In this document: piece by piece, positions 1 to 54,351 of the stretch
Position numbering within the stretch: the first letter of the stretch is position 1
How the letters are laid out: each line of letters starts with the position of its first letter
NCBI GenBank assembly: GCA_048940645.1
Contig: JBHLOI010000021.1
Coordinates: 1 to 54,351, forward strand
Length of the DNA stretch: 54,351 nucleotides
Direction of reading: 5' to 3'
From: Promethearchaeota archaeon
GTDB taxonomy: Archaea > Asgardarchaeota > Lokiarchaeia > Sigyniarchaeales > SOKP01
Position numbers and translations under genes: made by a program
Notes under the pieces: model-generated
Databases searched by the model: none
Seen by the model: the letters and a program-made list of their open reading frames with translations, nothing else
Told to the model about the DNA's origin: nothing

Positions 1-959
1 GCCCATAAATCTGCTAAAGGAAACCCTACTCCTTGATATTTTAAAATTACTTGATCAAATTGCTTTCTCATATTAGCGTAAATGAAAGCATGAGTGATAG
101 CATTCCAAGCTTGGGCAGCATTAAGGCAAACGATTCCTAATCTTTCCAAATTTAATCCTTCAAACAAATGGGACCTTCCATCTCCGGGTTTACCCAAAAC
201 GCAATCGGCTGGAACTCGTAGATTAGTAAAAGTTTCTTTACCAATATGTATTCTAGGAGTCCAAGGAATATTTACTCTTTCTGCGTTCCAACCTTCCCAT
301 GTAGTATCAACAAGTAATTGGGCCATTGTGTTTCCATTATTTTTTTCAGTTACTGCATACAATACAGCCCAATCTGCCTTGGAACCATTAGTTTGATATA
401 TTTTTTCACCATTTACTATAAAGCTTCCATCTTCTTGCTCCTCACATGTAGTTAACATATGAACAGCATCTGAACCTCTTTCTGGTTCGGTAATGCATAT
501 ACAGCCTACTTTCTCCCCCATTACTAATTCTTTTAGTGCTTTTAGTCGAATATCAATATCTTCATTATGCAGTAGTAAGGGACTTATAGCCAAAATACTA
601 GCTCCCATACCCATAGTAAGTTGAGGATCAAAAAAGTCAGTAGCAAGAGCTCTCATAAATTCAATTGTGTGACCATATGGTTCATAATTCAAATCCAAAT
701 TTTCAAAATTATGCACTCGAGTTACCAAGCCTGCTTTACCGATTTCAGGAATCCAGTCATAGAGATCTTCATTATGGGTGATATTATGCTTTTTTTCAAA
801 ATTAATGAAAAACTTTTGAGTTTGTTTGAGGAAATCAAAATGTTCCTTACTTAAATAGGTCATTAAATTATAATTCAAGAATTTATATCTATTTTTTAAT
901 GAGAGTTTTTCCAAAATCTCATCATTAATGCATTGAACTTTTCCTTTTTTATTTTCCAA
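1..959 (-). CDS. Acyl-CoA dehydrogenase (3' end runs off the window; absent from ORF track)
   Basis: Manual translation from TTG at 959 (SD AAAGGAG upstream): MENKKGKVQ...GCICITEPERGSDAVHM...VNGEKIYQTNG...YANMRKQFDQVILKYQGVGFPLADLW. Classic ACAD TEPxxGSD, NGxK and RxQF motifs; frame open to window edge. Confidence 0.9.
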   Translation of the reverse strand, partial: MENKKGKVQCINDEILEKLSLKNRYKFLNYNLMTYLSKEHFDFLKQTQKFFINFEKKHNITHNEDLYDWIPEIGKAGLVTRVHNFENLDLNYEPYGHTIEFMRALATDFFDPQLTMGMGASILAISPLLLHNEDIDIRLKALKELVMGEKVGCICITEPERGSDAVHMLTTCEEQEDGSFIVNGEKIYQTNGSKADWAVLYAVTEKNNGNTMAQLLVDTTWEGWNAERVNIPWTPRIHIGKETFTNLRVPADCVLGKPGDGRSHLFEGLNLERLGIVCLNAAQAWNAITHAFIYANMRKQFDQVILKYQGVGFPLADLW

Positions 960-1093
960 TTAATTCAACTCCTTTCTTTTAAAAATAAAATTTTATGGTT
1001 ATAGTATACAATGGATTTCTTAATATAGTTTTTTAAATCTTAAGTTTAAAAAAAAAAAAAGAAATTAAAAAATAAATAAAATTCAGCCTAATT

Positions 1094-2821
1094 TTATTTT
1101 TTTGATTCTTCTCTAAGTGCTCGTTTTAGAACTTTGCCTACAGTAGTCAGCGGTAAAGATTCTCTAAATTCCCAAATTTTAGGATTTTCATACTTTGAAA
1201 GATGGTCTGCTGCATACTTTTTTAAATCATCTTTCACGGTATCTGTAGGTTGTATTCCTTCCTTAAGTTGGACTATTGCTTTAACAATTTCACTACCCGG
1301 ACGATCAGGGTCTTTTAATCCAATTATAGCAACCATTTCGATATCTGGATGTTTCGTTAAAACATCTTCGACGTGAACACTATAAACTTTATATCCAGAA
1401 ACAATTAGCATATCTTTTGTTCTATCTACAATTGTAATGTATCCATCTTCATCCATTACACCTACATCTCCAGTATGCAACCAACCATCAATTATTGTTT
1501 TAGCGTTAGCTTCTGGCTTTTTGTAATATCCCCTTGTGACGTGAGGACCTTTGCAAATTATTTCACCTGGTTCGCCGAGCTCTACTTGTTCCCCAGTTTC
1601 AACATCTACTAAACGAAGTTCAGTATCAGGTACTGGGAGACCGACGGTTCCAATTTTCTTTTTTCCATAGTAAGGATTGGCCGTAAGGATAGGTGACGTC
1701 TCTGTCATTCCATAAACTTCCATTAGTTTATTTCTTGCTTTCATAGAATTTTCGAAGTCTCTAATTGCTTCAGCGGGAAATGGAGCTGCTCCAGATACGT
1801 AGACTTCAAGTCGATCTAAAGCAGAATCTGGAACTTTATTGATCATAGGATTGTTTTTAATCGATAAGTATAGAGTAGGTACATTTACCATTAATCTTGG
1901 TTTTTTATCAATAACTTCTTCTATTATGTGTTTTGTATCTCTTGGATTAGCAATTAAAATTTGAGGGGCAGATATGTAAAGCGTACTCATGCACATTTGC
2001 AAACCAGCAAGATGAAACATGGGAAATGCACTTAGATTTATCTCTCCTTCCTTTGCTACTTCTGAATCAATCCAAGTAACAATTTGGGTCATATTTGAAA
2101 TAATATTTTTATGAGTTAATTCTGTACCTTTAGGTAATCCTGTAGTTCCACCTGTGTATTGAAGTAGAGCTAAGTCATTTTCAATATCTATGTTCACTTC
2201 TTTAACATCAGGTGTTGTTTTCATTATCTCTTGAAAATCTAAAACTAATTTTCCCGGAAAAGGTACTACTTTACCTTTTGGTATCTTTCCAATTAATTTA
2301 CCAAGGAAGACAATTGGCTTCCCGAGTCCCATATAATCAGAAACATTTGTAGTAATAACACAATTTAATTTAGGAACTTTTTCCAGGATTTTAATTAAAA
2401 CTTTAGCATAGACTGCATCAAGAGTAACAAAAAATTTAGATTCACTGTCATTGATCTGGTAAGCTAACTCAGTAGGACTTAGAAGCGGAGAACATCCTGA
2501 TGCTACTCCTCCAGCCAATAGAGTTCCAAAATGAGCTACCATATACTGAGGACAATTTGGTAAATTAATAGCAACTCTATCTCCTTTTTCTAACCCATTT
2601 TTTTGTAAAAATGTAGCGAACCTATTTACCATATCTCTAATCTCTTTAAATGAAATTTGTCTTTTCATAAAATAGCAAGCAGCTCTATCTGGGAACCTCC
2701 TCATTGCATTATCGAATAGTCTTCCAAGATTCTCCTTGGGATATTTTAAGGTAGGCAGAACATGTTTATCATAAGATTTTAGCCATATTTTAGCATCATA
2801 GGGGCTTTGTTGAGTTTGTAT
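1094..2821 (-). CDS. Long-chain-fatty-acid--CoA ligase (FadD-like AMP-binding enzyme)
   Basis: YTGGTTGLPKG, YGMTE, GWLHTGD and LPLTTVGKVLKR motifs. Track start is 2704, but the frame stays open for 39 more codons (IQTQQSPYDAKIWLKSYDKHV..., typical FadD N-terminus) to ATA at 2821, preceded by SD AGGTGA. Confidence 0.92.
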   Translation of the reverse strand: MQTQQSPYDAKIWLKSYDKHVLPTLKYPKENLGRLFDNAMRRFPDRAACYFMKRQISFKEIRDMVNRFATFLQKNGLEKGDRVAINLPNCPQYMVAHFGTLLAGGVASGCSPLLSPTELAYQINDSESKFFVTLDAVYAKVLIKILEKVPKLNCVITTNVSDYMGLGKPIVFLGKLIGKIPKGKVVPFPGKLVLDFQEIMKTTPDVKEVNIDIENDLALLQYTGGTTGLPKGTELTHKNIISNMTQIVTWIDSEVAKEGEINLSAFPMFHLAGLQMCMSTLYISAPQILIANPRDTKHIIEEVIDKKPRLMVNVPTLYLSIKNNPMINKVPDSALDRLEVYVSGAAPFPAEAIRDFENSMKARNKLMEVYGMTETSPILTANPYYGKKKIGTVGLPVPDTELRLVDVETGEQVELGEPGEIICKGPHVTRGYYKKPEANAKTIIDGWLHTGDVGVMDEDGYITIVDRTKDMLIVSGYKVYSVHVEDVLTKHPDIEMVAIIGLKDPDRPGSEIVKAIVQLKEGIQPTDTVKDDLKKYAADHLSKYENPKIWEFRESLPLTTVGKVLKRALREESKK

Positions 2822-3001
2822 CTAAATCACCTTTTATTTAATAATTTAAAATACATTATTTACGAAATTCGTAAATAACATTATTATTGATAGAAGAATT
2901 TATAAATATTTTCAAAAGTTTTTGAAGAATTCCTTTAAAAAAGAAAATTTTTTTTCTTATTTTGATCAAAGATATGTAAAAAAAGAATAAGAAAAAAGAG
3001 T

Positions 3002-4015
3002 TTAGTTAATTTCCACTTGGATTTTAATATCATCATGCAAACCGCTAGATAATTTATTAAAAGTTTCAGGTACTTGGTCTAATTTTACTTTTTTAGTTAT
3101 AATCGATTTAACGTTTACTCTTTTTTGCTCCAATAAATTTAATGCTGTTTTAAAGGAATCCTGATCAACTAAAAACATTCCCTTTATGGTAATATTTTTA
3201 GACATTAATTGCAGTATTCCTTTCATTTCAAAAGGCTCTGAATGTATCCCAATAACAATTATTGAGCCACCCCTTTTAATAAGTTGAAGTGAGGTTATAA
3301 TTGTTTCTGGTAATGCTACACAATCAAAAATGAAATCTGGTCCAATTTTTTCAGTAAGTTTAGTAATTCTACTCCATTTATTAGGAGTAAATGCCTTATC
3401 AGCACCTAATTCTAATGCTAATTTATGTTTAGATTCAACCGGTTCTATCGCATAAATATTACTTGCTCCTGCTATCTTGAGTGCTTGAATAGTTAATAGA
3501 CCAATAGTACCCATCCCAAAAACCGCTGCATTATTACCAATTTTAAAGTCTGAAACCTTAACCGCTTGAATTGCATTCGCTAAGGGTTCTACCATCGCTC
3601 CTTCTTCAAATGAAATTGAATCAGGTAATTTGTGGACTCTATCTGCTCTAATTTTTACAAATTCTGCTAAAGCTCCGTTATGAGTCACTCCTATTGTATT
3701 ATGAATACATAAAACCTCTTGGCCTTCTCTACAGTACCTACACTCTAAACATGGAACATTTGGATTGGCCGTAACCCTATCTCCAACTTTTAAATCTTTA
3801 ATATGTTTACCGATTTCAACAATTTCTCCCGAGAATTCGTGTCCTAAAATTATTTTTTGCGATTCTAAAGCCCCCGTTAAGAAAGATCCTATGTCAGAAC
3901 CACAGATCCCACAATTTTTTACTTTAATTAATGCTTCATTAGCTTGAATTTGAGGCTTTGGTAAGTCATCTCTTACTTCTACCTTATTTATTCGAGTAAA
4001 ATATATACCCTTCAA
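3002..4015 (-). CDS. Zinc-dependent alcohol dehydrogenase (MDR; sorbitol/threonine dehydrogenase-like)
   Basis: GICGSD, GHEFSG, structural Zn CxxCxxC-x7-C, GMGTIG Rossmann motif; TTG start with GGGGTG SD. Confidence 0.9.
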   Translation of the reverse strand: MKGIYFTRINKVEVRDDLPKPQIQANEALIKVKNCGICGSDIGSFLTGALESQKIILGHEFSGEIVEIGKHIKDLKVGDRVTANPNVPCLECRYCREGQEVLCIHNTIGVTHNGALAEFVKIRADRVHKLPDSISFEEGAMVEPLANAIQAVKVSDFKIGNNAAVFGMGTIGLLTIQALKIAGASNIYAIEPVESKHKLALELGADKAFTPNKWSRITKLTEKIGPDFIFDCVALPETIITSLQLIKRGGSIIVIGIHSEPFEMKGILQLMSKNITIKGMFLVDQDSFKTALNLLEQKRVNVKSIITKKVKLDQVPETFNKLSSGLHDDIKIQVEIN

Positions 4016-4075
4016 AAATATACACCCCTTTTTATTAATAAATAGAGAAAGAATTGAAAAACATTTAAGTATAAA

Positions 4076-5785
4076 TTATAAAATTCCCATCGATGCCATC
4101 AATTTTGTCCCATCTGACATTACTTGAGCAATTTTAATATTAATTACAGCTGGCTTATTTGAATTTCTAGCTCGCTCTAAAGCGGGTTTAATTTCATTTG
4201 GGTCAATTACTGTTTCTCCATAACAATTAAAACCTTCAGCACACTTTGCAAAGTCAAAATCTGGTAAATCTACATCAATAAATCGCTTCTTCATATATTT
4301 GCCTTGACATGATTTAATCATACCCCACGCTCGATTATTTGCTATTATAAAAGTCATATTTTTTAATCCTAACCGGACAGCTGTCTCTAAATCTTGGATA
4401 TTAAAAAGAAAACTACCATCTCCAACTATAGCAATCACTTGTTTATTAGGTTTAGCTAATTTGGCACCGATAGCATAAGGAATAGATGTACCTAAATGCC
4501 CCATTCCTATTGATATTAAGGTAGAGAGCGGTGGTCGTGGTTTATGAAGATTTATTTGTTCAACAGTGAAACAGGCAATATCTCCACCATCAACAACTAG
4601 TATTGCATCTTCATCCATAAATTCTAAGACTTCTTTCACCATTCTCTGCGGAATAATTGGAATTTTCTCTTTTAAGGCTTTTTTCATAAAATCATCGATA
4701 TATTTCTGCTTCATTTCAAAAACTTGTTCCGTCCAATCTCTTTTTTCCACTTTCCCAATTTTTTTAACTTCTTCAAGTACTTGCTCTAAATATATCTTAC
4801 AATCACCCTCAATACCCAAAGTTATCGGTTTAGCTCTTCCTATAATACTTGGATCAATATCAACTTGTATCATTTTTTGAGAATCTTTAAAGAAGGGTTC
4901 ATCGCCATGACCTAATGTAAATGAAAATTTAGTCCCAAGAGCTAAAATTATATCAGCTTGATAAGATATTTCTTTTCCAAATCCTTGAATTGAAGAATCA
5001 ACTAAACACTTCGACTTATTAGAGATTGTCCCAATTCCCATTATGCTTGTTATGACAGGTATCTGTAAGAATTCAGCAAATTCCTGTAATTCATTCCATG
5101 CTTCTGCTCGTGCAATTCCTCCTCCAGAAATTATTAATGGTTTTTCTGCCTTCATCAATAAATCAATTGATTTATTAATCAAATCATTACTAATAGCTGG
5201 TTTACTGAGAGATCGATAACTAATTGGGGGGTTAATTGAAACTTGATCTTCTTCTAGTTCACCAAGAAAAGCATCCTCAACTAATTCTAACAAAACTGGT
5301 CTAGACCTACCCCCTATAGCTTCACGAAATGCCTTCTGAACAGCATCTGGGATTTTTTCTATATCTCTAATGCTTCTCTGATATTTTGTAATGGGTTTAA
5401 ACATCGTAATTTGATCAAGATTTCCTTGTAAAGTAAATGAATCATCGAATCTACTGTTTACCTGATTAATTATGGCAACTAGTGGTATATTATCACTCCA
5501 AGCTGCTGCTACACCAGGGACAAGATCAGTTGCTCCAGGTCCAGCTGTTCCAAAACATACGCCTGGAGTATTAGTTAATCTTGCCCATGCATCTGCTGCA
5601 TGAGCAGCTGCTTGTTCATGTCTAAACATGACAGTTTCAATACCTTGTTCTCGACCCCATCGATAAATTGCATCAAACATATTCAAAAATTGTCCACCGA
5701 TAATACCAAACATATATTTAACATTTTCTACAAGGAGACATTTTATCAAAACATCTCCTCCATTAATTTTTGCTTTTTCCTCCAT
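4076..5785 (-). CDS. Thiamine-diphosphate-dependent enzyme, acetolactate synthase large subunit-like family
   Basis: RHEQAAAHAADAWAR, GTAGPGA, GDGSF...NN ThDP-binding motif; GGTG SD. Confidence 0.88.
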   Translation of the reverse strand: MEEKAKINGGDVLIKCLLVENVKYMFGIIGGQFLNMFDAIYRWGREQGIETVMFRHEQAAAHAADAWARLTNTPGVCFGTAGPGATDLVPGVAAAWSDNIPLVAIINQVNSRFDDSFTLQGNLDQITMFKPITKYQRSIRDIEKIPDAVQKAFREAIGGRSRPVLLELVEDAFLGELEEDQVSINPPISYRSLSKPAISNDLINKSIDLLMKAEKPLIISGGGIARAEAWNELQEFAEFLQIPVITSIMGIGTISNKSKCLVDSSIQGFGKEISYQADIILALGTKFSFTLGHGDEPFFKDSQKMIQVDIDPSIIGRAKPITLGIEGDCKIYLEQVLEEVKKIGKVEKRDWTEQVFEMKQKYIDDFMKKALKEKIPIIPQRMVKEVLEFMDEDAILVVDGGDIACFTVEQINLHKPRPPLSTLISIGMGHLGTSIPYAIGAKLAKPNKQVIAIVGDGSFLFNIQDLETAVRLGLKNMTFIIANNRAWGMIKSCQGKYMKKRFIDVDLPDFDFAKCAEGFNCYGETVIDPNEIKPALERARNSNKPAVINIKIAQVMSDGTKLMASMGIL

Positions 5786-5913
5786 GAATTACACCATTAA
5801 ATAGAATTCTTTTTTCAATTGATAATAGGTTTATCTTTCATTGTATATATAATTATCTGAGATTCAAACTATAAAATTAAGTTAGGAGGATTAGTGATTT
5901 AACAAATTAGTCA

Positions 5914-6900
5914 TTATATATCAAAAACTTGTAAAGAACTCAAAAAAGATTTTATTCCTTTAGAAATTCTTTGAATCTTATTATTATTTAATTTTAAGAC
6001 CTTTAAATTCTTTAGATTCGTGATAGAATCCGGGATTTCTCTTATAGAATTATAACTTAAATCTAATTCTTCAAGGTTCTCGAAATGAGCTATAAATTTA
6101 GGGAATTTACCGAGGTTATTCCCGCGCAATATTAATTTTTTGAGAGAATTTAGATAAATTAATGATTTAGGGATAGTTGAACCATTGAATTTTCTCAGTT
6201 CAAACTTATTATACAAATCAAGAAAAGTATCCAAGTCTTTTATTGCGATAAATGAATCGATAATGTCTTGATTAAATTTTAAGAAATACCAATTAAAATA
6301 TTTAAAATTAAGCATTTCAACATGTTTATTATTAATTAGAAGCCAAGGATTAGGATCGTTTATACAACTTATCTTCTTATAATAAGCATAAGTTAAGGAT
6401 GAGATTTCATAATTGTTTTTATCTTGCGCAAAAATGGCTTCTAAATCTAGAAAAAATCGGGATTCATTTGGGGTGACGCCTAATTGAGTGGAAAAATCTT
6501 CAATCCAATTTGAAATGGCTTTTGTAATTGATCTAGATTGATAATTATTTTCATTTTCCCCCATATTTACTATTGTTTGAATAACAACTGGCGATTTATC
6601 ATGTTCTATTACCCATAATAATGATTTTAATCCATATTTGAGATATGTATGTCCTATTGATTTAGCTGCTGCACTTCGGACGAAATGATTTTCATCAGAA
6701 AGTAGGCAATTTTCAAGTATATTAAAGATTTTTTCATTACTACTTTGTAATCTTTCGAGAGCCAGAATGCTCTTTCTTCGCATTTCAGGATTATTACTTT
6801 TTTCTAAGATGGATATTAGTAAATCTACTGCTAATGTAAAATTCATTTTTCCTTTTAAAAAATCTGATACAATTGTCTCTGGAGTAAATGAACTTGTCAT
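5914..6900 (-). CDS. HEAT-repeat + leucine-rich-repeat protein
   Basis: N-terminal HEAT-like (LLSDENHFVRSAAAKSIG); C-terminal LRRs (LKKLILRGNNL, LEELDLSYNSI, LKVLKLNNNKI). Confidence 0.85.
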   Translation of the reverse strand: MTSSFTPETIVSDFLKGKMNFTLAVDLLISILEKSNNPEMRRKSILALERLQSSNEKIFNILENCLLSDENHFVRSAAAKSIGHTYLKYGLKSLLWVIEHDKSPVVIQTIVNMGENENNYQSRSITKAISNWIEDFSTQLGVTPNESRFFLDLEAIFAQDKNNYEISSLTYAYYKKISCINDPNPWLLINNKHVEMLNFKYFNWYFLKFNQDIIDSFIAIKDLDTFLDLYNKFELRKFNGSTIPKSLIYLNSLKKLILRGNNLGKFPKFIAHFENLEELDLSYNSIREIPDSITNLKNLKVLKLNNNKIQRISKGIKSFLSSLQVFDI

Positions 6901-7232
6901 TTTTTTTTAATTCCTTTAGTAGTAACTAGGTTAACACAATATTTACTTCCTTAATTATATAATTTAGTTAATTGATTAATTAAGCCTATTAAAAAGTTCT
7001 AAGTTGAGATATATCGAAAATGTTCAAAAATTTAATGTTTTCAAAATTTCATATTATTTTTTTTTTTAAAAATTAGGTATAACTGAAAAATTTTGGTCAA
7101 CAATATAGTATTACTGAACGAATTTTTAAAGTTACAGAATTTATTATTTTAATATTAAAAATTTATAAATACGTATTTGTATTATTTTCATCAACATTTA
7201 ATACAAAATTAAATGTATCTAGTTGAAAAAAA

Positions 7233-7658
7233 ATGAGCGAAGGTAAAAAAGATTCTAATGAATTGTTAAATATATTAATGATAATCATCGGTGCTCTCTT
7301 TGTCTTTGTAGGTATACTCAATCTCTTAGCGTGGGGAGGGATCAGTTTAGGTATTGATCTATCAAATCCCTATGTTGCAGCAGCACTTACTATTCTTGGA
7401 CCTTCTGGTTTACTTTCAGCAGTACTAGGATTTTGGGCTATCGTTTCTGGAATTGGCATGTTTCGAGAAGAGGAATATGCCATGGGTATGGGTCTAGTTG
7501 TTTTAAGTGTTATGGCGATTCAAACTCTATCCGTAATGTTATCATGGTTTGGTACTCCTTGGTATTCAGTTTGGCCCAATTATATAATCTTAATTGCATT
7601 TCTAATTGGAGCGGTTGGCTTTTTCTGGTTAATTTTTACATACAAAAGATATGATTAG
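7233..7658 (+). CDS. Hypothetical integral membrane protein (about 4 TM helices)
   Basis: Four long hydrophobic segments; ATG start; T-rich tract after the stop. Confidence 0.8.
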   Translation: MSEGKKDSNELLNILMIIIGALFVFVGILNLLAWGGISLGIDLSNPYVAAALTILGPSGLLSAVLGFWAIVSGIGMFREEEYAMGMGLVVLSVMAIQTLSVMLSWFGTPWYSVWPNYIILIAFLIGAVGFFWLIFTYKRYD

Positions 7659-7834
7659 ATCCAATAAGAAATTCAAAATTAAAATATATATTTTTTTTCT
7701 TTTTTTCTTTTTGAAATAGGTATTTTTGTAAATTTACATAATATTCTAAAACAAATGTTAAAGAAATTAGGAGTTTTATTTATTAATTGAAAAAAATTAT
7801 CCTTATTAAAAATTATAATTTAAAGGATTGTAAA

Positions 7835-9367
7835 ATGAAAACTTATGAAGATTATGTCCAAAGATTATATAAAATGAAACCAAATGTTTATATCGGTGAG
7901 GAAAAAGTTAGTCGCGACGATCCTCGTTTAAAAGGGGGAATGAGAATTATAAAAGAAACTTTTGATAAAGCACATGATCCGGATTGGGAAGATATTTGTA
8001 CTGCCACGAGTCATTTAACGGGTAAGAAGATTAATCGATTTTGCCATATTCATCAGAGTGAAGATGATTTATTAAAAAAACAACTAATGACAAGACAACT
8101 TTGTCATCGTTGCGGTGGATGTATCCAAAGATGCATGGGAATTGATTCACTCAATGCACTTTCAGTAATTACTTATGAAATGGACCAAGCACTTGGAACA
8201 GATCACTACATAAGATTTAATAAATATATGGAATATTTTCAAGAAAATGATCTTGTAGCTAGTTGTGCTCAAACTGATGCTAAAGGAGATCGATTGAAAA
8301 GACCACATGAACAAGAGGATCCTGATCAATACTTGAGAGTAATCGAAACACGAGAACATGGTATCGTAGTTAGAGGATGTAAGGTTAATATTACAAATAC
8401 TCCCTATGCTGATGAGATGATAGTCGTTCCTTGTAGATATATGGGGCCGGAAGATAAAGATTATGCTGTGGCTTTCGCCTTACCAACAGATTGGGATGGT
8501 GTAAGATTACTAACACGCCCTGCTAATTTTAGAAAAAGCAAATATGCTGAAGCTCCTGGTTTAGAGATTGGAGATTGTGAGACTTTCATCATTTTTGATG
8601 ATGTTTTTGTTCCAAACGATCGAGTCTTCTTGAATGGTCATGGGGATCCAAGACAAACTCCTTATGCTGGTTTCTTAGCTCTCATGTTTGCGCATTATCA
8701 TCGCCATAGCTATACTGGTTGCAAACCAGCAGTATCTGAAGTAATTGCAAGTGCTGCTGCATTAGTGGCAGAATATAACGGCATTGAAAAGACCTCTCAC
8801 GCGAGAGATAAAATATCTCATATTATAGGCACAGCTGAACTCGTATTCGCTGCTGGAGAATCAAGTGCAAAACATTCTGAAAAGGCACCTTCAGGTACTC
8901 AAGTACCAGATGAGATTTTAACGAATGCCGGAAGAAGACTTGCGGGAGAGATGATTTATGAGGAGTATAAAATATTAGCGGATCTTTCTGGCGGTATAAT
9001 TGCAACTTTACCTTTTGAGGAATCTTTTTTCAGTGAAGAAGTTGGTGAACTTGCTATGAAATACTTGCAACGAAATCCTCGTGTCAAACCTGAGAATATA
9101 TTAAGATGCTTTAAAGGAATTGAAGGATTGGTAGTTTCAGATCTAGCAGGTGTAATGCAGGTAGCGGGTTTGCATGGAGGAGGGTCACCACAAATGGAAA
9201 CAATAACAATGATGATGCGTTATGACGTAGAGAAACTAAAAAATATAGCTAAATATCTATTTGGAATAAAGAAAAAACTGAAACGATATGAACGCCCTAC
9301 AGTGACCCCTAGAAAACAACTTGAAAAATTCAGAGAAGCAATGTTAAGAAAGACAAATCAAGAATAA
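7835..9367 (+). CDS. abfD: 4-hydroxybutyryl-CoA dehydratase / vinylacetyl-CoA isomerase (HpaB/AbfD family)
   Basis: CIQRCMGID (CxxxC) and HRHSYTGCK cluster-ligand signatures, AQTDAKGDR, LHGGGSP. Probable ATG at 7835 after AAAGGA (track start 7787). Confidence 0.8.
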   Translation: MKTYEDYVQRLYKMKPNVYIGEEKVSRDDPRLKGGMRIIKETFDKAHDPDWEDICTATSHLTGKKINRFCHIHQSEDDLLKKQLMTRQLCHRCGGCIQRCMGIDSLNALSVITYEMDQALGTDHYIRFNKYMEYFQENDLVASCAQTDAKGDRLKRPHEQEDPDQYLRVIETREHGIVVRGCKVNITNTPYADEMIVVPCRYMGPEDKDYAVAFALPTDWDGVRLLTRPANFRKSKYAEAPGLEIGDCETFIIFDDVFVPNDRVFLNGHGDPRQTPYAGFLALMFAHYHRHSYTGCKPAVSEVIASAAALVAEYNGIEKTSHARDKISHIIGTAELVFAAGESSAKHSEKAPSGTQVPDEILTNAGRRLAGEMIYEEYKILADLSGGIIATLPFEESFFSEEVGELAMKYLQRNPRVKPENILRCFKGIEGLVVSDLAGVMQVAGLHGGGSPQMETITMMMRYDVEKLKNIAKYLFGIKKKLKRYERPTVTPRKQLEKFREAMLRKTNQE

Positions 9368-9403
9368 AACTGTTGATTTAAATTATTTTTATCAACTAAT
9401 CTT

Positions 9404-10366
9404 TTATAAAAGACACAAAACAAAGTAGTGCTTTTCGTTAATTGGTTCAATGCCTAAATCCTTATTTTCATTTATAAAGGTATTAATTGGTATCCCTTTT
9501 TCATACAATTCGTTAAATTTCTCATGAAAAATCTTATAAATACTACTATTCCTTGAGATATATGCCCCAATTAATTTGTTTGTAGGATCAAAACTAGGTT
9601 GAACTAATTCATTATCAGTTAAGCCAAAATTGCTAAAATCATCATGCGTAACATGGACATCAATACTCTTAAATTCCAAATCATATTGATTAAGATGATT
9701 AGTTAAAAGTTTGAATTCTTCGCTTATTAATAGATCCTTCACTAATTCTGCATTAAAGATTACTTTAATATCTAAGTTTAACACATTATCTTTTATTTTG
9801 ATCATTCCATTCTTCATCGGATCTCTTAAATCTTCAGGTACGTAAGTTGGTCCTTGTTTTTTAATCATAGTCATTAATTCATTGTCATATCTTATACCAA
9901 TTGCAATTCTACATTCACTACTAGCTGTAAAGGTATAATAGGTTTCATAAATATTATTTAAGTCGTATTTTATGAATTCTACAAATTCCTGACTGATTTG
10001 ATCAGTTAAATTATACGATTTTAAAAAATCATCTAAAGCAAATTCCGCTTTTTCCTTTTTTTCTTGAAATTCTTGCGATAATTCTTCTATTCGATTATTT
10101 ATAATTTTTTGCCATATTGGAATTACAGGTGTAGCTAAGTGAATTTTCATTGGGCGATCATATATTTGGACAAGCTCTAAATCATTTAATACTGAGCAAA
10201 TTTTATAACCTCTTTTTAAGGTGAGACCAAAATGAGAAGATACATCTTTTAAATTATCGATTCTAACATTTTTTAATAAATAATGATATATTTTCTCAAT
10301 GCCTTTTTCAATAACACCAATCGCATCAAATAAAGAACTGAGAGGTAAAATTTCGCTGTCTTCCAT
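9404..10366 (-). CDS. TrmB-like transcriptional regulator (N-terminal HTH)
   Basis: N-terminal wHTH pattern (KIYHYLL...VSSHFGLTLKRGYKICSVLNDLELVQIYDRP), then a helical linker and a C-terminal alpha/beta domain. Confidence 0.6.
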   Translation of the reverse strand: MEDSEILPLSSLFDAIGVIEKGIEKIYHYLLKNVRIDNLKDVSSHFGLTLKRGYKICSVLNDLELVQIYDRPMKIHLATPVIPIWQKIINNRIEELSQEFQEKKEKAEFALDDFLKSYNLTDQISQEFVEFIKYDLNNIYETYYTFTASSECRIAIGIRYDNELMTMIKKQGPTYVPEDLRDPMKNGMIKIKDNVLNLDIKVIFNAELVKDLLISEEFKLLTNHLNQYDLEFKSIDVHVTHDDFSNFGLTDNELVQPSFDPTNKLIGAYISRNSSIYKIFHEKFNELYEKGIPINTFINENKDLGIEPINEKHYFVLCLL

Positions 10367-10370
10367 AAGA

Positions 10371-10898
10371 TCACCTCTTTTCCATCTTTTCTAACGTCAA
10401 TTCTGTAAGTACTTCAAAAGTTTTATTGACATTTTGTCCAGTTTTGCTTGAAATTTCTCCGAATCCAGAGAAATTATTTCTTTCAGATATTTGAATCCCA
10501 AAATCTCTTGATATCTTGCGTTGAGTATTTAAATCTATTTTTGATCCAACAAGTACTATCGGAATTCCTCCAGCTTTTTGTCTTACGATACTTACCCACT
10601 CAGGTATATTATCTAAAGTGGGAGGCCGAGTCACATCATAGAGAAGGAAAGCAGCATTTGCTCCTAAACAATATGTAGGGAGTAAAAATCTAAATCTTTC
10701 TTCTCCTCCTACATCCCAAATTTGTAGTTTTATCTTCTTACCATGTAATTCTATGGTCTTAACAAGGAAATCTACCCCAATTGTTAATCGCTCCGCAGGG
10801 TTAAAAATATTATAACAATATCTTTTTGAAAAAGAAGTTTTCCCTACAGATGCGTCTCCCAATAAAAGAATTTTAAATGTATAATCATATGTTGGAAT
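10371..10898 (-). CDS. Rab-like small GTPase
   Basis: G1 GDASVGKTS, G2 TIGVDF, G3 WDVGGEERF, G4 GSKID, G5 ISSKTG. Extended from track start 10862 to ATT at 10898 to include YDYTFKILLL (beta-1); GGTG SD 7 nt upstream. Confidence 0.93.
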   Translation of the reverse strand: MPTYDYTFKILLLGDASVGKTSFSKRYCYNIFNPAERLTIGVDFLVKTIELHGKKIKLQIWDVGGEERFRFLLPTYCLGANAAFLLYDVTRPPTLDNIPEWVSIVRQKAGGIPIVLVGSKIDLNTQRKISRDFGIQISERNNFSGFGEISSKTGQNVNKTFEVLTELTLEKMEKR

Positions 10899-11138
10899 AT
10901 TATAACACCTTTTTAAAAATGATTTATATCCTCAACCAAATTAATTTTTTGATTTTATTGTTTTATTCTTCATTTATGCTATGTCGCTGAAATAGTGCTT
11001 AATATATCTCTTGATAGTTCTTTGATATTAGCTTATTATTATAATTAAAATTGTCTTTTTTAATTCTTTACTTTTCAAAACAAGTAAGTGATATTCTCGA
11101 CTAATAAAAGATAAACCTTTCAAGTTGAATAATAAAGA

Positions 11139-11678
11139 TTATTCTCTCAAAAAAATTTCTCTTAAGTTTTCATAAATAATTGGATTTAACTCTTTATCTA
11201 AATGATTTTTTAATTCATTCAAAATAATAGGATTATCTTTAAAATTGGCAAGATACCTAATTATACTCCAACGAACTGAATCATCTGGATCTTCCAATAG
11301 GGGTAATAAAAATTTAATATATTTAATATCATTATTTTCTTTAATTTTCATAACCGCACGAGCACGTATAATAAAATCTGGATTATATAATTGAGGTAAT
11401 AGATGATACTCAATAATTCCATCTTTTGTAAAATTTAATATGAATTGAAATAATTCCTTTTTAAAATTATGGGTTTGGTCTAATTCTTTAATGATACTTT
11501 CAATTGTGTATTTGGGGATTTTATTTCCTAATTTTAGCAGACTTTCAAAGGATATGAAAAAATTTTCCGAAATATCATACTTAAGATAATTTAAAAGCTT
11601 TTTAATAATTTTGTCGTTAACCTTTGAGACTTCTATTAAATCCCAGTTATCATCTTCCGTGTAATTTTTATTATCCAT
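11139..11678 (-). CDS. HEAT-repeat domain protein
   Basis: LYNPDFIIRARAV and LLEDPDDSVRWSII HEAT/PBS-lyase-like repeats. Confidence 0.75.
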   Translation of the reverse strand: MDNKNYTEDDNWDLIEVSKVNDKIIKKLLNYLKYDISENFFISFESLLKLGNKIPKYTIESIIKELDQTHNFKKELFQFILNFTKDGIIEYHLLPQLYNPDFIIRARAVMKIKENNDIKYIKFLLPLLEDPDDSVRWSIIRYLANFKDNPIILNELKNHLDKELNPIIYENLREIFLRE

Positions 11679-11923
11679 TGATTAATCTACTGTATCTTTG
11701 ATTAAAATTTTTAACTTGATTATAATAAAATTTACGCGATCTTATTTAATTAATTTATTATTAAAATGAAAATAATTAACTAGTTTACAAAAAATTTTAA
11801 TTTGTAAATTCTTTGAATTTCTACATTTAATAATACAATAATCTATAAGAAAATTTAGAGTAAGATACGATCAATTTTAAAAAAAATTCAAGGAGTATCA
11901 TGAGAATCTAGATTTAAAAAATC

Positions 11924-12790
11924 TTAGTGCCCAAATAATGAAAAAGTATTATTATAGAAAATATCTTGTTTTTCTTCATCATTGATTGGTAAACATAAAA
12001 TTTTAGAAATCTCGAGTTGTAGGGGATTCGTTACAGGAGCATCAGAACCAAAAAGAATTCTTTTACTCCCTACATTTCTAATTAGATTTAGAATCCCATA
12101 CGGGATTGAACAAGACGTCTCAAATAAAATATTTTTATATTTTTTCAAGCTTAATGATAAATCAAGAGCTAATTCCATTGCTAAAGCTGCATGTCCGATA
12201 ATGATTTTAAGATTTGGATATTTTGATGCAAGCTTTCCAATATCATTACTACTAATTCCGCTAAAAATGGCGAACTTTGGAGTGAAATGGATAAATAGGG
12301 GAAAATTTTGATTATAATTCTGCATAAAATCCACTAATTTTAATATATCCTTAGGAATTTTTATTAGATGAATACCAGAGTGAATTTTTACTCCACAGAA
12401 GCCTTTTTCAAAATGACTTTCTAAAATTTTATAACTCATATCTTCCTCTTCGTGAGGTATATTTGGATTAAACCAGAAGAATTTATAAAACCTTTTCGGG
12501 GCTTTTTCTGCGATATCTATGACATCTTGATGATCTAATTGATCCTTTGGCATAGCATTTTTCATACGTTCGAATATTTTTGATACTTCACTATCTTCTT
12601 TAATATTTTTCCTCGTTCCTTCCTTTTCTTTAGAATAGATTTTAGAACTTACTGCTCTGTTTATTGTTGTTAAAACCGCTTTTTCAACATTGTGTTTATC
12701 CATATAACTAATTAGATTTTCACTCTTATCTAAAAAGGACCCAAAAGTATGTATGTGAGCATCAAAAATCTTAAATTTTAACTCTTCTAT
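11924..12790 (-). CDS. Amidohydrolase family 2 protein (TIM-barrel metallohydrolase)
   Basis: GVKIH, FIH, IIGH and ILFGSDAP motifs. The metal-binding DAHIH lies upstream of track start 12703, so the start is placed at ATA 12790 (GGTG SD 7 nt upstream). Confidence 0.88.
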   Translation of the reverse strand: MEELKFKIFDAHIHTFGSFLDKSENLISYMDKHNVEKAVLTTINRAVSSKIYSKEKEGTRKNIKEDSEVSKIFERMKNAMPKDQLDHQDVIDIAEKAPKRFYKFFWFNPNIPHEEEDMSYKILESHFEKGFCGVKIHSGIHLIKIPKDILKLVDFMQNYNQNFPLFIHFTPKFAIFSGISSNDIGKLASKYPNLKIIIGHAALAMELALDLSLSLKKYKNILFETSCSIPYGILNLIRNVGSKRILFGSDAPVTNPLQLEISKILCLPINDEEKQDIFYNNTFSLFGH

Positions 12791-12852
12791 TTTAAAACAC
12801 CAAATTTTTAAATTGATAATAAAACACTATTTAAATTAATTTAAGAAAATTA

Positions 12853-13764
12853 CTACTGGTATTCATTAGCCATTGGATTTTTATCCATACAAGGAACATC
12901 AAACTGGCAAAACGCACAACCAACAGGGTAAACTTCAGGTCTTAATTTTCCATTTACTCTTCTTATGTGAGGTTTTAAGATTTGCCCTATTCTTTGAATC
13001 ATTTTCCTTGCTACTTTTTGGCCATATTCATAACATTTTATCTTATCATGTCCATGCTTAGTTATGGCTTTACCTGGACACTTTTTTTCACATTCTCTAC
13101 AAATTCCTTTACCATAAAATAGACAATTTTTATATGGATCATCCGTCTTTCTATTATTTACCTTAAAAGGAGCGTTTGTTATAATTGAAGCAAGCCGGAT
13201 GTTGCAACCAATATCTGTTATCAATCCTTCATGTAAACTAAAGCTTCCCAATCCAGCGGCAAACGCGATATGTCGTTCAGACCATGTTGAATGAAATCCA
13301 CCTTTTACAATGATGGTAAATGATTCACTTAACATTCCAGCAACTGATCTATATCCCCTCTTTATTAGAAATTTAATTGTCTGTCTTAATGTTTCAGCTT
13401 TAAAAGCATTTGCATAATTTCGACCAAGCGAATAGATTTCAGCAGGTAATTTAATTCGTAGTAGTTGTATGGGATTTCTACTTTCTTTTCGAATTTCATT
13501 ACTAAATGGAAAAACTATAGATATAATTCGCAGTTTTGACGGTGATATACTCTCTTGTCCAGAAGTTAACCACATTTCAATTGGAGTTAAATGTTCAGGG
13601 CCGACTACCTCTTTAAACTTTTTAAATATTGGATCATTACCATTGGCAACCCCTATTATTGGAGATGAAAAAATTCGTCCCCCTCCATATGTTTCATGAA
13701 GTTTATTCAAATCACTACTGGAAAAAAATTCCTCCAAAAACTCTAATAATTCGTTATTAAGCAT
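12853..13764 (-). CDS. Epoxyqueuosine reductase (QueG)-like Fe-S protein
   Basis: WSERHIAFAAGLG, RLASIIT, CLFY-x4-CxxCxxxCP and CAFCQFDVPC cluster motifs. Confidence 0.72.
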   Translation of the reverse strand: MLNNELLEFLEEFFSSSDLNKLHETYGGGRIFSSPIIGVANGNDPIFKKFKEVVGPEHLTPIEMWLTSGQESISPSKLRIISIVFPFSNEIRKESRNPIQLLRIKLPAEIYSLGRNYANAFKAETLRQTIKFLIKRGYRSVAGMLSESFTIIVKGGFHSTWSERHIAFAAGLGSFSLHEGLITDIGCNIRLASIITNAPFKVNNRKTDDPYKNCLFYGKGICRECEKKCPGKAITKHGHDKIKCYEYGQKVARKMIQRIGQILKPHIRRVNGKLRPEVYPVGCAFCQFDVPCMDKNPMANEYQ

Positions 13765-13925
13765 TATTATATGAAATTTTTAGGAATTCAATTGTAATTA
13801 ATATTTTGTTTAATCAGATAAATCATTATATACATCTGATAGATATTGGAAAATAAAATATAAAAGAAAATGTTATTTAAAGGATTACATAATCCAATTG
13901 TTTTTAAAAAAAGTGTAAAAAGATT

Positions 13926-15323
13926 ATGGAAAGATTTGAAGAAATTGAACAGAAAGTAGTAGATTTAATGAGAGAATTTAAAATTCCCGGACTTTCAATT
14001 GGAATTGTTGAGCATGGAAAGCCTATATATGCTAAAGGATTTGGAACAAGAAATATAGAAAAGAATCTCCCATTTACAGAAAATACATTATTTGGAATCG
14101 GTTCTATCTCTAAATCATTTACAGCTCTAGCTTTATTCCAACTTGTTCAAGAGGGAAAAATTAACCTTCAAGATCCTGTGAACAAATATCTTAATTTTAA
14201 ATTAGGGGATGATAAAAATCCAATAAAAATATGTCATTTATTATCACATACCTCTGGCATTCCTGAATTAAGCGGTAATGTAGTAGCACTAGTACGTCAA
14301 CTTGGGAATTATGATGTCACAGTTCCTATGAGTAGCTGGAATGATTTCTTTCTCCATATTAATAATGCAGCTACAGAAATTTTTGATGTACCTGATAAAA
14401 AATTCTTTTATAATAATGATATGTTTACTTGTGTTGGCCTTATCATCGAAAAATTAACAAACATGAAATTTGAAATGTATATGAGAAAATATATACTTAA
14501 TCCTTTAAATATGCTTAGGTCCATTTACTTAAAAGAAGAATTTGAAAAAAATAATGATGTGCTAACAGGTTATATTCCTAATGAAGAAAATGAACAATAT
14601 AAAGAGACTTCTCATCCATTTGATAAGATTGTTTATGCTCCTGGAGGATTAGTAAGCTCAGCAAAAGATATGCAAAATTATATAATTACCTTGATTAATG
14701 GGGGTGAGTTTAATAATTCGAGGATTATTCAACAATCATTATTAGAGCAAATGTGGACTCCTTATATAAAAATACCAGAAGAAACTCTTGGGGGTAAAAA
14801 TGCATGGTATGGCTTTGGTTGGGTTATAGAAAAGGATTTTTTCGGGCATAGATTAATTCAACATGGAGGGGATGTTGGATCTTCTACTGCATTTTTAGCA
14901 CTACTTCCAGAAGAAAAAATGGGAGTTATAATCGGAGCAAATTGTAATGCATCAATTGTTTTAAACTCTTTAGCATACCTTATCCTTGGATTCCTTCTAG
15001 GAATAGAAATCAACAACACAACTCCTGCTCTAAATATATATAAGAAATTGAAGTTTCTAACAGGAAAATATTCAACTTATAAGAACCTCGAAAACATAAA
15101 TATCTCATTCGAAAATGACATTCTTTATGCTGAAATTAAAGAATCTTTAGATTTTTTTATACCCGTTAAATTACCCCTTGTTCCTGAAAATATTGACGAA
15201 TTAAAATTTTATGTACCAACTGTTTACCCAAACAGAAAAATAAAAGTTCAATTTTTTATTGATGAAAATACAGAAAAAGTTTATTTTACTTTTGATAGAT
15301 ATTATTTTCATAAAAAAAAATAG
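13926..15323 (+). CDS. Serine hydrolase, beta-lactamase/penicillin-recognising family (D-peptidase/Pab87-like)
   Basis: SxxK (SISK), LLSHTSG, YxN (YNN), HGG motifs; extra C-terminal domain. Confidence 0.88.
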   Translation: MERFEEIEQKVVDLMREFKIPGLSIGIVEHGKPIYAKGFGTRNIEKNLPFTENTLFGIGSISKSFTALALFQLVQEGKINLQDPVNKYLNFKLGDDKNPIKICHLLSHTSGIPELSGNVVALVRQLGNYDVTVPMSSWNDFFLHINNAATEIFDVPDKKFFYNNDMFTCVGLIIEKLTNMKFEMYMRKYILNPLNMLRSIYLKEEFEKNNDVLTGYIPNEENEQYKETSHPFDKIVYAPGGLVSSAKDMQNYIITLINGGEFNNSRIIQQSLLEQMWTPYIKIPEETLGGKNAWYGFGWVIEKDFFGHRLIQHGGDVGSSTAFLALLPEEKMGVIIGANCNASIVLNSLAYLILGFLLGIEINNTTPALNIYKKLKFLTGKYSTYKNLENINISFENDILYAEIKESLDFFIPVKLPLVPENIDELKFYVPTVYPNRKIKVQFFIDENTEKVYFTFDRYYFHKKK

Positions 15324-15334
15324 ATTTAGACATC

Positions 15335-17257
15335 ATGTCGCTTAAAATTAAAAAAGAATGGTTCATTGATGAGAAAGGACGAAGTGTGCTTTTAAGGGGA
15401 GTAAATTTGGGTGGGAGTTCAAAAGTCCCATTTACTCCAAATGGAGCAACTCATCTTAAAACAGATTTCACTAATCATCGAAATGTTTCATTTATTGATC
15501 GGCCATTCCCAATAGAGGAAGCTAATCAACATCTTAAAAGATTGAAACATTGGGGATTCAATTGCTTACGATTTTTAATTACTTGGGAGGCAATAGAACA
15601 TAAAGGTCCAAAAGAGTATGACAAAGAGTATCTTGATTATATAGAAGAAGTATTAAATATTGCATCTGAATTTGGTTTTTACACTTTTATTGATCCTCAT
15701 CAAGATGTTTGGAGTCGCATGTCCGGGGGAGACGGTGCACCAGGCTGGACTTTTGAAAAAATTGGTCTAGATTTTACGAAATTTGATGCCTCTGAGGCTG
15801 CGTTAGTAATGCAGTACAGATATGATTCTAATAATCCTAATATGTATCCTCCAATGCACTGGTCCAGTAATGCTATGAGATTTGCGAATGGAACTATGTG
15901 GACTTTGTTTTTTGGAGGAAAAAGTTTTGCACCGTCATGCGTTATTGATGGAATAAATGCTCAAGATTATTTACAACAACATTACATTAATGCGATTAAA
16001 CAAGTAGCATTAAGAGTTAAAGATAATCCTTATGTGCTCGGATTTGATACCCTAAATGAACCAGAACAAGGCTGGATTGAAAAAAGGGTTGATGGTGTTG
16101 GAGCTGAAAAATTTAGCGAAGAGTTAGGTTATAATTTTACACCTTTTGATGCAATGCTAACTGGCTCAGGCTATACGAGAACGATTGGATTTAAGGAGAT
16201 TAAACGATTTGGCATTAAAGAAACAAGAAGAGATGAATTAAATAAAGGAAAAGTTTCATGTTGGCTGGAGGATGCTGAAGATATTTGGAGAAAAGAAGGT
16301 ATATGGGAATTAGATAGAAATGGAGAACCACAAATTTTAAATAATGACTATTTTGTAGTTAAAGATCATAAAAAGGTCGACTTTTATCAAGATTATTTAT
16401 CACCGTTTATAGAAAAGTATACTAAAAATATTAGAGAAATCATTCCTGATTCTATAATATTTTTTGAAAGTCATCCAATAAGAATGCTAAAAGGAGAAAG
16501 TTCAACCTTTAAAGTACCAGAAAATGCGGTACATGCAGGACATTGGTATGATGGAGCCACACTGGGTACAAAACGCCCTATGATAAAAGCAAATTATGAT
16601 CTTTCAGAGGAAAAAATAGTTATGGGAAAAGGAAATGTTCAAGAGATGTTTATTCGGCAACTTAGTAATATTAAAAGTATTGCAAAATCAATCCATGGCG
16701 GAATTCCAACTTTAATAGGGGAATTTGGATTACCATTTGACATCAATAATAAAGAGGCTTATCAAAAATTTAAAACAGACCCAGATATAGCTTGGAAAAA
16801 GCACATTAAACTGTTAACAATGTACTATAATGCCTTGGATGCAAGTCTATTACACTCAACCCAATGGAATTATACTGCAGATAATACAAATGATTGGGGA
16901 GACCAGTGGAATTTAGAAGATCTTTCAATTTTCAGCAGAAGCCAACAACTTAATGCTGAAGACATAAATAGTGGTGGTAGAGCAATTAAGGGATTTTGTC
17001 GCCCAAGAGTTGTTCGATGTGGAGGAACCCCAATAAAAATGGAATTTGATATTAAAGAAGGCAATTTCTATTTTGAATTCGATGGTGATTCTTCAATTAG
17101 AGCTCCTACGATTTTATACATTCCAAAAATACAATATCCAAGAGGCTATGAAATAAAAGTATCTGAAGGAGAAATTGAGAAAAGAGCAGAAGAACAATTA
17201 ATTTCGATACAAATAAAAGAAGATGGAGTTCATAGATTAAAGATAATGAGAATTTAA
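15335..17257 (+). CDS. Glycoside hydrolase family 5, endoglycoceramidase-related (EGCrP/GH5_12-like) with C-terminal beta domain
   Basis: LRGVNLGG, HQDVWSRMSGGDGAPGWT, acid/base NEP, nucleophile IGEFG, WNY...GDQWNLEDLSIFS, GGRA..GFCRP. Confidence 0.85.
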   Translation: MSLKIKKEWFIDEKGRSVLLRGVNLGGSSKVPFTPNGATHLKTDFTNHRNVSFIDRPFPIEEANQHLKRLKHWGFNCLRFLITWEAIEHKGPKEYDKEYLDYIEEVLNIASEFGFYTFIDPHQDVWSRMSGGDGAPGWTFEKIGLDFTKFDASEAALVMQYRYDSNNPNMYPPMHWSSNAMRFANGTMWTLFFGGKSFAPSCVIDGINAQDYLQQHYINAIKQVALRVKDNPYVLGFDTLNEPEQGWIEKRVDGVGAEKFSEELGYNFTPFDAMLTGSGYTRTIGFKEIKRFGIKETRRDELNKGKVSCWLEDAEDIWRKEGIWELDRNGEPQILNNDYFVVKDHKKVDFYQDYLSPFIEKYTKNIREIIPDSIIFFESHPIRMLKGESSTFKVPENAVHAGHWYDGATLGTKRPMIKANYDLSEEKIVMGKGNVQEMFIRQLSNIKSIAKSIHGGIPTLIGEFGLPFDINNKEAYQKFKTDPDIAWKKHIKLLTMYYNALDASLLHSTQWNYTADNTNDWGDQWNLEDLSIFSRSQQLNAEDINSGGRAIKGFCRPRVVRCGGTPIKMEFDIKEGNFYFEFDGDSSIRAPTILYIPKIQYPRGYEIKVSEGEIEKRAEEQLISIQIKEDGVHRLKIMRI

Positions 17258-17288
17258 AGAGTTTTAAAAAATATAATAATGAGCTAAA

Positions 17289-18446
17289 TCATAGTTCCCA
17301 TTTGATATGCTCATAATTTTTTTTCACTACTGTATCTAATCCTTCTAAAATGCTCCTTGTACCTGTTGTATTGTAAATTTTCATTAAATCATCCATTGTT
17401 GCAAAACCTCCTTTTTTAGCAGAAAGATAAGAAAGAAGGACTATAGCTACTCCTTGTTTGGCTTGCTCAGGAGTGAACTCAGGAGTTTTATCTTCTAAAA
17501 TACATTCAGCAAAATAAGCATCTTCATAACCCATAGATATTTTGTAATATTTAGGAAATGGTCCATGTTCAATTGTAGGGCTATAGAATTCTCCTTTGAC
17601 CTCTGCATCTAAATGTGAAGAAAAAATCTGAACTGGTTTTTCCCAAGAATGATCCTCAAGAATAGTACCTTTCGTACCGTGTAACTCTGTTCTATTGGTT
17701 AAAGGATGGATTGTTAAAGATGAAATATCGACTGTAATCATTGCCCCACTCCTGTATCGTAAAAGTATAATGGCTGTATCCTCTCCTTTATTAGGAGGTG
17801 AATTTATAGCTTTTCCTAGCCAAGATTGTGCAGAATAAACCTCACCCAAAAGCCAATTCAAAAAAGTAAATTTATGAACTCCCTGATCTGCTACAACTCC
17901 GCCTCCACCTTTATCATAGGTAAAATTCCATTTATTGGGATCAAGAAATTGATCCGCAGTAACAAATGCTCCCTCATAAGACCGCCCGAAAAAAACATCT
18001 CCGATAAGACCACGATCTATAATATCTTTTATATATTGATGAGCTGGAAGAAAGCGGTGATTTTCTGCAATCATAAATTTAATTCCTGCTTTCTTAGTCG
18101 CCGCAATCATATCATCACACTCTTCAAGTGTGATTGCCATTGGTTTTTCACAAATAACATGTTTTCCAGCTTCAGCTGCCGCAACAACGATATCTTTATG
18201 AAGATAATGAGGTACCATGACGAGAACAGCATCAATATCGCTTTTAAAAAAACCATCTAATTTTGAATAAGTTTTTAGCTTAGAAAATTTCGCTGCTCTA
18301 TTTAAGTTTCTCTCATTGGTATCATATGCTGAAATAAACTTAATTTTTGGATTATTCTTAGCACCAAGCCGGTGATAGCCCCATACAGCACCAGTTCCAA
18401 TTATACCAAATTTTACAAAATCCATAATGCTATACCTTTTAGACAT
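17289..18446 (-). CDS. Gfo/Idh/MocA family oxidoreductase
   Basis: GIIGTG, GKHVICEKP, GGGVVADQGVH. Confidence 0.9.
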   Translation of the reverse strand: MSKRYSIMDFVKFGIIGTGAVWGYHRLGAKNNPKIKFISAYDTNERNLNRAAKFSKLKTYSKLDGFFKSDIDAVLVMVPHYLHKDIVVAAAEAGKHVICEKPMAITLEECDDMIAATKKAGIKFMIAENHRFLPAHQYIKDIIDRGLIGDVFFGRSYEGAFVTADQFLDPNKWNFTYDKGGGGVVADQGVHKFTFLNWLLGEVYSAQSWLGKAINSPPNKGEDTAIILLRYRSGAMITVDISSLTIHPLTNRTELHGTKGTILEDHSWEKPVQIFSSHLDAEVKGEFYSPTIEHGPFPKYYKISMGYEDAYFAECILEDKTPEFTPEQAKQGVAIVLLSYLSAKKGGFATMDDLMKIYNTTGTRSILEGLDTVVKKNYEHIKWEL

Positions 18447-18464
18447 TATTAATAATTATATTCT

Positions 18465-19589
18465 CTATTTTACGAAAATATTTTTATCTAAACTGGAAAG
18501 TCTTTCACAACCAGATTTAGTAATCCTATAGCAATCTTCTATTCCTATCAATCCTTGATTCTTGAAATTCTGCCAAACTTCAATATCAAATACCATATTC
18601 ATTTCAAATGACCTCTCAAGTTTTTTCATTGGACTGAATAAATGGATTTCTTCAACTTCTAACCCAATACTATGCCCCGTGATAAAGCATCTCCCTCGTT
18701 TAGCTAAGGATTTATGAAAATTATTCGCATCAGTATATAATTCTTTCATATTCACTCCTGGTTTAATATTTTTGGCACAAAATTCTTGAACTTTAATCAT
18801 TCGGTCCATAGTTTCCTCAGCACCTTCAGGTATTTGTCCAATCACCATTTCCCTACTAACATCAGAAACATAACCTTTCCAAATTGTTCCGATATCAAAT
18901 CTATTAAGATCTCCTGATTTCATGGAAATCCCAATTCCTGGAGCCTCGGGATCAGAAGGCCCAAAATTCATAGTAAGGTGATCCCATCCTTCTGCTCCCT
19001 CATCAACTATTGTTCTTCGGGCTATTTGCAATAACTCATTATCAGTTAACCCTTCTCGAGCTTCGTCTATCATTGCTTTTATTGCCTTTTCGGAAATTTC
19101 TGTAGATTTCTTTATACGCCTTACTTCTTCTTCTGATTTAATCAATCGCATGTCTAATAATGCTTGATCTCCATTAATAAAATTTGCATTGGGAAATCTT
19201 TTTCTTAAGAATTCAGATTGATAGGATGGCATTAAAGATTCATAAGCAATTTTTTTTTCTGATAAACCCCATTTTTCAATTCTATCGGAAACTTCTACCA
19301 TTGCTGCCTTAGGCGAGCCAATTCCACTAACATCTTTAACCCATGAAAATTTATCTACGCTATTGTATGTTATCCAAGTAATTAAACTTTCTTCACCATT
19401 TCTTTTTACCAAAGAGAGGCTAGGGAACTGATTATATAACACATATAGAATAGGATTAGGTGCCACGTGTAATGTAGGCAAACCTGTAGTATAAAATACA
19501 TTAATAGGACTAGCCACAACTAAAACGTCTATATCGTGCTTTTCTAAAATATCCTGTGCCTTTTGTTTACTAAAACCAATTGGTTCCAT
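18465..19589 (-). CDS. M24 family (Xaa-Pro peptidase/creatinase-like) metallopeptidase
   Basis: RLIKSEEE, D-x10-D (DIGTIWKGYVSD), GHSIGLEV, DIE, GIED. Confidence 0.85.
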   Translation of the reverse strand: MEPIGFSKQKAQDILEKHDIDVLVVASPINVFYTTGLPTLHVAPNPILYVLYNQFPSLSLVKRNGEESLITWITYNSVDKFSWVKDVSGIGSPKAAMVEVSDRIEKWGLSEKKIAYESLMPSYQSEFLRKRFPNANFINGDQALLDMRLIKSEEEVRRIKKSTEISEKAIKAMIDEAREGLTDNELLQIARRTIVDEGAEGWDHLTMNFGPSDPEAPGIGISMKSGDLNRFDIGTIWKGYVSDVSREMVIGQIPEGAEETMDRMIKVQEFCAKNIKPGVNMKELYTDANNFHKSLAKRGRCFITGHSIGLEVEEIHLFSPMKKLERSFEMNMVFDIEVWQNFKNQGLIGIEDCYRITKSGCERLSSLDKNIFVK

Positions 19590-19628
19590 TTTTTATCATA
19601 TTCTTTCTCTAGATAATTTATTTTAAAG

Positions 19629-19970
19629 CTAATCAATGTCCATAAATATTTCTAATCTTTGCAATGCATTCATATCTCCCTTTGTTTTAAGTTCCCCCTC
19701 CATGAATGCTTCCATAGGATCAATTTCTCCAGTAGCAATGCCCACAAAAATGTCAGAGGTAGTCTCTAAACCCATTTCAGCATTTTCATCGAACCCCTCT
19801 TCTATTTTAGCTGTTTTATTCTTAAAAATCATTTTTAATTTGAAATCAATATCAGCAAATACAAATTGCATTGTCTTATTAAAACCTTCAAATTCTTCTG
19901 CAATTTCTGGATCATCCAATGCTTTAGCCCATTTATTCAAAGCCTCTTTAACTTGTTCAATTGTTGCCAT
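19629..19970 (-). CDS. SCP2 sterol/lipid-binding domain protein
   Basis: GEIDPMEAFMEGELKTKGDM signature; ATG at 19970 with GGTG SD (the track's GTG start at 19979 lies in the SD). Confidence 0.88.
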   Translation of the reverse strand: MATIEQVKEALNKWAKALDDPEIAEEFEGFNKTMQFVFADIDFKLKMIFKNKTAKIEEGFDENAEMGLETTSDIFVGIATGEIDPMEAFMEGELKTKGDMNALQRLEIFMDID

Positions 19971-20065
19971 TAAATACACCTTTTACATTACTTTAGTTTA
20001 TATTTATAATTTCTAATTCAAATTTAGTTATAAAGTTAATAAAATTATAAAAAATATTTAATTTT

Positions 20066-20878
20066 TCAAATATGACTCTTTTTTTTAATTATTTTTTTCT
20101 TTTTCAGTTCTTTCAATATATATTCTGGATACTGGGCCTTAAACCATGGCCAACTAGAAAACCAATGGCTTATAATCTTTATTATAAATGATGGTTTGTT
20201 TTTCTTTAAATTACTTCTCTTAAAATAAACCATTCGATATTTTTCAGCATATTTCCATCCCCTTAGTTTTAATCCATTTAACCTTGTTGAAAATTTATAA
20301 ATTCTCATTAATCTATTAATTAACCAATATTGAGTCTTATGACAAGAAAGTAAATTTCTAATTGACACAAAATCTTTTCTTCTAAATCCAAAGAAGAAAT
20401 TCGGATTTAAAGATCCATAGAAATATAATTTAGGGGTAAAATCAATTAGCTTCTTATAAATAATATAAAAAATTGCTTTACTGGGATTGATATGATCCAT
20501 ATGATAATACCATGTATGGATTGCTTCAGGAGCAAAAATAATATCTGGTCTTTCTTCATTTAAGTAATCCGCAATTTTCATTATAATTTCCCAGTTAAAT
20601 TTTACAAATCCATCTATATACCCAAAAAAGTGAATATCTTTGGGATTAATTCCATGGGTAGATAATGCAGTATATAGTTCTTTTGTTCTTATTTTTGCCA
20701 AAAAATCACCCTTAAACTTATCATATTTAAATCCTGGAAGTCCAAATTCTCCTTTAGTAATTGAAGCTATTTTAATGATATTTTTTTTTTGACTCCTAGT
20801 CGCAAGATAATGAATCAAATGTCCGCATTTTAATTCCAAATCATCTGGGTGAGGTTGAAAGAATATTACTTTCACCAT
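20066..20878 (-). CDS. PIG-L/LmbE family deacetylase
   Basis: PHPDD, TKGE, RxxE, HMDH motifs. Confidence 0.87.
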   Translation of the reverse strand: MVKVIFFQPHPDDLELKCGHLIHYLATRSQKKNIIKIASITKGEFGLPGFKYDKFKGDFLAKIRTKELYTALSTHGINPKDIHFFGYIDGFVKFNWEIIMKIADYLNEERPDIIFAPEAIHTWYYHMDHINPSKAIFYIIYKKLIDFTPKLYFYGSLNPNFFFGFRRKDFVSIRNLLSCHKTQYWLINRLMRIYKFSTRLNGLKLRGWKYAEKYRMVYFKRSNLKKNKPSFIIKIISHWFSSWPWFKAQYPEYILKELKKKKIIKKKSHI

Positions 20879-20936
20879 TGTTATCCCATCTCTTTAAATC
20901 TTAGAATATTATTTAATTTATTAGACAATCTGATAC

Positions 20937-21824
20937 TTACTTTATACTTTCTATTTGGGTCTGTCTCTTTCCAAGTAAAAAAGAACTTATGATAACTAGG
21001 CTAATACCTATAATTAGAAATAATAGAGAAAATCCACCAGGAATGGGAAGAAAATAAACAACAAGGAAATAAAAGGGTGGTGCGATTTGAATTGGGATTT
21101 GCTGAATTGGAATTAAATTACTTGCTTGACCTATTCTGAATGATTTTTGAATTGTTATTATACCAAATATAGTAGTGAATGCCAAAACTATTAATGAAAA
21201 TATAAAAATTAGAATTTCAGTTAAAAGTGCTGTACCTCCAAATATATGAGAAAGGACTCCCATTAGAGGGCTTATCCAAAAGTTAGATAATGCAAACATA
21301 AATCCAGAGAAGATTGCCAACGATATGCCTTTATTAATCCCTTTAATTTGTAATAAATGGAAAATTCCTGCTAAAATAAATAAAACTATCGTAAAAATCA
21401 TTATTCTTAATATTAGCCCCCATTCTACGAAGTTTTGGGCTTCTACATCTATTGCCATATTACTCAATCCAATAAATGCGATTGCAATAACCATTAAAAG
21501 AATTCCTACAATTTCTGAAGTTTCTAATTGTTCTCCTATAATTTTTACAGACCCTATTGCCAATACTATTAATCCCGCTCCCATAAGGCCTGGAATTAAA
21601 GTTGGACCGATATAAAATTGAGCTATAAAATAAAGAACCCCGCCAATAATGTTTTGCAATATTAATCCTATTAACCATAACGGCTTCTTAACAATTGTCC
21701 TCATAAATTTCGAATCATCTTTGAATTTATTAACGACTTTCTTCTGTAAGACGGTTCCATAATTATTTGAAATACCAGATGATATTGCCATCAATATTCC
21801 TAACCAATAAAATACTAAACTCAT
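20937..21824 (-). CDS. DMT-superfamily membrane transporter (NIPA-like)
   Basis: About 9 TM segments; GTVLQKK, PLWLIG, IGE motifs. Confidence 0.72.
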   Translation of the reverse strand: MSLVFYWLGILMAISSGISNNYGTVLQKKVVNKFKDDSKFMRTIVKKPLWLIGLILQNIIGGVLYFIAQFYIGPTLIPGLMGAGLIVLAIGSVKIIGEQLETSEIVGILLMVIAIAFIGLSNMAIDVEAQNFVEWGLILRIMIFTIVLFILAGIFHLLQIKGINKGISLAIFSGFMFALSNFWISPLMGVLSHIFGGTALLTEILIFIFSLIVLAFTTIFGIITIQKSFRIGQASNLIPIQQIPIQIAPPFYFLVVYFLPIPGGFSLLFLIIGISLVIISSFLLGKRQTQIESIK

Positions 21825-21997
21825 AAGAAATAATTTGTATAATATAATTCAATTTTAATGTAGTATATTTTGCTCTTTAATAATTTAAAGATTAGTAGTA
21901 GTATTTTTTCAAAAACTCTTAAACCGATTGTGAGTTATTTTTTAGGGGAATTTCACTTATTTTTATGTATCAAGAAAGTACTTTTATTTTATGAGTT

Positions 21998-22402
21998 TTA
22001 ATCTCCTTGAATTTGTACAAACACTTTTCTATTTCTTGGACCATCATATTCAGCAAACATTAATCCTTGCCAAGTTCCTAAAACTAATCTTCCATTATGT
22101 ATTATTATATCTATAGAAGGCCCTGTTAAACTCGATTTTATATGAGCATCAGAATTTCCCTCCATATGAGCGAATCTCGCACCTTGTGGAATCAAGCTTC
22201 CTAAAAAATTTATAATATCTTCCATTACTGCGGGATCTGCATTTTCATTAATGGTTATTCCAGCTGTTGTATGAGGTACAAAGATTCGACAAACACCTTC
22301 TTTTACACTAGATTCACTTACGATTTTACTCACTTCACTTGTAATGTTTACCAGCACTTCCCTTTTTGGAGTTTTTACCTTAAAATCTTTAAATAATATC
22401 AT
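21998..22402 (-). CDS. yjbQ: YjbQ/UPF0047 family protein
   Basis: PHTTAGITINENADP, HMEGNSDAHIKSSL, LGTWQG, EYDGPR. Confidence 0.93.
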   Translation of the reverse strand: MILFKDFKVKTPKREVLVNITSEVSKIVSESSVKEGVCRIFVPHTTAGITINENADPAVMEDIINFLGSLIPQGARFAHMEGNSDAHIKSSLTGPSIDIIIHNGRLVLGTWQGLMFAEYDGPRNRKVFVQIQGD

Positions 22403-22622
22403 AAGATATTATAGCATACTTACATATTTTAATTTTAAATTTACTATTGGAATATATTCCAGAATGAAATTAATTGAAGAAATTATTCATAAATTTTTTT
22501 TAATTTTGTAAAAATATTGAAAATTTATTGAATTCGAACTACGAAAAAGAAAATAATTAGAAGTATATCATTTATATACTATATTATCTTATTTTCCTTA
22601 TATATATCTTATCGGAAATCAA

Positions 22623-24152
22623 ATGAAAGCTAACTATTTAAATATTTCAGAAAAAAAGAGAAGGATATACTCTTTTATTTTGTTGTCCTTGCTATTACCT
22701 ACACTCATGATTATAAACTATAATTTGCTCGGGTTTCATACTAATCAAGATAGGAAGAATATTATTATCAATAACGTTCAAGAAAATTTATGCACAAGTA
22801 ACACTTATCAATTAGTTGATCCTATTAATATTTCGTCATGGAATGATTGGGCTAATTATCCTTTTATTTCCGGAAATGGTACTAGTTTAAATCCATTTAT
22901 TATAGAAAATATTGAAATAAATGGTACTGGCGTTAAAACGATACTCTCAGGCAATGATACTCGACTCGATTATACATATAGAGGAATCTTTGTTAATGCT
23001 AATGGTTCATTTATTATTCAGAATTGTAAAATATCCCATACTTCAATCGGGATATATTTATATGTTGGCATATCTCCTGGGACTTATCTTATTAGAAATG
23101 TTGAGATTAATAATTGTAGTATAGGAATTTATAGTTGGTGGCCACATGTTGTAGTAAATATCACCAATTGCTATATTCATGATTGCAATTGGGTTTCTAT
23201 AAAAGCAAAATTAGATTTACATGGCTACTCAGATTACGGTGGAGTTGGAATCTGGGTAAGATCAAATACAGGTTCTGTTATTGATAATTGCAGTATTCAT
23301 GATTGTGCAATAGGGATGAGTGCAGGAAGTGTAGAATTTATTCGAAAGAATGAATTTATTAATTGTGGTATAGTTCTTAGTATGTATTTTTCAAATTATG
23401 ATATTAGCAACACGGTCAATGGAAAACCGATAGGTTTATTCTGGGGAATAGATAATATGATTTTTACCCAAATTAATGCCTCTCAATATGGACAATTAAT
23501 TTTTGTAAGTTGCAATAACCTTTCTCTTTCAAATATTCATATTACTGAACCTTCTAGTATTGGAATTCAATTATATTCTCTTAGCGTTGAACAACAAACA
23601 ACCCATTTAAGTAATATTGTAGTTGAAAATCAAAAACTAGCTATGTATATTGCTGGACGTAATATAGTTGGGGATTATCTATCTATTAAAAACTGTAGTG
23701 CTGGATTCTATTTTGAAAATATTTACCATAGTAGATTTACAAATATTATGATAGATAATACTGATATACCTATTTATATAAAGACACCGATTAATAATGT
23801 TACTATTGAAATTGAACGATTTACTAAATTTTATTTAGTTGATGATATGGCTTTGTATGGGGAAAAGCTACATGTTGAGTCGTTAGATACATCATATAAT
23901 GTGTCAATGTCTTATATTCCAGAATTAGGAATGCGAGGTTATGTTACTCAATTTAATGATAATAATATCTATCAACTTAGCCTTGTTTGGTCATATGAAG
24001 TTCGAGCAAATTTTACAATCATCTCAGGCTCACCTTATACAAATCCGGATAGAGAGATCCCAGGATATCATCTATTTTGGCTCTGGAGTATAGTTATCAT
24101 AGGATTCGTAATATTGATTGAATCTCGCCGAAATAAATTTTACAAAAATTAA
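22623..24152 (+). CDS. Cell-surface right-handed beta-helix (NosD/CASH-like) protein with Loki-CTERM-like tail
   Basis: N-terminal hydrophobic helix; GNGTSLNPFIIEN; IxNCxI repeats; NTVNGKPI; C-terminal IPGY-TM-basic tail. Confidence 0.78.
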   Translation: MKANYLNISEKKRRIYSFILLSLLLPTLMIINYNLLGFHTNQDRKNIIINNVQENLCTSNTYQLVDPINISSWNDWANYPFISGNGTSLNPFIIENIEINGTGVKTILSGNDTRLDYTYRGIFVNANGSFIIQNCKISHTSIGIYLYVGISPGTYLIRNVEINNCSIGIYSWWPHVVVNITNCYIHDCNWVSIKAKLDLHGYSDYGGVGIWVRSNTGSVIDNCSIHDCAIGMSAGSVEFIRKNEFINCGIVLSMYFSNYDISNTVNGKPIGLFWGIDNMIFTQINASQYGQLIFVSCNNLSLSNIHITEPSSIGIQLYSLSVEQQTTHLSNIVVENQKLAMYIAGRNIVGDYLSIKNCSAGFYFENIYHSRFTNIMIDNTDIPIYIKTPINNVTIEIERFTKFYLVDDMALYGEKLHVESLDTSYNVSMSYIPELGMRGYVTQFNDNNIYQLSLVWSYEVRANFTIISGSPYTNPDREIPGYHLFWLWSIVIIGFVILIESRRNKFYKN

Positions 24153-24193
24153 GAATAATCTTTGAAAGATTTATTATAGAAAAAATAAAGTTT

Positions 24194-24955
24194 TTAGAAT
24201 TTTCCATGTTTTCCTTTCCCTAAAGCAAATTCCTTGCTTCCTTCAAGATATTCTCCACTTTGTAAGGTATTTAAGCCATATTCAAATTCATTTTTCATTG
24301 CTTCCTTAAAATTCATACTAAATTGTTCATAAGTAGAGAGTTTATCGTTTCTCATACACGTTTGAGGAAATGATGCGATTTCTATAGCTAATTTTTCGGC
24401 TTCTTCTCTAGCAGTTCCATCTTTTACTACTCTATTTGCTAAACCCCAGTCGAAAGCTTGTTGAGCGGATACTGGCCTTCCAGTTAAAATCATATCTAAA
24501 GCTCTACTTAACCCTATTAATCTTGGAAGCCGCACAGTACCTCCATCAATTAAAGGAACTCCAAACCGACGAGAAAAGACTCCAAAAATGGCACTTTCCT
24601 CCACTATACGTAGATCACACCATAAAGCAAGTTCTAATCCACCAGCAACCGCATAACCTGCTACAGCAGCAATAATAGGTTTAGAAAGTATCATTCTTGA
24701 GGGTCCCATTGGACCATCTCCTTCTTTATCTATTCTATTACCACGTCCTTCAGCAATAGCTTTAAGGTTTGCGCCTGAACAAAAAGCACCATTCGCACCC
24801 CATAAAACAGCAACAAGTGCATTATTATCGCGTTCAAATTCTCTGAATGCATTAGCAAGCTCTAATGCTGTGGGGCCATCCACAGCATTTTTCACTTTAG
24901 GATTATCAATAATTACTGTATAAACTGGATATTTCTTTTCAATTAAAATTGCCAT
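24194..24955 (-). CDS. Enoyl-CoA hydratase/isomerase (crotonase) family
   Basis: FCSGANL, KPIIAAVAGYAVAGGLELALWCD, GVPLIDGGTVRLPRLIG. Confidence 0.92.
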   Translation of the reverse strand: MAILIEKKYPVYTVIIDNPKVKNAVDGPTALELANAFREFERDNNALVAVLWGANGAFCSGANLKAIAEGRGNRIDKEGDGPMGPSRMILSKPIIAAVAGYAVAGGLELALWCDLRIVEESAIFGVFSRRFGVPLIDGGTVRLPRLIGLSRALDMILTGRPVSAQQAFDWGLANRVVKDGTAREEAEKLAIEIASFPQTCMRNDKLSTYEQFSMNFKEAMKNEFEYGLNTLQSGEYLEGSKEFALGKGKHGKF

Positions 24956-25016
24956 GAAAAAAATAGAATTATAAAGATAATAAAATTATTCTAAAAAAAA
25001 ACACTAAAAAAATATT

Positions 25017-26105
25017 TTATTTTTGATTTGCTAAGTATTCATTCATTTCTACAAAACTACTTGTTCTAATAAGAGCAGCTTTGAGAAATTGGAATCCAAT
25101 ATCGTATGTAGAACCATCTCCTCCAATATGAATAACCCAAGGTATTTCTTTATTATATAAGCCCTTTGCTTTCATAATTTTTTTGGCTGTGATAATCCCA
25201 TCAGCAACAGTAGCTCCTGACTCGAATAAGTGGTGAACCCAAGGCACATTCCAAGATGTCACGTTATCTTTTGAAGTGGAGACTTCAGAACAACTTGTAT
25301 TATTTATATAAATAATATTCTTTCCCGATACAGCTTGAGCTGCAGTGGCGAGTTGATTAAGGACCATACCTGCACCACAACCGGGGCAAAGTCCATGACC
25401 TGGTTGAAGGTGTTTTTGAGGTTCTAGACTTTTACGATTTACTCTATAAAAGTCTATTGGTTTTTCTGCTCCAAATTGTTCTATAAGTCCTTTAAGTTTT
25501 TTATTCCTTTGTTCCGTTAAATAGATAATTTCATCAATTTCTTTTTCCATAAACTTAGGTTTGAAGAGATGTCTAAATCTTCCCATAGATTTTAAATATT
25601 CAACGAACTTTTCTTTATCAATATCCAATCCCCGGTAATAGGTAAATTCAGGAACTCCATCCTCTACCCTTATGGTGTATAAAGGCCAATAACCACAATC
25701 TGTAGCTAGTTTTGATATTTCCAGAGCCACAGAAGCTCCATGTCTCCAACCTCTCATACAATCTGAATATGCTTGAATAAATGCAGAACCATTTGATTTA
25801 AGAGCATCCGCTACTTTTCCCATGAAATCTGCTGGATAAGCGGGGTTAACTGTTGCTAAGAACAATTTTTTTGTTCCATAAAAAGCAAAGGGAGTAACCA
25901 AGTCTTGCTTAACTCCAACTTTACCAGGTATTTTTTCTCCTGCAGGTCCGGTAGTGGTTGAGGCATACGGGGGAGTTCCTCCACTTTCCTGGATTCCAGT
26001 ATTCATAAAAGCTTCATTATCATAATTGAAGAATAAAACATTACATTTGCCATCTCTCGCTAATATATCTTCAAAATTAATTACATTTCTTTCTGGTTTC
26101 GACAT
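25017..26105 (-). CDS. porB: Pyruvate/2-oxoacid:ferredoxin oxidoreductase beta subunit, circularly permuted
   Basis: All PorB motifs are present in swapped order: YDNEAFMNTGIQ...DCMRGW...WPLY...GRFRHLF first, then PGHGLCPGCG...TSCSEV...VPWVHHLFE...GGDGSTYDIGFQ. Confidence 0.88.
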   Translation of the reverse strand: MSKPERNVINFEDILARDGKCNVLFFNYDNEAFMNTGIQESGGTPPYASTTTGPAGEKIPGKVGVKQDLVTPFAFYGTKKLFLATVNPAYPADFMGKVADALKSNGSAFIQAYSDCMRGWRHGASVALEISKLATDCGYWPLYTIRVEDGVPEFTYYRGLDIDKEKFVEYLKSMGRFRHLFKPKFMEKEIDEIIYLTEQRNKKLKGLIEQFGAEKPIDFYRVNRKSLEPQKHLQPGHGLCPGCGAGMVLNQLATAAQAVSGKNIIYINNTSCSEVSTSKDNVTSWNVPWVHHLFESGATVADGIITAKKIMKAKGLYNKEIPWVIHIGGDGSTYDIGFQFLKAALIRTSSFVEMNEYLANQK

Positions 26106-26108
26106 TTT

Positions 26109-27335
26109 TTAATCCACCCCAAAAATTTTTTCCTTTGTTTCTCTTACTCCCAAATATTGATAAAGTTGGCCATTCATATCTGAAACTAAAGCCATTTTCC
26201 TTTTAGCAATGTCTAATTCGTCTCTCGTTACATCTCTGCCACCTAAACCCACTATAAAACTTCTAAATAATGTTCCAAGAGGGTATAATGCGGATGCAAT
26301 AGACATTGAAAACGGAGGAAGCATGCCATTTAGCGAATCAGACTTCTCTAGAATGATTAATTTCTCAATATTATGGTCTTCAACTATTTTTCGTAATTCT
26401 TCATAAGGAAATGGTCGAAAAGCACGAATTTTGATAAGCCCAATATCCTTGTTCTTTAGCATCCAACTGATAATATTACCACACATTGAACCCATCGTGC
26501 AAAAAGCTGTTTTTGAAGAATTATCTAGATTATAAGTTTCAATTAAATCGTATTCTCTCCCGGTAAACTTTTTAAATTTTGAAAAAACTTCTCTCAATTG
26601 ATTCAAAACAGGCTTTTTAGCTTCATCTAGATTCTTTCTTCCTTCCATAAAATAAGATGGGGTTACAATTCCTCCCCAAGTCCCTGGTTTTGAGGGATCA
26701 ATCGTATGTCGTGGTTTCTTTGGAGTCATTTGTCTAACAGCTTCATCTGGAATAAGAGTTAATTTTTGAACTGAGTGTGAAATAATAAAACCATCATGAA
26801 CAAACATAGTTGGGAATAACGAGTCTTCAGAAATCATTACTGAGAGGATTGCAGCATCGTAGGTCTCTTGAACATTCTCAGATACAATGCAATTCCACCC
26901 CATTTCTGAATTTGTTTCAGTAAACTCCCATGAATTCCAAATACTTAAATTAGGACTATTAAAGGCTCTTGCGCTAATCATCATAGTTAATGGTAAACGC
27001 CATCCTACTGCCATGGGTAATGCTTCAGTCATTAGTAAATACCCTTGACTCGCTGTTGCTGTAAACGATCTTGCACCTGCTGCACAAGCAGCGGTTGAAA
27101 AACTAATAGCAGCTAATTCAGATTCTACATTGACAAAAGCAGCCTTTAATCTACCTTGATGGACAACATCAGATAATCCCTCTACAGATTGAGTCTGCGG
27201 TGTTATAGGAAATGCGCAAATGACATCAGGATCTGTCTGCGTCACTCCCCCTGCAACAGCATAATTTCCAATCATCGTAGTCGTAATTGGTTCTTTAATC
27301 TCTTTAAAAAATATTCTCATAGGTTCTATTGACAA
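26109..27335 (-). CDS. porA: Pyruvate/2-oxoacid:ferredoxin oxidoreductase alpha subunit
   Basis: GNYAVA, FPITPQT, VESELAA, TATASQG, DGFIISH, RAFRPFP, GLGGRD; TTG start with GGAGGT SD. Confidence 0.9.
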   Translation of the reverse strand: MSIEPMRIFFKEIKEPITTTMIGNYAVAGGVTQTDPDVICAFPITPQTQSVEGLSDVVHQGRLKAAFVNVESELAAISFSTAACAAGARSFTATASQGYLLMTEALPMAVGWRLPLTMMISARAFNSPNLSIWNSWEFTETNSEMGWNCIVSENVQETYDAAILSVMISEDSLFPTMFVHDGFIISHSVQKLTLIPDEAVRQMTPKKPRHTIDPSKPGTWGGIVTPSYFMEGRKNLDEAKKPVLNQLREVFSKFKKFTGREYDLIETYNLDNSSKTAFCTMGSMCGNIISWMLKNKDIGLIKIRAFRPFPYEELRKIVEDHNIEKLIILEKSDSLNGMLPPFSMSIASALYPLGTLFRSFIVGLGGRDVTRDELDIAKRKMALVSDMNGQLYQYLGVRETKEKIFGVD

Positions 27336-27337
27336 TT

Positions 27338-28339
27338 TTAATTACCTCCTTCTTGATCTTCTGGAACAGCACAAGATGCTGGACCTTGTTTTAATCTTTT
27401 ACTTATAGCATCTACTGGGCAGACTTCAAGGCAATTTTGACATGATTTACAGTGAAATTGATCAATACCTTTCATGTGCCATTGTCCATCATCTCCTTTG
27501 TCTCTGACTATAGCAAAATCAGGGCAAATGTACCAACATTGAGCGCAATCAGTACATTTTTCTTCATCCCAAATCATATCCCATTCTCCCCAAGAACCAG
27601 TATTAACCTGTCCACTTCCCATTTCTATAACATCTTCATCGCAATACCAAACTCCCGCTTTATCAACTTCTTTATATCCTGGCAATCCAGGGAATACTTG
27701 TTGCCAAGGTACTTTTGTATCAACCGTAAAATCGGGATCTAAACCAATATCGTAAACACATGTTTCTTCAATAGCTTGTTTTATTGCTGCAACATTTTTA
27801 GCAGCCAATTCTCCCTTAAAGCGTCTCATTATTGCATCTGCTAAAGCATCTACTGAAAAAATAGGCATAACACGAAGGATGCCACCTAAAATAATGGTAT
27901 TGGTAATATTTCTACCCAATACATCTAAAGCTATTCTAGTTGCATCAATTGTGCCAATATTAATATCTTTTCTGCCAACAACATCTTGAATTTCTAATTG
28001 ATTTAAAACTGTATTAACAATCAACCAACCTCCCTTGGCTAATCCGGCAGTTACATCGATTTCTCCTAAAAGAGAAGGATCTAATACAGCTACAACATGA
28101 GGAGCATACACTTGTTCATTTGTTCTAACTAGATCGTCATTACCACTCAGTCTTACATAACTTTCCGTAGGAGAACCCATGCGTTCAGCTCCAAACATTG
28201 GTTGACATACACCATAACCATAAAAAGCTTCTACACACAAATTTGAAGCTGTTACTCCGCCTTGTCCACCTCTCGCATGAAATCGAAGATTTATAACATT
28301 CTCTTTTAAAACTTCTTCTAATTGTTCAGCGCTTAACAT
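27338..28339 (-). CDS. 2-oxoacid:ferredoxin oxidoreductase gamma subunit fused to delta (2x[4Fe-4S]) subunit
   Basis: RGGQGGVTA, FGAERMGSP, NTIILG (gamma); NTGSW, CxxCxxCxxxCP twice (delta). Confidence 0.9.
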   Translation of the reverse strand: MLSAEQLEEVLKENVINLRFHARGGQGGVTASNLCVEAFYGYGVCQPMFGAERMGSPTESYVRLSGNDDLVRTNEQVYAPHVVAVLDPSLLGEIDVTAGLAKGGWLIVNTVLNQLEIQDVVGRKDINIGTIDATRIALDVLGRNITNTIILGGILRVMPIFSVDALADAIMRRFKGELAAKNVAAIKQAIEETCVYDIGLDPDFTVDTKVPWQQVFPGLPGYKEVDKAGVWYCDEDVIEMGSGQVNTGSWGEWDMIWDEEKCTDCAQCWYICPDFAIVRDKGDDGQWHMKGIDQFHCKSCQNCLEVCPVDAISKRLKQGPASCAVPEDQEGGN

Positions 28340-28542
28340 TTTTTTTCGAATCTTTAGTATTTTTATTAATTTTTTGCTATAAAATAAACACTAAGAAAAA
28401 TATTCTTAAAAAATTAAGCTTTATCCATTTATTCCATAAATTTTAATTCTGAAATGAAAGAAACATGTTTAAGTAATGTTAATATCAGAAATCTATAACT
28501 AATTCCAATTATAATAAATTCAATCAATCTATATTATTAATT

Positions 28543-29029
28543 ATGAATTCTCAAGAAAAATCAAACAATAGCAATTCAGAAATAAATGAAGATGCCATAT
28601 TTAAATCACTGAGTCATGAAATACGTAGAGACATTATTAGATATATTGGAGATAAAAGGGAATCCACCTTTTCAGAAATTTTTCACAATATCAATGAATA
28701 TTGATAGTCCAACTCTGTCATATCACCTAAAAAGTTTAAATCCTCTCATAATCCAAAAAGAAAATAAATATTTTTTGTCAGAAATAGGACAGGCTTCTTA
28801 TAGTTTACTTGGAAAAATAGATCAATCTGAGAGAATTCAAAAGGGGAAAAAACGATTTCTACATGCGTATTTTACAACTGCTATTTGTTGGATATCTGCT
28901 AGTACCATTATTCCTCTAGTTTATTTGTTTGGACCGATTGATTTCCTGATTCCAATAGTTCAAATTGTCATTACTATCATTTCTTCGATAAATTACATTA
29001 TTATTTGGAAATTAGGAAAATCTTTTTAA
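28543..29029 (+). pseudogene. ArsR-like winged-HTH protein with 2 C-terminal TM helices, split by a +1 frameshift
   Basis: ATG 28543 reads MNSQ...IFKSLSHEIRRDIIRYIG...TFSEIFHNINEY* (stop 28702-28704). The rest of the HTH (NIDSPTLSYHLKSL...YFLSEIG) and the TM helices are in the +1 frame (track ORF 28616..29029). Confidence 0.75.
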
Positions 29030-29114
29030 GAAAATTGATTAATTTTTTTTGATTTCTTTCTTTTCTCCAAACATAAAAGTTTAACTTGTTAATAAGAAAT
29101 ATTTTTTGTTTTAA

Positions 29115-30428
29115 ATGTTAAAGAGTAAAAAATCTAATTCATACGAAGAAAAGGTTACTCCTGATTTTAATCCTATGATTAAAATCATATTTTGGAATAG
29201 TTTAGGGTTTTTTTTTTTTTCATTTATAGTACCTCACGTAGTTAAGCAATTTTTAGGGTTTTCAGAAATAGAATTGGGGTTGGTTTGGGCAAGTCAGTTA
29301 TTTGGTGCCTTATTAAGCACTCCATTTGTAGGATATATAACTGATAAGATGTCAAAGAAGTTATTAGTATTAATTGGAAGTTTTGGCAGAGGAGTTGGTT
29401 ATTTTGTAATGTATCTTGCTATAATATTTTATTCACTTTATATCTTCGCCATTGGATTATTTATTTTGGGATTTTTCGTAGGATTTTTTTGGAGCCCTTT
29501 AGACACTTTAATCTCTGAAAAATCACATAAACGAAATCGCTCTTATGCATTTGGAAAAAGGGGTGGGATGATGGGGATCGGTAATTTAGTTGGATCAATC
29601 ATTAGTTTTTTAATCTTTGGATTAACTAATTATTTAATTCCCGAGAACATCTATTTAGTCTATAGCCCCTTAATTTTATTTGGTGCTTCCAATTTATATG
29701 CGGGGATAGTTTTTAATCGTGATGTCGATGAAAACCTTACATTTAAAGATCACATTACTAATTTAGGAATAATAAGAGAAGATTCTTTTAGTATACCTCA
29801 AATAAATGACTCAAATTCAGAAATTAAATTAAAATCAAAAATGAGTTACATCTTTGTATTGGGATTTACAGTCTTAATGTTTGCATTTTTAACAACTAAT
29901 ATGAATCAAATGTTAGCTCAACCTTACCTGCAACCTTATTTAAATGATGATTTAAAAGTTGTGGATCCTACTATAGTTATGTTAATCCTGTTTCCAAGTC
30001 AAGTTATCGCGTTATTAATAGCACCAAAATTAGGAAAATTAGCTGATAAAATTAATCCAATGTTAGGAATTACTGTTATTAGTAGCTTTGGTTCCTTAGT
30101 CACATGGTTAATTATTAATTCGACAACAGGGTGGATATTCAGTTTAATTTTGATTTTAGATTCCACTTTTGCTTGGGGAGGAATGTTAGTATTACAAAAT
30201 GTTTTAAGTCGTATATCTAAAAGTCATCGTGGAAAGATATTTGGTGTCTCACAATGGATAAGTATTCTTGGAGCAATAATAGGACCTATTTTAGGAGGGA
30301 TTGTTTACGTTATATTTGGATCGTTTGCACCTTTCCTTATTTCGATATTTATTGAATTATCAATAATCCCTTTCTATATTATAGCTATTCGCTTATTAAA
30401 GCCATATATGGCTGAAAAAATAGAATAA
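29115..30428 (+). CDS. Major facilitator superfamily transporter
   Basis: About 12 TM; motif A GYITDKMSKK / GKLADKIN; GAIIGPILGG. Confidence 0.9.
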   Translation: MLKSKKSNSYEEKVTPDFNPMIKIIFWNSLGFFFFSFIVPHVVKQFLGFSEIELGLVWASQLFGALLSTPFVGYITDKMSKKLLVLIGSFGRGVGYFVMYLAIIFYSLYIFAIGLFILGFFVGFFWSPLDTLISEKSHKRNRSYAFGKRGGMMGIGNLVGSIISFLIFGLTNYLIPENIYLVYSPLILFGASNLYAGIVFNRDVDENLTFKDHITNLGIIREDSFSIPQINDSNSEIKLKSKMSYIFVLGFTVLMFAFLTTNMNQMLAQPYLQPYLNDDLKVVDPTIVMLILFPSQVIALLIAPKLGKLADKINPMLGITVISSFGSLVTWLIINSTTGWIFSLILILDSTFAWGGMLVLQNVLSRISKSHRGKIFGVSQWISILGAIIGPILGGIVYVIFGSFAPFLISIFIELSIIPFYIIAIRLLKPYMAEKIE

Positions 30429-30500
30429 TTAAACCGTATAAAATACGATAATGCCCTACTTTTTGTTAAAATAAGAGGTCAAATTTAATAATTCCACCAT

Positions 30501-31427
30501 TTATGATTTAATAAATTTTTCAAACCAATTTATTGGGAGTTTATTTTTAACTTCTTCTATAAATTCTTTAATTGTTAGTATTCCTAAATCTGAAATTACA
30601 CTATCGATATATTCTGGAGGAGTTATATCAAAATAATAATTATGTACTTTAAGTAATTCCTGTTTGATTTTTTTATTATATACTTCCTTTATAGATTTTT
30701 CTTCAATTTTAACTTCATATCCATAATGGCTTAATAAATTATATTTAAAAGAATCACAAATAGCATAGACTTGTGTATTTGTAGAATTTGCTAGCACAGT
30801 TAGAGGATAAGTACCGATCTTATTAATAATAGAACCATCTTCTAATAGACTATCAACACCAACAAAAACAAAATCAATACTATCTATAAATTTTCCCATT
30901 GCCGCATCAATTATAAGATGCGTTTCATATTTTTTTGATAATGATTCAGCAACGCGATAACCTTCGAAAAGTGGACGAGATTCTAAAATATATATAATAA
31001 GATTACTTTTTTCATATTTTTTCAATAGATCCATAATTGTAGAACTGTATGATATCAACATGAGTTTTAAAGGTTCCTTTTGGAAGCTATTAATAAATGA
31101 GATGAAATTCAAAGCTAAGTTAGAAGAAACTTTTTCTCTTTCTTTTTTTAATTTACTAATTTTTAAAAGAAGTGATTTTTTGCTTATATTATCTAAATCA
31201 TGAATTAAAAAACCAATTGTATTAATTAATGGTGCTATACTTGGCCTTGAAGATATGATTTCTTTTAATATTTCCAAAATGGGAAGAGTTATATCTTCAT
31301 TTTGATCTTCGATATTATTTAGTTGAAAGGTAATTATTTTTAGAGCTTTATCTATGAATTCATTAGCACCAGATTTATTATCCTTTTTTAACTTATCAAT
31401 TTCCTTAAAGATTTTCTTGTTAATCAA
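30501..31427 (-). CDS. eIF2B alpha/beta/delta family (IF-2B) protein
   Basis: DNKSGA, SRPS, ESRPLFEG, GVDSLLEDGSIINKIGT, YFDITPPEYI..VISDLG. Confidence 0.85.
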   Translation of the reverse strand: MINKKIFKEIDKLKKDNKSGANEFIDKALKIITFQLNNIEDQNEDITLPILEILKEIISSRPSIAPLINTIGFLIHDLDNISKKSLLLKISKLKKEREKVSSNLALNFISFINSFQKEPLKLMLISYSSTIMDLLKKYEKSNLIIYILESRPLFEGYRVAESLSKKYETHLIIDAAMGKFIDSIDFVFVGVDSLLEDGSIINKIGTYPLTVLANSTNTQVYAICDSFKYNLLSHYGYEVKIEEKSIKEVYNKKIKQELLKVHNYYFDITPPEYIDSVISDLGILTIKEFIEEVKNKLPINWFEKFIKS

Positions 31428-31552
31428 CTTGGAATCTTATTCTATTATTAAAAATATTTAATAGATTATGAAATTTAAATATCACCAAACCATATATTTA
31501 CATGGGGAGTTTATGTCCAATAAAATTAGAGTTGATAAAAAGGGATGAAAAA

Positions 31553-32065
31553 ATGCTAAAAAAACCATATATTTATTTCATTTTAAGTATAATTGGATTT
31601 TTTTTTCTCCTAACCATTCCATCCGGTATATGTACAGAAGTTTCAGATACTATAGTTCTCGAATATAATGAAGAGGAGGCTATTAAAATATACCCAAATA
31701 GAAATGTTGATTGGTCATTTACAGGAACAAATCCAAACGTGAATATTACATTACATAGTTATTCGGAGAGTTGTTATCTTGCTTCTAGTTGGCATAAAAT
31801 AGTCTCTGAAGGTCATGTTAGTGACTCTGGTTCTTGGTCAGTGGGAATGCATCCAGTTTGTGATCCATCAGAAGAAGAAAATATTCCACCATTCTATTTC
31901 GTATTTGTAAATGGGGATCCCGATCAGGAAAATACCACAGTTACTTATACACTCAATGTTGATCCTTTAATTCCTGGTTATAATGTAATCATCATTATTT
32001 CAAGTTTAGCTATGGTAGTAGCAATTGTAGCAATTATAACACTTAAAAAGAAAGATAAAAACTAA
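31553..32065 (+). CDS. Small secreted/surface protein with Loki-CTERM-like tail
   Basis: Signal-peptide-like N-terminus from ATG 31553 (track start 31502); C-terminal IPGY-TM-KKKDKN. Confidence 0.72.
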   Translation: MLKKPYIYFILSIIGFFFLLTIPSGICTEVSDTIVLEYNEEEAIKIYPNRNVDWSFTGTNPNVNITLHSYSESCYLASSWHKIVSEGHVSDSGSWSVGMHPVCDPSEEENIPPFYFVFVNGDPDQENTTVTYTLNVDPLIPGYNVIIIISSLAMVVAIVAIITLKKKDKN

Positions 32066-32157
32066 GCAAATTTTAACCTTTTAAATCTTTTTTTTTCTTC
32101 AATATCTATTTTTATTCTCATTTTAAGGAAGCTATGATATTAAAAATTAGCTAGAAA

Positions 32158-32658
32158 TTATATCTCTTTCATTTTATCAGCATTTTTCACATAATCTGGT
32201 ATAAAAGTTGTTTTTAGTAGATTAGAATTTCCAGTAGAGATTATTTTTCCATCCATATCATAAATTTCTGCAATTGCGTGAAGTATATTTCGTCCTTCCC
32301 GTATTATTTTTCCAATGACTTTTACTTTTTCACCAACTTTTACTTTCCCTAAGTAATCAACATGAAAGTCTATTGAAATAGGAAAGCCTTCATAACCTAA
32401 GGTGGCTGTTGTCATACCTATTGTATCATCCATCAGACCACATTGCATTCCACCATGTAATAAACCAGTTGGATTTGCCATCTCAGGCCTTACTTCAAAT
32501 TCTAACTCTAATTTCCCATATTCTGCATTAATAACCTTACCATTTAGCCATTTTGAAAAGGGAGGCACGGAAAAATCTTTTAATTCCTGGTTTTTAAAGG
32601 TATTAAATAATTTTATCATCCTTTCCGAACGTTCTTTAATTTTATCTTTCTCAGTCAT
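32158..32658 (-). CDS. PaaI family hotdog-fold thioesterase
   Basis: NPTGLLHGG...MDD motif; VDYLG; REGRN. Confidence 0.9.
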   Translation of the reverse strand: MTEKDKIKERSERMIKLFNTFKNQELKDFSVPPFSKWLNGKVINAEYGKLELEFEVRPEMANPTGLLHGGMQCGLMDDTIGMTTATLGYEGFPISIDFHVDYLGKVKVGEKVKVIGKIIREGRNILHAIAEIYDMDGKIISTGNSNLLKTTFIPDYVKNADKMKEI

Positions 32659-32773
32659 AATTAATTTCAGTTAATCAAATAAATTGATCTTTTAAGAATT
32701 TAGAACCTATATAATAATTATTTTTATAAAGTATTAATGTTAAATTTAATCAATTTGTTTTCTTATCATTTCT

Positions 32774-33100
32774 CTAAGATGTTTTACCCAAAACTTGGGA
32801 TAATTTTTTTCTGTATTCAGTAAAAGCTTGTCGTCCTTTGTCTGATAAATGAAGTAGGGTTTGAGGTTTTTTTCCTTTAAATCGTTTCTCAACATTTACA
32901 TAACCTGCTTCTTCAAGTTTGGTAACATGCGATGATAAATTTCCCCACGTTAATTTTGTTTGATTTTTTAAAAATACCATATCTGCACTTTCTACTACGT
33001 ATAAATAAGCTATAATGCTAAGACGAGCAGGTTCATGAATTAATTTATCGATATCTGTAATCGAAGTTATTTTATCTCTATTATTCTTTTCCTTGCTCGT
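32774..33100 (-). CDS. Winged-HTH transcriptional regulator (HTH_34/ArsR-like)
   Basis: DKLIHEPARL...SADMVFL...LTWGNLSSHVTKLEEAGYV...KKPQT...GRQAF. The IHEPARL helix lies upstream of track start 32980; best start is ACG at 33100 (M-S-K-E) after AGGTTGA. Confidence 0.85.
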   Translation of the reverse strand, partial: TSKEKNNRDKITSITDIDKLIHEPARLSIIAYLYVVESADMVFLKNQTKLTWGNLSSHVTKLEEAGYVNVEKRFKGKKPQTLLHLSDKGRQAFTEYRKKLSQVLGKTS

Positions 33101-33123
33101 CTTAAATCAACCTTTTAGATTTT

Positions 33124-33774
33124 TTAATCTTTTTTCGGTTTAGGATACTTACGTAAGAATTTTATGAAAAATATTAAACCAACCACCACTATAATTCCTC
33201 CAGGTACGCCAAATCCGATTATGCTATCTAAGGGGCTACCTAGAATAGAATAAATAATATCCGAGATAAAAAAGCTGAAACCCCCCATAAGAGCATAAAT
33301 ATAAAGTCGATTAAACTCTAGGAAATAGGCAATAATTGTAAAAGGAATGGTATATGAAATCAAACCAATAAGCAAGGGAGTAAATGATCCTGCTAAAATA
33401 ATAAATTCTAATAATCCAAAAAATGTTAAAATAAAGACAATACTACCAAATAAAACATTAATTAAGAGGAATATTTTTAATTTTTTTTGTCGAGCTTTTC
33501 TTTTTTGTCCGAATTCTACAATTCCAATTCGGGGAATGGTTATAAATTTCTTTCCTAAATAATATATTAAAAAAGTTATGGTGTTCCAGATAATTATAAT
33601 TATCATAATGTTCAATGGTTCAAATATATCAAAAATAATACGAGTCCAAGACAAACCGAAACCTAATAATAACATCCCAATAAAAATATCCCAAAAACCA
33701 TCTTCAAAAAAAGATCGATACACTTTTTTTTCTATTGATTTTAAGTCCAATACCTCTTTATCAATATCTACCAT
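33124..33774 (-). CDS. Hypothetical membrane protein (about 6 TM), paralogue of 33761..34417
   Basis: ATG 33774 with GGAGG SD (track start 33825); DGFWDIFIG, PRIG, FLRKYPKP. Confidence 0.8.
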   Translation of the reverse strand: MVDIDKEVLDLKSIEKKVYRSFFEDGFWDIFIGMLLLGFGLSWTRIIFDIFEPLNIMIIIIIWNTITFLIYYLGKKFITIPRIGIVEFGQKRKARQKKLKIFLLINVLFGSIVFILTFFGLLEFIILAGSFTPLLIGLISYTIPFTIIAYFLEFNRLYIYALMGGFSFFISDIIYSILGSPLDSIIGFGVPGGIIVVVGLIFFIKFLRKYPKPKKD

Positions 33775-34417
33775 TTGAAATATCCTCCTTTTTTGGTAAT
33801 GGATAGTTTTTAAGAAATCGAACAAAAATTATAATACCCATAGAAAGAATAATAATTCCAATGATTCCATACGAGAAAAGCCATCTAATTCTGTAATCTA
33901 TTGACCGGTTTAATGTTTCATTAATGATAATACCCATCCAAATAAGTACTCCAATTGCATAACACCTTGGATATTTTAATAAATAAGCTATAATCGTGAA
34001 AGGGGGTATGATAAAAACCAAGCCAATAATCAATATAAAAAGAATACCCTCTACTTTTACTCCAGATGTGATTCCAATGAAAGGTAAAAGAAAGATTATT
34101 AATGTGAATATAACTTGGATTAGTGTAATAATAATTATTTTTTTTCCAACAGATTTTATTTTCGGTCCAGGTTTTACATATCCCATTCTAGGTCTGATGA
34201 CGTATATAGTAACGATAAATATTACTACAAAAACTACACACAAAAGAATTAGTGGCCATAAAAAATATCTATAAGGTTCAGGTAAAGCCTCACGAAAAAT
34301 GGGACCAAATGCCATTCCTGTATAAATAAAACCGATTGACATGTCGAAAAGCCCATGTTGATGAGCAGTTTTTATAATCTTCTTTTGTATAGCTTCTAAA
34401 TCAATATCTTCAACCAT
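33761..34417 (-). CDS. Hypothetical membrane protein (about 6 TM), paralogue of 33124..33774
   Basis: HGLFDMSIG, PRMG, FLKNYPLP; stop overlaps the next start. Confidence 0.8.
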   Translation of the reverse strand: MVEDIDLEAIQKKIIKTAHQHGLFDMSIGFIYTGMAFGPIFREALPEPYRYFLWPLILLCVVFVVIFIVTIYVIRPRMGYVKPGPKIKSVGKKIIIITLIQVIFTLIIFLLPFIGITSGVKVEGILFILIIGLVFIIPPFTIIAYLLKYPRCYAIGVLIWMGIIINETLNRSIDYRIRWLFSYGIIGIIILSMGIIIFVRFLKNYPLPKKEDISNGRY

Positions 34418-34549
34418 GTAATAAACTAAATCCTCTTTTTATTACTTATAATGTATATCTTTTTTCCTCCTTTCATAAACTTTTTTTATTTTTTAATTAA
34501 TAATTGAAAAAAATTTTAATTTTAATTTTAACCCTTAATTATGTTAAAC

Positions 34550-34972
34550 TTATTCTATTTTATTTCCACAATTTGGACAAAAAATTGCATCTGAAGTTGT
34601 TTTGGCACCACAATAAGGGCAATACATTTCATATGATCTTTTAGAGTCTTTTTGGGGTTTTACTTGATAATCATAATCTTGGGATTGTAGTTCATGTTCA
34701 TGGCTATATCTTATTATTGTTTCTTGACGCGAATTTTTGCTTTTTATCAATACAATCATGAAAATAGCAAAAAATCCACAGATAGCTAGCGCAATAATTA
34801 TCGTAAGCAAAATTCGAATTGAGCCAAGTTTAGAATTATAATGCTCTGAGGAATAAAAAAAGGCTAGCATCATAATAAACATTCCAACTAATACTAATAA
34901 ACCTACTATTATGCTAATTCCTTTTCTCTTATTATTATCCTTACCTGCTGAGATAATTGGAATATATGCCAA
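34550..34972 (-). CDS. Membrane protein (2 TM) with C-terminal zinc ribbon
   Basis: CPYCG...FCPNCG; TTG start with GGAGG SD. Confidence 0.82.
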   Translation of the reverse strand: MAYIPIISAGKDNNKRKGISIIVGLLVLVGMFIMMLAFFYSSEHYNSKLGSIRILLTIIIALAICGFFAIFMIVLIKSKNSRQETIIRYSHEHELQSQDYDYQVKPQKDSKRSYEMYCPYCGAKTTSDAIFCPNCGNKIE

Positions 34973-35033
34973 CTATATTCTTCCTCCTATCTTTTTTTAA
35001 TAAAATTATGAAAAAAATTGAGTTTTAATATTT

Positions 35034-36665
35034 CTACTCTATTTTATTTAATTTTTTCATCCCAATATATAGTAATATTGTCCCTACTACGATATTGAGA
35101 GCAAAAACGGGAGTTAACATTACAATTCTCATCATTATTACTGTCTTTGGATTGAAAAATATTAACATGAAGATGGGCATCATAATCGCTGGCTGCATTA
35201 TAAGCATAGAAATCATAGAATTAGATTTCATATTTGAATCTTTTTCTCCAAAAGCGGGATTCAAACATTGTAGACCTATTGATTGAAGCATAGAAATTGG
35301 AATATTTGCTAGAAATAAAGAAAAGAATATAATTGCATCAAGAAGTCCAATTTTAGCGAATAGTGAGTGTAGAATAGTTATAAATAATGATATAAATAAA
35401 CCTATTACTAGCATATTCATTATATAAGAATAAACCAATCCCTTAATCCCTCTTGGAGATTTCTTATAAACCCATATAATGTCTTTTGAATTGATGAATA
35501 TAAGATGACCTAACATTATACTTGACATTAATCCTCCTAGTACAATTAATATTGAGGAGCTCAGTATTATTCCTTTGTAGTCTTCCATTGTTGAAGATGT
35601 AAACCATGCCATAAATCCAACTAATCCTAATACATAGGCTATTCTTGCGAGATTAGCTTTTTTCCTTAGGAATAATTTCATTTGAACTATCAATAATCCT
35701 CCGAATTTGCGTCCAGCAACTTTATATAACATTGAATAGAAATAGTTTCCTTTTTTAGCTATCGAAGTGCTTTTTACACTTACTCCTTCTAAAGAGTAAA
35801 AAACATGCGCTTTTTTATATGAAAAATATAAAACAGTTAGAGGAATACAAAGAGCTAAACCGATACTTAACCAAATATTTAAAATGTATGAATTAAGTAG
35901 CAAAGGGTCAATTGCATGTAATATAATATTAGAAAACCAAATTGATGGATAAAAACTTAGCCAATTCTTTAACTCTGGATTCATAAGTATCTCGTTGATG
36001 AAAAATATCACTGCATACATCATTATGACCATAACAATCGTAAGAATCATGATTAACGCTTTTCCCCAATCTCGAGCACTTTCACTTTTCGAGATTTTAT
36101 GCTCTAACCAGCTAGAAATTATAGAACCAATTAAATTAGCAAAATACACAAGACCAAATGCACAGACATATATAATGACGTATTGAATTATCGTTAAATC
36201 TATAATCGGATTAATCATTCCTACTACTATTGGCGCAAAAATCAACACTGCAAAAGTATAAAGGGGTAACTTACCTAAAAATTCTCCAAGAAAAATGTCG
36301 CGTGCTAAAACAGGAGAAGCTACCAAAGATTCTTTAATTCTTGATTCATCCTTGTTATAGACGTTATTTAAAGGAAGCATTAATATGATTAAAAAGAGTA
36401 TCATCATGAACGATTCAGTTAAAAGAGCGACGACAGGTTTAAATATATCTGCATATTGAGCTGCTATAGTCGGCATGAATGAATCGAATAAGATTGGGGC
36501 TATAATGAATGCCCACAGTATTAATATTAAATATGAACAAATAAAAAATCTTTTTCTATTGTTTCTAAAACTACTAGTTCTTAGCATAATTTCGTTTTTA
36601 GCGATTGTTAGCCATAATTTTCGCTTATTTGCTTGATAATCATATTCAGGTTCTAAGATAAGAAT
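35034..36665 (-). CDS. ABC-type exporter permease (multi-TM)
   Basis: About 12-14 TM segments directly downstream of the ABC ATPase. Frame is open upstream of track start 36587 (LWLTIAKNEI) to ATT 36665, 7 nt after GGTG and 1 nt after the ATPase stop. Confidence 0.78.
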   Translation of the reverse strand: MLILEPEYDYQANKRKLWLTIAKNEIMLRTSSFRNNRKRFFICSYLILILWAFIIAPILFDSFMPTIAAQYADIFKPVVALLTESFMMILFLIILMLPLNNVYNKDESRIKESLVASPVLARDIFLGEFLGKLPLYTFAVLIFAPIVVGMINPIIDLTIIQYVIIYVCAFGLVYFANLIGSIISSWLEHKISKSESARDWGKALIMILTIVMVIMMYAVIFFINEILMNPELKNWLSFYPSIWFSNIILHAIDPLLLNSYILNIWLSIGLALCIPLTVLYFSYKKAHVFYSLEGVSVKSTSIAKKGNYFYSMLYKVAGRKFGGLLIVQMKLFLRKKANLARIAYVLGLVGFMAWFTSSTMEDYKGIILSSSILIVLGGLMSSIMLGHLIFINSKDIIWVYKKSPRGIKGLVYSYIMNMLVIGLFISLFITILHSLFAKIGLLDAIIFFSLFLANIPISMLQSIGLQCLNPAFGEKDSNMKSNSMISMLIMQPAIMMPIFMLIFFNPKTVIMMRIVMLTPVFALNIVVGTILLYIGMKKLNKIE

Positions 36666-36666
36666 G

Positions 36667-37503
36667 TTAAACCACCACTTTCTTTCTTTTTTTTACTTTT
36701 CCTTTTCTTGGTGTTACAATTTTCTTATTTAATTCGCCATTTTCTCTCCAACTTAAAAGATCTTCCATTTTGTTAACGCCCATAACTTTAAGATACGCAT
36801 CTTCTAAGTTTTTTGCTCCTATATTATCTATAATTTCTCTTGGACTCCCTTCAATTTTCAAAATTCCATTATTAATTATGCCAATCTGATCACATAATTC
36901 TTCAGCAACATCTAATTGATGAGTACAAATAAAAATGGTCTTATCTGCCCTCATAACAAGTTCTTTTATTAAATCTTTAACCATCCTTGCAATCGCTGGA
37001 TCTAGATTTGAAGTCGGTTCGTCAAGATATATTATTTGCGGATCTTGTATGAGAGCGGCACATAAACATACTTTTTGCTTCATACCTCGGGAATAACCTT
37101 CTAATAGATCATCTGCTCTCTCAGTTAATCCAAATAATTCTAAGAGTTCTTCAATTCTAGAGATTATAACATTTTTAGCTAAGTAATATAATTCTCCAAT
37201 AAAAAATAAAAATTCTCTTGCACTAAGTTTTTGATATAATCCAGGACTCTCTGGTAAGAATCCACTTATCATCTTCACATACTTCTCATGAGTTGTAATA
37301 TCTTTATCTGTGATGTATATTTTACCGGAAGTACTTGAAATTATTCCGTTTAGCATTCTAACTGTAGTTGTTTTGCCCGCTCCATTAGGACCTAATAATC
37401 CATAAGTTTTACCGTATGGAATTTTTAAATTTAATTTATTTACTGCTAGAACACTACCAAAACTTTTAGTAAGTTCATGGGTTCTTATAGCATAACTTTC
37501 CAT
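36667..37503 (-). CDS. ABC transporter ATP-binding protein
   Basis: Walker A GPNGAGKTT, signature YSRGM, Walker B IYLDEP, H-loop; GGAGGT SD. Confidence 0.95.
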   Translation of the reverse strand: MESYAIRTHELTKSFGSVLAVNKLNLKIPYGKTYGLLGPNGAGKTTTVRMLNGIISSTSGKIYITDKDITTHEKYVKMISGFLPESPGLYQKLSAREFLFFIGELYYLAKNVIISRIEELLELFGLTERADDLLEGYSRGMKQKVCLCAALIQDPQIIYLDEPTSNLDPAIARMVKDLIKELVMRADKTIFICTHQLDVAEELCDQIGIINNGILKIEGSPREIIDNIGAKNLEDAYLKVMGVNKMEDLLSWRENGELNKKIVTPRKGKVKKRKKVVV

Positions 37504-37780
37504 TTTTTTCTACCTCCTTAATTTTATTAAAAACAATTTCTCTATCATTTTTTTACATTTTGACCTAAATTGAACTAATTACTAAATTATGAATTTGATA
37601 ATTGTTCTCCTATTTAGAAGGATTTTCTCGTAACCCTTCTAAGATATCATTATTAAACAAAGTATTTAAATGTTGCGGAGTACTCTGCCCAACAAAGTTA
37701 GATTATAATTAATGAATAGATAGAAAAAGCTATTTTCTGATTTAAAAACTATTAAACTTATCTTTAATTTTATAATATTG

Positions 37781-39253
37781 ATGGAACAACAAAAGAGTTC
37801 AGACTTAAATGTAAAGGATATTTCATTTATTAACGATATTAAATCAATGGCTGTTATTGGGATTTCAAAAAAGAGAAATTTTTTCTTTTTAAAAAATCAT
37901 CAAGAAAGTTTTAGAGGTGATTTATTTGCTATTCATCCAAATATAAAAGAAATTCCAAGCTTTCCAAAACAAAACATTTTTGCTTCAGTTAAAGACATCC
38001 CTGTTGAAGTTGATTTTGCTTTTATAGCAGTCCCAGCAAATAAAGTTTTAAGAGTTATTGATGATTGTGTTGAAAAAGGAGTAAGATTAGCCAGTGTTTT
38101 TACTGCAGAATTTTCAGACGCTGGTACAGAAGAAGGGATTGCTTTAGAAAAAGAATTAATAAGAAGAGCTCAAAATAGAGTAAGGATTCTTGGGCCTAAT
38201 GGAATGGGTATCTTTTACCCTAAAAAAGGAATTACTTGGCGAACAAATTTTCCTACTACCCCAGGAAATATTGGATTTATTGCTCAATCAGGGGGAATAT
38301 GTAACATTGCCATTTATACAGCTAAAGAATATGGTCTCACTTTTTCTAAGGTATTTTCCTTTGGTAATGGAGCAGATTTGGATTTTGTAGATTTATTTTA
38401 TTTTTTAAGCAATGATCCCGATACAGATATAATTTTATGTTATGTAGAGGGAATTAAGCAAGAGAGAGCGAATGATTTAAGAAAAATTTTTTCCGATAAT
38501 AAAAAACCAACTATAATACTAAAAGGCGGAAAATCTAAGAGAGGTGAAATTGCTGTTAGGACACATACTGCATCAATATCAGGAAATAATCGTATTTGGA
38601 ATTCACTATTTATGCAATATAATTTGATTGAAGTAAATAGTTTAGAACAACTAATCAATACCGCAAGAATAATAGATTTTTATGGAATTAATAAAATAGA
38701 GAATGTTGCGGTGTTTAGCATAAGTGGAGGTTATGGTGTTGTATTAGTAGATTTAATCGAGAATGCAGGTATGAAGGTTCCAGAATTCAGTCTCGAAGTT
38801 CAAGAAAAATTAAAGAAAGAATTCTTCGTTCACGGTACTAGTCCTAGAAATCCCTTAGATGTAGCTGCTCAATTAACATATAGTGAATCTATTAAAAAGA
38901 TAATCGATATTGCTCTATCAGATGAAAAAATTGATGCATTAATAATGGATTTTCCAAGCTGGTATTTTAGTTATGATTTTTTTATTTCGCCTGATAAGAA
39001 CTATGAATCAAATATTATTGAAGCTTTAAGTTTAGGGCATAAACATAAAAAACCATTATTTCCAATTATTCAACCTGCAAATACGCCAAATGATCAGGTT
39101 CGTATTTCAAGATTATTAGCAAATAAAAAAGTTCCTGTCTTCAGAGATCCTTTAGAAGTTATACCTCTTCTACCTAAAATTAATAATTATTATAGGCAGC
39201 AATTAGTTAATAAAAAAGTAAAATTAAAAAAAAAGAAAGTACATTCTTTTTAA
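37781..39253 (+). CDS. ADP-forming acyl-CoA synthetase alpha subunit (AcdA-like CoA-binding protein)
   Basis: AVIGIS, ILGPNGMG, IAQSGG, SFGNGADL, phospho-His motif RTHTASISG, SGGYGV, NPLDV. Confidence 0.88.
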   Translation: MEQQKSSDLNVKDISFINDIKSMAVIGISKKRNFFFLKNHQESFRGDLFAIHPNIKEIPSFPKQNIFASVKDIPVEVDFAFIAVPANKVLRVIDDCVEKGVRLASVFTAEFSDAGTEEGIALEKELIRRAQNRVRILGPNGMGIFYPKKGITWRTNFPTTPGNIGFIAQSGGICNIAIYTAKEYGLTFSKVFSFGNGADLDFVDLFYFLSNDPDTDIILCYVEGIKQERANDLRKIFSDNKKPTIILKGGKSKRGEIAVRTHTASISGNNRIWNSLFMQYNLIEVNSLEQLINTARIIDFYGINKIENVAVFSISGGYGVVLVDLIENAGMKVPEFSLEVQEKLKKEFFVHGTSPRNPLDVAAQLTYSESIKKIIDIALSDEKIDALIMDFPSWYFSYDFFISPDKNYESNIIEALSLGHKHKKPLFPIIQPANTPNDQVRISRLLANKKVPVFRDPLEVIPLLPKINNYYRQQLVNKKVKLKKKKVHSF

Positions 39254-39562
39254 TTATTTCTTTAATTTTCTGACTAACTTAGCTAGAATAGGAACAGAAT
39301 CTTCTACTTCTTTAACAGGAGAAATCTTATACTTCATAAACAATCCTGGAAGCGCGATTCTCCAAGCATTAGCATTTATTAATACGTCATCCACACTATC
39401 AGTATCAACTATAGCAACACCCCAATGTTCTGGAGTAATATACCAACCTTTAACATCCCATTTTTCTTGCTTTATTTCAGCTTCTTGGATTTTCTGGTAC
39501 GCGTTTAATATTCCTGTCGGATCCAAAGAGGGATTTAATTCATAATATACAAGAAATAACAT
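39254..39562 (-). CDS. Small hypothetical protein (DUF3303-like)
   Basis: MLFLVYYE...GWY...GVAIVDTDS...ISPV pattern; GGTGA SD. Confidence 0.6.
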   Translation of the reverse strand: MLFLVYYELNPSLDPTGILNAYQKIQEAEIKQEKWDVKGWYITPEHWGVAIVDTDSVDDVLINANAWRIALPGLFMKYKISPVKEVEDSVPILAKLVRKLKK

Positions 39563-39732
39563 TCTTTTTTTTTCACCTTATTTTTACATTGGATTGTATT
39601 ATTAGTGATTATACTTTTCAATTTAAGTATTTACATTTTTGTAAAATAAATTGCTTAAAAATCATGAATTAAAATAAGGGGATAAATGTTCTAAAACAAG
39701 ATTATTTTAAACAGATGTTTAAAAAGTAATTA

Positions 39733-41421
39733 TTAAAATATTTGGGGACTCTGGTATTCTCCGAACACTTCTCTTAATACGTCGCAAATTTCTTGAATTG
39801 TAGCATAAGATTTAACCGTCTCTATCATCACTGGCATAATATTTTCTGTAGATTGGGCAATTTTTTTAAGTTCTTCTAATTTTTCTTTAACAATTTGATC
39901 ATCTCTTTTTCTTTTAAACTCTTTTAATGCTTCAATAATCTTCTTTTCTTCTTCTTGGTCCTGCTTAAATGTATCTATTTTACATTCTTCATCTGTACAA
40001 AATACATTTACGCCGATTACTTTGTTTAAGCTATGTTCAACTCTTTTCTGTTCTTTATATGCATTGTCTTGAATTTCTTGTTGAATGTAAGCTCTTTCAA
40101 TAGCTATTGGCATTCCACCCATTCTATCTATTTTTTCAATATATTCCATAGCTTTTTCTTCCAATTTTGAAGTTAAATATTCTATGTAATAAGAACCCCC
40201 TAAAGGATCAACCACATCAGTGATACCAGACTCATGAGCAAGAACTTGCTGTGTTCTTAGAGAGATTCTCACAGAATCTTCTGTAGGTAAGGCTAATGCT
40301 TCGTCTGCTCCACAAGTATGCAAGGATTGAGTTCCTCCTAAAATGGCAGCTAATGCTTGGAGAGTTACTCTTATGATATTTACATTTGGTTGTTGCGCAG
40401 TAAGGGTCACTCCAGCAGTTTGAGTATGAAATCGTAATCTTAGAGAATTTGGATCTTTTGCTTTAAATCTCTCCTTCATTATTGTTGCCCACAATCTTCT
40501 AGCTGCTCTTAATTTTGCTATTTCCTCGAAAAAGTAGTTATGTGTGGTGAAAAAGAAGGATAATCTTGAAGCAAATTCATCTATATCAATACCACGCTTT
40601 AAAACTTCCTCTACATAAGCAATACCGTCTGCTAAAGTAAATGCTATCTCTTGAACAGCATTACATCCCGCTTCCCTCATATGATAACCACTAATCGAAA
40701 TAGTATTGAAACGTGGTAACTTTTGAGAGCAATATTCGACAACATCTGCTACTAACCTTAATGATGACGTTGGAGGAAAGATATAAGTACCCCTTGCAAT
40801 ATATTCCTTTAAAATATCATTTTGAACAGTACCAGTTAATTGAGCAGGTTTAATACCTTGTTTTTCACCAACAGCAATATACATCGCTAATAATACTGCA
40901 GTTGGTGCATTAATAGTCATACTGGTCGAAACTTTATCTAGAGGAATGCCTTCAAAAACTTTTTCAAAATCCTTTAATGAATTTACAGTTACTCCAACTC
41001 TCCCTACTTCACCAATGCAAATTTGATTGTCTGAATTATAACCCATTTGAGTTGGAAGATCAAATGCAATTGATAATCCTTTTTGTCCTTGTGATATAAG
41101 ATATTTAAATCTTTGATTTGTTTTGGAGGCATCTGCAAATCCACCATACTGCCGCATTGTCCATACTTTTCCACGATACATATTGGGATACACTCCTCTT
41201 GTAAATGGCGGCTTTCCCGGAAACCCTATATCATTTAAATAATTAACATTTTCAATATCCTCTGGCCCATATAAATGTTTTAATGGAATCCCAGAAGGAG
41301 TTTCAAATTTATCTTTAATTTCTCCTTTTGCAACAAATTTATTTAAAATACTTTTTACCCATTCTTCGCTCTCAATTTTAATCTTATCAAGTTTATCTTT
41401 AGAAAACAATAATTTCACCAA
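39733..41421 (-). CDS. Methylmalonyl-CoA mutase, substrate-binding (large) subunit
   Basis: PFTRGVYPNMY, WTMRQYGGF (Tyr), GLSIAFDLPT, QNDILKEYIARG (Arg), ISISGYH, DPLGGSY; no B12-binding domain. Confidence 0.93.
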   Translation of the reverse strand: MVKLLFSKDKLDKIKIESEEWVKSILNKFVAKGEIKDKFETPSGIPLKHLYGPEDIENVNYLNDIGFPGKPPFTRGVYPNMYRGKVWTMRQYGGFADASKTNQRFKYLISQGQKGLSIAFDLPTQMGYNSDNQICIGEVGRVGVTVNSLKDFEKVFEGIPLDKVSTSMTINAPTAVLLAMYIAVGEKQGIKPAQLTGTVQNDILKEYIARGTYIFPPTSSLRLVADVVEYCSQKLPRFNTISISGYHMREAGCNAVQEIAFTLADGIAYVEEVLKRGIDIDEFASRLSFFFTTHNYFFEEIAKLRAARRLWATIMKERFKAKDPNSLRLRFHTQTAGVTLTAQQPNVNIIRVTLQALAAILGGTQSLHTCGADEALALPTEDSVRISLRTQQVLAHESGITDVVDPLGGSYYIEYLTSKLEEKAMEYIEKIDRMGGMPIAIERAYIQQEIQDNAYKEQKRVEHSLNKVIGVNVFCTDEECKIDTFKQDQEEEKKIIEALKEFKRKRDDQIVKEKLEELKKIAQSTENIMPVMIETVKSYATIQEICDVLREVFGEYQSPQIF

Positions 41422-41586
41422 CCTTGAAATGATTTCTACATATTTATTATAATTAATACAATTTACATTTATCCATTCTCTTACTATACCAAGAATTAAC
41501 TTTAATTGATTAATCTTTCATTTTTTTTCAAATAAATATGAATTTTTAAACGATAGATTTATATAGTATTCGTTCCATATAATATT

Positions 41587-41600
41587 GTACTATATAGTAC
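41587..41600. promoter_or_regulatory. Perfect 14-bp palindrome, candidate operator of the flavin reductase gene
   Basis: GTACTATATAGTAC lies between a TATA-like TTTATATA (about 41558-41565) and ATG 41624. Confidence 0.5.
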
Positions 41601-41623
41601 TATTGAAAATTATGGAGTAATAG

Positions 41624-42190
41624 ATGAAAAAGATTAAAACTGGTTGGAATTTACCCATTTTACCATTACCAATATGTATTGTAGGTGCACATGTAAATGG
41701 TAAACCAAACTTTAATACAGTAGCCTGGTTTAATATGCTAAGCTCAAAACCACCTTTAATTGGAGTAACTATGTTAAAAACGCATTACACTAATAAAGGT
41801 ATAAATGAGAATAAGTCCTTTAGCATTAATATTCCATCGTGTAGTATGGTTATAGCAACTGATTATTGTGGCCTATATTCTGGTGATAAAGTGGATAAAT
41901 CACAAATTTTTGATGTGTTTTATGGAGAACTTAAAACAGCTCCGATGATTAAAGAAGCCGTGTTTAATATTGAGTGTAAATTAGTTAATACTATAGACTT
42001 TAAAGATGATGATTTTTTTATTGGTGAAATTAACGAAGTCTATTCAGAAAAAAAAGAGTATCTTAAAAATCCATTAGATATAAAGAAATTAAATCTCTTT
42101 ATGTTTTTAATGCCAAATGGTCCATATTTGAAGGTTGGAGAGTATCTAGAAAAAGCATATGACGTTGGAAAAAATTATAAACCAAAATAG
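41624..42190 (+). CDS. Flavin reductase family protein (flavoredoxin-like)
   Basis: PLPICIVG, GKPNF, HYTN, DYCGLYSG, APMIKE, IECKL; GGAG SD. Confidence 0.88.
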   Translation: MKKIKTGWNLPILPLPICIVGAHVNGKPNFNTVAWFNMLSSKPPLIGVTMLKTHYTNKGINENKSFSINIPSCSMVIATDYCGLYSGDKVDKSQIFDVFYGELKTAPMIKEAVFNIECKLVNTIDFKDDDFFIGEINEVYSEKKEYLKNPLDIKKLNLFMFLMPNGPYLKVGEYLEKAYDVGKNYKPK

Positions 42191-42376
42191 TTAAAATTTC
42201 TATTTAATCTAATTTTATCTAATTTTTTTTTTAAGTGTATATTTCATTCCCTTAGAATGATTCCTATATTTTAATAATGATTTATATATTATGCATTTAT
42301 CATTCCTTTGTTAGATTAAGTATTTTTTTTAATTGGTCTTCTATAATTATTTAATTATCAAATAGGTATATAATAA

Positions 42377-43567
42377 ATGAAATTTATAGCATTTTTTGAG
42401 TTTCATATAGATAAGCTAGATAGTGTTCTTGAAACATGGTCAGAAACGAATCAAAATGTAAATAATTTAGAAATATATCCATTTCATATTTTGGCTGAAA
42501 GTTATAGAGAAATCACTGGTTTTGTTATATTCAAGTCTGAAACGATATTAAATCCTGAAATTGGGAAATTTTTAGCAAAGTACGTTCAAAAAGGTGTAGA
42601 TATTAAACTCATCCCAATCTGGAAAAACTCGAAACTTAAAAAGGAGCTCACGAAATTCATAGAAGCAAAACAAAAGACAGAACAACATTGGGAAGAATTT
42701 AAATACCAAAAGATTAAGAACATTGGTAAAACAAAGACTCTTGAAATTCTCCCACTTATAGATTGGCATTCTATAAGAGATGATTTAAAGGTTGAACTTG
42801 GTGTTTCTTATCTAATCAAGACAGATGAAAAAACAATACTATTTGATGTTGGATTGAACTCAGGAAAGAGTGACCCATCACCATTATTAATTAACATGGA
42901 TGTATTGGGGATCTTTATAGAGGACATTGATATTATTATTATTTCTCATAATCATGGTGATCATGTTGGCGGAGGAAAATGGTCTGAAAATAATACATTT
43001 TCTCTTTCAACTCATCAGATTGATCTTGGTGATATGAAGGTGTATACTCCAGTTCCAATGACTTATCCTGGATTGAATCCAATTTGCTCAGATAAACCTA
43101 TGGTTATTGCTAAAGGAGTTGCTACTATAGGAACGATATCTAATTCCTTATTTTTAATGGGTTTAGTACAAGAACAAGCACTAGCTATAAATGTTGAGGG
43201 AAAGGGAGTAGTGCTAGTAGTTGGATGTGGTCACCAAACCTTACCTAGAATAATTGAACGTACTGAAGCATTATTTGATGAACCTATTTATGGTCTTATC
43301 GGAGGGCTTCATTACCCAGTCAATGGTGGTCCTATTGAGATAATGGGATGGTTCCCTCATAAAATATTTGGAACTGGGAAGCTTCCATGGCAAGCGATTA
43401 CAATGGAAGAATTGGAAGAAAATATTAAATTTTTAAAGAGGAGAAACCCTAAGATAGTTTGTCTTTCTGCTCATGATAGTAGTGAAGTAAGTATAAAAGC
43501 ATTCCATGATGCGTTTCCAAAAGCTAGTAAAGATATTAACGTAGGAGAGAGAATTATCATCAGGTAG
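42377..43567 (+). CDS. MBL-fold metallo-hydrolase (MJ0301-like) with an extra N-terminal domain of about 100 aa
   Basis: LFDVG, SHNHGDHVGG, EQAL, GCGH, IGGLH, SAH. Confidence 0.85.
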   Translation: MKFIAFFEFHIDKLDSVLETWSETNQNVNNLEIYPFHILAESYREITGFVIFKSETILNPEIGKFLAKYVQKGVDIKLIPIWKNSKLKKELTKFIEAKQKTEQHWEEFKYQKIKNIGKTKTLEILPLIDWHSIRDDLKVELGVSYLIKTDEKTILFDVGLNSGKSDPSPLLINMDVLGIFIEDIDIIIISHNHGDHVGGGKWSENNTFSLSTHQIDLGDMKVYTPVPMTYPGLNPICSDKPMVIAKGVATIGTISNSLFLMGLVQEQALAINVEGKGVVLVVGCGHQTLPRIIERTEALFDEPIYGLIGGLHYPVNGGPIEIMGWFPHKIFGTGKLPWQAITMEELEENIKFLKRRNPKIVCLSAHDSSEVSIKAFHDAFPKASKDINVGERIIIR

Positions 43568-43913
43568 GTTCAAATACATAAGCATTTACTTCCTTACCAT
43601 CCAAATTATTACAAATTTTTTTATGAACAGCTTTTAATTTCATTCCTATTTTTAAATTATTTTGGGTTGTAATTTGTCCGATTGCTTTTATTCTATTTTC
43701 AAATTCTATCAGTCCAAGAGCATAAGAGCCATGATCCCTAAACTCTGCAGGAGGAGCAGTCAAAATTGTAAATGTTAATAGTTTTCCTTGACCTGATGCT
43801 TCTACTATTGAGAAGTTATCAGATTTACATTTTAAACATCTCAGATGGGTTTTATATTGTAAAAAACCACAGTTATTACATTTTCTCCATTCTAATATTT
43901 CTTCATTATTCAT
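43560..43913 (-). CDS. DUF35 Zn-ribbon/OB-fold protein
   Basis: KCNNCG...RCLKC, GQGKLLTFT, IGMKL; probable ATG 43913 (track TTG 43922). Confidence 0.85.
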   Translation of the reverse strand: MNNEEILEWRKCNNCGFLQYKTHLRCLKCKSDNFSIVEASGQGKLLTFTILTAPPAEFRDHGSYALGLIEFENRIKAIGQITTQNNLKIGMKLKAVHKKICNNLDGKEVNAYVFEPT

Positions 43914-43958
43914 TTTAATCAACGGTAATATTAAATATAACGAATATCATTAGTAAAT

Positions 43959-44516
43959 TTATCCCGTTAATTCGAGAGATAATGCTTTATGGTACAAGTC
44001 CTTGATAAGCGTGTTGAAGGCTTTAAATACTCCTTGACCTGTTTTTGCTGATGTATTAAAATACCCAAGAAAATTACGTTGGTCTACTATTTTTTGAGTG
44101 ATAATATGATCTAAATTGTTTTCATCCACTAGATCAATTTTATTAGCGAATAAAACAACAGGAATGCTCCCACAAAACCGTAAAATGTCATCGTGCCAAT
44201 TAGTAATGTTATTGAAACTACTTTTACCTAGATCATTTTCTTCAAGGCTATATACTATAATGGCAGCTCCACTATCCCTATAAAAAGAAGGTCGCAGAAA
44301 ACCGAAGTCATCTTGGCCAGCTATATCCCAAAATAATAATCTAATAGTATCTCCTTTAATTTCCTTATCATATTTAGAAAGTTGCGCACCGATAGTTTTT
44401 ATATATTCTGTATTAAATGTACCCTTTGTAAATCTTTTTAATAATGAAGTTTTTCCTACGCCCCAATTACCAATAACAGCAATCTTAAATTTAAAATCAA
44501 TACTAGTAGTGCTCAT
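43959..44516 (-). CDS. Rab-like small GTPase (paralogue 1)
   Basis: GNWGVGKTS, YIKTIG, WDIAGQ, NKID, TSAKTG. Confidence 0.95.
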   Translation of the reverse strand: MSTTSIDFKFKIAVIGNWGVGKTSLLKRFTKGTFNTEYIKTIGAQLSKYDKEIKGDTIRLLFWDIAGQDDFGFLRPSFYRDSGAAIIVYSLEENDLGKSSFNNITNWHDDILRFCGSIPVVLFANKIDLVDENNLDHIITQKIVDQRNFLGYFNTSAKTGQGVFKAFNTLIKDLYHKALSLELTG

Positions 44517-44562
44517 TGAATTGACTTATATAGAGATTAGTAAATTTTTTTGATTAATGAAT

Positions 44563-44590
44563 GATCAGATCTTTTTTAATATAAATCTTA
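44563..44590 (-). promoter_or_regulatory. Conserved GTPase promoter, copy 1
   Basis: + strand GATCAGATCTTTTTTAATATAAATCTTA aligns ungapped with 49264-49291 and 53184-53211; contains TTTATA on the minus strand. Confidence 0.6.
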
Positions 44591-44683
44591 ACTTATAAGA
44601 TAACTAATTATAACTTCATATTAAATAATCATAATCAAAAGATTGATTATTAAAAAAAAATATAAAAATCAAAAAAAAGCTCT

Positions 44684-45094
44684 TTAATTTATATATCTAA
44701 TTCCTTGAAAGTATTCTTGAGGAGAAAAGCCAAATAGTAAAGCCGCATGAAGTAATTGTAAATTAATTTCATCACTAGCACTAGAAATGCTTTCTTTGCT
44801 CATATCTGCTTCATTTAATTCTTTCAATCTTTTAAAAACCGAAGATTTAAGTTTCTTATACTTGCCAAAATATCCTCCATACGCGTTGAAAAGATTTACC
44901 ATCAACTCAATATCATTTTTAGGAAATCTTTTATAACATATTTCACAGATGACTCTACTATGAACTCCTGATTGGTAAAATGTTGCTCTATGTGTGATCT
45001 TCTCTTTACAAATATCACATTCTATTGAACTTAAATAGGAAGATTGATGTTGTTGTCCTTTTTTTTCCTTATCATCATGCAAAATTTGTTCCAA
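44684..45094 (-). CDS. Hypothetical protein with CxxC...CxxC zinc finger
   Basis: CDIC-x17-CEIC; TTG start with AGGTGA SD; A-run (minus-strand U-tract) after the stop. Confidence 0.78.
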   Translation of the reverse strand: MEQILHDDKEKKGQQHQSSYLSSIECDICKEKITHRATFYQSGVHSRVICEICYKRFPKNDIELMVNLFNAYGGYFGKYKKLKSSVFKRLKELNEADMSKESISSASDEINLQLLHAALLFGFSPQEYFQGIRYIN

Positions 45095-45141
45095 TTATAT
45101 ATCACCTTTCTAATTTTTTACCAGTCTTTAATTTCTTTAAA

Positions 45142-45357
45142 TTAAGTTTTAAATCTATCTGGATCTACATAATAATAATTTAAAGTTTCTTTCCATCTTT
45201 TCAAAGCTCTTTTTTTTCTAATCATTTTTGAATAAAAATCTTCTTTAATAATAGTGATGAGCTCACGCTTTACGTTCGAGTCATTTTCAGAATTTTCCTT
45301 AAAAATTTCATGCAAAAAATCTTTAATATCATACAAAATTATTTTACTTTCGATCAG
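45142..45357 (-). CDS. Small protein (71 aa) ending in RALKRWK-x3-NYYY-x2-PDxFK motif
   Basis: Track ORF 45142..45336 extended 7 codons to CTG 45357, which is 7 nt after GAGGTG. Confidence 0.75.
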   Translation of the reverse strand: MIESKIILYDIKDFLHEIFKENSENDSNVKRELITIIKEDFYSKMIRKKRALKRWKETLNYYYVDPDRFKT

Positions 45358-45375
45358 ACTATATCACCTCTCAAT

Positions 45376-45486
45376 CTAAAAATTCTTAATTCCACGTTTA
45401 AATTTGTCAGGATTTAAATAATAATAGTTAACCGATTTTTTCCACCTTTTTAAGGCACGATTTTTTTCTATTACATCTTCTGTCAA
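45376..45486 (-). CDS. Unannotated 36-aa microprotein MTEDVIEKNRALKRWKKSVNYYYLNPDKFKRGIKNF
   Basis: TTG start 7 nt after GGAGGTG; clear paralogy to the C-terminus of 45142..45357. Confidence 0.78.
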   Translation of the reverse strand: MTEDVIEKNRALKRWKKSVNYYYLNPDKFKRGIKNF

Positions 45487-45536
45487 AATTTAACACCTCC
45501 AATTTTTTTATAATTTTTTATATATAAATGATGTGT

Positions 45537-45580
45537 GGAGAGCTCAATTTGCTATACGGAATAAATCAATTGAGCTCTCC
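45537..45580. repeat. Perfect 13-bp inverted repeat (hairpin), 18-nt loop
   Basis: GGAGAGCTCAATT (45537-45549) / AATTGAGCTCTCC (45568-45580), GC-rich within an AT-rich intergenic region. Confidence 0.85.
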
Positions 45581-45647
45581 TTGATCTCGGCCCTCAATCT
45601 CTCTTATTTTGTTATTTTTTTAAATTATCGCTCAGGAAATATTATCC

Positions 45648-45890
45648 TTATATAACAGCTATAACTATCCAGGCAATTAGTATTAAACTAACAATTATAA
45701 CTGAATTAGTTAATATTACCTTAGTTAATCTAGATTTGCGGTTTATGTGTTTTTGAAACTTCTTAGTTCGTATATCTTTTCCATGAAAGTATACGAATCG
45801 GTGTTTTTCTCTTGAAATCTTATCATTTAAGCTTAGATTTTCCTCATTATTAGAATTTTTAACCAATTTTTCTACACTAACCTGCATCAT
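45648..45890 (-). CDS. Small tail-anchored membrane protein (80 aa)
   Basis: Basic soluble N-terminus; hydrophobic helix running to the C-terminus; AGGAG SD. Confidence 0.7.
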   Translation of the reverse strand: MMQVSVEKLVKNSNNEENLSLNDKISREKHRFVYFHGKDIRTKKFQKHINRKSRLTKVILTNSVIIVSLILIAWIVIAVI

Positions 45891-45933
45891 TTTTTTCTTA
45901 CTCCTTTTTTTTCTAAGATTAATTAGTTAGGGG

Positions 45934-45999
45934 GTGCATATATAGTTTATTCTTATGAACTATATCGGGAGTCTTATACTAATTATGGATTAGAGAACT
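45934..45999 (-). promoter_or_regulatory. Small-gene promoter A with 19-bp-periodic (GA/AT)ACT repeats
   Basis: GTGCATATATAGTTT (45934-45948), then GAACT 45957, ATACT 45976, GAACT 45995; homologous to 49491-49555 and 49764-49811. Confidence 0.6.
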
Positions 46000-46141
46000 T
46001 GCATTTTTCCTTAAAAATCTAAATTTAGAGAGTTCATAAGTATAGTAATGGTTTAGGAGGAATAAAGTTTAAATAGACTTTTATCTTATTATTAAATATT
46101 GACATAAAAATATCCCTAATAATAAAGTTAAAAGAAGATAT

Positions 46142-48046
46142 ATGGATGTATCAATTAATTATCCTCCAAAAGAACTATTAAAACCTACATTTGGTAGACG
46201 GAATTTTGAATTAATTATCCTATGGATGTTAAATAACAACGATTTTTGTACATGGGCAAGTCTTCAATCAAAAATTTCAAAGTCTACATTACAAGTTTAT
46301 TTAAAAAAATTAATGAAAAAGGGATTTATAACCAAAACTGCTTATAATGAATATCGAATTACCCCTGAGGGAAGAGATAAATATTATGAATTATCCGAAT
46401 TTAAAAGAGAAAAGAGAAGATTGAATTACCCCCCAAAAGTGATATTACGAAAAAGAAATTATGATCATTGGATTCTATGGATGGCTTTTAATAATAATTA
46501 TTGTAAATGGGCCGACTTTCTTCAAGAACCTCTTTCAATTAATCAATCTTCATTATCAATAAATATGAATTCATTAATTAATAATGGTTTTATAATTAAA
46601 GAAGAAAAAAAATATACCATCACTCAGTCAGGCAAGGCAGAATATTCTAGTATGTTGAAATATTATGATTTAGATAGACAAACAATTTTAGAGGAAGAGA
46701 GTAAGAGGATTAAGGAAATAACAAAAAAAACCATCAGTTTTTTTGATTATTACCAATTAGAGGATAAAGATATTAAATATAGGTATTTAAATAATGTTTT
46801 AAAGTTGCCTTACAAGGAAGTTGAATCAACATTAGAAAGTGAAGAGGAATTTAATAAAGTTTTACTATTTCTGTCAATTAATCATCCAGATGAGTTTCCT
46901 CATTATATATCTCCAAGAGAGTTTTCTCAAAAGTATGGTATTAAGCAGGTTAAACTTGAGTTTCTTATTCTTCGAATTGTTGAAGAAAATATTTACCCAA
47001 TCAAATTTTTTAAATTAAAGATAGGAAAAGACAAATACTATTATTTTCATGTAAATGAAAGATTAGAACGGATGCTTAATGCAATCGTTGAGGATCATAT
47101 CACTAAATTTACTTATTTGTGCAATTTATATGAAGAGGCACCAAAGGAAGCAATTTCATTATCACTAGAACTAATTATTAATGAAATATTGGCTGATATA
47201 TGTGGTCCACTATTCAATATTGGACTAAAAAAAAGCTTAAAAACATTTTTACCAGAATATATTGATTATTTGGCGTATAAAATTGAAGAAGAGAAGAAAT
47301 TAATCGATGTGTACGATAAATTAGAGGTCCTAATTTGGGAGAATATGTTAGATGTACTCCAATCAAAAACTTCGGGAATTTCGGATAATCAATTTAAAGA
47401 AGAACTTACAGAAATTAATAAAGCAATTAAACTAAACCCGAGAAATATTGATTTACATAATTCAAAAGTTAGAATTTTGATGTATTATGATCAATATCCT
47501 GAGGTATTAAAAGTATTAGACGATCTTCTCGAGATTTTTCCAGAAAATGAAAAGGATATTAAAATGAAAAAAGCATCTGTCCTTAAGAAAATGAGGAATA
47601 TTAAAGAGGGATTGATAATAATCAATGAGTTAATTAAAAAATATCCTGAAGACAACGATCTCCTTAGCTATAAAGCTTATTGGTTACAATATTTAAACAA
47701 AAAGGAAGAGGCATTTGACATTATGGAAAAGCTTATTAAAATTAAACCAGAACGGGGAATATATCATGATACTTATGGAGAGATTTTAATGAATTTTGGC
47801 TATTATGATAATGCCATTGAAGAATTTTCAAGAGCAATAGAAATAGAAAGTGAAGCGAGTTTTATATACCAAACTTATATTAAATCAGGAATTTGCTATA
47901 AAGAACTTGAAAATTATGATTTAGCAGTTGAAAATTTAAATAAAGGAAAAGAATTATTAAACCAAATTTCAAATGATATAGATACAAAACAAACATGGCT
48001 TTCAATCGCAAATCTCTTTCTTAGCGAAATAGAATATGAAAAATAA
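46142..48046 (+). CDS. Tandem winged-HTH + TPR protein (putative transcriptional regulator), paralogue 1
   Basis: Two N-terminal repeats NYPP...RN(Y/F)xxxILWMxxNNxxCxW...S(T/S)L...YxITxxG; C-terminal TPRs (YHDTYGEIL...AIEEFSRAIEIE). Confidence 0.85.
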   Translation: MDVSINYPPKELLKPTFGRRNFELIILWMLNNNDFCTWASLQSKISKSTLQVYLKKLMKKGFITKTAYNEYRITPEGRDKYYELSEFKREKRRLNYPPKVILRKRNYDHWILWMAFNNNYCKWADFLQEPLSINQSSLSINMNSLINNGFIIKEEKKYTITQSGKAEYSSMLKYYDLDRQTILEEESKRIKEITKKTISFFDYYQLEDKDIKYRYLNNVLKLPYKEVESTLESEEEFNKVLLFLSINHPDEFPHYISPREFSQKYGIKQVKLEFLILRIVEENIYPIKFFKLKIGKDKYYYFHVNERLERMLNAIVEDHITKFTYLCNLYEEAPKEAISLSLELIINEILADICGPLFNIGLKKSLKTFLPEYIDYLAYKIEEEKKLIDVYDKLEVLIWENMLDVLQSKTSGISDNQFKEELTEINKAIKLNPRNIDLHNSKVRILMYYDQYPEVLKVLDDLLEIFPENEKDIKMKKASVLKKMRNIKEGLIIINELIKKYPEDNDLLSYKAYWLQYLNKKEEAFDIMEKLIKIKPERGIYHDTYGEILMNFGYYDNAIEEFSRAIEIESEASFIYQTYIKSGICYKELENYDLAVENLNKGKELLNQISNDIDTKQTWLSIANLFLSEIEYEK

Positions 48047-48091
48047 TCTTGAGGAAAGATTCATAATTCATAATTTCCATTAAAAATGCAT

Positions 48092-48640
48092 TTATATTTG
48101 TGAAGATATTGCTTTATATTTATAATACAAATTCTTTATGATTGTATTAAATGCATCAATAACACCCTGGCCAGTTTTTGCTGAAGTAATAAAATATTCT
48201 AAAAATTTGTTTTTCTCAACTAATTCCTCAATCTTGGTAGTATCCAGACTCTCTTCGTCTATTAAATCAACTTTATTAGCGAAAATAACTACAGGGATAT
48301 TACCGCAATATCTTAGTAAGTCCTTATACCAATCTAATATATGGTTAAAACTAGTTTTACCAAGCTCATTTTCTTCGAGGCTATACACAATTATAGCTGC
48401 TTTACTGTCTTTGAAGAAAGAAGAATGTAAGAAGTGGAAATCATCTTGGCCAGCGATATCCCAGAAAAATAATTTAATGTTATCTCCATCGATTTTTTTA
48501 TCGTATACAGAGAATTGCGCCCCCATGGTTTTTATATAATCTTCCTGAAAGGACCCCTTTGTGAATTTTTTAATCAAAGATGTTTTTCCTACTCTTCCGT
48601 CCCCAATAACAGTAATTTTAAATTTAAATTTTTCTTTCAT
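48092..48640 (-). CDS. Rab-like small GTPase (paralogue 2)
   Basis: GDGRVGKTS, WDIAGQ, NKVD, TSAKTG. Confidence 0.95.
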   Translation of the reverse strand: MKEKFKFKITVIGDGRVGKTSLIKKFTKGSFQEDYIKTMGAQFSVYDKKIDGDNIKLFFWDIAGQDDFHFLHSSFFKDSKAAIIVYSLEENELGKTSFNHILDWYKDLLRYCGNIPVVIFANKVDLIDEESLDTTKIEELVEKNKFLEYFITSAKTGQGVIDAFNTIIKNLYYKYKAISSQI

Positions 48641-48659
48641 TGAATTTCATTTTTCTAAA

Positions 48660-49217
48660 TTATATGGACATAGCTAACTCTTTATATTTTCGATATAACT
48701 GATCTATGATCGCATTAAATGCTTCTATAACTCCTTGTCCTGTTTTTGCTGAAGTTACATAATAAGCAAGAAAATTATTATTTTCAACTATTTCTTGAAC
48801 TTTCGCATGATCAATATTGTTTTCATCGACTAAATCTATTTTATTAGCAAAAATAACCACTGGAATATCTCCACAAAAATGTCTAATGTCTTCATGCCAG
48901 TTAGCAATATGATTAAAACTATTAGTACCAAGATCATTTTCTTCAAGACTATATACGATTATTGTTGCTCTAGATTCTCGATAAAATGAAGGTCTCAGAA
49001 AACCAAACTCATCTTGACCAGCGATATCCCAAAATAATAATCTAATACTATCTCCTTCAATCTCTTTATCATATTTAGAAAATTGCGCGCCAATAGTTCT
49101 TATATAATCCTGGTTAAAGCTGCCTTTTGTGAACTTTCTAATTAATGATGTTTTCCCTACTTTCCCATCGCCAATTACCGTAATTTTGAATCTAAATTCG
49201 TGCCTAGTAGTTGCCAT
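48660..49217 (-). CDS. Rab-like small GTPase (paralogue 3)
   Basis: GDGKVGKTS, WDIAGQ, NKID, TSAKTG. Confidence 0.95.
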   Translation of the reverse strand: MATTRHEFRFKITVIGDGKVGKTSLIRKFTKGSFNQDYIRTIGAQFSKYDKEIEGDSIRLLFWDIAGQDEFGFLRPSFYRESRATIIVYSLEENDLGTNSFNHIANWHEDIRHFCGDIPVVIFANKIDLVDENNIDHAKVQEIVENNNFLAYYVTSAKTGQGVIEAFNAIIDQLYRKYKELAMSI

Positions 49218-49263
49218 TGGATTATGTTGTTGAATTCATATTAAAAAATTTTGTTTAAAGGAA

Positions 49264-49291
49264 GATTAGATTTTTATTAATATAAAATTTT
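49264..49291 (-). promoter_or_regulatory. Conserved GTPase promoter, copy 2
   Basis: + strand GATTAGATTTTTATTAATATAAAATTTT. Confidence 0.6.
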
Positions 49292-49354
49292 GGTAAACAA
49301 GATAATTATTAAACAGGATAAATAGAATAAAAATAGTTAAAAAAAAAAAGGATT

Positions 49355-49444
49355 TTAATATGCTCGGAAATTATTACCTAAAATTTCAGCATCATTCTTA
49401 ATCTTAATCTTTTTTATATCTTCAATTTTCTTTTCTTTTCTCAT
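49355..49444 (-). CDS. Unannotated 29-aa microprotein MRKEKKIEDIKKIKIKNDAEILGNNFRAY
   Basis: ATG 8 nt after GGTG; own conserved promoter (49491-49555); U11 tract (A-run 49339-49349) just after the stop. Confidence 0.65.
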   Translation of the reverse strand: MRKEKKIEDIKKIKIKNDAEILGNNFRAY

Positions 49445-49490
49445 TTTTTTATCACCAATGGTATGTTTCTTAAATAATAATTAGAAAGAG

Positions 49491-49555
49491 TTACATATTT
49501 AGTTTTTATTGCGGAACTTCGATGGGATTATTGAACTATAATGGGGATAAATACT
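49491..49555 (-). promoter_or_regulatory. Small-gene promoter B
   Basis: TTACATATTTAGTTT (49491-49505), then GAACT 49514, GAACT 49533, ATACT 49551. Confidence 0.62.
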
Positions 49556-49653
49556 AAATCTTAAAAAAATAATAAGTCTATAAAAGAAATATTAAAGAAA
49601 TATGTTCAAAAAGATTATATTAAAGAAAAATAGAAAAAAAAAGATTTAAATTT

Positions 49654-49725
49654 TTAAGCAGTTCTGCCATAACAATTCCAATACCCTTCTAGAGGTAATG
49701 GTTTTTTGAATTTTTTTGGGTTCAT
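49654..49725 (-). CDS. Unannotated 23-aa microprotein MNPKKFKKPLPLEGYWNCYGRTA
   Basis: ATG 7 nt after AGGTG; own conserved promoter (49764-49811); U9 tract (A-run 49634-49642) downstream. Confidence 0.68.
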   Translation of the reverse strand: MNPKKFKKPLPLEGYWNCYGRTA

Positions 49726-49763
49726 ATTTTATCACCTTTTTCTTAATTATTAATTATTTGCAA

Positions 49764-49811
49764 TTACATATTTAGTTTCTTTATTAATACTTCCATGAAT
49801 GTTCCGAACTA
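49764..49811 (-). promoter_or_regulatory. Small-gene promoter C
   Basis: TTACATATTTAGTTT (49764-49778, identical to the 15-mer in promoter B), then ATACT 49787, GAACT 49806. Confidence 0.62.
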
Positions 49812-49893
49812 CTTTAAGAGTAAAGTAATAAAAATATAAATAGAATCAATACCTATTTAAAAATAACAATAAAAAATATTATTTTCATACATT

Positions 49894-52392
49894 ATGAGCA
49901 TTATAAACTATCCCCCAGCAGAGATTATTAACCCTCCTAGATTTGGGAAAAAAAATTATGAGCATATAATTCTCTGGATGTTATATAACAATGAAGATTG
50001 TGAATGGTCAGATTTTCTAACAGAACCGTTAGAAATCCCAACCTCTACATTACACAGGCATCTTGATACTTTGAAAAGGAAAGAATATGTGGATAACTTT
50101 AGCAGAGGCCACTATAAAATTACTTCAGAAGGTAAAAAGCGGTATCACGAATTATCTAGCGCCAAGGACAAGAAAAGGAGGTTAAGTTATCCTCCTAAAT
50201 TGATCAAAAACAGAAGGAATTATGATCATATAATACTTTGGATGCTTTATAATAATAACTATTGTAAATGGTCTGATTTTCTCGAAGAACCACTGTTAAT
50301 TAATCAATCTTCCTTATCTAAAAATTTGAATCTATTAATAAATAATGGAAGTGTAAGTAAGGAAAATAAAGAGTACAGAATTACCCAATCTGGTAAATTA
50401 GAGTATTCCAGAATGTTAACTTTATATGATTTAGACAGACAGTCGATTTTAGAAGAAGAAAGCAAAAGGATTGAAGAAGTCACTAAAAAAACATTAGGAT
50501 TTTTCAAGCGTTATAAAATAGAAGATGATGACATTCAATATCGATTTCTCAATAACATTTTAAAATTGGATTATTCAAGAGTAAAATCAATGTTAACAAA
50601 TGAGGAAGATTTTGATAAGATTTTACTATTTCTTTCTATTAATCACCCGAATTATTACCCTAATTACATTTCTCTTGAGGATTTCTCAATTAATTATAAA
50701 ATTAAAAAGACCACATTGGAATACTATATTGAGGAGATTGTTGAAAATGACATTTATCCCATTAAATTTTTTAAACTGAAGGTTCCACCTGATAAATCTT
50801 ATTACTTTCAATCAGATGAAAAGATAGAGAAGGTTTTAGGTGCAGTAATTGAAGATTATGTAACAAAATTTACATATTTACATAAATTATTTGGCGAATC
50901 CGAAGCTATATTCTCTTCATTGAACATTCCTTCCATAATTGATAAAATCTTAGACGAGATTTGCGAGACTCTATTTAATAAGGATTTAAAGAAACCACTA
51001 GAAGAATTCTTACCAGAATATATCAATTATTTAGCTTATAAGATTGAAACTGAGAGACCTTTAAGAGACATATATGATAAATTGGAAGGGATAATTTGGC
51101 AAGAAATTCAAGCAATAAATTTATTCAGCCAACAACCTCAATGTGTTGAGCAAGATGGTATGATACATTATATTGATCCAGAAATATTAGGAATATTAGA
51201 ACCTATTTATTCTAAGAATACAAGACCTATATATAATAAGATAAAACCTCTCATAGTTGAGAAAGAGTATGAAAAAGTTTTAAAAATTATAGATTCAGCT
51301 TTAAATTCAAATCAAAGAAACATTGGACTTATTAGTTTTAGAGCAAACATTCTTCTTTATTTAAATAAATTTCAGGAAGTAATAGATTATTTAAACAATA
51401 AAATACAAATTCCAAGTGATATTGAAAGAGAAGAAGAATTTATCCCTTATTTTTTTCTTTTAGTTTTCTGCTATTTGACTTTTGGAGATTTTAAAGAATC
51501 TTTAAAATTGGTTGATAAAATGGGAGAATATTATTCAGAACATCCATTTTATTATTTAGTTAAAGGAATTTTATACGGCTATAATATAATTTATCAATTC
51601 AATGTTGAAAAAGGAAAAGAATCAGATTTTATTATCAATATTGAAAAAGCAATTTCCCTAGATGCTTCCCCTTCAAATAAAGCTAAGTACTATCAGTTAA
51701 AGAGTAATATCTTACTTCAAACAAACAAAGAAGAGGAATCAGTTGAGGCAATTGATAATGCTATTAGTTTGAATTCTAATGATATTGGATTATATCATTC
51801 TAAAATTAAAATTTTAATTCAATATAGTCGATATAATGAAGTATTATTATTAATAAATAAGATGCTTGAAAATTTCCCTGCATATGAGAAAGATCTTACT
51901 ATAAAGAAAGCCTCTGTACTTAAAAAAATGCAAAATGTTGACGAAGGCCTTGAAATTATAGAAAACCTCCTCATTAAATATCCTGATGATGATTATCTTC
52001 TTCTTAACAAAGCTTATTGGCTACAATATTTAAAAAGAAAAGAAGAGGCAATTGAAACAATAAAAGAACTTATAGATCGGTCACCAAAAATAGGCACTTT
52101 CCATGATACATATGGAGAAATTTTAATGTATTTTGAGGAATATAAGAAAGCTGCAGATCAATTTGAAAAAACAATTGAATTAGAACCAAATAATTGGTAT
52201 ATTTACCAAACATATATTAAATTGGGAATATGTTATAGGGAGCTAGAGTATTATAAACTAGCAATTGAAAATCTAGAGAAAGGGAAAGCACTCACAAATA
52301 GTTGTTTTGTGCAATTTGATTTGAAACAAAAATGGCTTGTAATTGTTGATCTTTTTCTTGCAGAGCTTGCTGAATTGGGAGAAGAATTTTGA
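49894..52392 (+). CDS. Tandem winged-HTH + TPR protein (putative transcriptional regulator), paralogue 2, with extra TPRs
   Basis: Same architecture as 46142..48046 (NYPP...NYEHIILWML...IPTSTLHRHLDTL...YKITSEGK; YDLDRQSILEEESKRI); 198 aa longer in the TPR region. Confidence 0.85.
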   Translation: MSIINYPPAEIINPPRFGKKNYEHIILWMLYNNEDCEWSDFLTEPLEIPTSTLHRHLDTLKRKEYVDNFSRGHYKITSEGKKRYHELSSAKDKKRRLSYPPKLIKNRRNYDHIILWMLYNNNYCKWSDFLEEPLLINQSSLSKNLNLLINNGSVSKENKEYRITQSGKLEYSRMLTLYDLDRQSILEEESKRIEEVTKKTLGFFKRYKIEDDDIQYRFLNNILKLDYSRVKSMLTNEEDFDKILLFLSINHPNYYPNYISLEDFSINYKIKKTTLEYYIEEIVENDIYPIKFFKLKVPPDKSYYFQSDEKIEKVLGAVIEDYVTKFTYLHKLFGESEAIFSSLNIPSIIDKILDEICETLFNKDLKKPLEEFLPEYINYLAYKIETERPLRDIYDKLEGIIWQEIQAINLFSQQPQCVEQDGMIHYIDPEILGILEPIYSKNTRPIYNKIKPLIVEKEYEKVLKIIDSALNSNQRNIGLISFRANILLYLNKFQEVIDYLNNKIQIPSDIEREEEFIPYFFLLVFCYLTFGDFKESLKLVDKMGEYYSEHPFYYLVKGILYGYNIIYQFNVEKGKESDFIINIEKAISLDASPSNKAKYYQLKSNILLQTNKEEESVEAIDNAISLNSNDIGLYHSKIKILIQYSRYNEVLLLINKMLENFPAYEKDLTIKKASVLKKMQNVDEGLEIIENLLIKYPDDDYLLLNKAYWLQYLKRKEEAIETIKELIDRSPKIGTFHDTYGEILMYFEEYKKAADQFEKTIELEPNNWYIYQTYIKLGICYRELEYYKLAIENLEKGKALTNSCFVQFDLKQKWLVIVDLFLAELAELGEEF

Positions 52393-52593
52393 ACAAGAAT
52401 ACAAGATTATACTAGTATGTGGTAAAATTAATGATATAAAAAATTCGATTTTGAATAAAACTAAATTCTCAACCATACATTTATCTTATTCGTTTACTTT
52501 CTCGTATAAAATTAAAATTTATTTTATAAACGGTTGGGTGCCATGAAATTAAGATTTCATTATATCTCGGTTATAAAAGGTAATAAATGGATT

Positions 52594-53148
52594 TTATAAC
52601 TCAGAGGATAGATCCTTATATTTGTCATATAAATTCTCAATGATTGCATTGAAAGCTTCATGAACTCCTTCACCCGTTTTTGCTGAGGTTATATAATAAC
52701 CAAGAAAATTTCGCTCTTTTATAACATCTTGAATTAAGGATTTATCTAAACTATCTTCTTTAATTAAATCAACTTTATTTGCAAACACTACAATAGGTAT
52801 CTCTTCACAATATTGTTTAATATCATCATGCCAGTCTGTTATATGTTCAAAGCTTCGTTTACCTAAATTATTTTCTTCAAGGCTATAAACTATAATAGCT
52901 GCTCTGCTTTCTCTGTAAAAAAAAGGACGTAAAAAGAGGAGATCATCTTGCCCTGCTATATCCCAGAATAATAATCTAATCATATCTCCACTAATTTCTG
53001 CATCAAACTCAGAAAATTGTGCACCGATAGTTTTAATATACTGTTTTTGAAACGTACCTTGTGTAAATTTCTCGATTAAAGAAGTTTTTCCTACACTACC
53101 ATCGCCTATAACAATGACCTTAAATCCGAATTTTTGAGACTCGTTCAT
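52594..53148 (-). CDS. Rab-like small GTPase (paralogue 4)
   Basis: GDGSVGKTS, WDIAGQ, NKVD, TSAKTG. Confidence 0.95.
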   Translation of the reverse strand: MNESQKFGFKVIVIGDGSVGKTSLIEKFTQGTFQKQYIKTIGAQFSEFDAEISGDMIRLLFWDIAGQDDLLFLRPFFYRESRAAIIVYSLEENNLGKRSFEHITDWHDDIKQYCEEIPIVVFANKVDLIKEDSLDKSLIQDVIKERNFLGYYITSAKTGEGVHEAFNAIIENLYDKYKDLSSEL

Positions 53149-53183
53149 CTATTTTTCAAATAGATTTCAAATTATTAAATTAA

Positions 53184-53211
53184 GATTAGATTTATTTTAA
53201 TTTAAAATTTT
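53184..53211 (-). promoter_or_regulatory. Conserved GTPase promoter, copy 3
   Basis: + strand GATTAGATTTATTTTAATTTAAAATTTT. Confidence 0.6.
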
Positions 53212-53409
53212 AGTCACTGTGAATCTTGAGTTCTTCAAAAATTAGAAGAAAAAAGAGAAAAGAAAAAGGAAAAAAAAATATTTAATGATTTTTTAACCAA
53301 GGATTAATTTTAAGTAAAACAAATTTTCACGAAGTTCGAATTAAAGAAAAAATTCAAAAATAAAATTAAAAAGTTGGGATAGGATTAAAATTTACAGCAA
53401 TTATAATTT

Positions 53410-54351
53410 TTAGTTATATTTTGGTAAACTTAATGGAATAGTTTTTTCAATAAATATTTCATCTATTAATGTTTTAAGAGAAGGGATATCATTTATTTGT
53501 ATTTCCTTGTTTACTTGGTAAAATTTATCAAAAGTCTGCCATACAAGCTCATCGCTCTGTAATTTATCGATAAAGTATGTAATCCTCTGTTGGGCGGAAT
53601 ACGATTGACCTTTGAATACATAACACATTAAAAAGGGTGACACAGAATTCATAAGGAGCGTGTGTTCCCCAAAAATTGCTCGATCAAGTCCTTCCGAGAA
53701 CTTATCACTTATGAATGAATTGATAGTGGTAAAAAACCCTCCGAAAAGGTAATCTTCAAAAACTTGATCCTTCACAAATGATTGAGAAAATATGGGTCTA
53801 CCTCCCTCTGATACAATTAAAAGAAGTACAGGTTCTTCATCCAAAAGTTCAGGAGCTTCTAATGCTCGCTTTCGGAACACTTTCTCCATTTTTTCACTTA
53901 ACCGAGCAAATTCCATACGTTCTTTTAATGATGAAGTTGATTCTTTTAAGTTTTCCCACATGTTTAATTGTTTAAGAAGTTCATCATGTTCATTTGATAT
54001 TTTCATGGCTAACAAACTAATTCCGTAGTTTTCAGCAATTTGTTGCCCTTTAGTCAATAAACGTCGAGCTTTTTTCAAATCCAATGCAATTAAAGCCAAT
54101 TTGGCTTGTAAAAGATAAGTTTCTCCCATAATCCAGTACGAATGCGATTTTTCAGCAAGTTCTAATAGTTGACCAAGAAATTGGTTTAGCTCATCCAACA
54201 CATTTAGGTCATTAGTCATATGTAACTCAGTTAAGAGCAATTCACATAAATTAATTAATACTCTATACCTCAGAGAATGATCTATCTTCTCATTTTCAAG
54301 GAGTTGTATTAATATTTCTTCAGCTTTACCCCGATCACGAGCTCTAAGACT
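53410..54351 (-). CDS. TPR-like helical-repeat protein with C-terminal longin-like domain (5' end off window)
   Basis: Frame is open from the window end (SLRARDRGKAEEIL...). Helical repeats, then PVLLLIVSEGGRPIFSQSF...LFGGFFTTINSF...LMCYVFKG, a beta-beta-alpha-beta-beta-beta-alpha longin-like pattern. Confidence 0.8.
   Translation of the reverse strand, partial: SLRARDRGKAEEILIQLLENEKIDHSLRYRVLINLCELLLTELHMTNDLNVLDELNQFLGQLLELAEKSHSYWIMGETYLLQAKLALIALDLKKARRLLTKGQQIAENYGISLLAMKISNEHDELLKQLNMWENLKESTSSLKERMEFARLSEKMEKVFRKRALEAPELLDEEPVLLLIVSEGGRPIFSQSFVKDQVFEDYLFGGFFTTINSFISDKFSEGLDRAIFGEHTLLMNSVSPFLMCYVFKGQSYSAQQRITYFIDKLQSDELVWQTFDKFYQVNKEIQINDIPSLKTLIDEIFIEKTIPLSLPKYN

Follow-up and report, generated by a model that had tools for sequence, protein, structure and literature searches.

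Near-cognate codons behind Shine-Dalgarno sites as likely translation starts in a Loki-type Asgard archaeon

Analysis of a 54,351-nucleotide stretch of DNA (the window) from an uncultured Loki-type Asgard archaeon revealed six intact genes in which translation most likely begins at an ATA, ATT, ACG or CTG codon right after the ribosome-binding site. Across the genome, ATA, ATT, ATC, ACG or CTG behind a Shine-Dalgarno (SD) sequence is, as judged from sequence, most likely the start of about 45–75 genes. As a full explanation of the data, we regard it as highly probable that near-cognate codons at SD sites are genuine translation starts. The six genes and their candidate starts are the following.

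1094–2821, minus strand: AMP-binding (FadD-like) acyl-CoA synthetase gene, 575 codons from ATA 2821–2819; SD AGGTGA 2832–2827, 6-nt spacer.
10371–10898, minus strand: Ras/Rab-like small GTPase gene, ATT 10898–10896; SD AGGTG 10910–10906, 7-nt spacer.
11924–12790, minus strand: amidohydrolase (Amidohydro_2) gene, ATA 12790–12788; GGTG 12801–12798, 7-nt spacer.
32774–33100, minus strand: winged-helix (HTH_34) regulator gene, probable start ACG 33100–33098; weak SD AGGTTGA 33113–33107, 6 nt.
35034–36665, minus strand: ABC-2-type permease gene, ATT 36665–36663; GGTG 36676–36673, 7-nt spacer.
45142–45357, minus strand: small ORF of 71 codons, CTG 45357–45355; SD GAGGTGA 45370–45364, 6 nt after GGTGA or 7 nt after GGTG.

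The preliminary description of this DNA had placed non-canonical starts behind SD sequences at six positions, and all six codons were read there on the minus strand. No in-frame ATG, GTG or TTG occurs between the upstream stop and the candidate in any of the six. A systematic scan of the window recovered the same six sites and no further upstream near-cognate case; about 0.1 strict sites would be expected in the window by chance. The SD sequences are complementary to the 3′ end of 16S rRNA (…GGATCACCTCCT) with a gap of 6–7 nt, and canonical starts peak at a gap of 7–8. The ordinary starts at 4015, 5785, 19970, 45486 and 49725 have GGTG 6–7 nt upstream, within the 6–8 nt first noted. The six sites do not look leaderless, each having a conserved SD 6–7 nt upstream. 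Out-of-frame ATGs near ATA 2821, ATT 10898 and ATT 36665 were dismissed as starts, since their frames all meet stops within about 15 codons.

Gene callers pick the first downstream ATG, GTG or TTG as the start of such genes. Were initiation to occur there, the proteins would be naturally short, with the upstream segment as a conserved 5′ leader. This is very unlikely, given what the short forms would lose from Pfam domains and from catalytic or structural motifs: as the preliminary description had it, conserved elements precede the first canonical codon, which cuts into the AMP-binding, Ras and HTH_34 domains and removes the DAHIH motif. The AMP-binding domain of the FadD-like protein begins at residue 36 and the first ATG is found only at residue 40; public databases list a 536-aa form starting at ATG 2704. 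The Ras domain of the GTPase begins at residue 9, the first TTG (10862) stands at residue 13, and a start there would remove strand beta-1. In the amidohydrolase, listed publicly as a truncated 259-aa form, ATG 12703 comes 19 codons after the DAHIH (HxH) motif. HTH_34 begins at residue 26 of the regulator, with the first ATG at residue 41, and a conserved LW..IAKNEI.RTS.FRNHR block of the permease lies upstream of ATG 36587. Moreover, close relatives lack the downstream codon: the other three close genomes have AAG in place of ATG 36587, and TTA stands in place of TTG 10862. Coding potential is evident in the upstream segments, where orthologues differ by synonymous changes, and the codon homologous to the candidate is the start of ATG-initiated orthologues. 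The small ORF does have an alternative in-frame TTG (45336) seven codons downstream, as a downstream start would require, but this TTG is present only in this genome. The N-terminus of the small ORF is defined by no protein family.

Alignment of orthologues from independent MAGs of the same genus, proposed at the outset as a check, gave a consistent picture: the homologous codon is ATG, GTG or TTG in some species and ATA, ATT, ATC, ACG or CTG in others, behind the same SD. In the FadD family this codon is ATA in three or four orthologues, ATT in one and ATG in seven. In this genome a TAG stop immediately precedes ATA 2821. The GTG within the SD is in frame in some FadD orthologues; here it was rejected as a start, with TAG standing between it and the ATA. 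In 19 other genomes of the genus the Rab codon is ATT (ten), ATA (three), ATG (four) or GTG (two), and the tree requires at least five start-codon changes, all limited to these four codons. The amidohydrolase has ATA at SD+7 in 11 genomes, this one counted, and ATG at or adjacent to the codon in three; in four orthologues SD+7 is occupied by GTA, and ATY is found at gap 4. The permease ATT, which sits 1 nt past the stop codon of the upstream gene, is found in four close genomes, and the first residues read from it align with the M-x-x-L-T-T-E beginnings of ATG-initiated orthologues. For the small ORF the homologous codon is CTG in four cases, TTG in ten and ATG in one, always preceded by GAGGTG or GGAGGTG.

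For the regulator, ACG 33100 is retained in five close genomes, and more distant orthologues have at SD+7 ATG, ATC and ATA (three each), ATT and ACG (one each). ACG 33100 is the probable start, and the least certain of the six. Its SD is weak (only AGGT matches the 16S end), and the ATG used by two relatives stands five codons further upstream, at a position occupied in this genome by an in-frame TGA.

The interchange of canonical and near-cognate codons among independent MAGs excludes both assembly error and pseudogenes. The MAG is fragmented into 126 contigs and is about 90% complete, so that true ATGs might in principle have been converted to ATA or ATT by assembly or sequencing errors. We give this practically no credence, as independent assemblies show ATT in the Rab gene (11 of 20) and ATA at SD+7 in the amidohydrolase gene (11 genomes), own genome included in both, and the sites number about 45–75 across the genome. 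Decaying pseudogenes that had lost their start codons are hardly conceivable either: apart from the missing ATG nothing speaks for decay, and the frames are intact and free of internal stops, the SD is retained, identity is 60–98% in as many as 40 species, and the pattern is repeated at dozens of loci.

Start columns of orthologues also differ from internal isoleucine columns, with ATG, GTG or TTG in 14 of 56 cells against 66 of 1742 (p=5e-8; the genomes are related and the counts hence come from dependent samples). Internal ATA, ATT and ATC columns have ATN in 72–86% of orthologue cells and ATG, GTG or TTG in 3.8%. They thus behave as isoleucine, and a variant code with ATA as methionine was rejected.

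The genome-wide statistics were built on heuristics: genes were taken as stop-to-stop ORFs of 100 codons or more, and SDs as exact k-mers. Under strict criteria, 3277 ORFs gave 52 near-cognate and 201 canonical sites, with about 6.6 expected by chance; the near-cognate share of strong-SD starts is about 18%. Strict near-cognate ATT sites (n=26) outnumber GTG (n=15), and ATT, ATA and ATC together account for 47 of the 52. With a 5-mer SD, near-cognates make up 73 of 214 non-canonical codons in frame at a gap of 6–8, compared with 13.6% when the gap differs and 10.5% in the other frames. When codons 6–8 nt after the SD were tabulated in this way, as had been proposed, ATA, ATT, ACG and ATC took the top four places for enrichment among all codons. 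AAG, AGG, GTA and TTA at SD+7 showed no enrichment genome-wide. A 4-mer SD gave about 75 sites in excess (p=1.5e-10). The coding-potential score (mean log-likelihood ratio per codon) was +0.104 after the near-cognate codon and −0.051 in stop-free non-coding extensions (p=9e-7).

Among AT-rich, SD-driven controls, Bacillus phage G had 0 of 44 and Clostridium pSOL1 2 of 28 near-cognate sites (0–7%), in samples that are small and bacterial, pSOL1 itself having one or two plausible near-cognate starts. The pattern is present in Harpocratesius repetitus (31% GC; 6 of 22 against an 8% baseline, an underpowered test), and two higher-GC Asgards gave only single plausible cases in a similarly underpowered test.

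These data bear out the warning that standard gene callers would truncate such proteins: the short FadD-like and amidohydrolase forms in databases, the orthologues, the genome-wide statistics and the coding potential agree. TTG is indeed a common start, making up 47 of the 202 first canonical starts that are led by an SD. The broader proposal, SD-driven initiation with relaxed start-codon discrimination, fared less evenly. SD-positioned starts are supported but describe a subset, as an SD is present at only about 15–25% of genes. Near-cognate use is likewise supported; relaxed discrimination we only infer, because the initiator tRNA gene and aIF1 look ordinary.

The initiator tRNA gene (G000:C43, about 12090–12222, plus strand) contains two introns and was recovered by a looser anticodon-arm regex. 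It was absent from the 13–17 tRNAs found by ARAGORN with and without introns, was missed by an Rfam tRNA search in which 150 of about 320–350 candidates were scored, and matched no strict regex. It has a CAU anticodon in the loop CUCAUAA, A1:U72 and an ordinary GGG:CCC stem with three G:C pairs; no deviation was found in the anticodon stem-loop. Neither loss nor radical change of aIF1 is tenable, since the genome carries the gene and its basic/aromatic loop 1 has conservative substitutions (RRKWGR vs KRRFGK in M. jannaschii). The fidelity-lowering changes that the preliminary description looked to in aIF1 were not obvious there, nor were any in the tRNAi. The aIF1 gene of this genome itself starts at ATT, and in some other Asgard families aIF1 starts at ATA or CTG at SD+7.

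The preferred mechanism would be as follows. Pairing of GGTG or GAGGTGA in the mRNA with the 16S 3′ end would set the P site some 7 nt further downstream, where ordinary initiator Met-tRNA (CAU) would begin on a codon one base off AUG. The mismatch would be mainly at the third position (AUA, AUU, AUC) and less often give ACG or CUG. Proofreading by aIF1 may be relatively permissive or may be outweighed by the SD. Mutation pressure towards AT probably drives ATG to ATA or ATT, and this AT-rich Lokiarchaeial genus would tolerate near-cognates, retaining them for long periods and swapping them freely with ATG, GTG and TTG.

A dedicated decoding device (a modified initiator C34, RNA editing or an extra initiation factor) could replace such general permissiveness. 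Third-position mismatches at 47 of 52 strict sites fit this idea, f5C lets mitochondrial tRNA-Met read AUA, and with an ordinary tRNAi gene and aIF1 an unseen factor is conceivable. We nevertheless judge it unlikely: no gene-level evidence for such a device was found, C34 modification would leave ACG and CTG unexplained, and the isoleucine-like internal ATA and ATT columns leave the code unchanged.

Asgard proteomes are mined for eukaryote-like proteins, nearly all from MAGs with start models restricted to ATG, GTG and TTG. Calls at canonical codons yield a GTPase without strand beta-1, an amidohydrolase without its HxH metal site and a regulator without its first helix. Such truncated forms stand in NCBI, JGI and ENA, and affect domain calls, structure prediction and expression constructs. 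At least 1.4–2.3% of genes, and roughly one strong-SD start in five, would be affected, and a start model admitting ATT, ATA, ATC, ACG and CTG behind an SD would correct the annotation. The mechanistic question raised is how aIF1/aIF2-type machinery accepts third-position mismatches. A full-text search of a limited literature collection returned nothing on near-cognate starts in Asgard archaea.

NCBI table 11 permits ATT, ATC, ATA and CTG starts. The E. coli genes infC and pcnB (AUU) resemble those described here in having a one-base variant of AUG at normal SD distance and orthologues elsewhere with canonical codons. In E. coli, however, two such genes are confirmed, and AUA, AUC, AUU and CUG initiate at 0.02–3% of AUG (10.1101/063800); here there would be about 45–75, or about 18% of strong-SD starts, with ATT commoner than GTG. 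The gatekeeper is IF3 in E. coli and would be aIF1 here, and none of the six genes is a candidate for autoregulation of the infC type. AT-rich mitochondria and Mollicutes (tables 2, 4 and 5) share AT-richness, frequent ATN starts and mis-annotated starts with this genome, but here ATA is not reassigned and the tRNAi gene retains three G:C pairs and CAU.

Near-cognate initiation in eukaryotes (eIF1/eIF1A/eIF5), where CUG, ACG, AUU and AUA starts use Met-tRNAi, depends on a factor family common to both (aIF1, equivalent to eIF1, aIF1A and aIF2). It differs in relying on scanning and Kozak context where SD pairing positions the start here, and in serving mostly uORFs or N-terminal extensions, whereas here main starts of conserved proteins are concerned. 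The synthesis of eIF1 is controlled by eIF1 itself by way of a weak start site, to which the ATT start of aIF1 here may be comparable. Lokiarchaeia may, rather speculatively, have evolved lowered start stringency, with AUU, AUA and AUC as regular, tunable SD-led starts, aIF1 itself made from a weak AUU, AUA or CUG start, and the near-cognate genes forming a set that follows the aIF1 level. If so, the closest lineage to eukaryotes would possess an archaeal equivalent of their eIF1 autoregulation and non-AUG control. S. solfataricus and P. abyssi also have aIF1 and a pre-initiation complex prepositioned by the SD; there, non-canonical starts are reportedly disfavoured by aIF1 (PMC6237735), whereas in the archaeon described here such starts appear to be common.

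The MAG (3.83 Mb, 126 contigs, GC content 29.8%) contains the window as contig C24. Databases list its proteins under 'Promethearchaeota/Promethearchaeia archaeon', which places it with the Loki-type Asgard archaea. The 3′ end of its own 16S rRNA is …GGATCACCTCCT and the full Shine-Dalgarno (SD) sequence is therefore AGGAGGTGATCC. An SD is visible in just ~15-25% of the MAG genes, and the start-codon results apply to SD-led genes. Of the 52 ORFs in the window, about 30 lack any SD-like 4-mer at a gap (SD-to-codon distance) of 5-9 ahead of early start candidates; these are probably leaderless or SD-independent. The preliminary description reported six near-cognate codons behind SD sites, and the sequence at all six agrees with it.

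Candidate near-cognate starts in the window
Site 1: ATA 2821, minus strand, FadD-like; AGGTGA, 6-nt spacer
Site 2: ATT 10898, minus strand, GTPase; AGGTG, 7-nt spacer
Site 3: ATA 12790, minus strand, amidohydrolase; GGTG, 7-nt spacer
Site 4: ACG 33100, minus strand, winged-helix regulator; AGGTTGA, 6-nt spacer
Site 5: ATT 36665, minus strand, ABC permease; GGTG(G), 7-nt spacer
Site 6: CTG 45357, minus strand, small ORF; GAGGTGA, 6-nt spacer

The canonical starts used for comparison (4015, 5785, 19970, 45486 and 49725) have GGTG 6-7 nt upstream. Every site has an upstream in-frame stop, with no ATG, GTG or TTG between this stop and the candidate codon. Conserved elements were said to be lost when canonical starts are used, and the first canonical codon indeed cuts Pfam domains: AMP-binding begins at residue 36 of the FadD-like protein (first ATG at 40), Ras at residue 9 of the GTPase (first TTG at 13) and HTH_34 at residue 26 of the regulator (first ATG at 41). 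In the amidohydrolase, ATG 12703 is downstream of the HxH motif. The predicted caller-made loss of N-termini is already on public record: exact short forms of the FadD-like protein (536 aa) and amidohydrolase (259 aa) were found in NCBI, JGI/IMG, ENA and Logan. Three small ORFs, each preceded by a strong SD, are arranged in tandem at 44684-45486 (minus strand); the motif RALKRWK..NYYY..PD.FK recurs at the C-terminus of the first and the second, and Pfam gave no matches.

Orthologues of each protein were sought in up to 40 same-genus genomes and the homologous start region was read; counts include the genome under study except where stated, and the genomes are related and hence not independent. 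The FadD-like start is ATA in 3-4 genomes, ATT in one and ATG in seven, with an SD ~7 nt away in each. In 19 genomes besides the one under study the GTPase has ATT (10), ATA (3), ATG (4) or GTG (2) behind an invariant GGTG, and TTA replaces the downstream TTG in several of them; the gene tree requires at least five start-codon changes, all states being limited to these four codons. For the amidohydrolase, the codon 7 nt after the SD (SD+7) is ATA in 11 genomes, three have ATG at or adjoining that codon, and four further genomes have an SD-less ATG a few codons downstream. Four other orthologues (L049, L053, L055, L056) have GTA at SD+7, two mismatches away from ATG, with in-frame ATT/ATC at gap 4 and no canonical codon preceding the HxH motif. 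The ABC permease has ATT in four close genomes, and AAG replaces ATG 36587 in the other three; this ATG is preceded by a block of strong conservation, and the N-terminal residues align to the M-x-x-L-T-T-E starts of ATG-initiated orthologues. Near-cognate starts at sites 1, 2, 3 and 5 are very probably real. Site 6, with CTG in four genomes, TTG in ten and ATG in one, is a probable start.

The regulator has ACG in five close genomes, two of which carry ATG five codons upstream, where the genome under study has TGA; SD+7 in more distant orthologues is ATG, ATC or ATA (three each), ATT or ACG (one each). Initiation at ACG 33100 is moderately favoured. Two orthologues (L060, L061) start with ATG-AGC-TGG, and the corresponding bases here (window 33098-33113 region) are AAA-GGT-TGA; the former start has turned into an SD-like AGGT and an in-frame stop, with ACG five codons downstream of the former ATG as the likely start.

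Internal alignment columns with an Ile codon in the genome under study (1742 orthologue cells) served as a control. ATG/GTG/TTG make up 14/56 (25%) of the start column versus 66/1742 (3.8%) of internal Ile columns (p=5e-8), and internal ATN is conserved as ATN in 72-86% of cells. This contrast indicates that the start column acts as a start codon and that ATA is not reassigned.

A genome-wide codon tabulation showed near-cognates enriched in frame at gaps 6-8. It used heuristic gene and SD definitions: 3277 ORFs (stop to stop, non-overlapping, ≥100 codons), with in-frame codons counted by distance after an SD 5-mer, between the upstream stop and the first canonical codon. Gaps 6-8 held 202 canonical and 214 other codons, and ATA/ATT/ATC/CTG/ACG formed 73 of the latter (34%), compared with 13.6% at gaps ≥12 and 10.5% out of frame. 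Among all codons, enrichment was strongest for ATA (3.1x, p=5e-5), ATT (2.1x, p=7e-4), ACG (4.5x, p=0.018) and ATC (2.3x, p=0.03); AAG, AGG, GTA, TTA, TAT and TTT were not enriched after the SD. The first canonical codon lay a median of 19 codons past near-cognates versus 2 past other codons. With a 4-mer SD the near-cognate excess was ~75 sites (p=1.5e-10).

Under strict rules (SD 5-mer, gap 6-8, first canonical codon at least 8 codons away) 52 near-cognate sites were found (ATT 26, ATA 14, ATC 7, ACG 4, CTG 1) against ~6.6 expected by chance from 42 other-codon matches. The canonical counterpart was 201 strict sites, so that near-cognates account for ~18% of strong-SD first starts and ATT exceeds GTG. 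The canonical tally over 202 sites (ATG 140, TTG 47, GTG 15) bears out the reported frequency of TTG; within the window TTG accounts for 6 of ~14 SD-led canonical starts. Segments from the near-cognate to the first canonical codon score as coding (mean log-likelihood ratio +0.104; true N-termini +0.154, stop-free non-coding extensions -0.051, p=9e-7), and the SD at near-cognate sites is slightly longer (5.75 vs 5.49 nt, p=0.009).

Two initiation genes lie on another contig of the MAG, outside the window.

G000:C43 ~12090-12222, plus strand: initiator tRNA gene (A1:U72, three G:C pairs, anticodon CAU)
G000:C43:35900-36330, minus strand: aIF1 (SUI1)

The tRNA gene has two introns, after position 37 and in the T-arm region, and is otherwise canonical; it was missed by ARAGORN and absent among the Rfam matches scored. 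Only some 30 tRNAs in total were identified across the MAG. Loop 1 of aIF1, RRKWGR, differs conservatively from the M. jannaschii/Pyrococcus loop, in which the 30S-mRNA complex is bound by residues R31, Y32 and K34 (PMC6237735). Inspection of aIF1, as suggested, and of the initiator tRNA gene showed no gene-level cause of relaxed stringency; both look ordinary, so relaxed stringency is something that we infer. No canonical start precedes the CPxC zinc motif of aIF1, and its most likely start is an ATT that is overlapped by a GTG mini-ORF of 5 codons. Elsewhere among Asgard families the aIF1 start is mostly ATG, the SD+7 exceptions being ATA in G059, G070 and G081 and CTG in G054/G066.

A small control set was run with the identical script. 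Bacillus phage G (200 kb, ~30% GC) gave 0 near-cognate and 44 canonical sites, and Clostridium acetobutylicum pSOL1 (31% GC) gave 2 and 26. The higher-GC Asgards G089 and G064 had a few isolated near-cognate cases and no enrichment relative to other codons. The pattern was seen in Ca. Harpocratesius repetitus, which belongs to the same order and has a GC content of 31%, at 6/22 versus an 8% baseline. These results argue that the habit is strong in AT-rich Lokiarchaeia and not a mere product of AT richness and SD use. One of the two pSOL1 cases looks real, and rare near-cognate starts may likewise be overlooked in Firmicutes. At the pSOL1 beta-xylosidase locus (L209, record ~124994-125072, minus strand) an SD+8 ATT and then a signal-peptide-like segment precede the annotated start; at L210 (record 155427-155442) the RefSeq start of CA_RS19940 is ATC, with CTG at SD+6.

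A full-text search of a limited set of papers found no reports of such a habit in Asgard archaea. In E. coli, infC and pcnB are the only confirmed AUU starts, and initiation at AUA, AUC, AUU or CUG reaches 0.02-3% of that at AUG (10.1101/063800).

Follow-up and report, generated by a model that had tools for sequence, protein, structure and literature searches.

The closest described systems are the four-subunit archaeal enzyme that contains PorB, the oxalate oxidoreductase (OOR) of Moorella thermoacetica and the homodimeric PFORs, whose domain VI corresponds to PorB. In the beta chains of these 2-oxoacid:ferredoxin oxidoreductases (OFORs), the half with the GDG motif precedes the half with DNE. 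Natural circular permutations have been described in other protein families. They are usually explained by tandem duplication, followed by loss of the outer parts.

Here we describe a beta subunit in which the two halves are swapped. It is encoded in a 54,351-nucleotide stretch, hereafter the window, of the genome of a Loki-type Asgard archaeon (Promethearchaeota, class Lokiarchaeia). A full-text literature search found no description of a permuted OFOR beta subunit, and an earlier note, made from the sequence of the window, had known of none either. The permuted PorB is real, old, under selection, specific to one class and cut inside the ThDP/Mg motif, and it is apparently undescribed.

Order of the beta chain

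The gene lies at positions 25017..26105 on the reverse strand, (-), as do all features of the operon given below, and codes for a circularly permuted, PorB-type beta subunit of 362 aa plus the stop codon. The 362 codons form an uninterrupted ORF, without an internal stop codon. The ATG is found 3 nt downstream of the alpha stop codon, and the Shine-Dalgarno sequence GGGGTGG (26114..26120 in plus-strand coordinates) falls within the 3' end of the alpha gene.

The phmmer search against all PDB chains gave PorB of Methanosarcina acetivorans (9bt4_C) as the best sequence match (E 9e-49). The match consisted of two HSPs in swapped order, with query residues 229-347 aligned to 9bt4_C 6-115 and query residues 23-194 to 9bt4_C 119-283. 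The OOR beta chain 5c4i_C also gave two swapped HSPs (beta halves, E 7e-44), and so did PFOR domain VI. The NCBIfam model for PorB (NF008819), whose cut-off is 405, scored 210 bits over two swapped stretches, and a colinear match above the cut-off was not obtained. The Pfam domain TPP_enzyme_C was matched at residues 20-111, where only profile positions 72-150 were covered.

The motifs follow each other in the order NYDNEAFMNTGIQ (residues 27-39), C116, GW, WPLY, GRFRHLF, a linker, PGHGLCPGCG, TSC, VPW and GGDGSTYDIGFQ (residues 328-339). The chain starts with a new N-terminal tail (residues 1-21, 26043..26105), for which a canonical counterpart was not detected. The canonical C-terminal half follows (residues 22-210, 25476..26042), with the first strand, DNE, the ThDP loop, C116, GW, WPLY, GRFRHLF and the long C-terminal helix. 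After a short junction comes the canonical N-terminal half (residues 222-347, 25065..25442), with PGHGLCPGCG, TSC, VPW, GGDG and the post-GDG helix. A new C-terminal tail (residues 348-362, 25020..25064) closes the chain. Each half is present once, no motif is repeated and there is a single ORF, which together define a circular permutation.

The catalytic residues were mapped by alignment to Desulfovibrio africanus PFOR. D330 of G329-D330-G331 (25113..25121) corresponds to D963, and N30 of D29-N30-E31 (26013..26021) corresponds to T991. These two residues thus map onto the two side-chain Mg ligands of PFOR, as first and second Mg2+/ThDP ligand, respectively. The cut falls between them, leaving GDG (329-331) near the C-terminus and DNE (29-31) near the N-terminus. 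N35 aligns to N996. Three ligands of the proximal [4Fe-4S] cluster are found in the second block (Cys240, Cys243 and Cys272, equivalent to PFOR C812, C815 and C840; 25290..25388), and the fourth in the first block (Cys116, equivalent to C1071; 25758..25760).

The earlier note had proposed swapped PorB halves, listed the motifs in the order given here, placed the break inside the GDG...N ThDP/Mg motif and counted four retained [4Fe-4S] cysteines in an open reading frame with a GGGGTGG Shine-Dalgarno sequence. The searches and alignments agree with it on each of these points, down to the two swapped HSPs that it had expected in place of a colinear alignment.

Conservation and selection

Conservation was assessed in an alignment of 35 homologues, with 54-90% identity. 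Invariant were NYDNEA, N35-T36-G37, Q39, C116, G119-W120, C240, C243, C272 and G329-D330-G331, and thus all the ligands mapped above. In pairwise comparisons with ten orthologues (Nei-Gojobori), dN/dS ranged between 0.027 and 0.059. When the N-tail, the C-half, the linker, the N-half and the C-tail were analysed separately, pN was far below pS in each of the five regions. The permuted beta is under strong purifying selection.

Predicted fold

The AlphaFold2 model of the permuted beta, built with a 35-sequence alignment, reached a pTM of 0.83 and a mean pLDDT of 75. Confidence was low for residues 31-68 and for the last 10 residues. In solved PFORs, the loop equivalent to residues 31-68 wraps ThDP against alpha, and both alpha and cofactor are absent from a beta-only model. 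The canonical PorB of the same genome was modeled with a pLDDT of 95.6.

The predicted secondary-structure elements of the permuted model are an exact rotation of those of the canonical one, with 12 elements of the C-half followed by 8 of the N-half. The first block (E, strand; H, helix) consists of E21-29, H72-75, E80-86, H91-102, E106-113, H117-120, H124-136, E142-148, E151-158, H164-173, H175-180 and H187-211, corresponding to canonical E123-128 through H275-298. The second consists of H244-260, E264-268, H272-278, E289-291, H297-313, E323-328, H330-335 and H338-350, corresponding to canonical H24-36 through H109-117. Extra elements are predicted at the new N-terminus (E6-10 and H11-15), at the junction (E217-221) and at the new C-terminus (H352-359).

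VIA-align matched the two halves separately, as a sequential aligner should when it meets a permutation. The C-half, over about 165 residues, matched PFOR domain VI, PorB and OOR beta with Z 9.4-11, and the N-half matched the beta chains of two other 2-oxoacid:ferredoxin oxidoreductases (8ys5_C and 5b46_B) with Z 4.6-4.7. The Foldseek TM-score of 0.37 is uninformative, since sequential aligners cover one half only. The models point to a PP-domain fold (Pfam PF02775) common to the permuted beta and the PorB family. For the relative placement of the halves in space, the basis is the pTM of 0.83 only; with this placement, D330 and N30 would be reunited at one ThDP/Mg site. Structure prediction had been suggested in the earlier note as a check, and it returned the rotated element order; that GDG and Asn reassemble is inferred.

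Operon and neighboring genes

The beta gene is the last of three. Upstream of it lies the gene for the alpha subunit (26109..27335, (-), 408 aa), with POR_N and PFOR_II domains. Upstream of alpha, a fused gamma-delta subunit is encoded (27338..28339, (-), 333 aa), which combines a POR domain with a 2x[4Fe-4S] ferredoxin domain. These domain matches confirm the gamma/delta-alpha-beta operon read from the sequence earlier. Runs of seven and nine T are found just past the beta stop codon (24994..25013, (-)) and are probably an archaeal oligo-T terminator closing the operon. The downstream enoyl-CoA hydratase gene (24194-24955) was considered as a member of the system and rejected: it is not syntenic in relatives, and the T-runs and a TATA-like box lie in between.

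The gamma-delta/alpha/beta gene order was kept in five of the six distant relatives that were fetched. The exception was the closed genome G279, in which beta is located 540 kb away from alpha and gamma-delta. In at least two relatives (G165 and G270), alpha and gamma-delta are kept and beta is cut off after 13-24 residues, which could mean that the subunit is dispensable there or that the MAG contigs are chimeric. A 715-aa fusion of alpha with permuted beta in G259 is only apparent, as it spans a scaffold gap of 100 N.

Distribution of the permuted subunit

We surveyed 400 genomes of the phylum, 160 from the class of the window (its own genome not counted) and 240 others. A genome was counted as positive if one match spanned the whole query (about 1-362) with E below 1e-120, or if a piece of such a match was cut off by a contig end. 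Within the class, the permuted order was present in at least 129 of 160 genomes. By family, these were 107 of 134 (f1), 1 of 1 (f2), 12 of 14 (f3), 4 of 4 (f4), 1 of 3 (f5), 2 of 2 (f6) and 2 of 2 (f7). Five of the assemblies with a permuted beta consist of a single contig (G135, G138, G143, G189 and G279). In G207, G244 and G246, alpha is found at a contig edge, showing that some beta 'absences' are contig breaks at the gene; the value of 81% of the class is therefore a lower bound.

The other 240 genomes gave weak split matches only, as expected of canonical PorB, with the single exception of G075. This genome, from outside the class, has a 95%-identical beta fragment and two alpha copies that are 98% identical to the alpha of the window. 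The match is likely a bin contaminant. The alpha partner had the same class-limited distribution as the permuted beta, and outside the class no alpha match fell below E 1e-75.

A word-indexed search of 5.8 billion proteins retrieved, from NCBI, JGI, ENA and Logan, more than 120 clusters of proteins ~361 aa long, whose full-length identity is 54-90%. Most of the NCBI entries are named 'hypothetical protein' of Promethearchaeota or Lokiarchaeota MAGs, because the swap halves every model score. In addition, 1.84 billion protein representatives, clustered at 50% identity, were searched with HMMER. Among the best 150 representatives, the C-half preceded the N-half in one other full-length protein (P0122, from a Helarchaeota MAG, 54% identity) and in one fragment. 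The order was canonical in 129 of these 150, and the remainder had one half only.

The window comes from a MAG of 126 contigs, which might raise the suspicion that pieces of a canonical porB were misjoined, or that two adjacent genes were read as one. The chance of such an artefact is vanishingly small. The single ~361-aa ORF recurs in the more than 120 clusters of four independent sources and in no fewer than 129 genomes, the five single-contig ones among them. Moreover, the sequence across the junction is conserved and shows purifying selection, and no motif is duplicated. The beta of the window is a natural circular permutation, and mis-assembly is excluded. The earlier note had favored this over mis-assembly, recommended a survey of Asgard PorB and saw a possible lineage marker. 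The survey found the permuted order shared by close relatives, with both beta and alpha confined to one class, and the permuted proteins formed one clade, as detailed below.

Phylogeny

For the tree, 36 permuted sequences were rotated back in silico and combined with 84 canonical beta sequences. All permuted sequences grouped together with an SH-aLRT of 100, and a long stem of 0.74 substitutions per site leads to their clade; the grouping indicates a single origin of the permutation. The nearest canonical clusters were P0126, an intein-bearing PorB from Altiarchaeales, and then P0127, a Bathyarchaeia PorB with 43% identity. Two alpha-beta fusion proteins (P0181 and P0213) were placed beside the permuted clade (SH-aLRT 96). 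They are ~30% identical and have long branches, and their placement as a sister group is not trusted, as it may reflect long-branch attraction. Where P0213 seemed to match the linker, the matching stretch is the end of its alpha portion.

The genome has other OFOR loci, one of them a complete canonical four-subunit locus. Its own canonical PorB (C32:11259-12158) is only 29-36% identical to the permuted beta, so that the permuted gene is an old paralogue and not a recent rearrangement of the PorB of this genome.

Junction and origin of the permutation

Canonical homologues align with the first block up to query residues 204-215, where about 10 residues or fewer of their own chains are left, and resume at query residues 218-229, from their own residue 3 or later. 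The junction therefore reads as the old C-terminus joined to the old N-terminus. The sole stretch not covered by canonical homologues is FGAEKPIDFYR (residues 211-221, 25443..25475). Side by side, 'HLFTPKFEKMLEEIQRLTDERWDRLLKRCG' of the Bathyarchaeia PorB P0127 parallels 'HLFKPKFMEKEIDEIIYLTEQRNKKLKGLIEQFG' of the window protein. A linker between GRFRHLF and PGHGLCPGCG had been pointed out in the earlier note. It is present, but it is not new sequence: judged by the alignments, it is almost entirely the old C-terminal helix and the old N-terminal head, leaving about 10 residues (211-221) unaccounted for.

Our best guess for the origin is a tandem duplication. Two tandem copies would have been fused in frame and the outer parts then lost, on the stem of the class. 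The makeup of the junction matches the expected leftover of such a fusion, and no remnant of the duplication was detected. When aligned by hhalign with low mact, both tails gave extended alignments, which overlap at canonical positions 112-142. The similarity of the tails to the region that would have been duplicated was no better than controls in profile-profile Smith-Waterman comparisons with column shuffles (p = 0.31, 0.49, 0.38 and 0.64). A likeness of 'NVINFEDILA' in the N-tail to the post-GDG helix, and of 'FVEMNEYL' in the C-tail to 'YVxYDNEAYM', was noted by eye and rejected as a vestige of duplication. Tandem or longer beta intermediates were not found among proteins of 635-2000 aa, where only intein-bearing canonical PorB turned up.

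Alternatively, porB could have been split into two genes at the GDG/DNE loop and re-fused in reverse order. The lack of a detectable duplication remnant is compatible with this route, as is the existence of database proteins that begin exactly at the C-half (P0216 and P0263). Such proteins, however, resemble fragments or internal-Met calls, several without a start Met, and a split pair was not found in the class. Both the canonical C-terminal helix and the N-terminal head are complete at the junction, as a head-to-tail tandem fusion predicts. Fission and re-fusion is thus quite unlikely, and tandem duplication is the preferred route. All C-half-first representatives that were considered as split forms (P0216, P0223, P0240 and P0263) were rejected, as they look like fragments or internal-Met calls.

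Probable counterpart in the cultured strain MK-D1

In the gene table of MK-D1 (Imachi et al. 2020, PMC7015854), DSAG12_00807 is a histone, DSAG12_00808 is named 'VorB' (K00170), DSAG12_00809 is PorA and DSAG12_00810 is the gamma subunit (COG1014 and COG1144). DSAG12_00811-00813 are three hypothetical proteins, and DSAG12_00814-00817 are a Ras-family GTPase, formiminotransferase-cyclodeaminase, RimO and inositol dehydrogenase (PMC7015854). The authors list DSAG12_00808-00810 as pyruvate:ferredoxin oxidoreductase (EC 1.2.7.1), with RPKM values of 286 for DSAG12_00808, 372 for alpha and 314 for gamma-delta (PMC7015854). The swapped order is not mentioned in those parts of the text and supplementary files of PMC7015854 that were searched. 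In the closed genome G143, the gene order around the permuted beta (locus L026) equals that of DSAG12_00807-00817. By this synteny, DSAG12_00808 is the probable orthologue of the permuted gene. A second single-contig genome, G135, was considered as MK-D1 and rejected, as the neighboring genes differ.

Proposed function

The gene most probably encodes the functional, permuted beta subunit of a three-gene (gamma-delta, alpha, beta) 2-oxoacid:ferredoxin oxidoreductase of the pyruvate type, and the permuted enzyme is very probably active. The chain starts at the strand before DNE, and the canonical C-terminal half takes it as far as the C-terminal helix. About 10 joining residues then lead into the canonical N-terminus, and the chain ends after GDG and the next helix. 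In the proposed mechanism, both chain ends would meet on folding at the diphosphate/Mg2+ site, where D330 and N30 would bind ThDP-Mg together, and C240, C243, C272 and C116 would hold the proximal [4Fe-4S] cluster as in canonical PorB. ThDP at the alpha/beta interface would decarboxylate the 2-oxoacid, and electrons would pass from the beta cluster over the two clusters of the delta part to ferredoxin.

The best NCBIfam models were PorA_Arch (306, cut-off 550), PorB (score given above) and Por gamma (158, cut-off 225), all below their cut-offs. The OOR models NF045791 (144, cut-off 500), NF045792 (185, cut-off 590) and NF045790 (71, cut-off 230) stayed far below theirs. For beta, the low scores are due to the swap itself, and each half scores well.

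The gene could instead be a paralogue that is decaying or has lost catalysis and no longer binds ThDP, as a pseudo-enzyme or scaffold, with the reaction left to the canonical PorB on contig C32. The other OFOR loci of the genome, including the complete canonical one, would allow for this; the family-model scores are all below cut-off, and beta is truncated in G165 and G270, where alpha is intact. Yet the model scores are accounted for by the swap, dN/dS is as low as 0.03-0.06, and GDG, NYDNEA, NTG.Q, the four cysteines and GW are invariant across the class. Furthermore, beta co-occurs with its own alpha and gamma-delta partners, and transcripts of its probable MK-D1 orthologue are about as abundant as those of the neighboring genes. 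Loss of catalysis is therefore very unlikely.

Taking the subunit as functional, the substrate may be pyruvate or another small 2-oxoacid; the call is weak because all NCBIfam scores are below the curated cut-offs. The residues of the PFOR pyruvate site are kept: alpha T45, R123 and I132 align to T31, R114 and I123 of PFOR (7plm), and beta N35 to N996. These residues may also occur in VOR-type enzymes. A physiological substrate other than pyruvate, such as 2-oxobutyrate, 2-oxoisovalerate or another amino-acid-derived 2-oxoacid, is possible, if on the whole doubtful. In its favor, VorB and other 2-oxoacid models score only slightly below the Por models, the product names in MK-D1 mix Vor and Por, the permuted clade has a long stem (0.74 substitutions per site), and MK-D1 lives on amino acids via 2-oxoacids (PMC7015854). 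The retained pyruvate-site residues, the three Por models at the top and the KEGG assignment of K00169, K00170 and K00172 in MK-D1 speak for pyruvate.

Significance

The permutation may also be non-neutral, an idea that we regard as speculative and rather improbable. Both chain ends, together with the conserved tails of 15-21 residues, would then confer at the ThDP/Mg2+ site a property that canonical PORs lack. The ends might load the cofactor by another route, act as a gate over the diphosphate pocket, or touch alpha or gamma-delta at a new place. If true, this would explain why the class has kept the permuted form throughout its history, side by side with canonical paralogues. The subunit would then be the first case of a natural intradomain circular permutation on record for the ThDP-enzyme superfamily. 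As a rare genomic change, it would also cleanly mark the class to which the cultured Asgard archaea belong.

There is a practical consequence for annotation. With scores lowered by the swap, a Loki-type POR can look incomplete in automated metabolic reconstructions, and models of eukaryogenesis based on 2-oxoacid catabolism draw on such reconstructions (PMC7015854). For enzymology, the protein would be a natural experiment in which the GDG...N ThDP motif is assembled from two chain ends, and its break points to a site at which engineered OFORs might tolerate permutation or splitting. For phylogeny, it offers a discrete, easily scored character confined to one class, which has already exposed G075 as a likely bin contaminant. 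The finding is of interest to the OFOR, ThDP-enzyme and Asgard-metabolism fields.

Comparison with known systems

With PorB of M. acetivorans (9bt4_C; NF008819), the permuted beta has in common GDG/DNE, the residues of the proximal cluster and the secondary-structure elements (VIA-align Z 9.7), as well as a gene position beside alpha and gamma/delta. It differs in that the chain has canonical residues from ~119 onward ahead of residues 1 to ~115, in having about 21 extra N-terminal and 15 extra C-terminal residues, and in the fusion of gamma with delta, separate subunits in the four-subunit archaeal enzyme. Bathyarchaeia PorB (P0127) has a C-terminal helix and an N-terminal head that align with the permuted linker, whereas its order is canonical.

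OOR of Moorella thermoacetica (5c4i, 5exd) is likewise encoded by three genes, with domains III and V fused; its NF045790 model matches residues 52-313 of the gamma-delta subunit. Its own beta is canonical, however, and the alpha subunit of the window carries the PFOR-type substrate-site ARAFNSPNLSIWN and not that of OOR. Domain VI of the homodimeric PFORs (Desulfovibrio africanus 1b0p/7plm; Moorella 6cin) is a homologous PP domain (VIA-align Z 10.3-11). In contrast to the separate permuted beta, it belongs to one chain of 1,200 aa with canonical order, and only the C-half aligns sequentially.

Natural circular permutations of other families resemble the one described here: one ORF contains each half once, the old termini are connected through their own tails, and the new ones lie in a surface loop. 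The cut in the permuted beta differs from theirs in that it separates the two metal ligands of the ThDP signature motif, in a core anaerobic enzyme.

Other oxidoreductase loci and stray copies

The genome that carries the permuted PorB-type beta gene (25017-26105, minus strand) has at least five further OFOR loci, on contigs C32, C37, C38 and C11, the last with two. One of these is a complete canonical four-subunit set (C32), two are cut at contig ends, and two are of the two-subunit alpha/beta type. Near-identical genes were found in G075, which belongs to another family (f16): its contigs C23 and C29 carry an alpha gene 98% and a beta gene 95% identical to those of the window. The window's genus is almost certainly the source of these copies, through contamination of the bin.

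Displaced and truncated beta genes in relatives

In the closed genome G279, the permuted beta (C1, 1502548-1503600) is separated by 540 kb from its alpha and gamma-delta genes (C1, 2045958-2047169). The permuted beta ends after 13-24 residues in two other genomes, G165 (locus L029, contig C65, 2489-3393) and G270 (locus L028, contig C54, 2450-2878), both with intact alpha and gamma-delta. In G165, the shortened beta is followed by two opposite-strand ORFs, whose motifs suggest a HEPN (DUF86)/nucleotidyltransferase toxin-antitoxin pair. The early end of beta reflects either an insertion that destroyed the gene or a chimeric MAG contig.

Genes near the operon

Immediately downstream of the operon lies an enoyl-CoA hydratase/isomerase gene (24194-24955, minus strand), with a TATA-like box ~20 nt upstream of its ATG; it probably has its own, nearly leaderless transcript. 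No synteny of this gene with the operon was found in relatives. Another ORF (22623-24152, plus strand) encodes an Asn/Ile-rich protein of 509 aa, with a hydrophobic stretch at each terminus and many short repeats ('NCSI', 'HDC'), which may be a beta-helix surface protein.

C-terminal tail and inteins

In the alignment of 35 permuted-beta homologues, the C-terminal tail of the representatives from more distant families (P0094-P0116, columns 360-370) finishes with Y-C-x-D-x-Y-C-E. Its two conserved cysteines are both missing from the window's protein.

Three canonical PorB homologues (P0126, P0210 and P0317) are interrupted directly behind the GDG motif by an intein that contains a LAGLIDADG domain. 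In P0126 (852 aa, Altiarchaeales), TPP_enzyme_C extends up to residue 126 and the intein spans residues 133-667; in P0210, the extein restarts at 'SFDIGLQALSG'. Compared with the permutation cut, which falls between GDG and DNE, the intein insertion point lies ~15 residues upstream.

Follow-up and report, generated by a model that had tools for sequence, protein, structure and literature searches.

The DNA described here may hold two neighboring units of a lineage-specific module for regulation and signaling found in one Lokiarchaeial family, a reading to which we assign an even chance. The window, i.e., the whole stretch of 54,351 nt that was analyzed, is the entire contig of a Lokiarchaeial MAG and contains four Ras/Rab-like GTPases (G1 to G4), two proteins with tandem winged helices and TPRs (REG; R1 and R2), micro-genes led by a Shine–Dalgarno (SD) sequence, and one TPR-longin gene. 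For the region as a whole, the best explanation seems to be that REG is an autoregulating transcription factor of the micro-genes and is functionally tied to the GTPase/longin set. No published description of such a REG/micro-gene/GTPase module was found in the literature. Every gene that a preliminary description of this DNA had placed here was recovered by Pfam and ORF reading. The features are as follows:

43959–44516, minus: G1, Rab-like GTPase of the REG-linked subfamily (Pfam Ras 1.2e-40; P-loop GNWGVGKT)
44563–44585, minus: private GTPase promoter of G1 (TATA TTTATATTAA plus AGATCTGATC)
44684–45094, minus: 136-aa Zn-ribbon-like protein, CxxC...CxxC (ORF and comparison)
45142–45336, minus: s64, 64 aa, long form of the gamma micro-protein family, ..ALKRWK..NYYYVDPDRFK (ORF, family f12)
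45376–45486, minus: s36, 36 aa, gamma-family micro-protein, ..NYYYLNPDKFKRGIKNF (TTG start, GGAGGTG Shine–Dalgarno, own TATA)
45648–45890, minus: s80, 80 aa, C-terminal TM helix, first gene divergent from R1 (ORF)
45937–45948, minus: small-gene TATA-like box (CATATATAGTTT on the plus strand)
45948–46044, unstranded: putative R1 operator region
46068–46077, plus: REG-type TATA box of R1, TTTAAATAGA
46142–48046, plus: R1, clade-I REG, 634 aa (Pfam HTH_45/HTH_34 plus TPR)
48092–48640, minus: G2, Rab-like GTPase, second gene behind G3 (Pfam Ras)
48660–49217, minus: G3, Rab-like GTPase (Pfam Ras 1.3e-42)
49264–49286, minus: private GTPase promoter of G3
49355–49444, minus: m29, 29 aa, beta-family micro-protein, ..IEDIKKIKIKND.. 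(GGTGAT Shine–Dalgarno; T11 tract after the stop)
49494–49548, unstranded: m29 promoter region (TATA-like box 49494–49505; R1-type sites GAACTTCGATGGGA at 49514 and GAACTATAATGGGGA at 49534)
49654–49725, minus: m23, 23 aa, alpha-family micro-protein, MNPKKFKKPLPLEGYWNCYGRTA (start 168 nt from the R2 ATG)
49767–49844, unstranded: R2/m23 control region (small-gene TATA 49767–49778; REG TATA TATAAATAGA 49835–49844)
49894–52392, plus: R2, clade-II REG, 832 aa (Pfam HTH_45/HTH_34 plus TPR)
52594–53148, minus: G4, Rab-like GTPase behind the TPR-longin gene, convergent with R2 (Pfam Ras)
53184–53206, minus: private GTPase promoter of G4
53410–54351, minus: TPR-longin protein, C-terminal 313 aa only, N-terminus lost at the contig end

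REG proteins and the two-unit layout

R1 comprises two winged helix-turn-helix domains (wHTH1, residues 22–85; wHTH2, 107–174), a helical middle region (179–431), and a TPR domain (436–633); R2 carries about 200 extra residues of TPR. The winged-helix families assigned by Pfam, twice in tandem, are HTH_45, HTH_34, MarR, and TrmB, and sub-threshold NCBIfam matches point to the archaeal DNA-binding wHTH families Sso10a, Sta1, and Lrs14. An AF2 model of REG (pLDDT 82.7) consists of two winged helices (H-H-H-b-b) and a TPR solenoid, for which the top 50 Foldseek matches were generic TPR proteins (CTPR, OGT, APC/C, PEX5, and Tom70). The REG N-terminal region was detected, in multiple copies, in 109 of 400 genomes of the phylum. 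Apart from the window's own genome, 108 genomes carry REG, and 106 of these belong to the window's family (134 genomes scored). R1 and R2 represent two REG clades, which occur in 106 of the 134 genomes of this one family.

The two-copy layout that had been proposed for the region was upheld in that two adjacent units are present, but G2 cannot serve as an independent convergent GTPase of the first copy. G2 is the second gene of a leftward G3 unit; it starts 19 bp after G3 and lacks the GTPase promoter motif. Recent duplication of one copy from the other was rejected, as R1 and R2 are 58% identical and fall into different, widely conserved clades. By sequence comparison, the paired layout is ancient and not recently duplicated.

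Control regions and micro-genes

A TATA-like box had been described as common to the small-gene promoters, and the count agrees: CATATWTAGTTT occurs three times in 54 kb, in all cases at one of three small-gene promoters, with 0.12 occurrences expected. REG paralogues, in turn, have the TATA forms TATAAATAGA/TTTAAATAG in common. At 11 loci across genera, a divergent SD-led ORF of 22–30 aa begins 162–173 nt from the REG ATG, and the elements follow the order minus-strand TATA, repeat operator, plus-strand TATA. The putative operator region of R1 contains GAACTATATCGGGAGT at 45957–45972 and the inverted arms TATTCTTATGAACT and AGTTCATAAGTATA at 45948–45961 and 46031–46044, while in the R2/m23 control region GTTCCGAAC (49801–49809) overlaps GAACTACTTTAAGAGT (49806–49821). 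With respect to the operator-like motif thought to be shared, its conserved position across loci was established, whereas enrichment within this one genome was not: the operator patterns are too short and do not exceed chance in the window's genome. Support for the operator derives from the conservation of its position across loci.

Three operator classes could be distinguished, each paired with its own wHTH1 helix: AACTT-N6-AAGTT with RLSTLSKYL..SRGHY, ACTC-N6-GAGTC with (H/R)STLSIYL..FNQY, and TTCCGAA with PT(S/G)TL(H/S)RHL. Half-sites change symmetrically between classes and the classes follow the REG clades; the wHTH2 helix INQSSLSKN is nearly invariant, while the wHTH1 helix varies with operator class, a covariation that comprises some three evolutionary changes, confounded with phylogeny. 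Control of the divergent micro-genes by the regulator, as initially suggested, is backed by a conserved repeat operator between back-to-back TATA boxes, by the fixed place of this operator in loci of several genera, and by the covariation of half-sites and wHTH1 helix. The wHTH-TPR protein is thus very probably a DNA-binding regulator of the divergent micro-genes and of its own promoter, and REG is likely to act as an operator-binding autoregulator.

The small genes had been noted to differ between the two copies. This is true within the window, yet they are members of conserved families. The micro-ORFs, encoding micro-proteins of 22–36 residues, sort into the families alpha, beta, and gamma, and tandem duplicates are seen in the window for the m29 and m23 cassettes as well as for the s64 and s36 genes. 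Among the larger products, s80 is conserved at 80–85% in three relatives of the genus, and the 136-aa Zn-ribbon-like protein, which matched no Pfam family above threshold, is kept in relatives of the genus and in genus g12 (L084, 56% identity). The micro-ORFs look coding by sequence comparison. SD, start, length, and stop are all conserved, and gamma-family differences are most frequent at third codon positions (257), followed by first (223) and second (151) positions, with Leu encoded by CTT/CTA/TTA and Asp by GAT/GAC. In a relative, m29 has 7 of 29 residues changed with frame and length kept, and the sole difference of m23 is synonymous. The gamma-family C-terminus ..FGxKDL is conserved, with the stop immediately after KDL. 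Each of the 23 distinct micro-proteins is hydrophilic and carries a basic net charge (+1 to +7), with a maximum 9-residue Kyte–Doolittle mean of ≤1.42 and hydrophobic runs of at most four residues; hydropathy revealed no signal-peptide-like region in any of the 23. Many clade-I REGs are found without a micro-ORF. Comparative sequence analysis thus places monocistronic, SD-led micro-protein genes of the conserved families under a predicted divergent promoter.

Rab-like GTPases, the TPR-longin gene, and their link to REG

The four GTPases of the window, all on the minus strand, match the Pfam Ras family with E-values of 1e-40 to 1e-42. Their nucleotide-binding motifs G1–G5 are intact (GxxxVGKT, WDIAGQ, NKxDL, and TSAK invariant in 34 sequences), and no C-terminal Cys prenylation motif is present at the GTPase C-termini (e.g., ..LSLELTG, ..AISSQI, ..ELAMSI, and ..DLSSEL). 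By sequence, the closest solved relatives of G3 are Rab23 (1e-31) and a Thorarchaeota Rab (PDB 7EZB; 3e-30), followed by Rab43, Rab21, and Rab5. The REG-linked GTPases form a subfamily with 60–75% mutual identity, compared to ≤38% identity to the other ~55 Ras-like GTPases of the genome, and only about seven members are encoded in the 3.8 Mb of the window genome. G1 and G3 are 69% identical, G4 and the C9 copy 70%. In the GTPase tree, subclades match REG context, and G1 clusters with GTPases divergent from clade-I REGs. The same comparative approach showed that REG clades, putative operator classes, and GTPase subclades diversified together.

A second promoter type had been ascribed to the GTPases, and in the whole 3.8-Mb genome TTTAWATTAAWAWARATCT was indeed found just three times, precisely upstream of G1, G3, and G4. 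Across the sampled genes, this private motif precedes 33 of 47 GTPase genes and 1 of 360 other genes. Owing to their own promoter, the GTPases are not simply co-transcribed with the micro-genes; furthermore, no recognizable REG operator was found at the GTPase promoters, so that REG may not regulate the GTPases. The GTPase subfamily is also present, in single copy, in genera without REG by this query (e.g., g7, REG in 0 of 2 genomes; g11, 3 of 10), which indicates that the GTPase does not need REG.

The TPR-longin call was corroborated by a full-length paralogue with TPR_12/TPR_MalT (TPR_MalT E 6e-11, 42.6 bits, under the curated Pfam cut-off of 45) and by the longin-type topology of the modeled C-terminal domain, bb-a-bbb-aa, in an AF2 model with a pLDDT of only 72 (E173–181, E186–191, H197–220, E224–227, E230–237, E240–247, H251–266, and H268–280). 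Structural matches with Z-scores of 10.3–11.8 comprise synbindin, AP sigma, Sec22, VAMP7, and TRAPP longin domains; VIA-align gave Z 11.8 for synbindin 2zmv (rmsd 3.2, 123 aligned) and AP2 sigma, and Z 11.3 for Sec22 (rmsd 2.5, 117 aligned). Rgg2 (4yv6, Z 11.3) and PlcR (2qfc, Z 10.7) are among the generic helical matches of the protein and are not diagnostic. The order TPR-longin gene, then GTPase, recurs in the window, on C9, and in at least five other genomes, and on REG's other flank a TPR-longin gene frequently comes before such a GTPase.

A neighborhood survey of regulator homologues, as the preliminary description had recommended, revealed that the GTPase link is kept: a subfamily GTPase lies within 3 kb of 39 of the 53 REG genes at 44 sampled loci, a sample biased to places with two nearby REGs and comprising related, non-independent genomes. 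If a TPR-longin gene within 5 kb also counts, the number rises to 44 of 53. Some REG clades show no GTPase neighbor within ~8 kb, namely the ~830-aa REG form in genus g2, the REGs at loci L080, L082, and L090, and the C126 copy of the window genome. Complex prediction, likewise recommended, lent weak support: R1+G1+GTP+Mg reached ipSAE values of 0.56, 0.54, and 0.61 compared to 0.00 for the best control, the runs agreeing in at least 50% of contacts with a partner pLDDT of at least 82. The headline value of 0.56 is to be read against a mark that 58 of 80 solved complexes attain, as do 2 of 110 mismatched pairs, the range up to 0.60 containing only 7 of the 80 solved complexes plus both mismatches that passed. 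We consider the link between REG and GTPase to be probably functional. Direct binding of the GTPase by the REG TPR falls somewhat short of an even chance, and binding of micro-proteins by the TPR is doubtful.

Proposed mechanism, alternatives, and known systems

In the proposed mechanism, the winged helices of REG would bind the operator, with wHTH1 setting specificity, and REG would thereby control the micro-genes along with its own gene. Input would enter through the TPR solenoid, which would read the state of the module by binding the neighboring GTPase and/or the basic micro-proteins, and the longin domain of the TPR-longin protein may provide these GTPases with a GEF or GAP platform. Overall, small-GTPase signaling and transcription would be joined in a feedback loop. 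In its most specific form, REG would be a direct GTPase-effector transcription factor: the GTP-bound GTPase docks on the TPR and switches operator binding, micro-proteins are competing or cooperating TPR ligands, and the TPR-longin platform loads or unloads the GTPase. We put this forward tentatively, as a possibility on the unlikely side. If true, a small GTPase would act on transcription in a single step, modulated by peptides, in the archaea most closely related to eukaryotes, and a first cognate regulator, effector, and set of target genes would be assigned to an Asgard small GTPase clade. For archaeal small GTPases, the candidate partners that the module offers are rare and testable.

Part of the evidence would suit sensing of micro-proteins only, within the cell. 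The micro-proteins would then be REG ligands or co-regulators (peptides that occupy the TPR groove as anti-activators or co-repressors) and the GTPases independently regulated, co-located cargo; by analogy with carboxylate-clamp TPRs, the gamma ..FGxKDL tail would sit in the groove. The fixed distance of the micro-ORF from REG in clade II, the conserved families and C-terminus with its stop right after KDL, the separate GTPase promoter, and the resemblance of the REG TPR to the peptide-binding TPRs of PEX5, Tom70, and OGT all fit. However, this TPR likeness is generic, many clade-I REG loci have a GTPase and no micro-ORF, and the GTPase is the most constant neighbor of REG, so that we regard this explanation, including the docked tail, as rather unlikely. 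True cell–cell signaling would make the micro-proteins quorum pheromones that leave the cell, are processed, return by import, and are detected by the TPR. It draws on an rgg/shp-like layout (HTH plus TPR, with an operator separating it from divergent tiny ORFs, in many paralogous cassettes) and, in other genomes, on a convergent M3 oligopeptidase F gene at 8 of 53 REGs. Secreted pheromones are nonetheless very unlikely because the 23 micro-proteins are basic, hydrophilic, and without export signal; moreover, the neighborhoods show no recurrent Opp-type or exporter gene family (Opp-like: 24 mapped loci), the HTH is of another type, and no RRNPP protein ranks among the 50 best structural matches.

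Linkage without coupling, with REG as an ordinary small-gene autoregulator and the GTPase and TPR-longin genes nearby through block duplication and synteny, would account for the separate promoters, for the GTPase subfamily existing without REG in several genera, and for metabolic genes (methylmalonyl-CoA mutase and a DUF35-like gene) that are likewise syntenic. Against it, the link is kept in two REG clades whose separation predates the divergence of genera g1 and g12, and persists with the orientation rearranged (divergent or convergent) and different genes in between. Copy numbers of REG and of the GTPase have also grown in parallel within g1 and g12, the GTPase tree reflects REG context, and the complex prediction is weakly positive; we deem this explanation unlikely. 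A RiPP-like cluster, with micro-ORFs as precursor peptides matured by a B12-radical SAM enzyme, a SET-domain methyltransferase, and an M3 peptidase under REG as pathway regulator, is suggested by genes for a B12-binding radical SAM protein (734 aa), a SET protein (158 aa), and PepF, which recur in neighborhoods of other genomes, adjoining small ORFs and TPR-longin genes. None of these enzymes is encoded in the window, they are absent from many loci, and transporter and immunity genes are not present. The gamma peptides, conserved at the C-terminus, Lys-rich, and hydrophilic, are untypical of a leader–core layout, and this explanation appears very unlikely.

Among known systems, the module resembles the RRNPP family of Bacillota and their phages (Rgg/SHP, PlcR/PapR, NprR/NprX, PrgX, Rap/Phr, and AimR/AimP) in that a single polypeptide has a DNA-binding domain at its N-terminus and a TPR solenoid at its C-terminus, divergent tiny ORFs adjoin its gene (as in rgg/shp), a repeat operator lies between, and a genome has several paralogous cassettes. 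An oligopeptidase, here PepF, lies near the module in some genomes; in Bacillota, pheromones are degraded by PepO and PepF. In contrast, REG has a tandem winged helix in place of a single XRE-type HTH, without any HTH_3/XRE match in Pfam; its TPR matches only generic TPRs, without an RRNPP entry among the top 50 Foldseek matches; the host is archaeal; and Rab-like GTPases and TPR-longin proteins are constant companions of REG. The likeness, as originally worded, is one of layout, i.e., analogy and not homology. Large bacterial TPR regulators (MalT and AfsR/SARP type) likewise join a DNA-binding domain to a sensor solenoid of TPR-like type, and the TPR-longin paralogue matches TPR_MalT below the curated cut-off; REG, however, has no STAND NTPase domain, and its DNA-binding domain differs in type and position. 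The GTPases share sequence (G3) and intact G1–G5 motifs with eukaryotic Rabs and the Thorarchaeota Rab (PDB 7EZB), but form a lineage-specific subfamily without the C-terminal Cys prenylation motif.

Actinobacterial conservons (CvnA-D) are multi-copy cassettes of a Ras-like GTPase, a roadblock/longin-superfamily protein, and a signaling protein; these bacterial systems include a sensor histidine kinase and DUF742. The module resembles them in its multi-copy paralogous cassettes pairing a Ras-like GTPase with a roadblock/longin-superfamily protein, and differs in possessing a transcription factor, TPR, and micro-ORFs, which conservons are not known to have. With longin/roadblock platforms (TRAPP-Ypt1/Rab1, Mon1-Ccz1, CPLANE, Ragulator-Rag, and MglB-MglA), it has in common a Ras-superfamily GTPase encoded directly behind a longin-fold protein, and structural matches of the TPR-longin protein include TRAPP subunits (3cue_C and 7b6d_H), synbindin, and CPLANE. 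Here, however, the longin is fused to a long TPR array, and the pair lies beside a dedicated transcription factor and micro-genes. In Lokiarchaeon MK-D1, small GTPase genes generally share no operon with those for roadblock, longin, or TRAPPC3 proteins (PMC10933270), which makes the longin–GTPase linkage of the module unusual.

Layout of the module and its flanks

The window represents an entire contig (C24, 54,351 bp) of a MAG of 3.83 Mb with a completeness of 89.6%. The 20 sequencing runs listed as containing this region are all recorded as DNA metagenomes, with no RNA data set among them. Searches against Pfam confirmed four Ras/Rab-like GTPases (G1–G4; Ras family, E-values of 1e-40 to 1e-42) and two genes for proteins combining a tandem winged helix with TPRs (hereafter REG; copies R1 and R2) at the places claimed in the preliminary description, and the small ORFs listed there were present as well.

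Genes of the module and its left flank (window coordinates)
39733-41421: methylmalonyl-CoA mutase, left flank
42377-43567: MBL-fold protein, left flank
43560-43922: ChsH2/DUF35-like OB-fold protein, left flank, directly behind G1
43959-44516 (-): G1, GTPase
45142-45336 (-): s64, small gene
45376-45486 (-): s36, small gene
45648-45890 (-): s80, small gene
46142-48046: R1, REG of 634 aa, N-terminal winged-helix and C-terminal TPR matches
48092-48640 (-): G2, GTPase
48660-49217 (-): G3, GTPase
49355-49444 (-): m29, micro-gene
49654-49725 (-): m23, micro-gene
49894-52392: R2, REG of 832 aa, N-terminal winged-helix and C-terminal TPR matches
52594-53148 (-): G4, GTPase
53410-54351 (-): TPR-longin gene, interrupted by the contig end

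The metabolic genes of the left flank (39733-43922) are syntenic in other genomes. G1, G3, and G4 each have a separate promoter. G2, previously regarded as an independent convergent GTPase of the first copy, is present, but as a second gene located 19 bp behind G3 and lacking the GTPase promoter motif; the unit leftward of R2 therefore comprises m23, m29, and then G3-G2. Each of m29 and m23 has a TATA-like box, a GGTGAT Shine-Dalgarno sequence (SD), and an oligo-T tract 3' of the stop codon, which characterizes them as predicted monocistronic cassettes. The two are tandem duplicates (promoter repeats of 59 nt, 71% identity), as are s64 and s36 (common repeat of 81 nt, 73% identity). A perfect 13-bp inverted repeat, GGAGAGCTCAATT-N18-AATTGAGCTCTCC, lies at 45537-45580, past the end of s80 and before the s36 TATA box, and may act as a terminator hairpin or as a site for another factor.

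Putative regulators and operators, and micro-proteins

The AF2 model of REG (pLDDT 82.7) comprises two winged helices (wHTH1, residues 22-85; wHTH2, 107-174), a helical middle region (179-431), possibly with a third winged-helix-like unit, and a TPR solenoid (436-633). The top 50 Foldseek matches of the whole model were all generic and often peptide-binding TPRs, with no RRNPP receptor (the bacterial HTH-TPR peptide sensors) among them, and resolved neither the wHTH pair nor the middle domain. For residues 1-410, the ESM Atlas yielded archaeal wHTH regulators, WhiP, and FilR1-like proteins, which serve as leads only (feature scores all ≤ 0.84, TM scores all < 0.3).

The N-terminal 410 residues of REG are present in 109 of 400 genomes of the phylum, and the window's family (134 genomes scored) holds 106 of the 108 REG-positive genomes other than the window's own. 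REG is usually multi-copy and occurs in size classes of ~635, ~840, and ~1000 aa. Elsewhere in the window's genome, contig C9 carries a 53%-identical copy, where a TPR-longin gene and a GTPase gene are followed by the convergent REG, a third instance of the arrangement formed by R2, G4, and the TPR-longin gene. Another copy on C126 (57% identical) adjoins thiolase genes and has no GTPase, a copy on C11 lacks the TPR part, and C109 harbors fragments. The latter (C109:1-3807; L008-L010, L021) are three REG-like N-terminal pieces, of which two contain in-frame TAA stops, and possibly represent pseudogenes or a mis-assembly. In the REG tree, two well-supported clades (SH-aLRT 99 each) separate R1 (clade I) from R2 and the C9 and C126 copies (clade II). 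The layout does occur twice, as claimed for a duplicated module, but the tree leads us to reject a recent tandem duplication and places the "duplication" before the genera diverged.

One upstream architecture is common to REG genes across genera. From the divergent ORF, the order is ORF start, minus-strand TATA box (ATATAGTTT type), repeat operator, plus-strand TATA box (TATAAATAGA or TTTAAATAG), and REG start; at 11 loci, the SD-led ORF starts 162-173 nt from the REG ATG.

Operator classes, wHTH1 helix/wing motifs, and occurrence
Class A: AACTT-N6-AAGTT; RLSTLSKYL..SRGHY; 11 of 12 members of the ~633-aa clade-II group
Class B: (G/A)ACTC-N6-GAGTC; (H/R)STLSIYL..FNQY; clade I and the 840-aa group of genus g12
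Class b: GAACT-N6-GGAGT; as class B; R1 variant
Class C: TTCCGAA; PT(S/G)TL(H/S)RHL; R2 and the C9 copy

Half-sites vary symmetrically between the classes, and the wHTH2 helix INQSSLSKN hardly varies. This pattern is suggestive of a dimeric winged-helix protein acting on its own operator, for which it is the expected signature; as only about three evolutionary changes lie behind the covariation, it is suggestive rather than proof. The TATA-like box attributed to the small-gene promoters was borne out, as CATATWTAGTTT has three matches in the window (0.12 expected), exactly at the three small-gene promoters. Two R1-type sites at the m29 promoter hint at cross-control by R1, and inverted arms with GAACT/AGTTC cores lie on either side of the R1-s80 intergenic region. 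Genome-wide, neither AACTT-N6-AAGTT (20 vs. 11-15 in shuffled sequence) nor ACTC-N6-GAGT (23 vs. 24-35) was enriched, so that the operator cannot be called, nor a regulon defined, from the window's genome alone. Individual sites include a perfect type-A operator (GAACTTCAAATGAAGTT) at C65:6654, beside a REG-type TATA box and adjoining a 192-aa gene, and type-A-like sites flanking the REG-like gene without TPRs (C11:76963 and C11:78237-78530), of which one precedes an 84-aa gene. Judged by these motifs, both contigs possibly contribute additional regulon members.

Among SD-led intergenic ORFs of 18-49 aa across the loci, we distinguished three families: alpha (..KKPL..GYWN.Y; including m23 and a g12 homolog), beta (..I(K/I)(I/V)(R/K)N(D).. 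and LERIERIKIKNDLEEH; including m29), and gamma (..(D/N)FLLNP.K(F/Y)KFG.KDL with the stop directly after; including s36, s64, and longer RALKRWK forms). Shine-Dalgarno sequence, start, stop, and length are all kept. Gamma members use synonymous Leu (CTT/CTA/TTA) and Asp (GAT/GAC) codons, with changes most frequent at third positions; m29 has 7 of 29 residues substituted in a ~90%-identical relative with frame and length kept, and the single change in m23 in the relative compared is synonymous. On the basis of this conservation, we reject the view of m23, m29, and s36/s64 as chance ORFs; the 26-aa ORF that precedes the REG gene on C126 is not convincing. All 23 distinct micro-proteins are basic (+1 to +7), hydrophilic, and devoid of a hydrophobic segment, which makes Sec-type secretion or SHP-like export unlikely.

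Linkage to one GTPase clade and TPR-longin proteins

The G1-G5 motifs are invariant in the GTPase subfamily (34 sequences). Among solved structures, G3 is closest to Rab23, the Thorarchaeota Rab 7EZB, Rab43, Rab21, and Rab5; a prenylation motif was not found in the GTPases. In G1 and its genus orthologs (L052:10659-11213, L053:3195-3749, L054:8125-8679), the P-loop reads GNW(G/R)VGKT, with Trp at the Ras Gly12 position, and all other members have GDGxVGKT. This exchange may alter GTP hydrolysis, possibly resulting in a locked or slow GTPase. The proposed second promoter type was recovered as TTWAWATW-N5-11-CTRRTYT, 57-85 nt from the ATG (form TTTATATTA..CTAATCT), at G1, G3, and G4 and, across the loci, at 33 of 47 GTPase genes vs. 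1 of 360 other genes.

We fetched 40 additional 20-kb loci. The layout is found again in genera g1 and g12, where the GTPases share 60-75% identity with G1-G4. A subfamily GTPase lies within 3 kb of 39 of the 53 REG genes in 44 loci, divergently upstream in 34 and convergently within 1 kb downstream in 16, and 44 have a GTPase within 3 kb or a TPR-longin gene within 5 kb; the loci were partly picked for two closely spaced REGs, and the genomes are related and hence not independent. The window's genome holds ~7 subfamily members among ~64 Ras-like loci. The subfamily is more widespread than REG (131 of 135 family genomes); it is single-copy where REG is rare or absent and reaches 2-12 copies in g1 and g12. 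Subclades of the GTPase tree track REG context. Some neighborhoods in other genomes contain a B12-binding radical SAM gene (~734 aa; L058:13810-16014, L063, L065, L066, L067) beside TPR-longin and small conserved proteins, namely f4 (84 aa, ending ..IHYRNYG.F) and a long gamma form, which lends them a RiPP-like flavor.

The label "TPR-longin" proved correct: in the AF2 model of the C-terminal 313 aa (pLDDT 72), a bb-a-bbb-aa domain (residues 173-301) aligns to the longin domains of synbindin (2zmv, Z 11.8), AP2 sigma (Z 11.8), and Sec22 (Z 11.3, rmsd 2.5), with further matches to VAMP7, TRAPP, and CPLANE. The paralog on C9 is full-length (651 aa; TPR_12 and TPR_MalT matches). In the closest relative (genome G240, L052:2505-2849), the orthologs of G4 and the TPR-longin gene are reduced to short fragments behind the R2 ortholog and followed by another partial REG, which suggests that the module has locally decayed or been rearranged.

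The best-supported core of our interpretation, read from sequence patterns, is that REG would be a transcription factor controlling its own gene together with the divergent micro-genes, and that its evolution has been locked to that of TPR-longin proteins and of a single Rab-like GTPase clade. The input to its TPRs may come from the GTPase, from the micro-proteins, or from both. We favor coupling to the GTPase, since this is the most constant neighbor in both REG clades, REG and GTPase have co-diversified, and a weak complex signal points in the same direction. In the single job run (R1, G1, GTP, and Mg), the prediction reached an ipSAE of 0.56 (runs 0.56, 0.54, and 0.61) vs. 0.00 for the best control, with at least 50% contact agreement between runs and partner pLDDT of at least 82, but listed no interface. 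Of 80 solved complexes, 58 attain the ipSAE mark, as do 2 of 110 mismatched pairs, and scores ≤ 0.60 comprise only 7 of those 80 plus both passing mismatches. This model lends weak support to an interaction. Against GTPase coupling stand the GTPases' own promoter and the occurrence of the subfamily without REG in several genera.

Comparison with known systems

Dozens of Ras/Rab/Arf-like GTPases are encoded in Asgard genomes, along with many longin and roadblock proteins, and hypotheses on how eukaryotic membrane trafficking arose give all of these a central place; to our knowledge, almost nothing is known about the partners of these proteins. A full-text literature search found no published description of the module. 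In a structural survey, small GTPase genes of the Lokiarchaeon MK-D1 were generally located outside operons with roadblock, longin, or TRAPPC3 genes, a separation that hinders pairing GTPases with GAPs or GEFs, and transcription-factor-specific regulation was speculated upon (PMC10933270). The module is an exception to the MK-D1 pattern and makes the matching of GTPases and regulators testable: for one GTPase clade, it offers a candidate for a dedicated transcription factor, whose operator is defined, and another for a longin-type regulator, alongside conserved micro-proteins and a private promoter. These components occur in more than 100 genomes, and testing with recombinant proteins is feasible for all of them.

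In some g12 loci, the oligopeptidase gene pepF (M3 family, oligopeptidase F) is convergent with a clade-I REG (L058:7515-9305, L059:8786-10576, and 7 more loci), often beside a SET-domain gene (158 aa); neither gene lies within the window. The analogy to RRNPP systems drawn in the preliminary description holds for the layout, including the convergent PepF in 8 loci of other genomes, but not for the HTH type of REG or for peptide export features, as the micro-proteins have no hydrophobic segment. The module, which adds three undescribed archaeal micro-protein families, is a non-homologous look-alike of the bacterial HTH-TPR/peptide cassettes.
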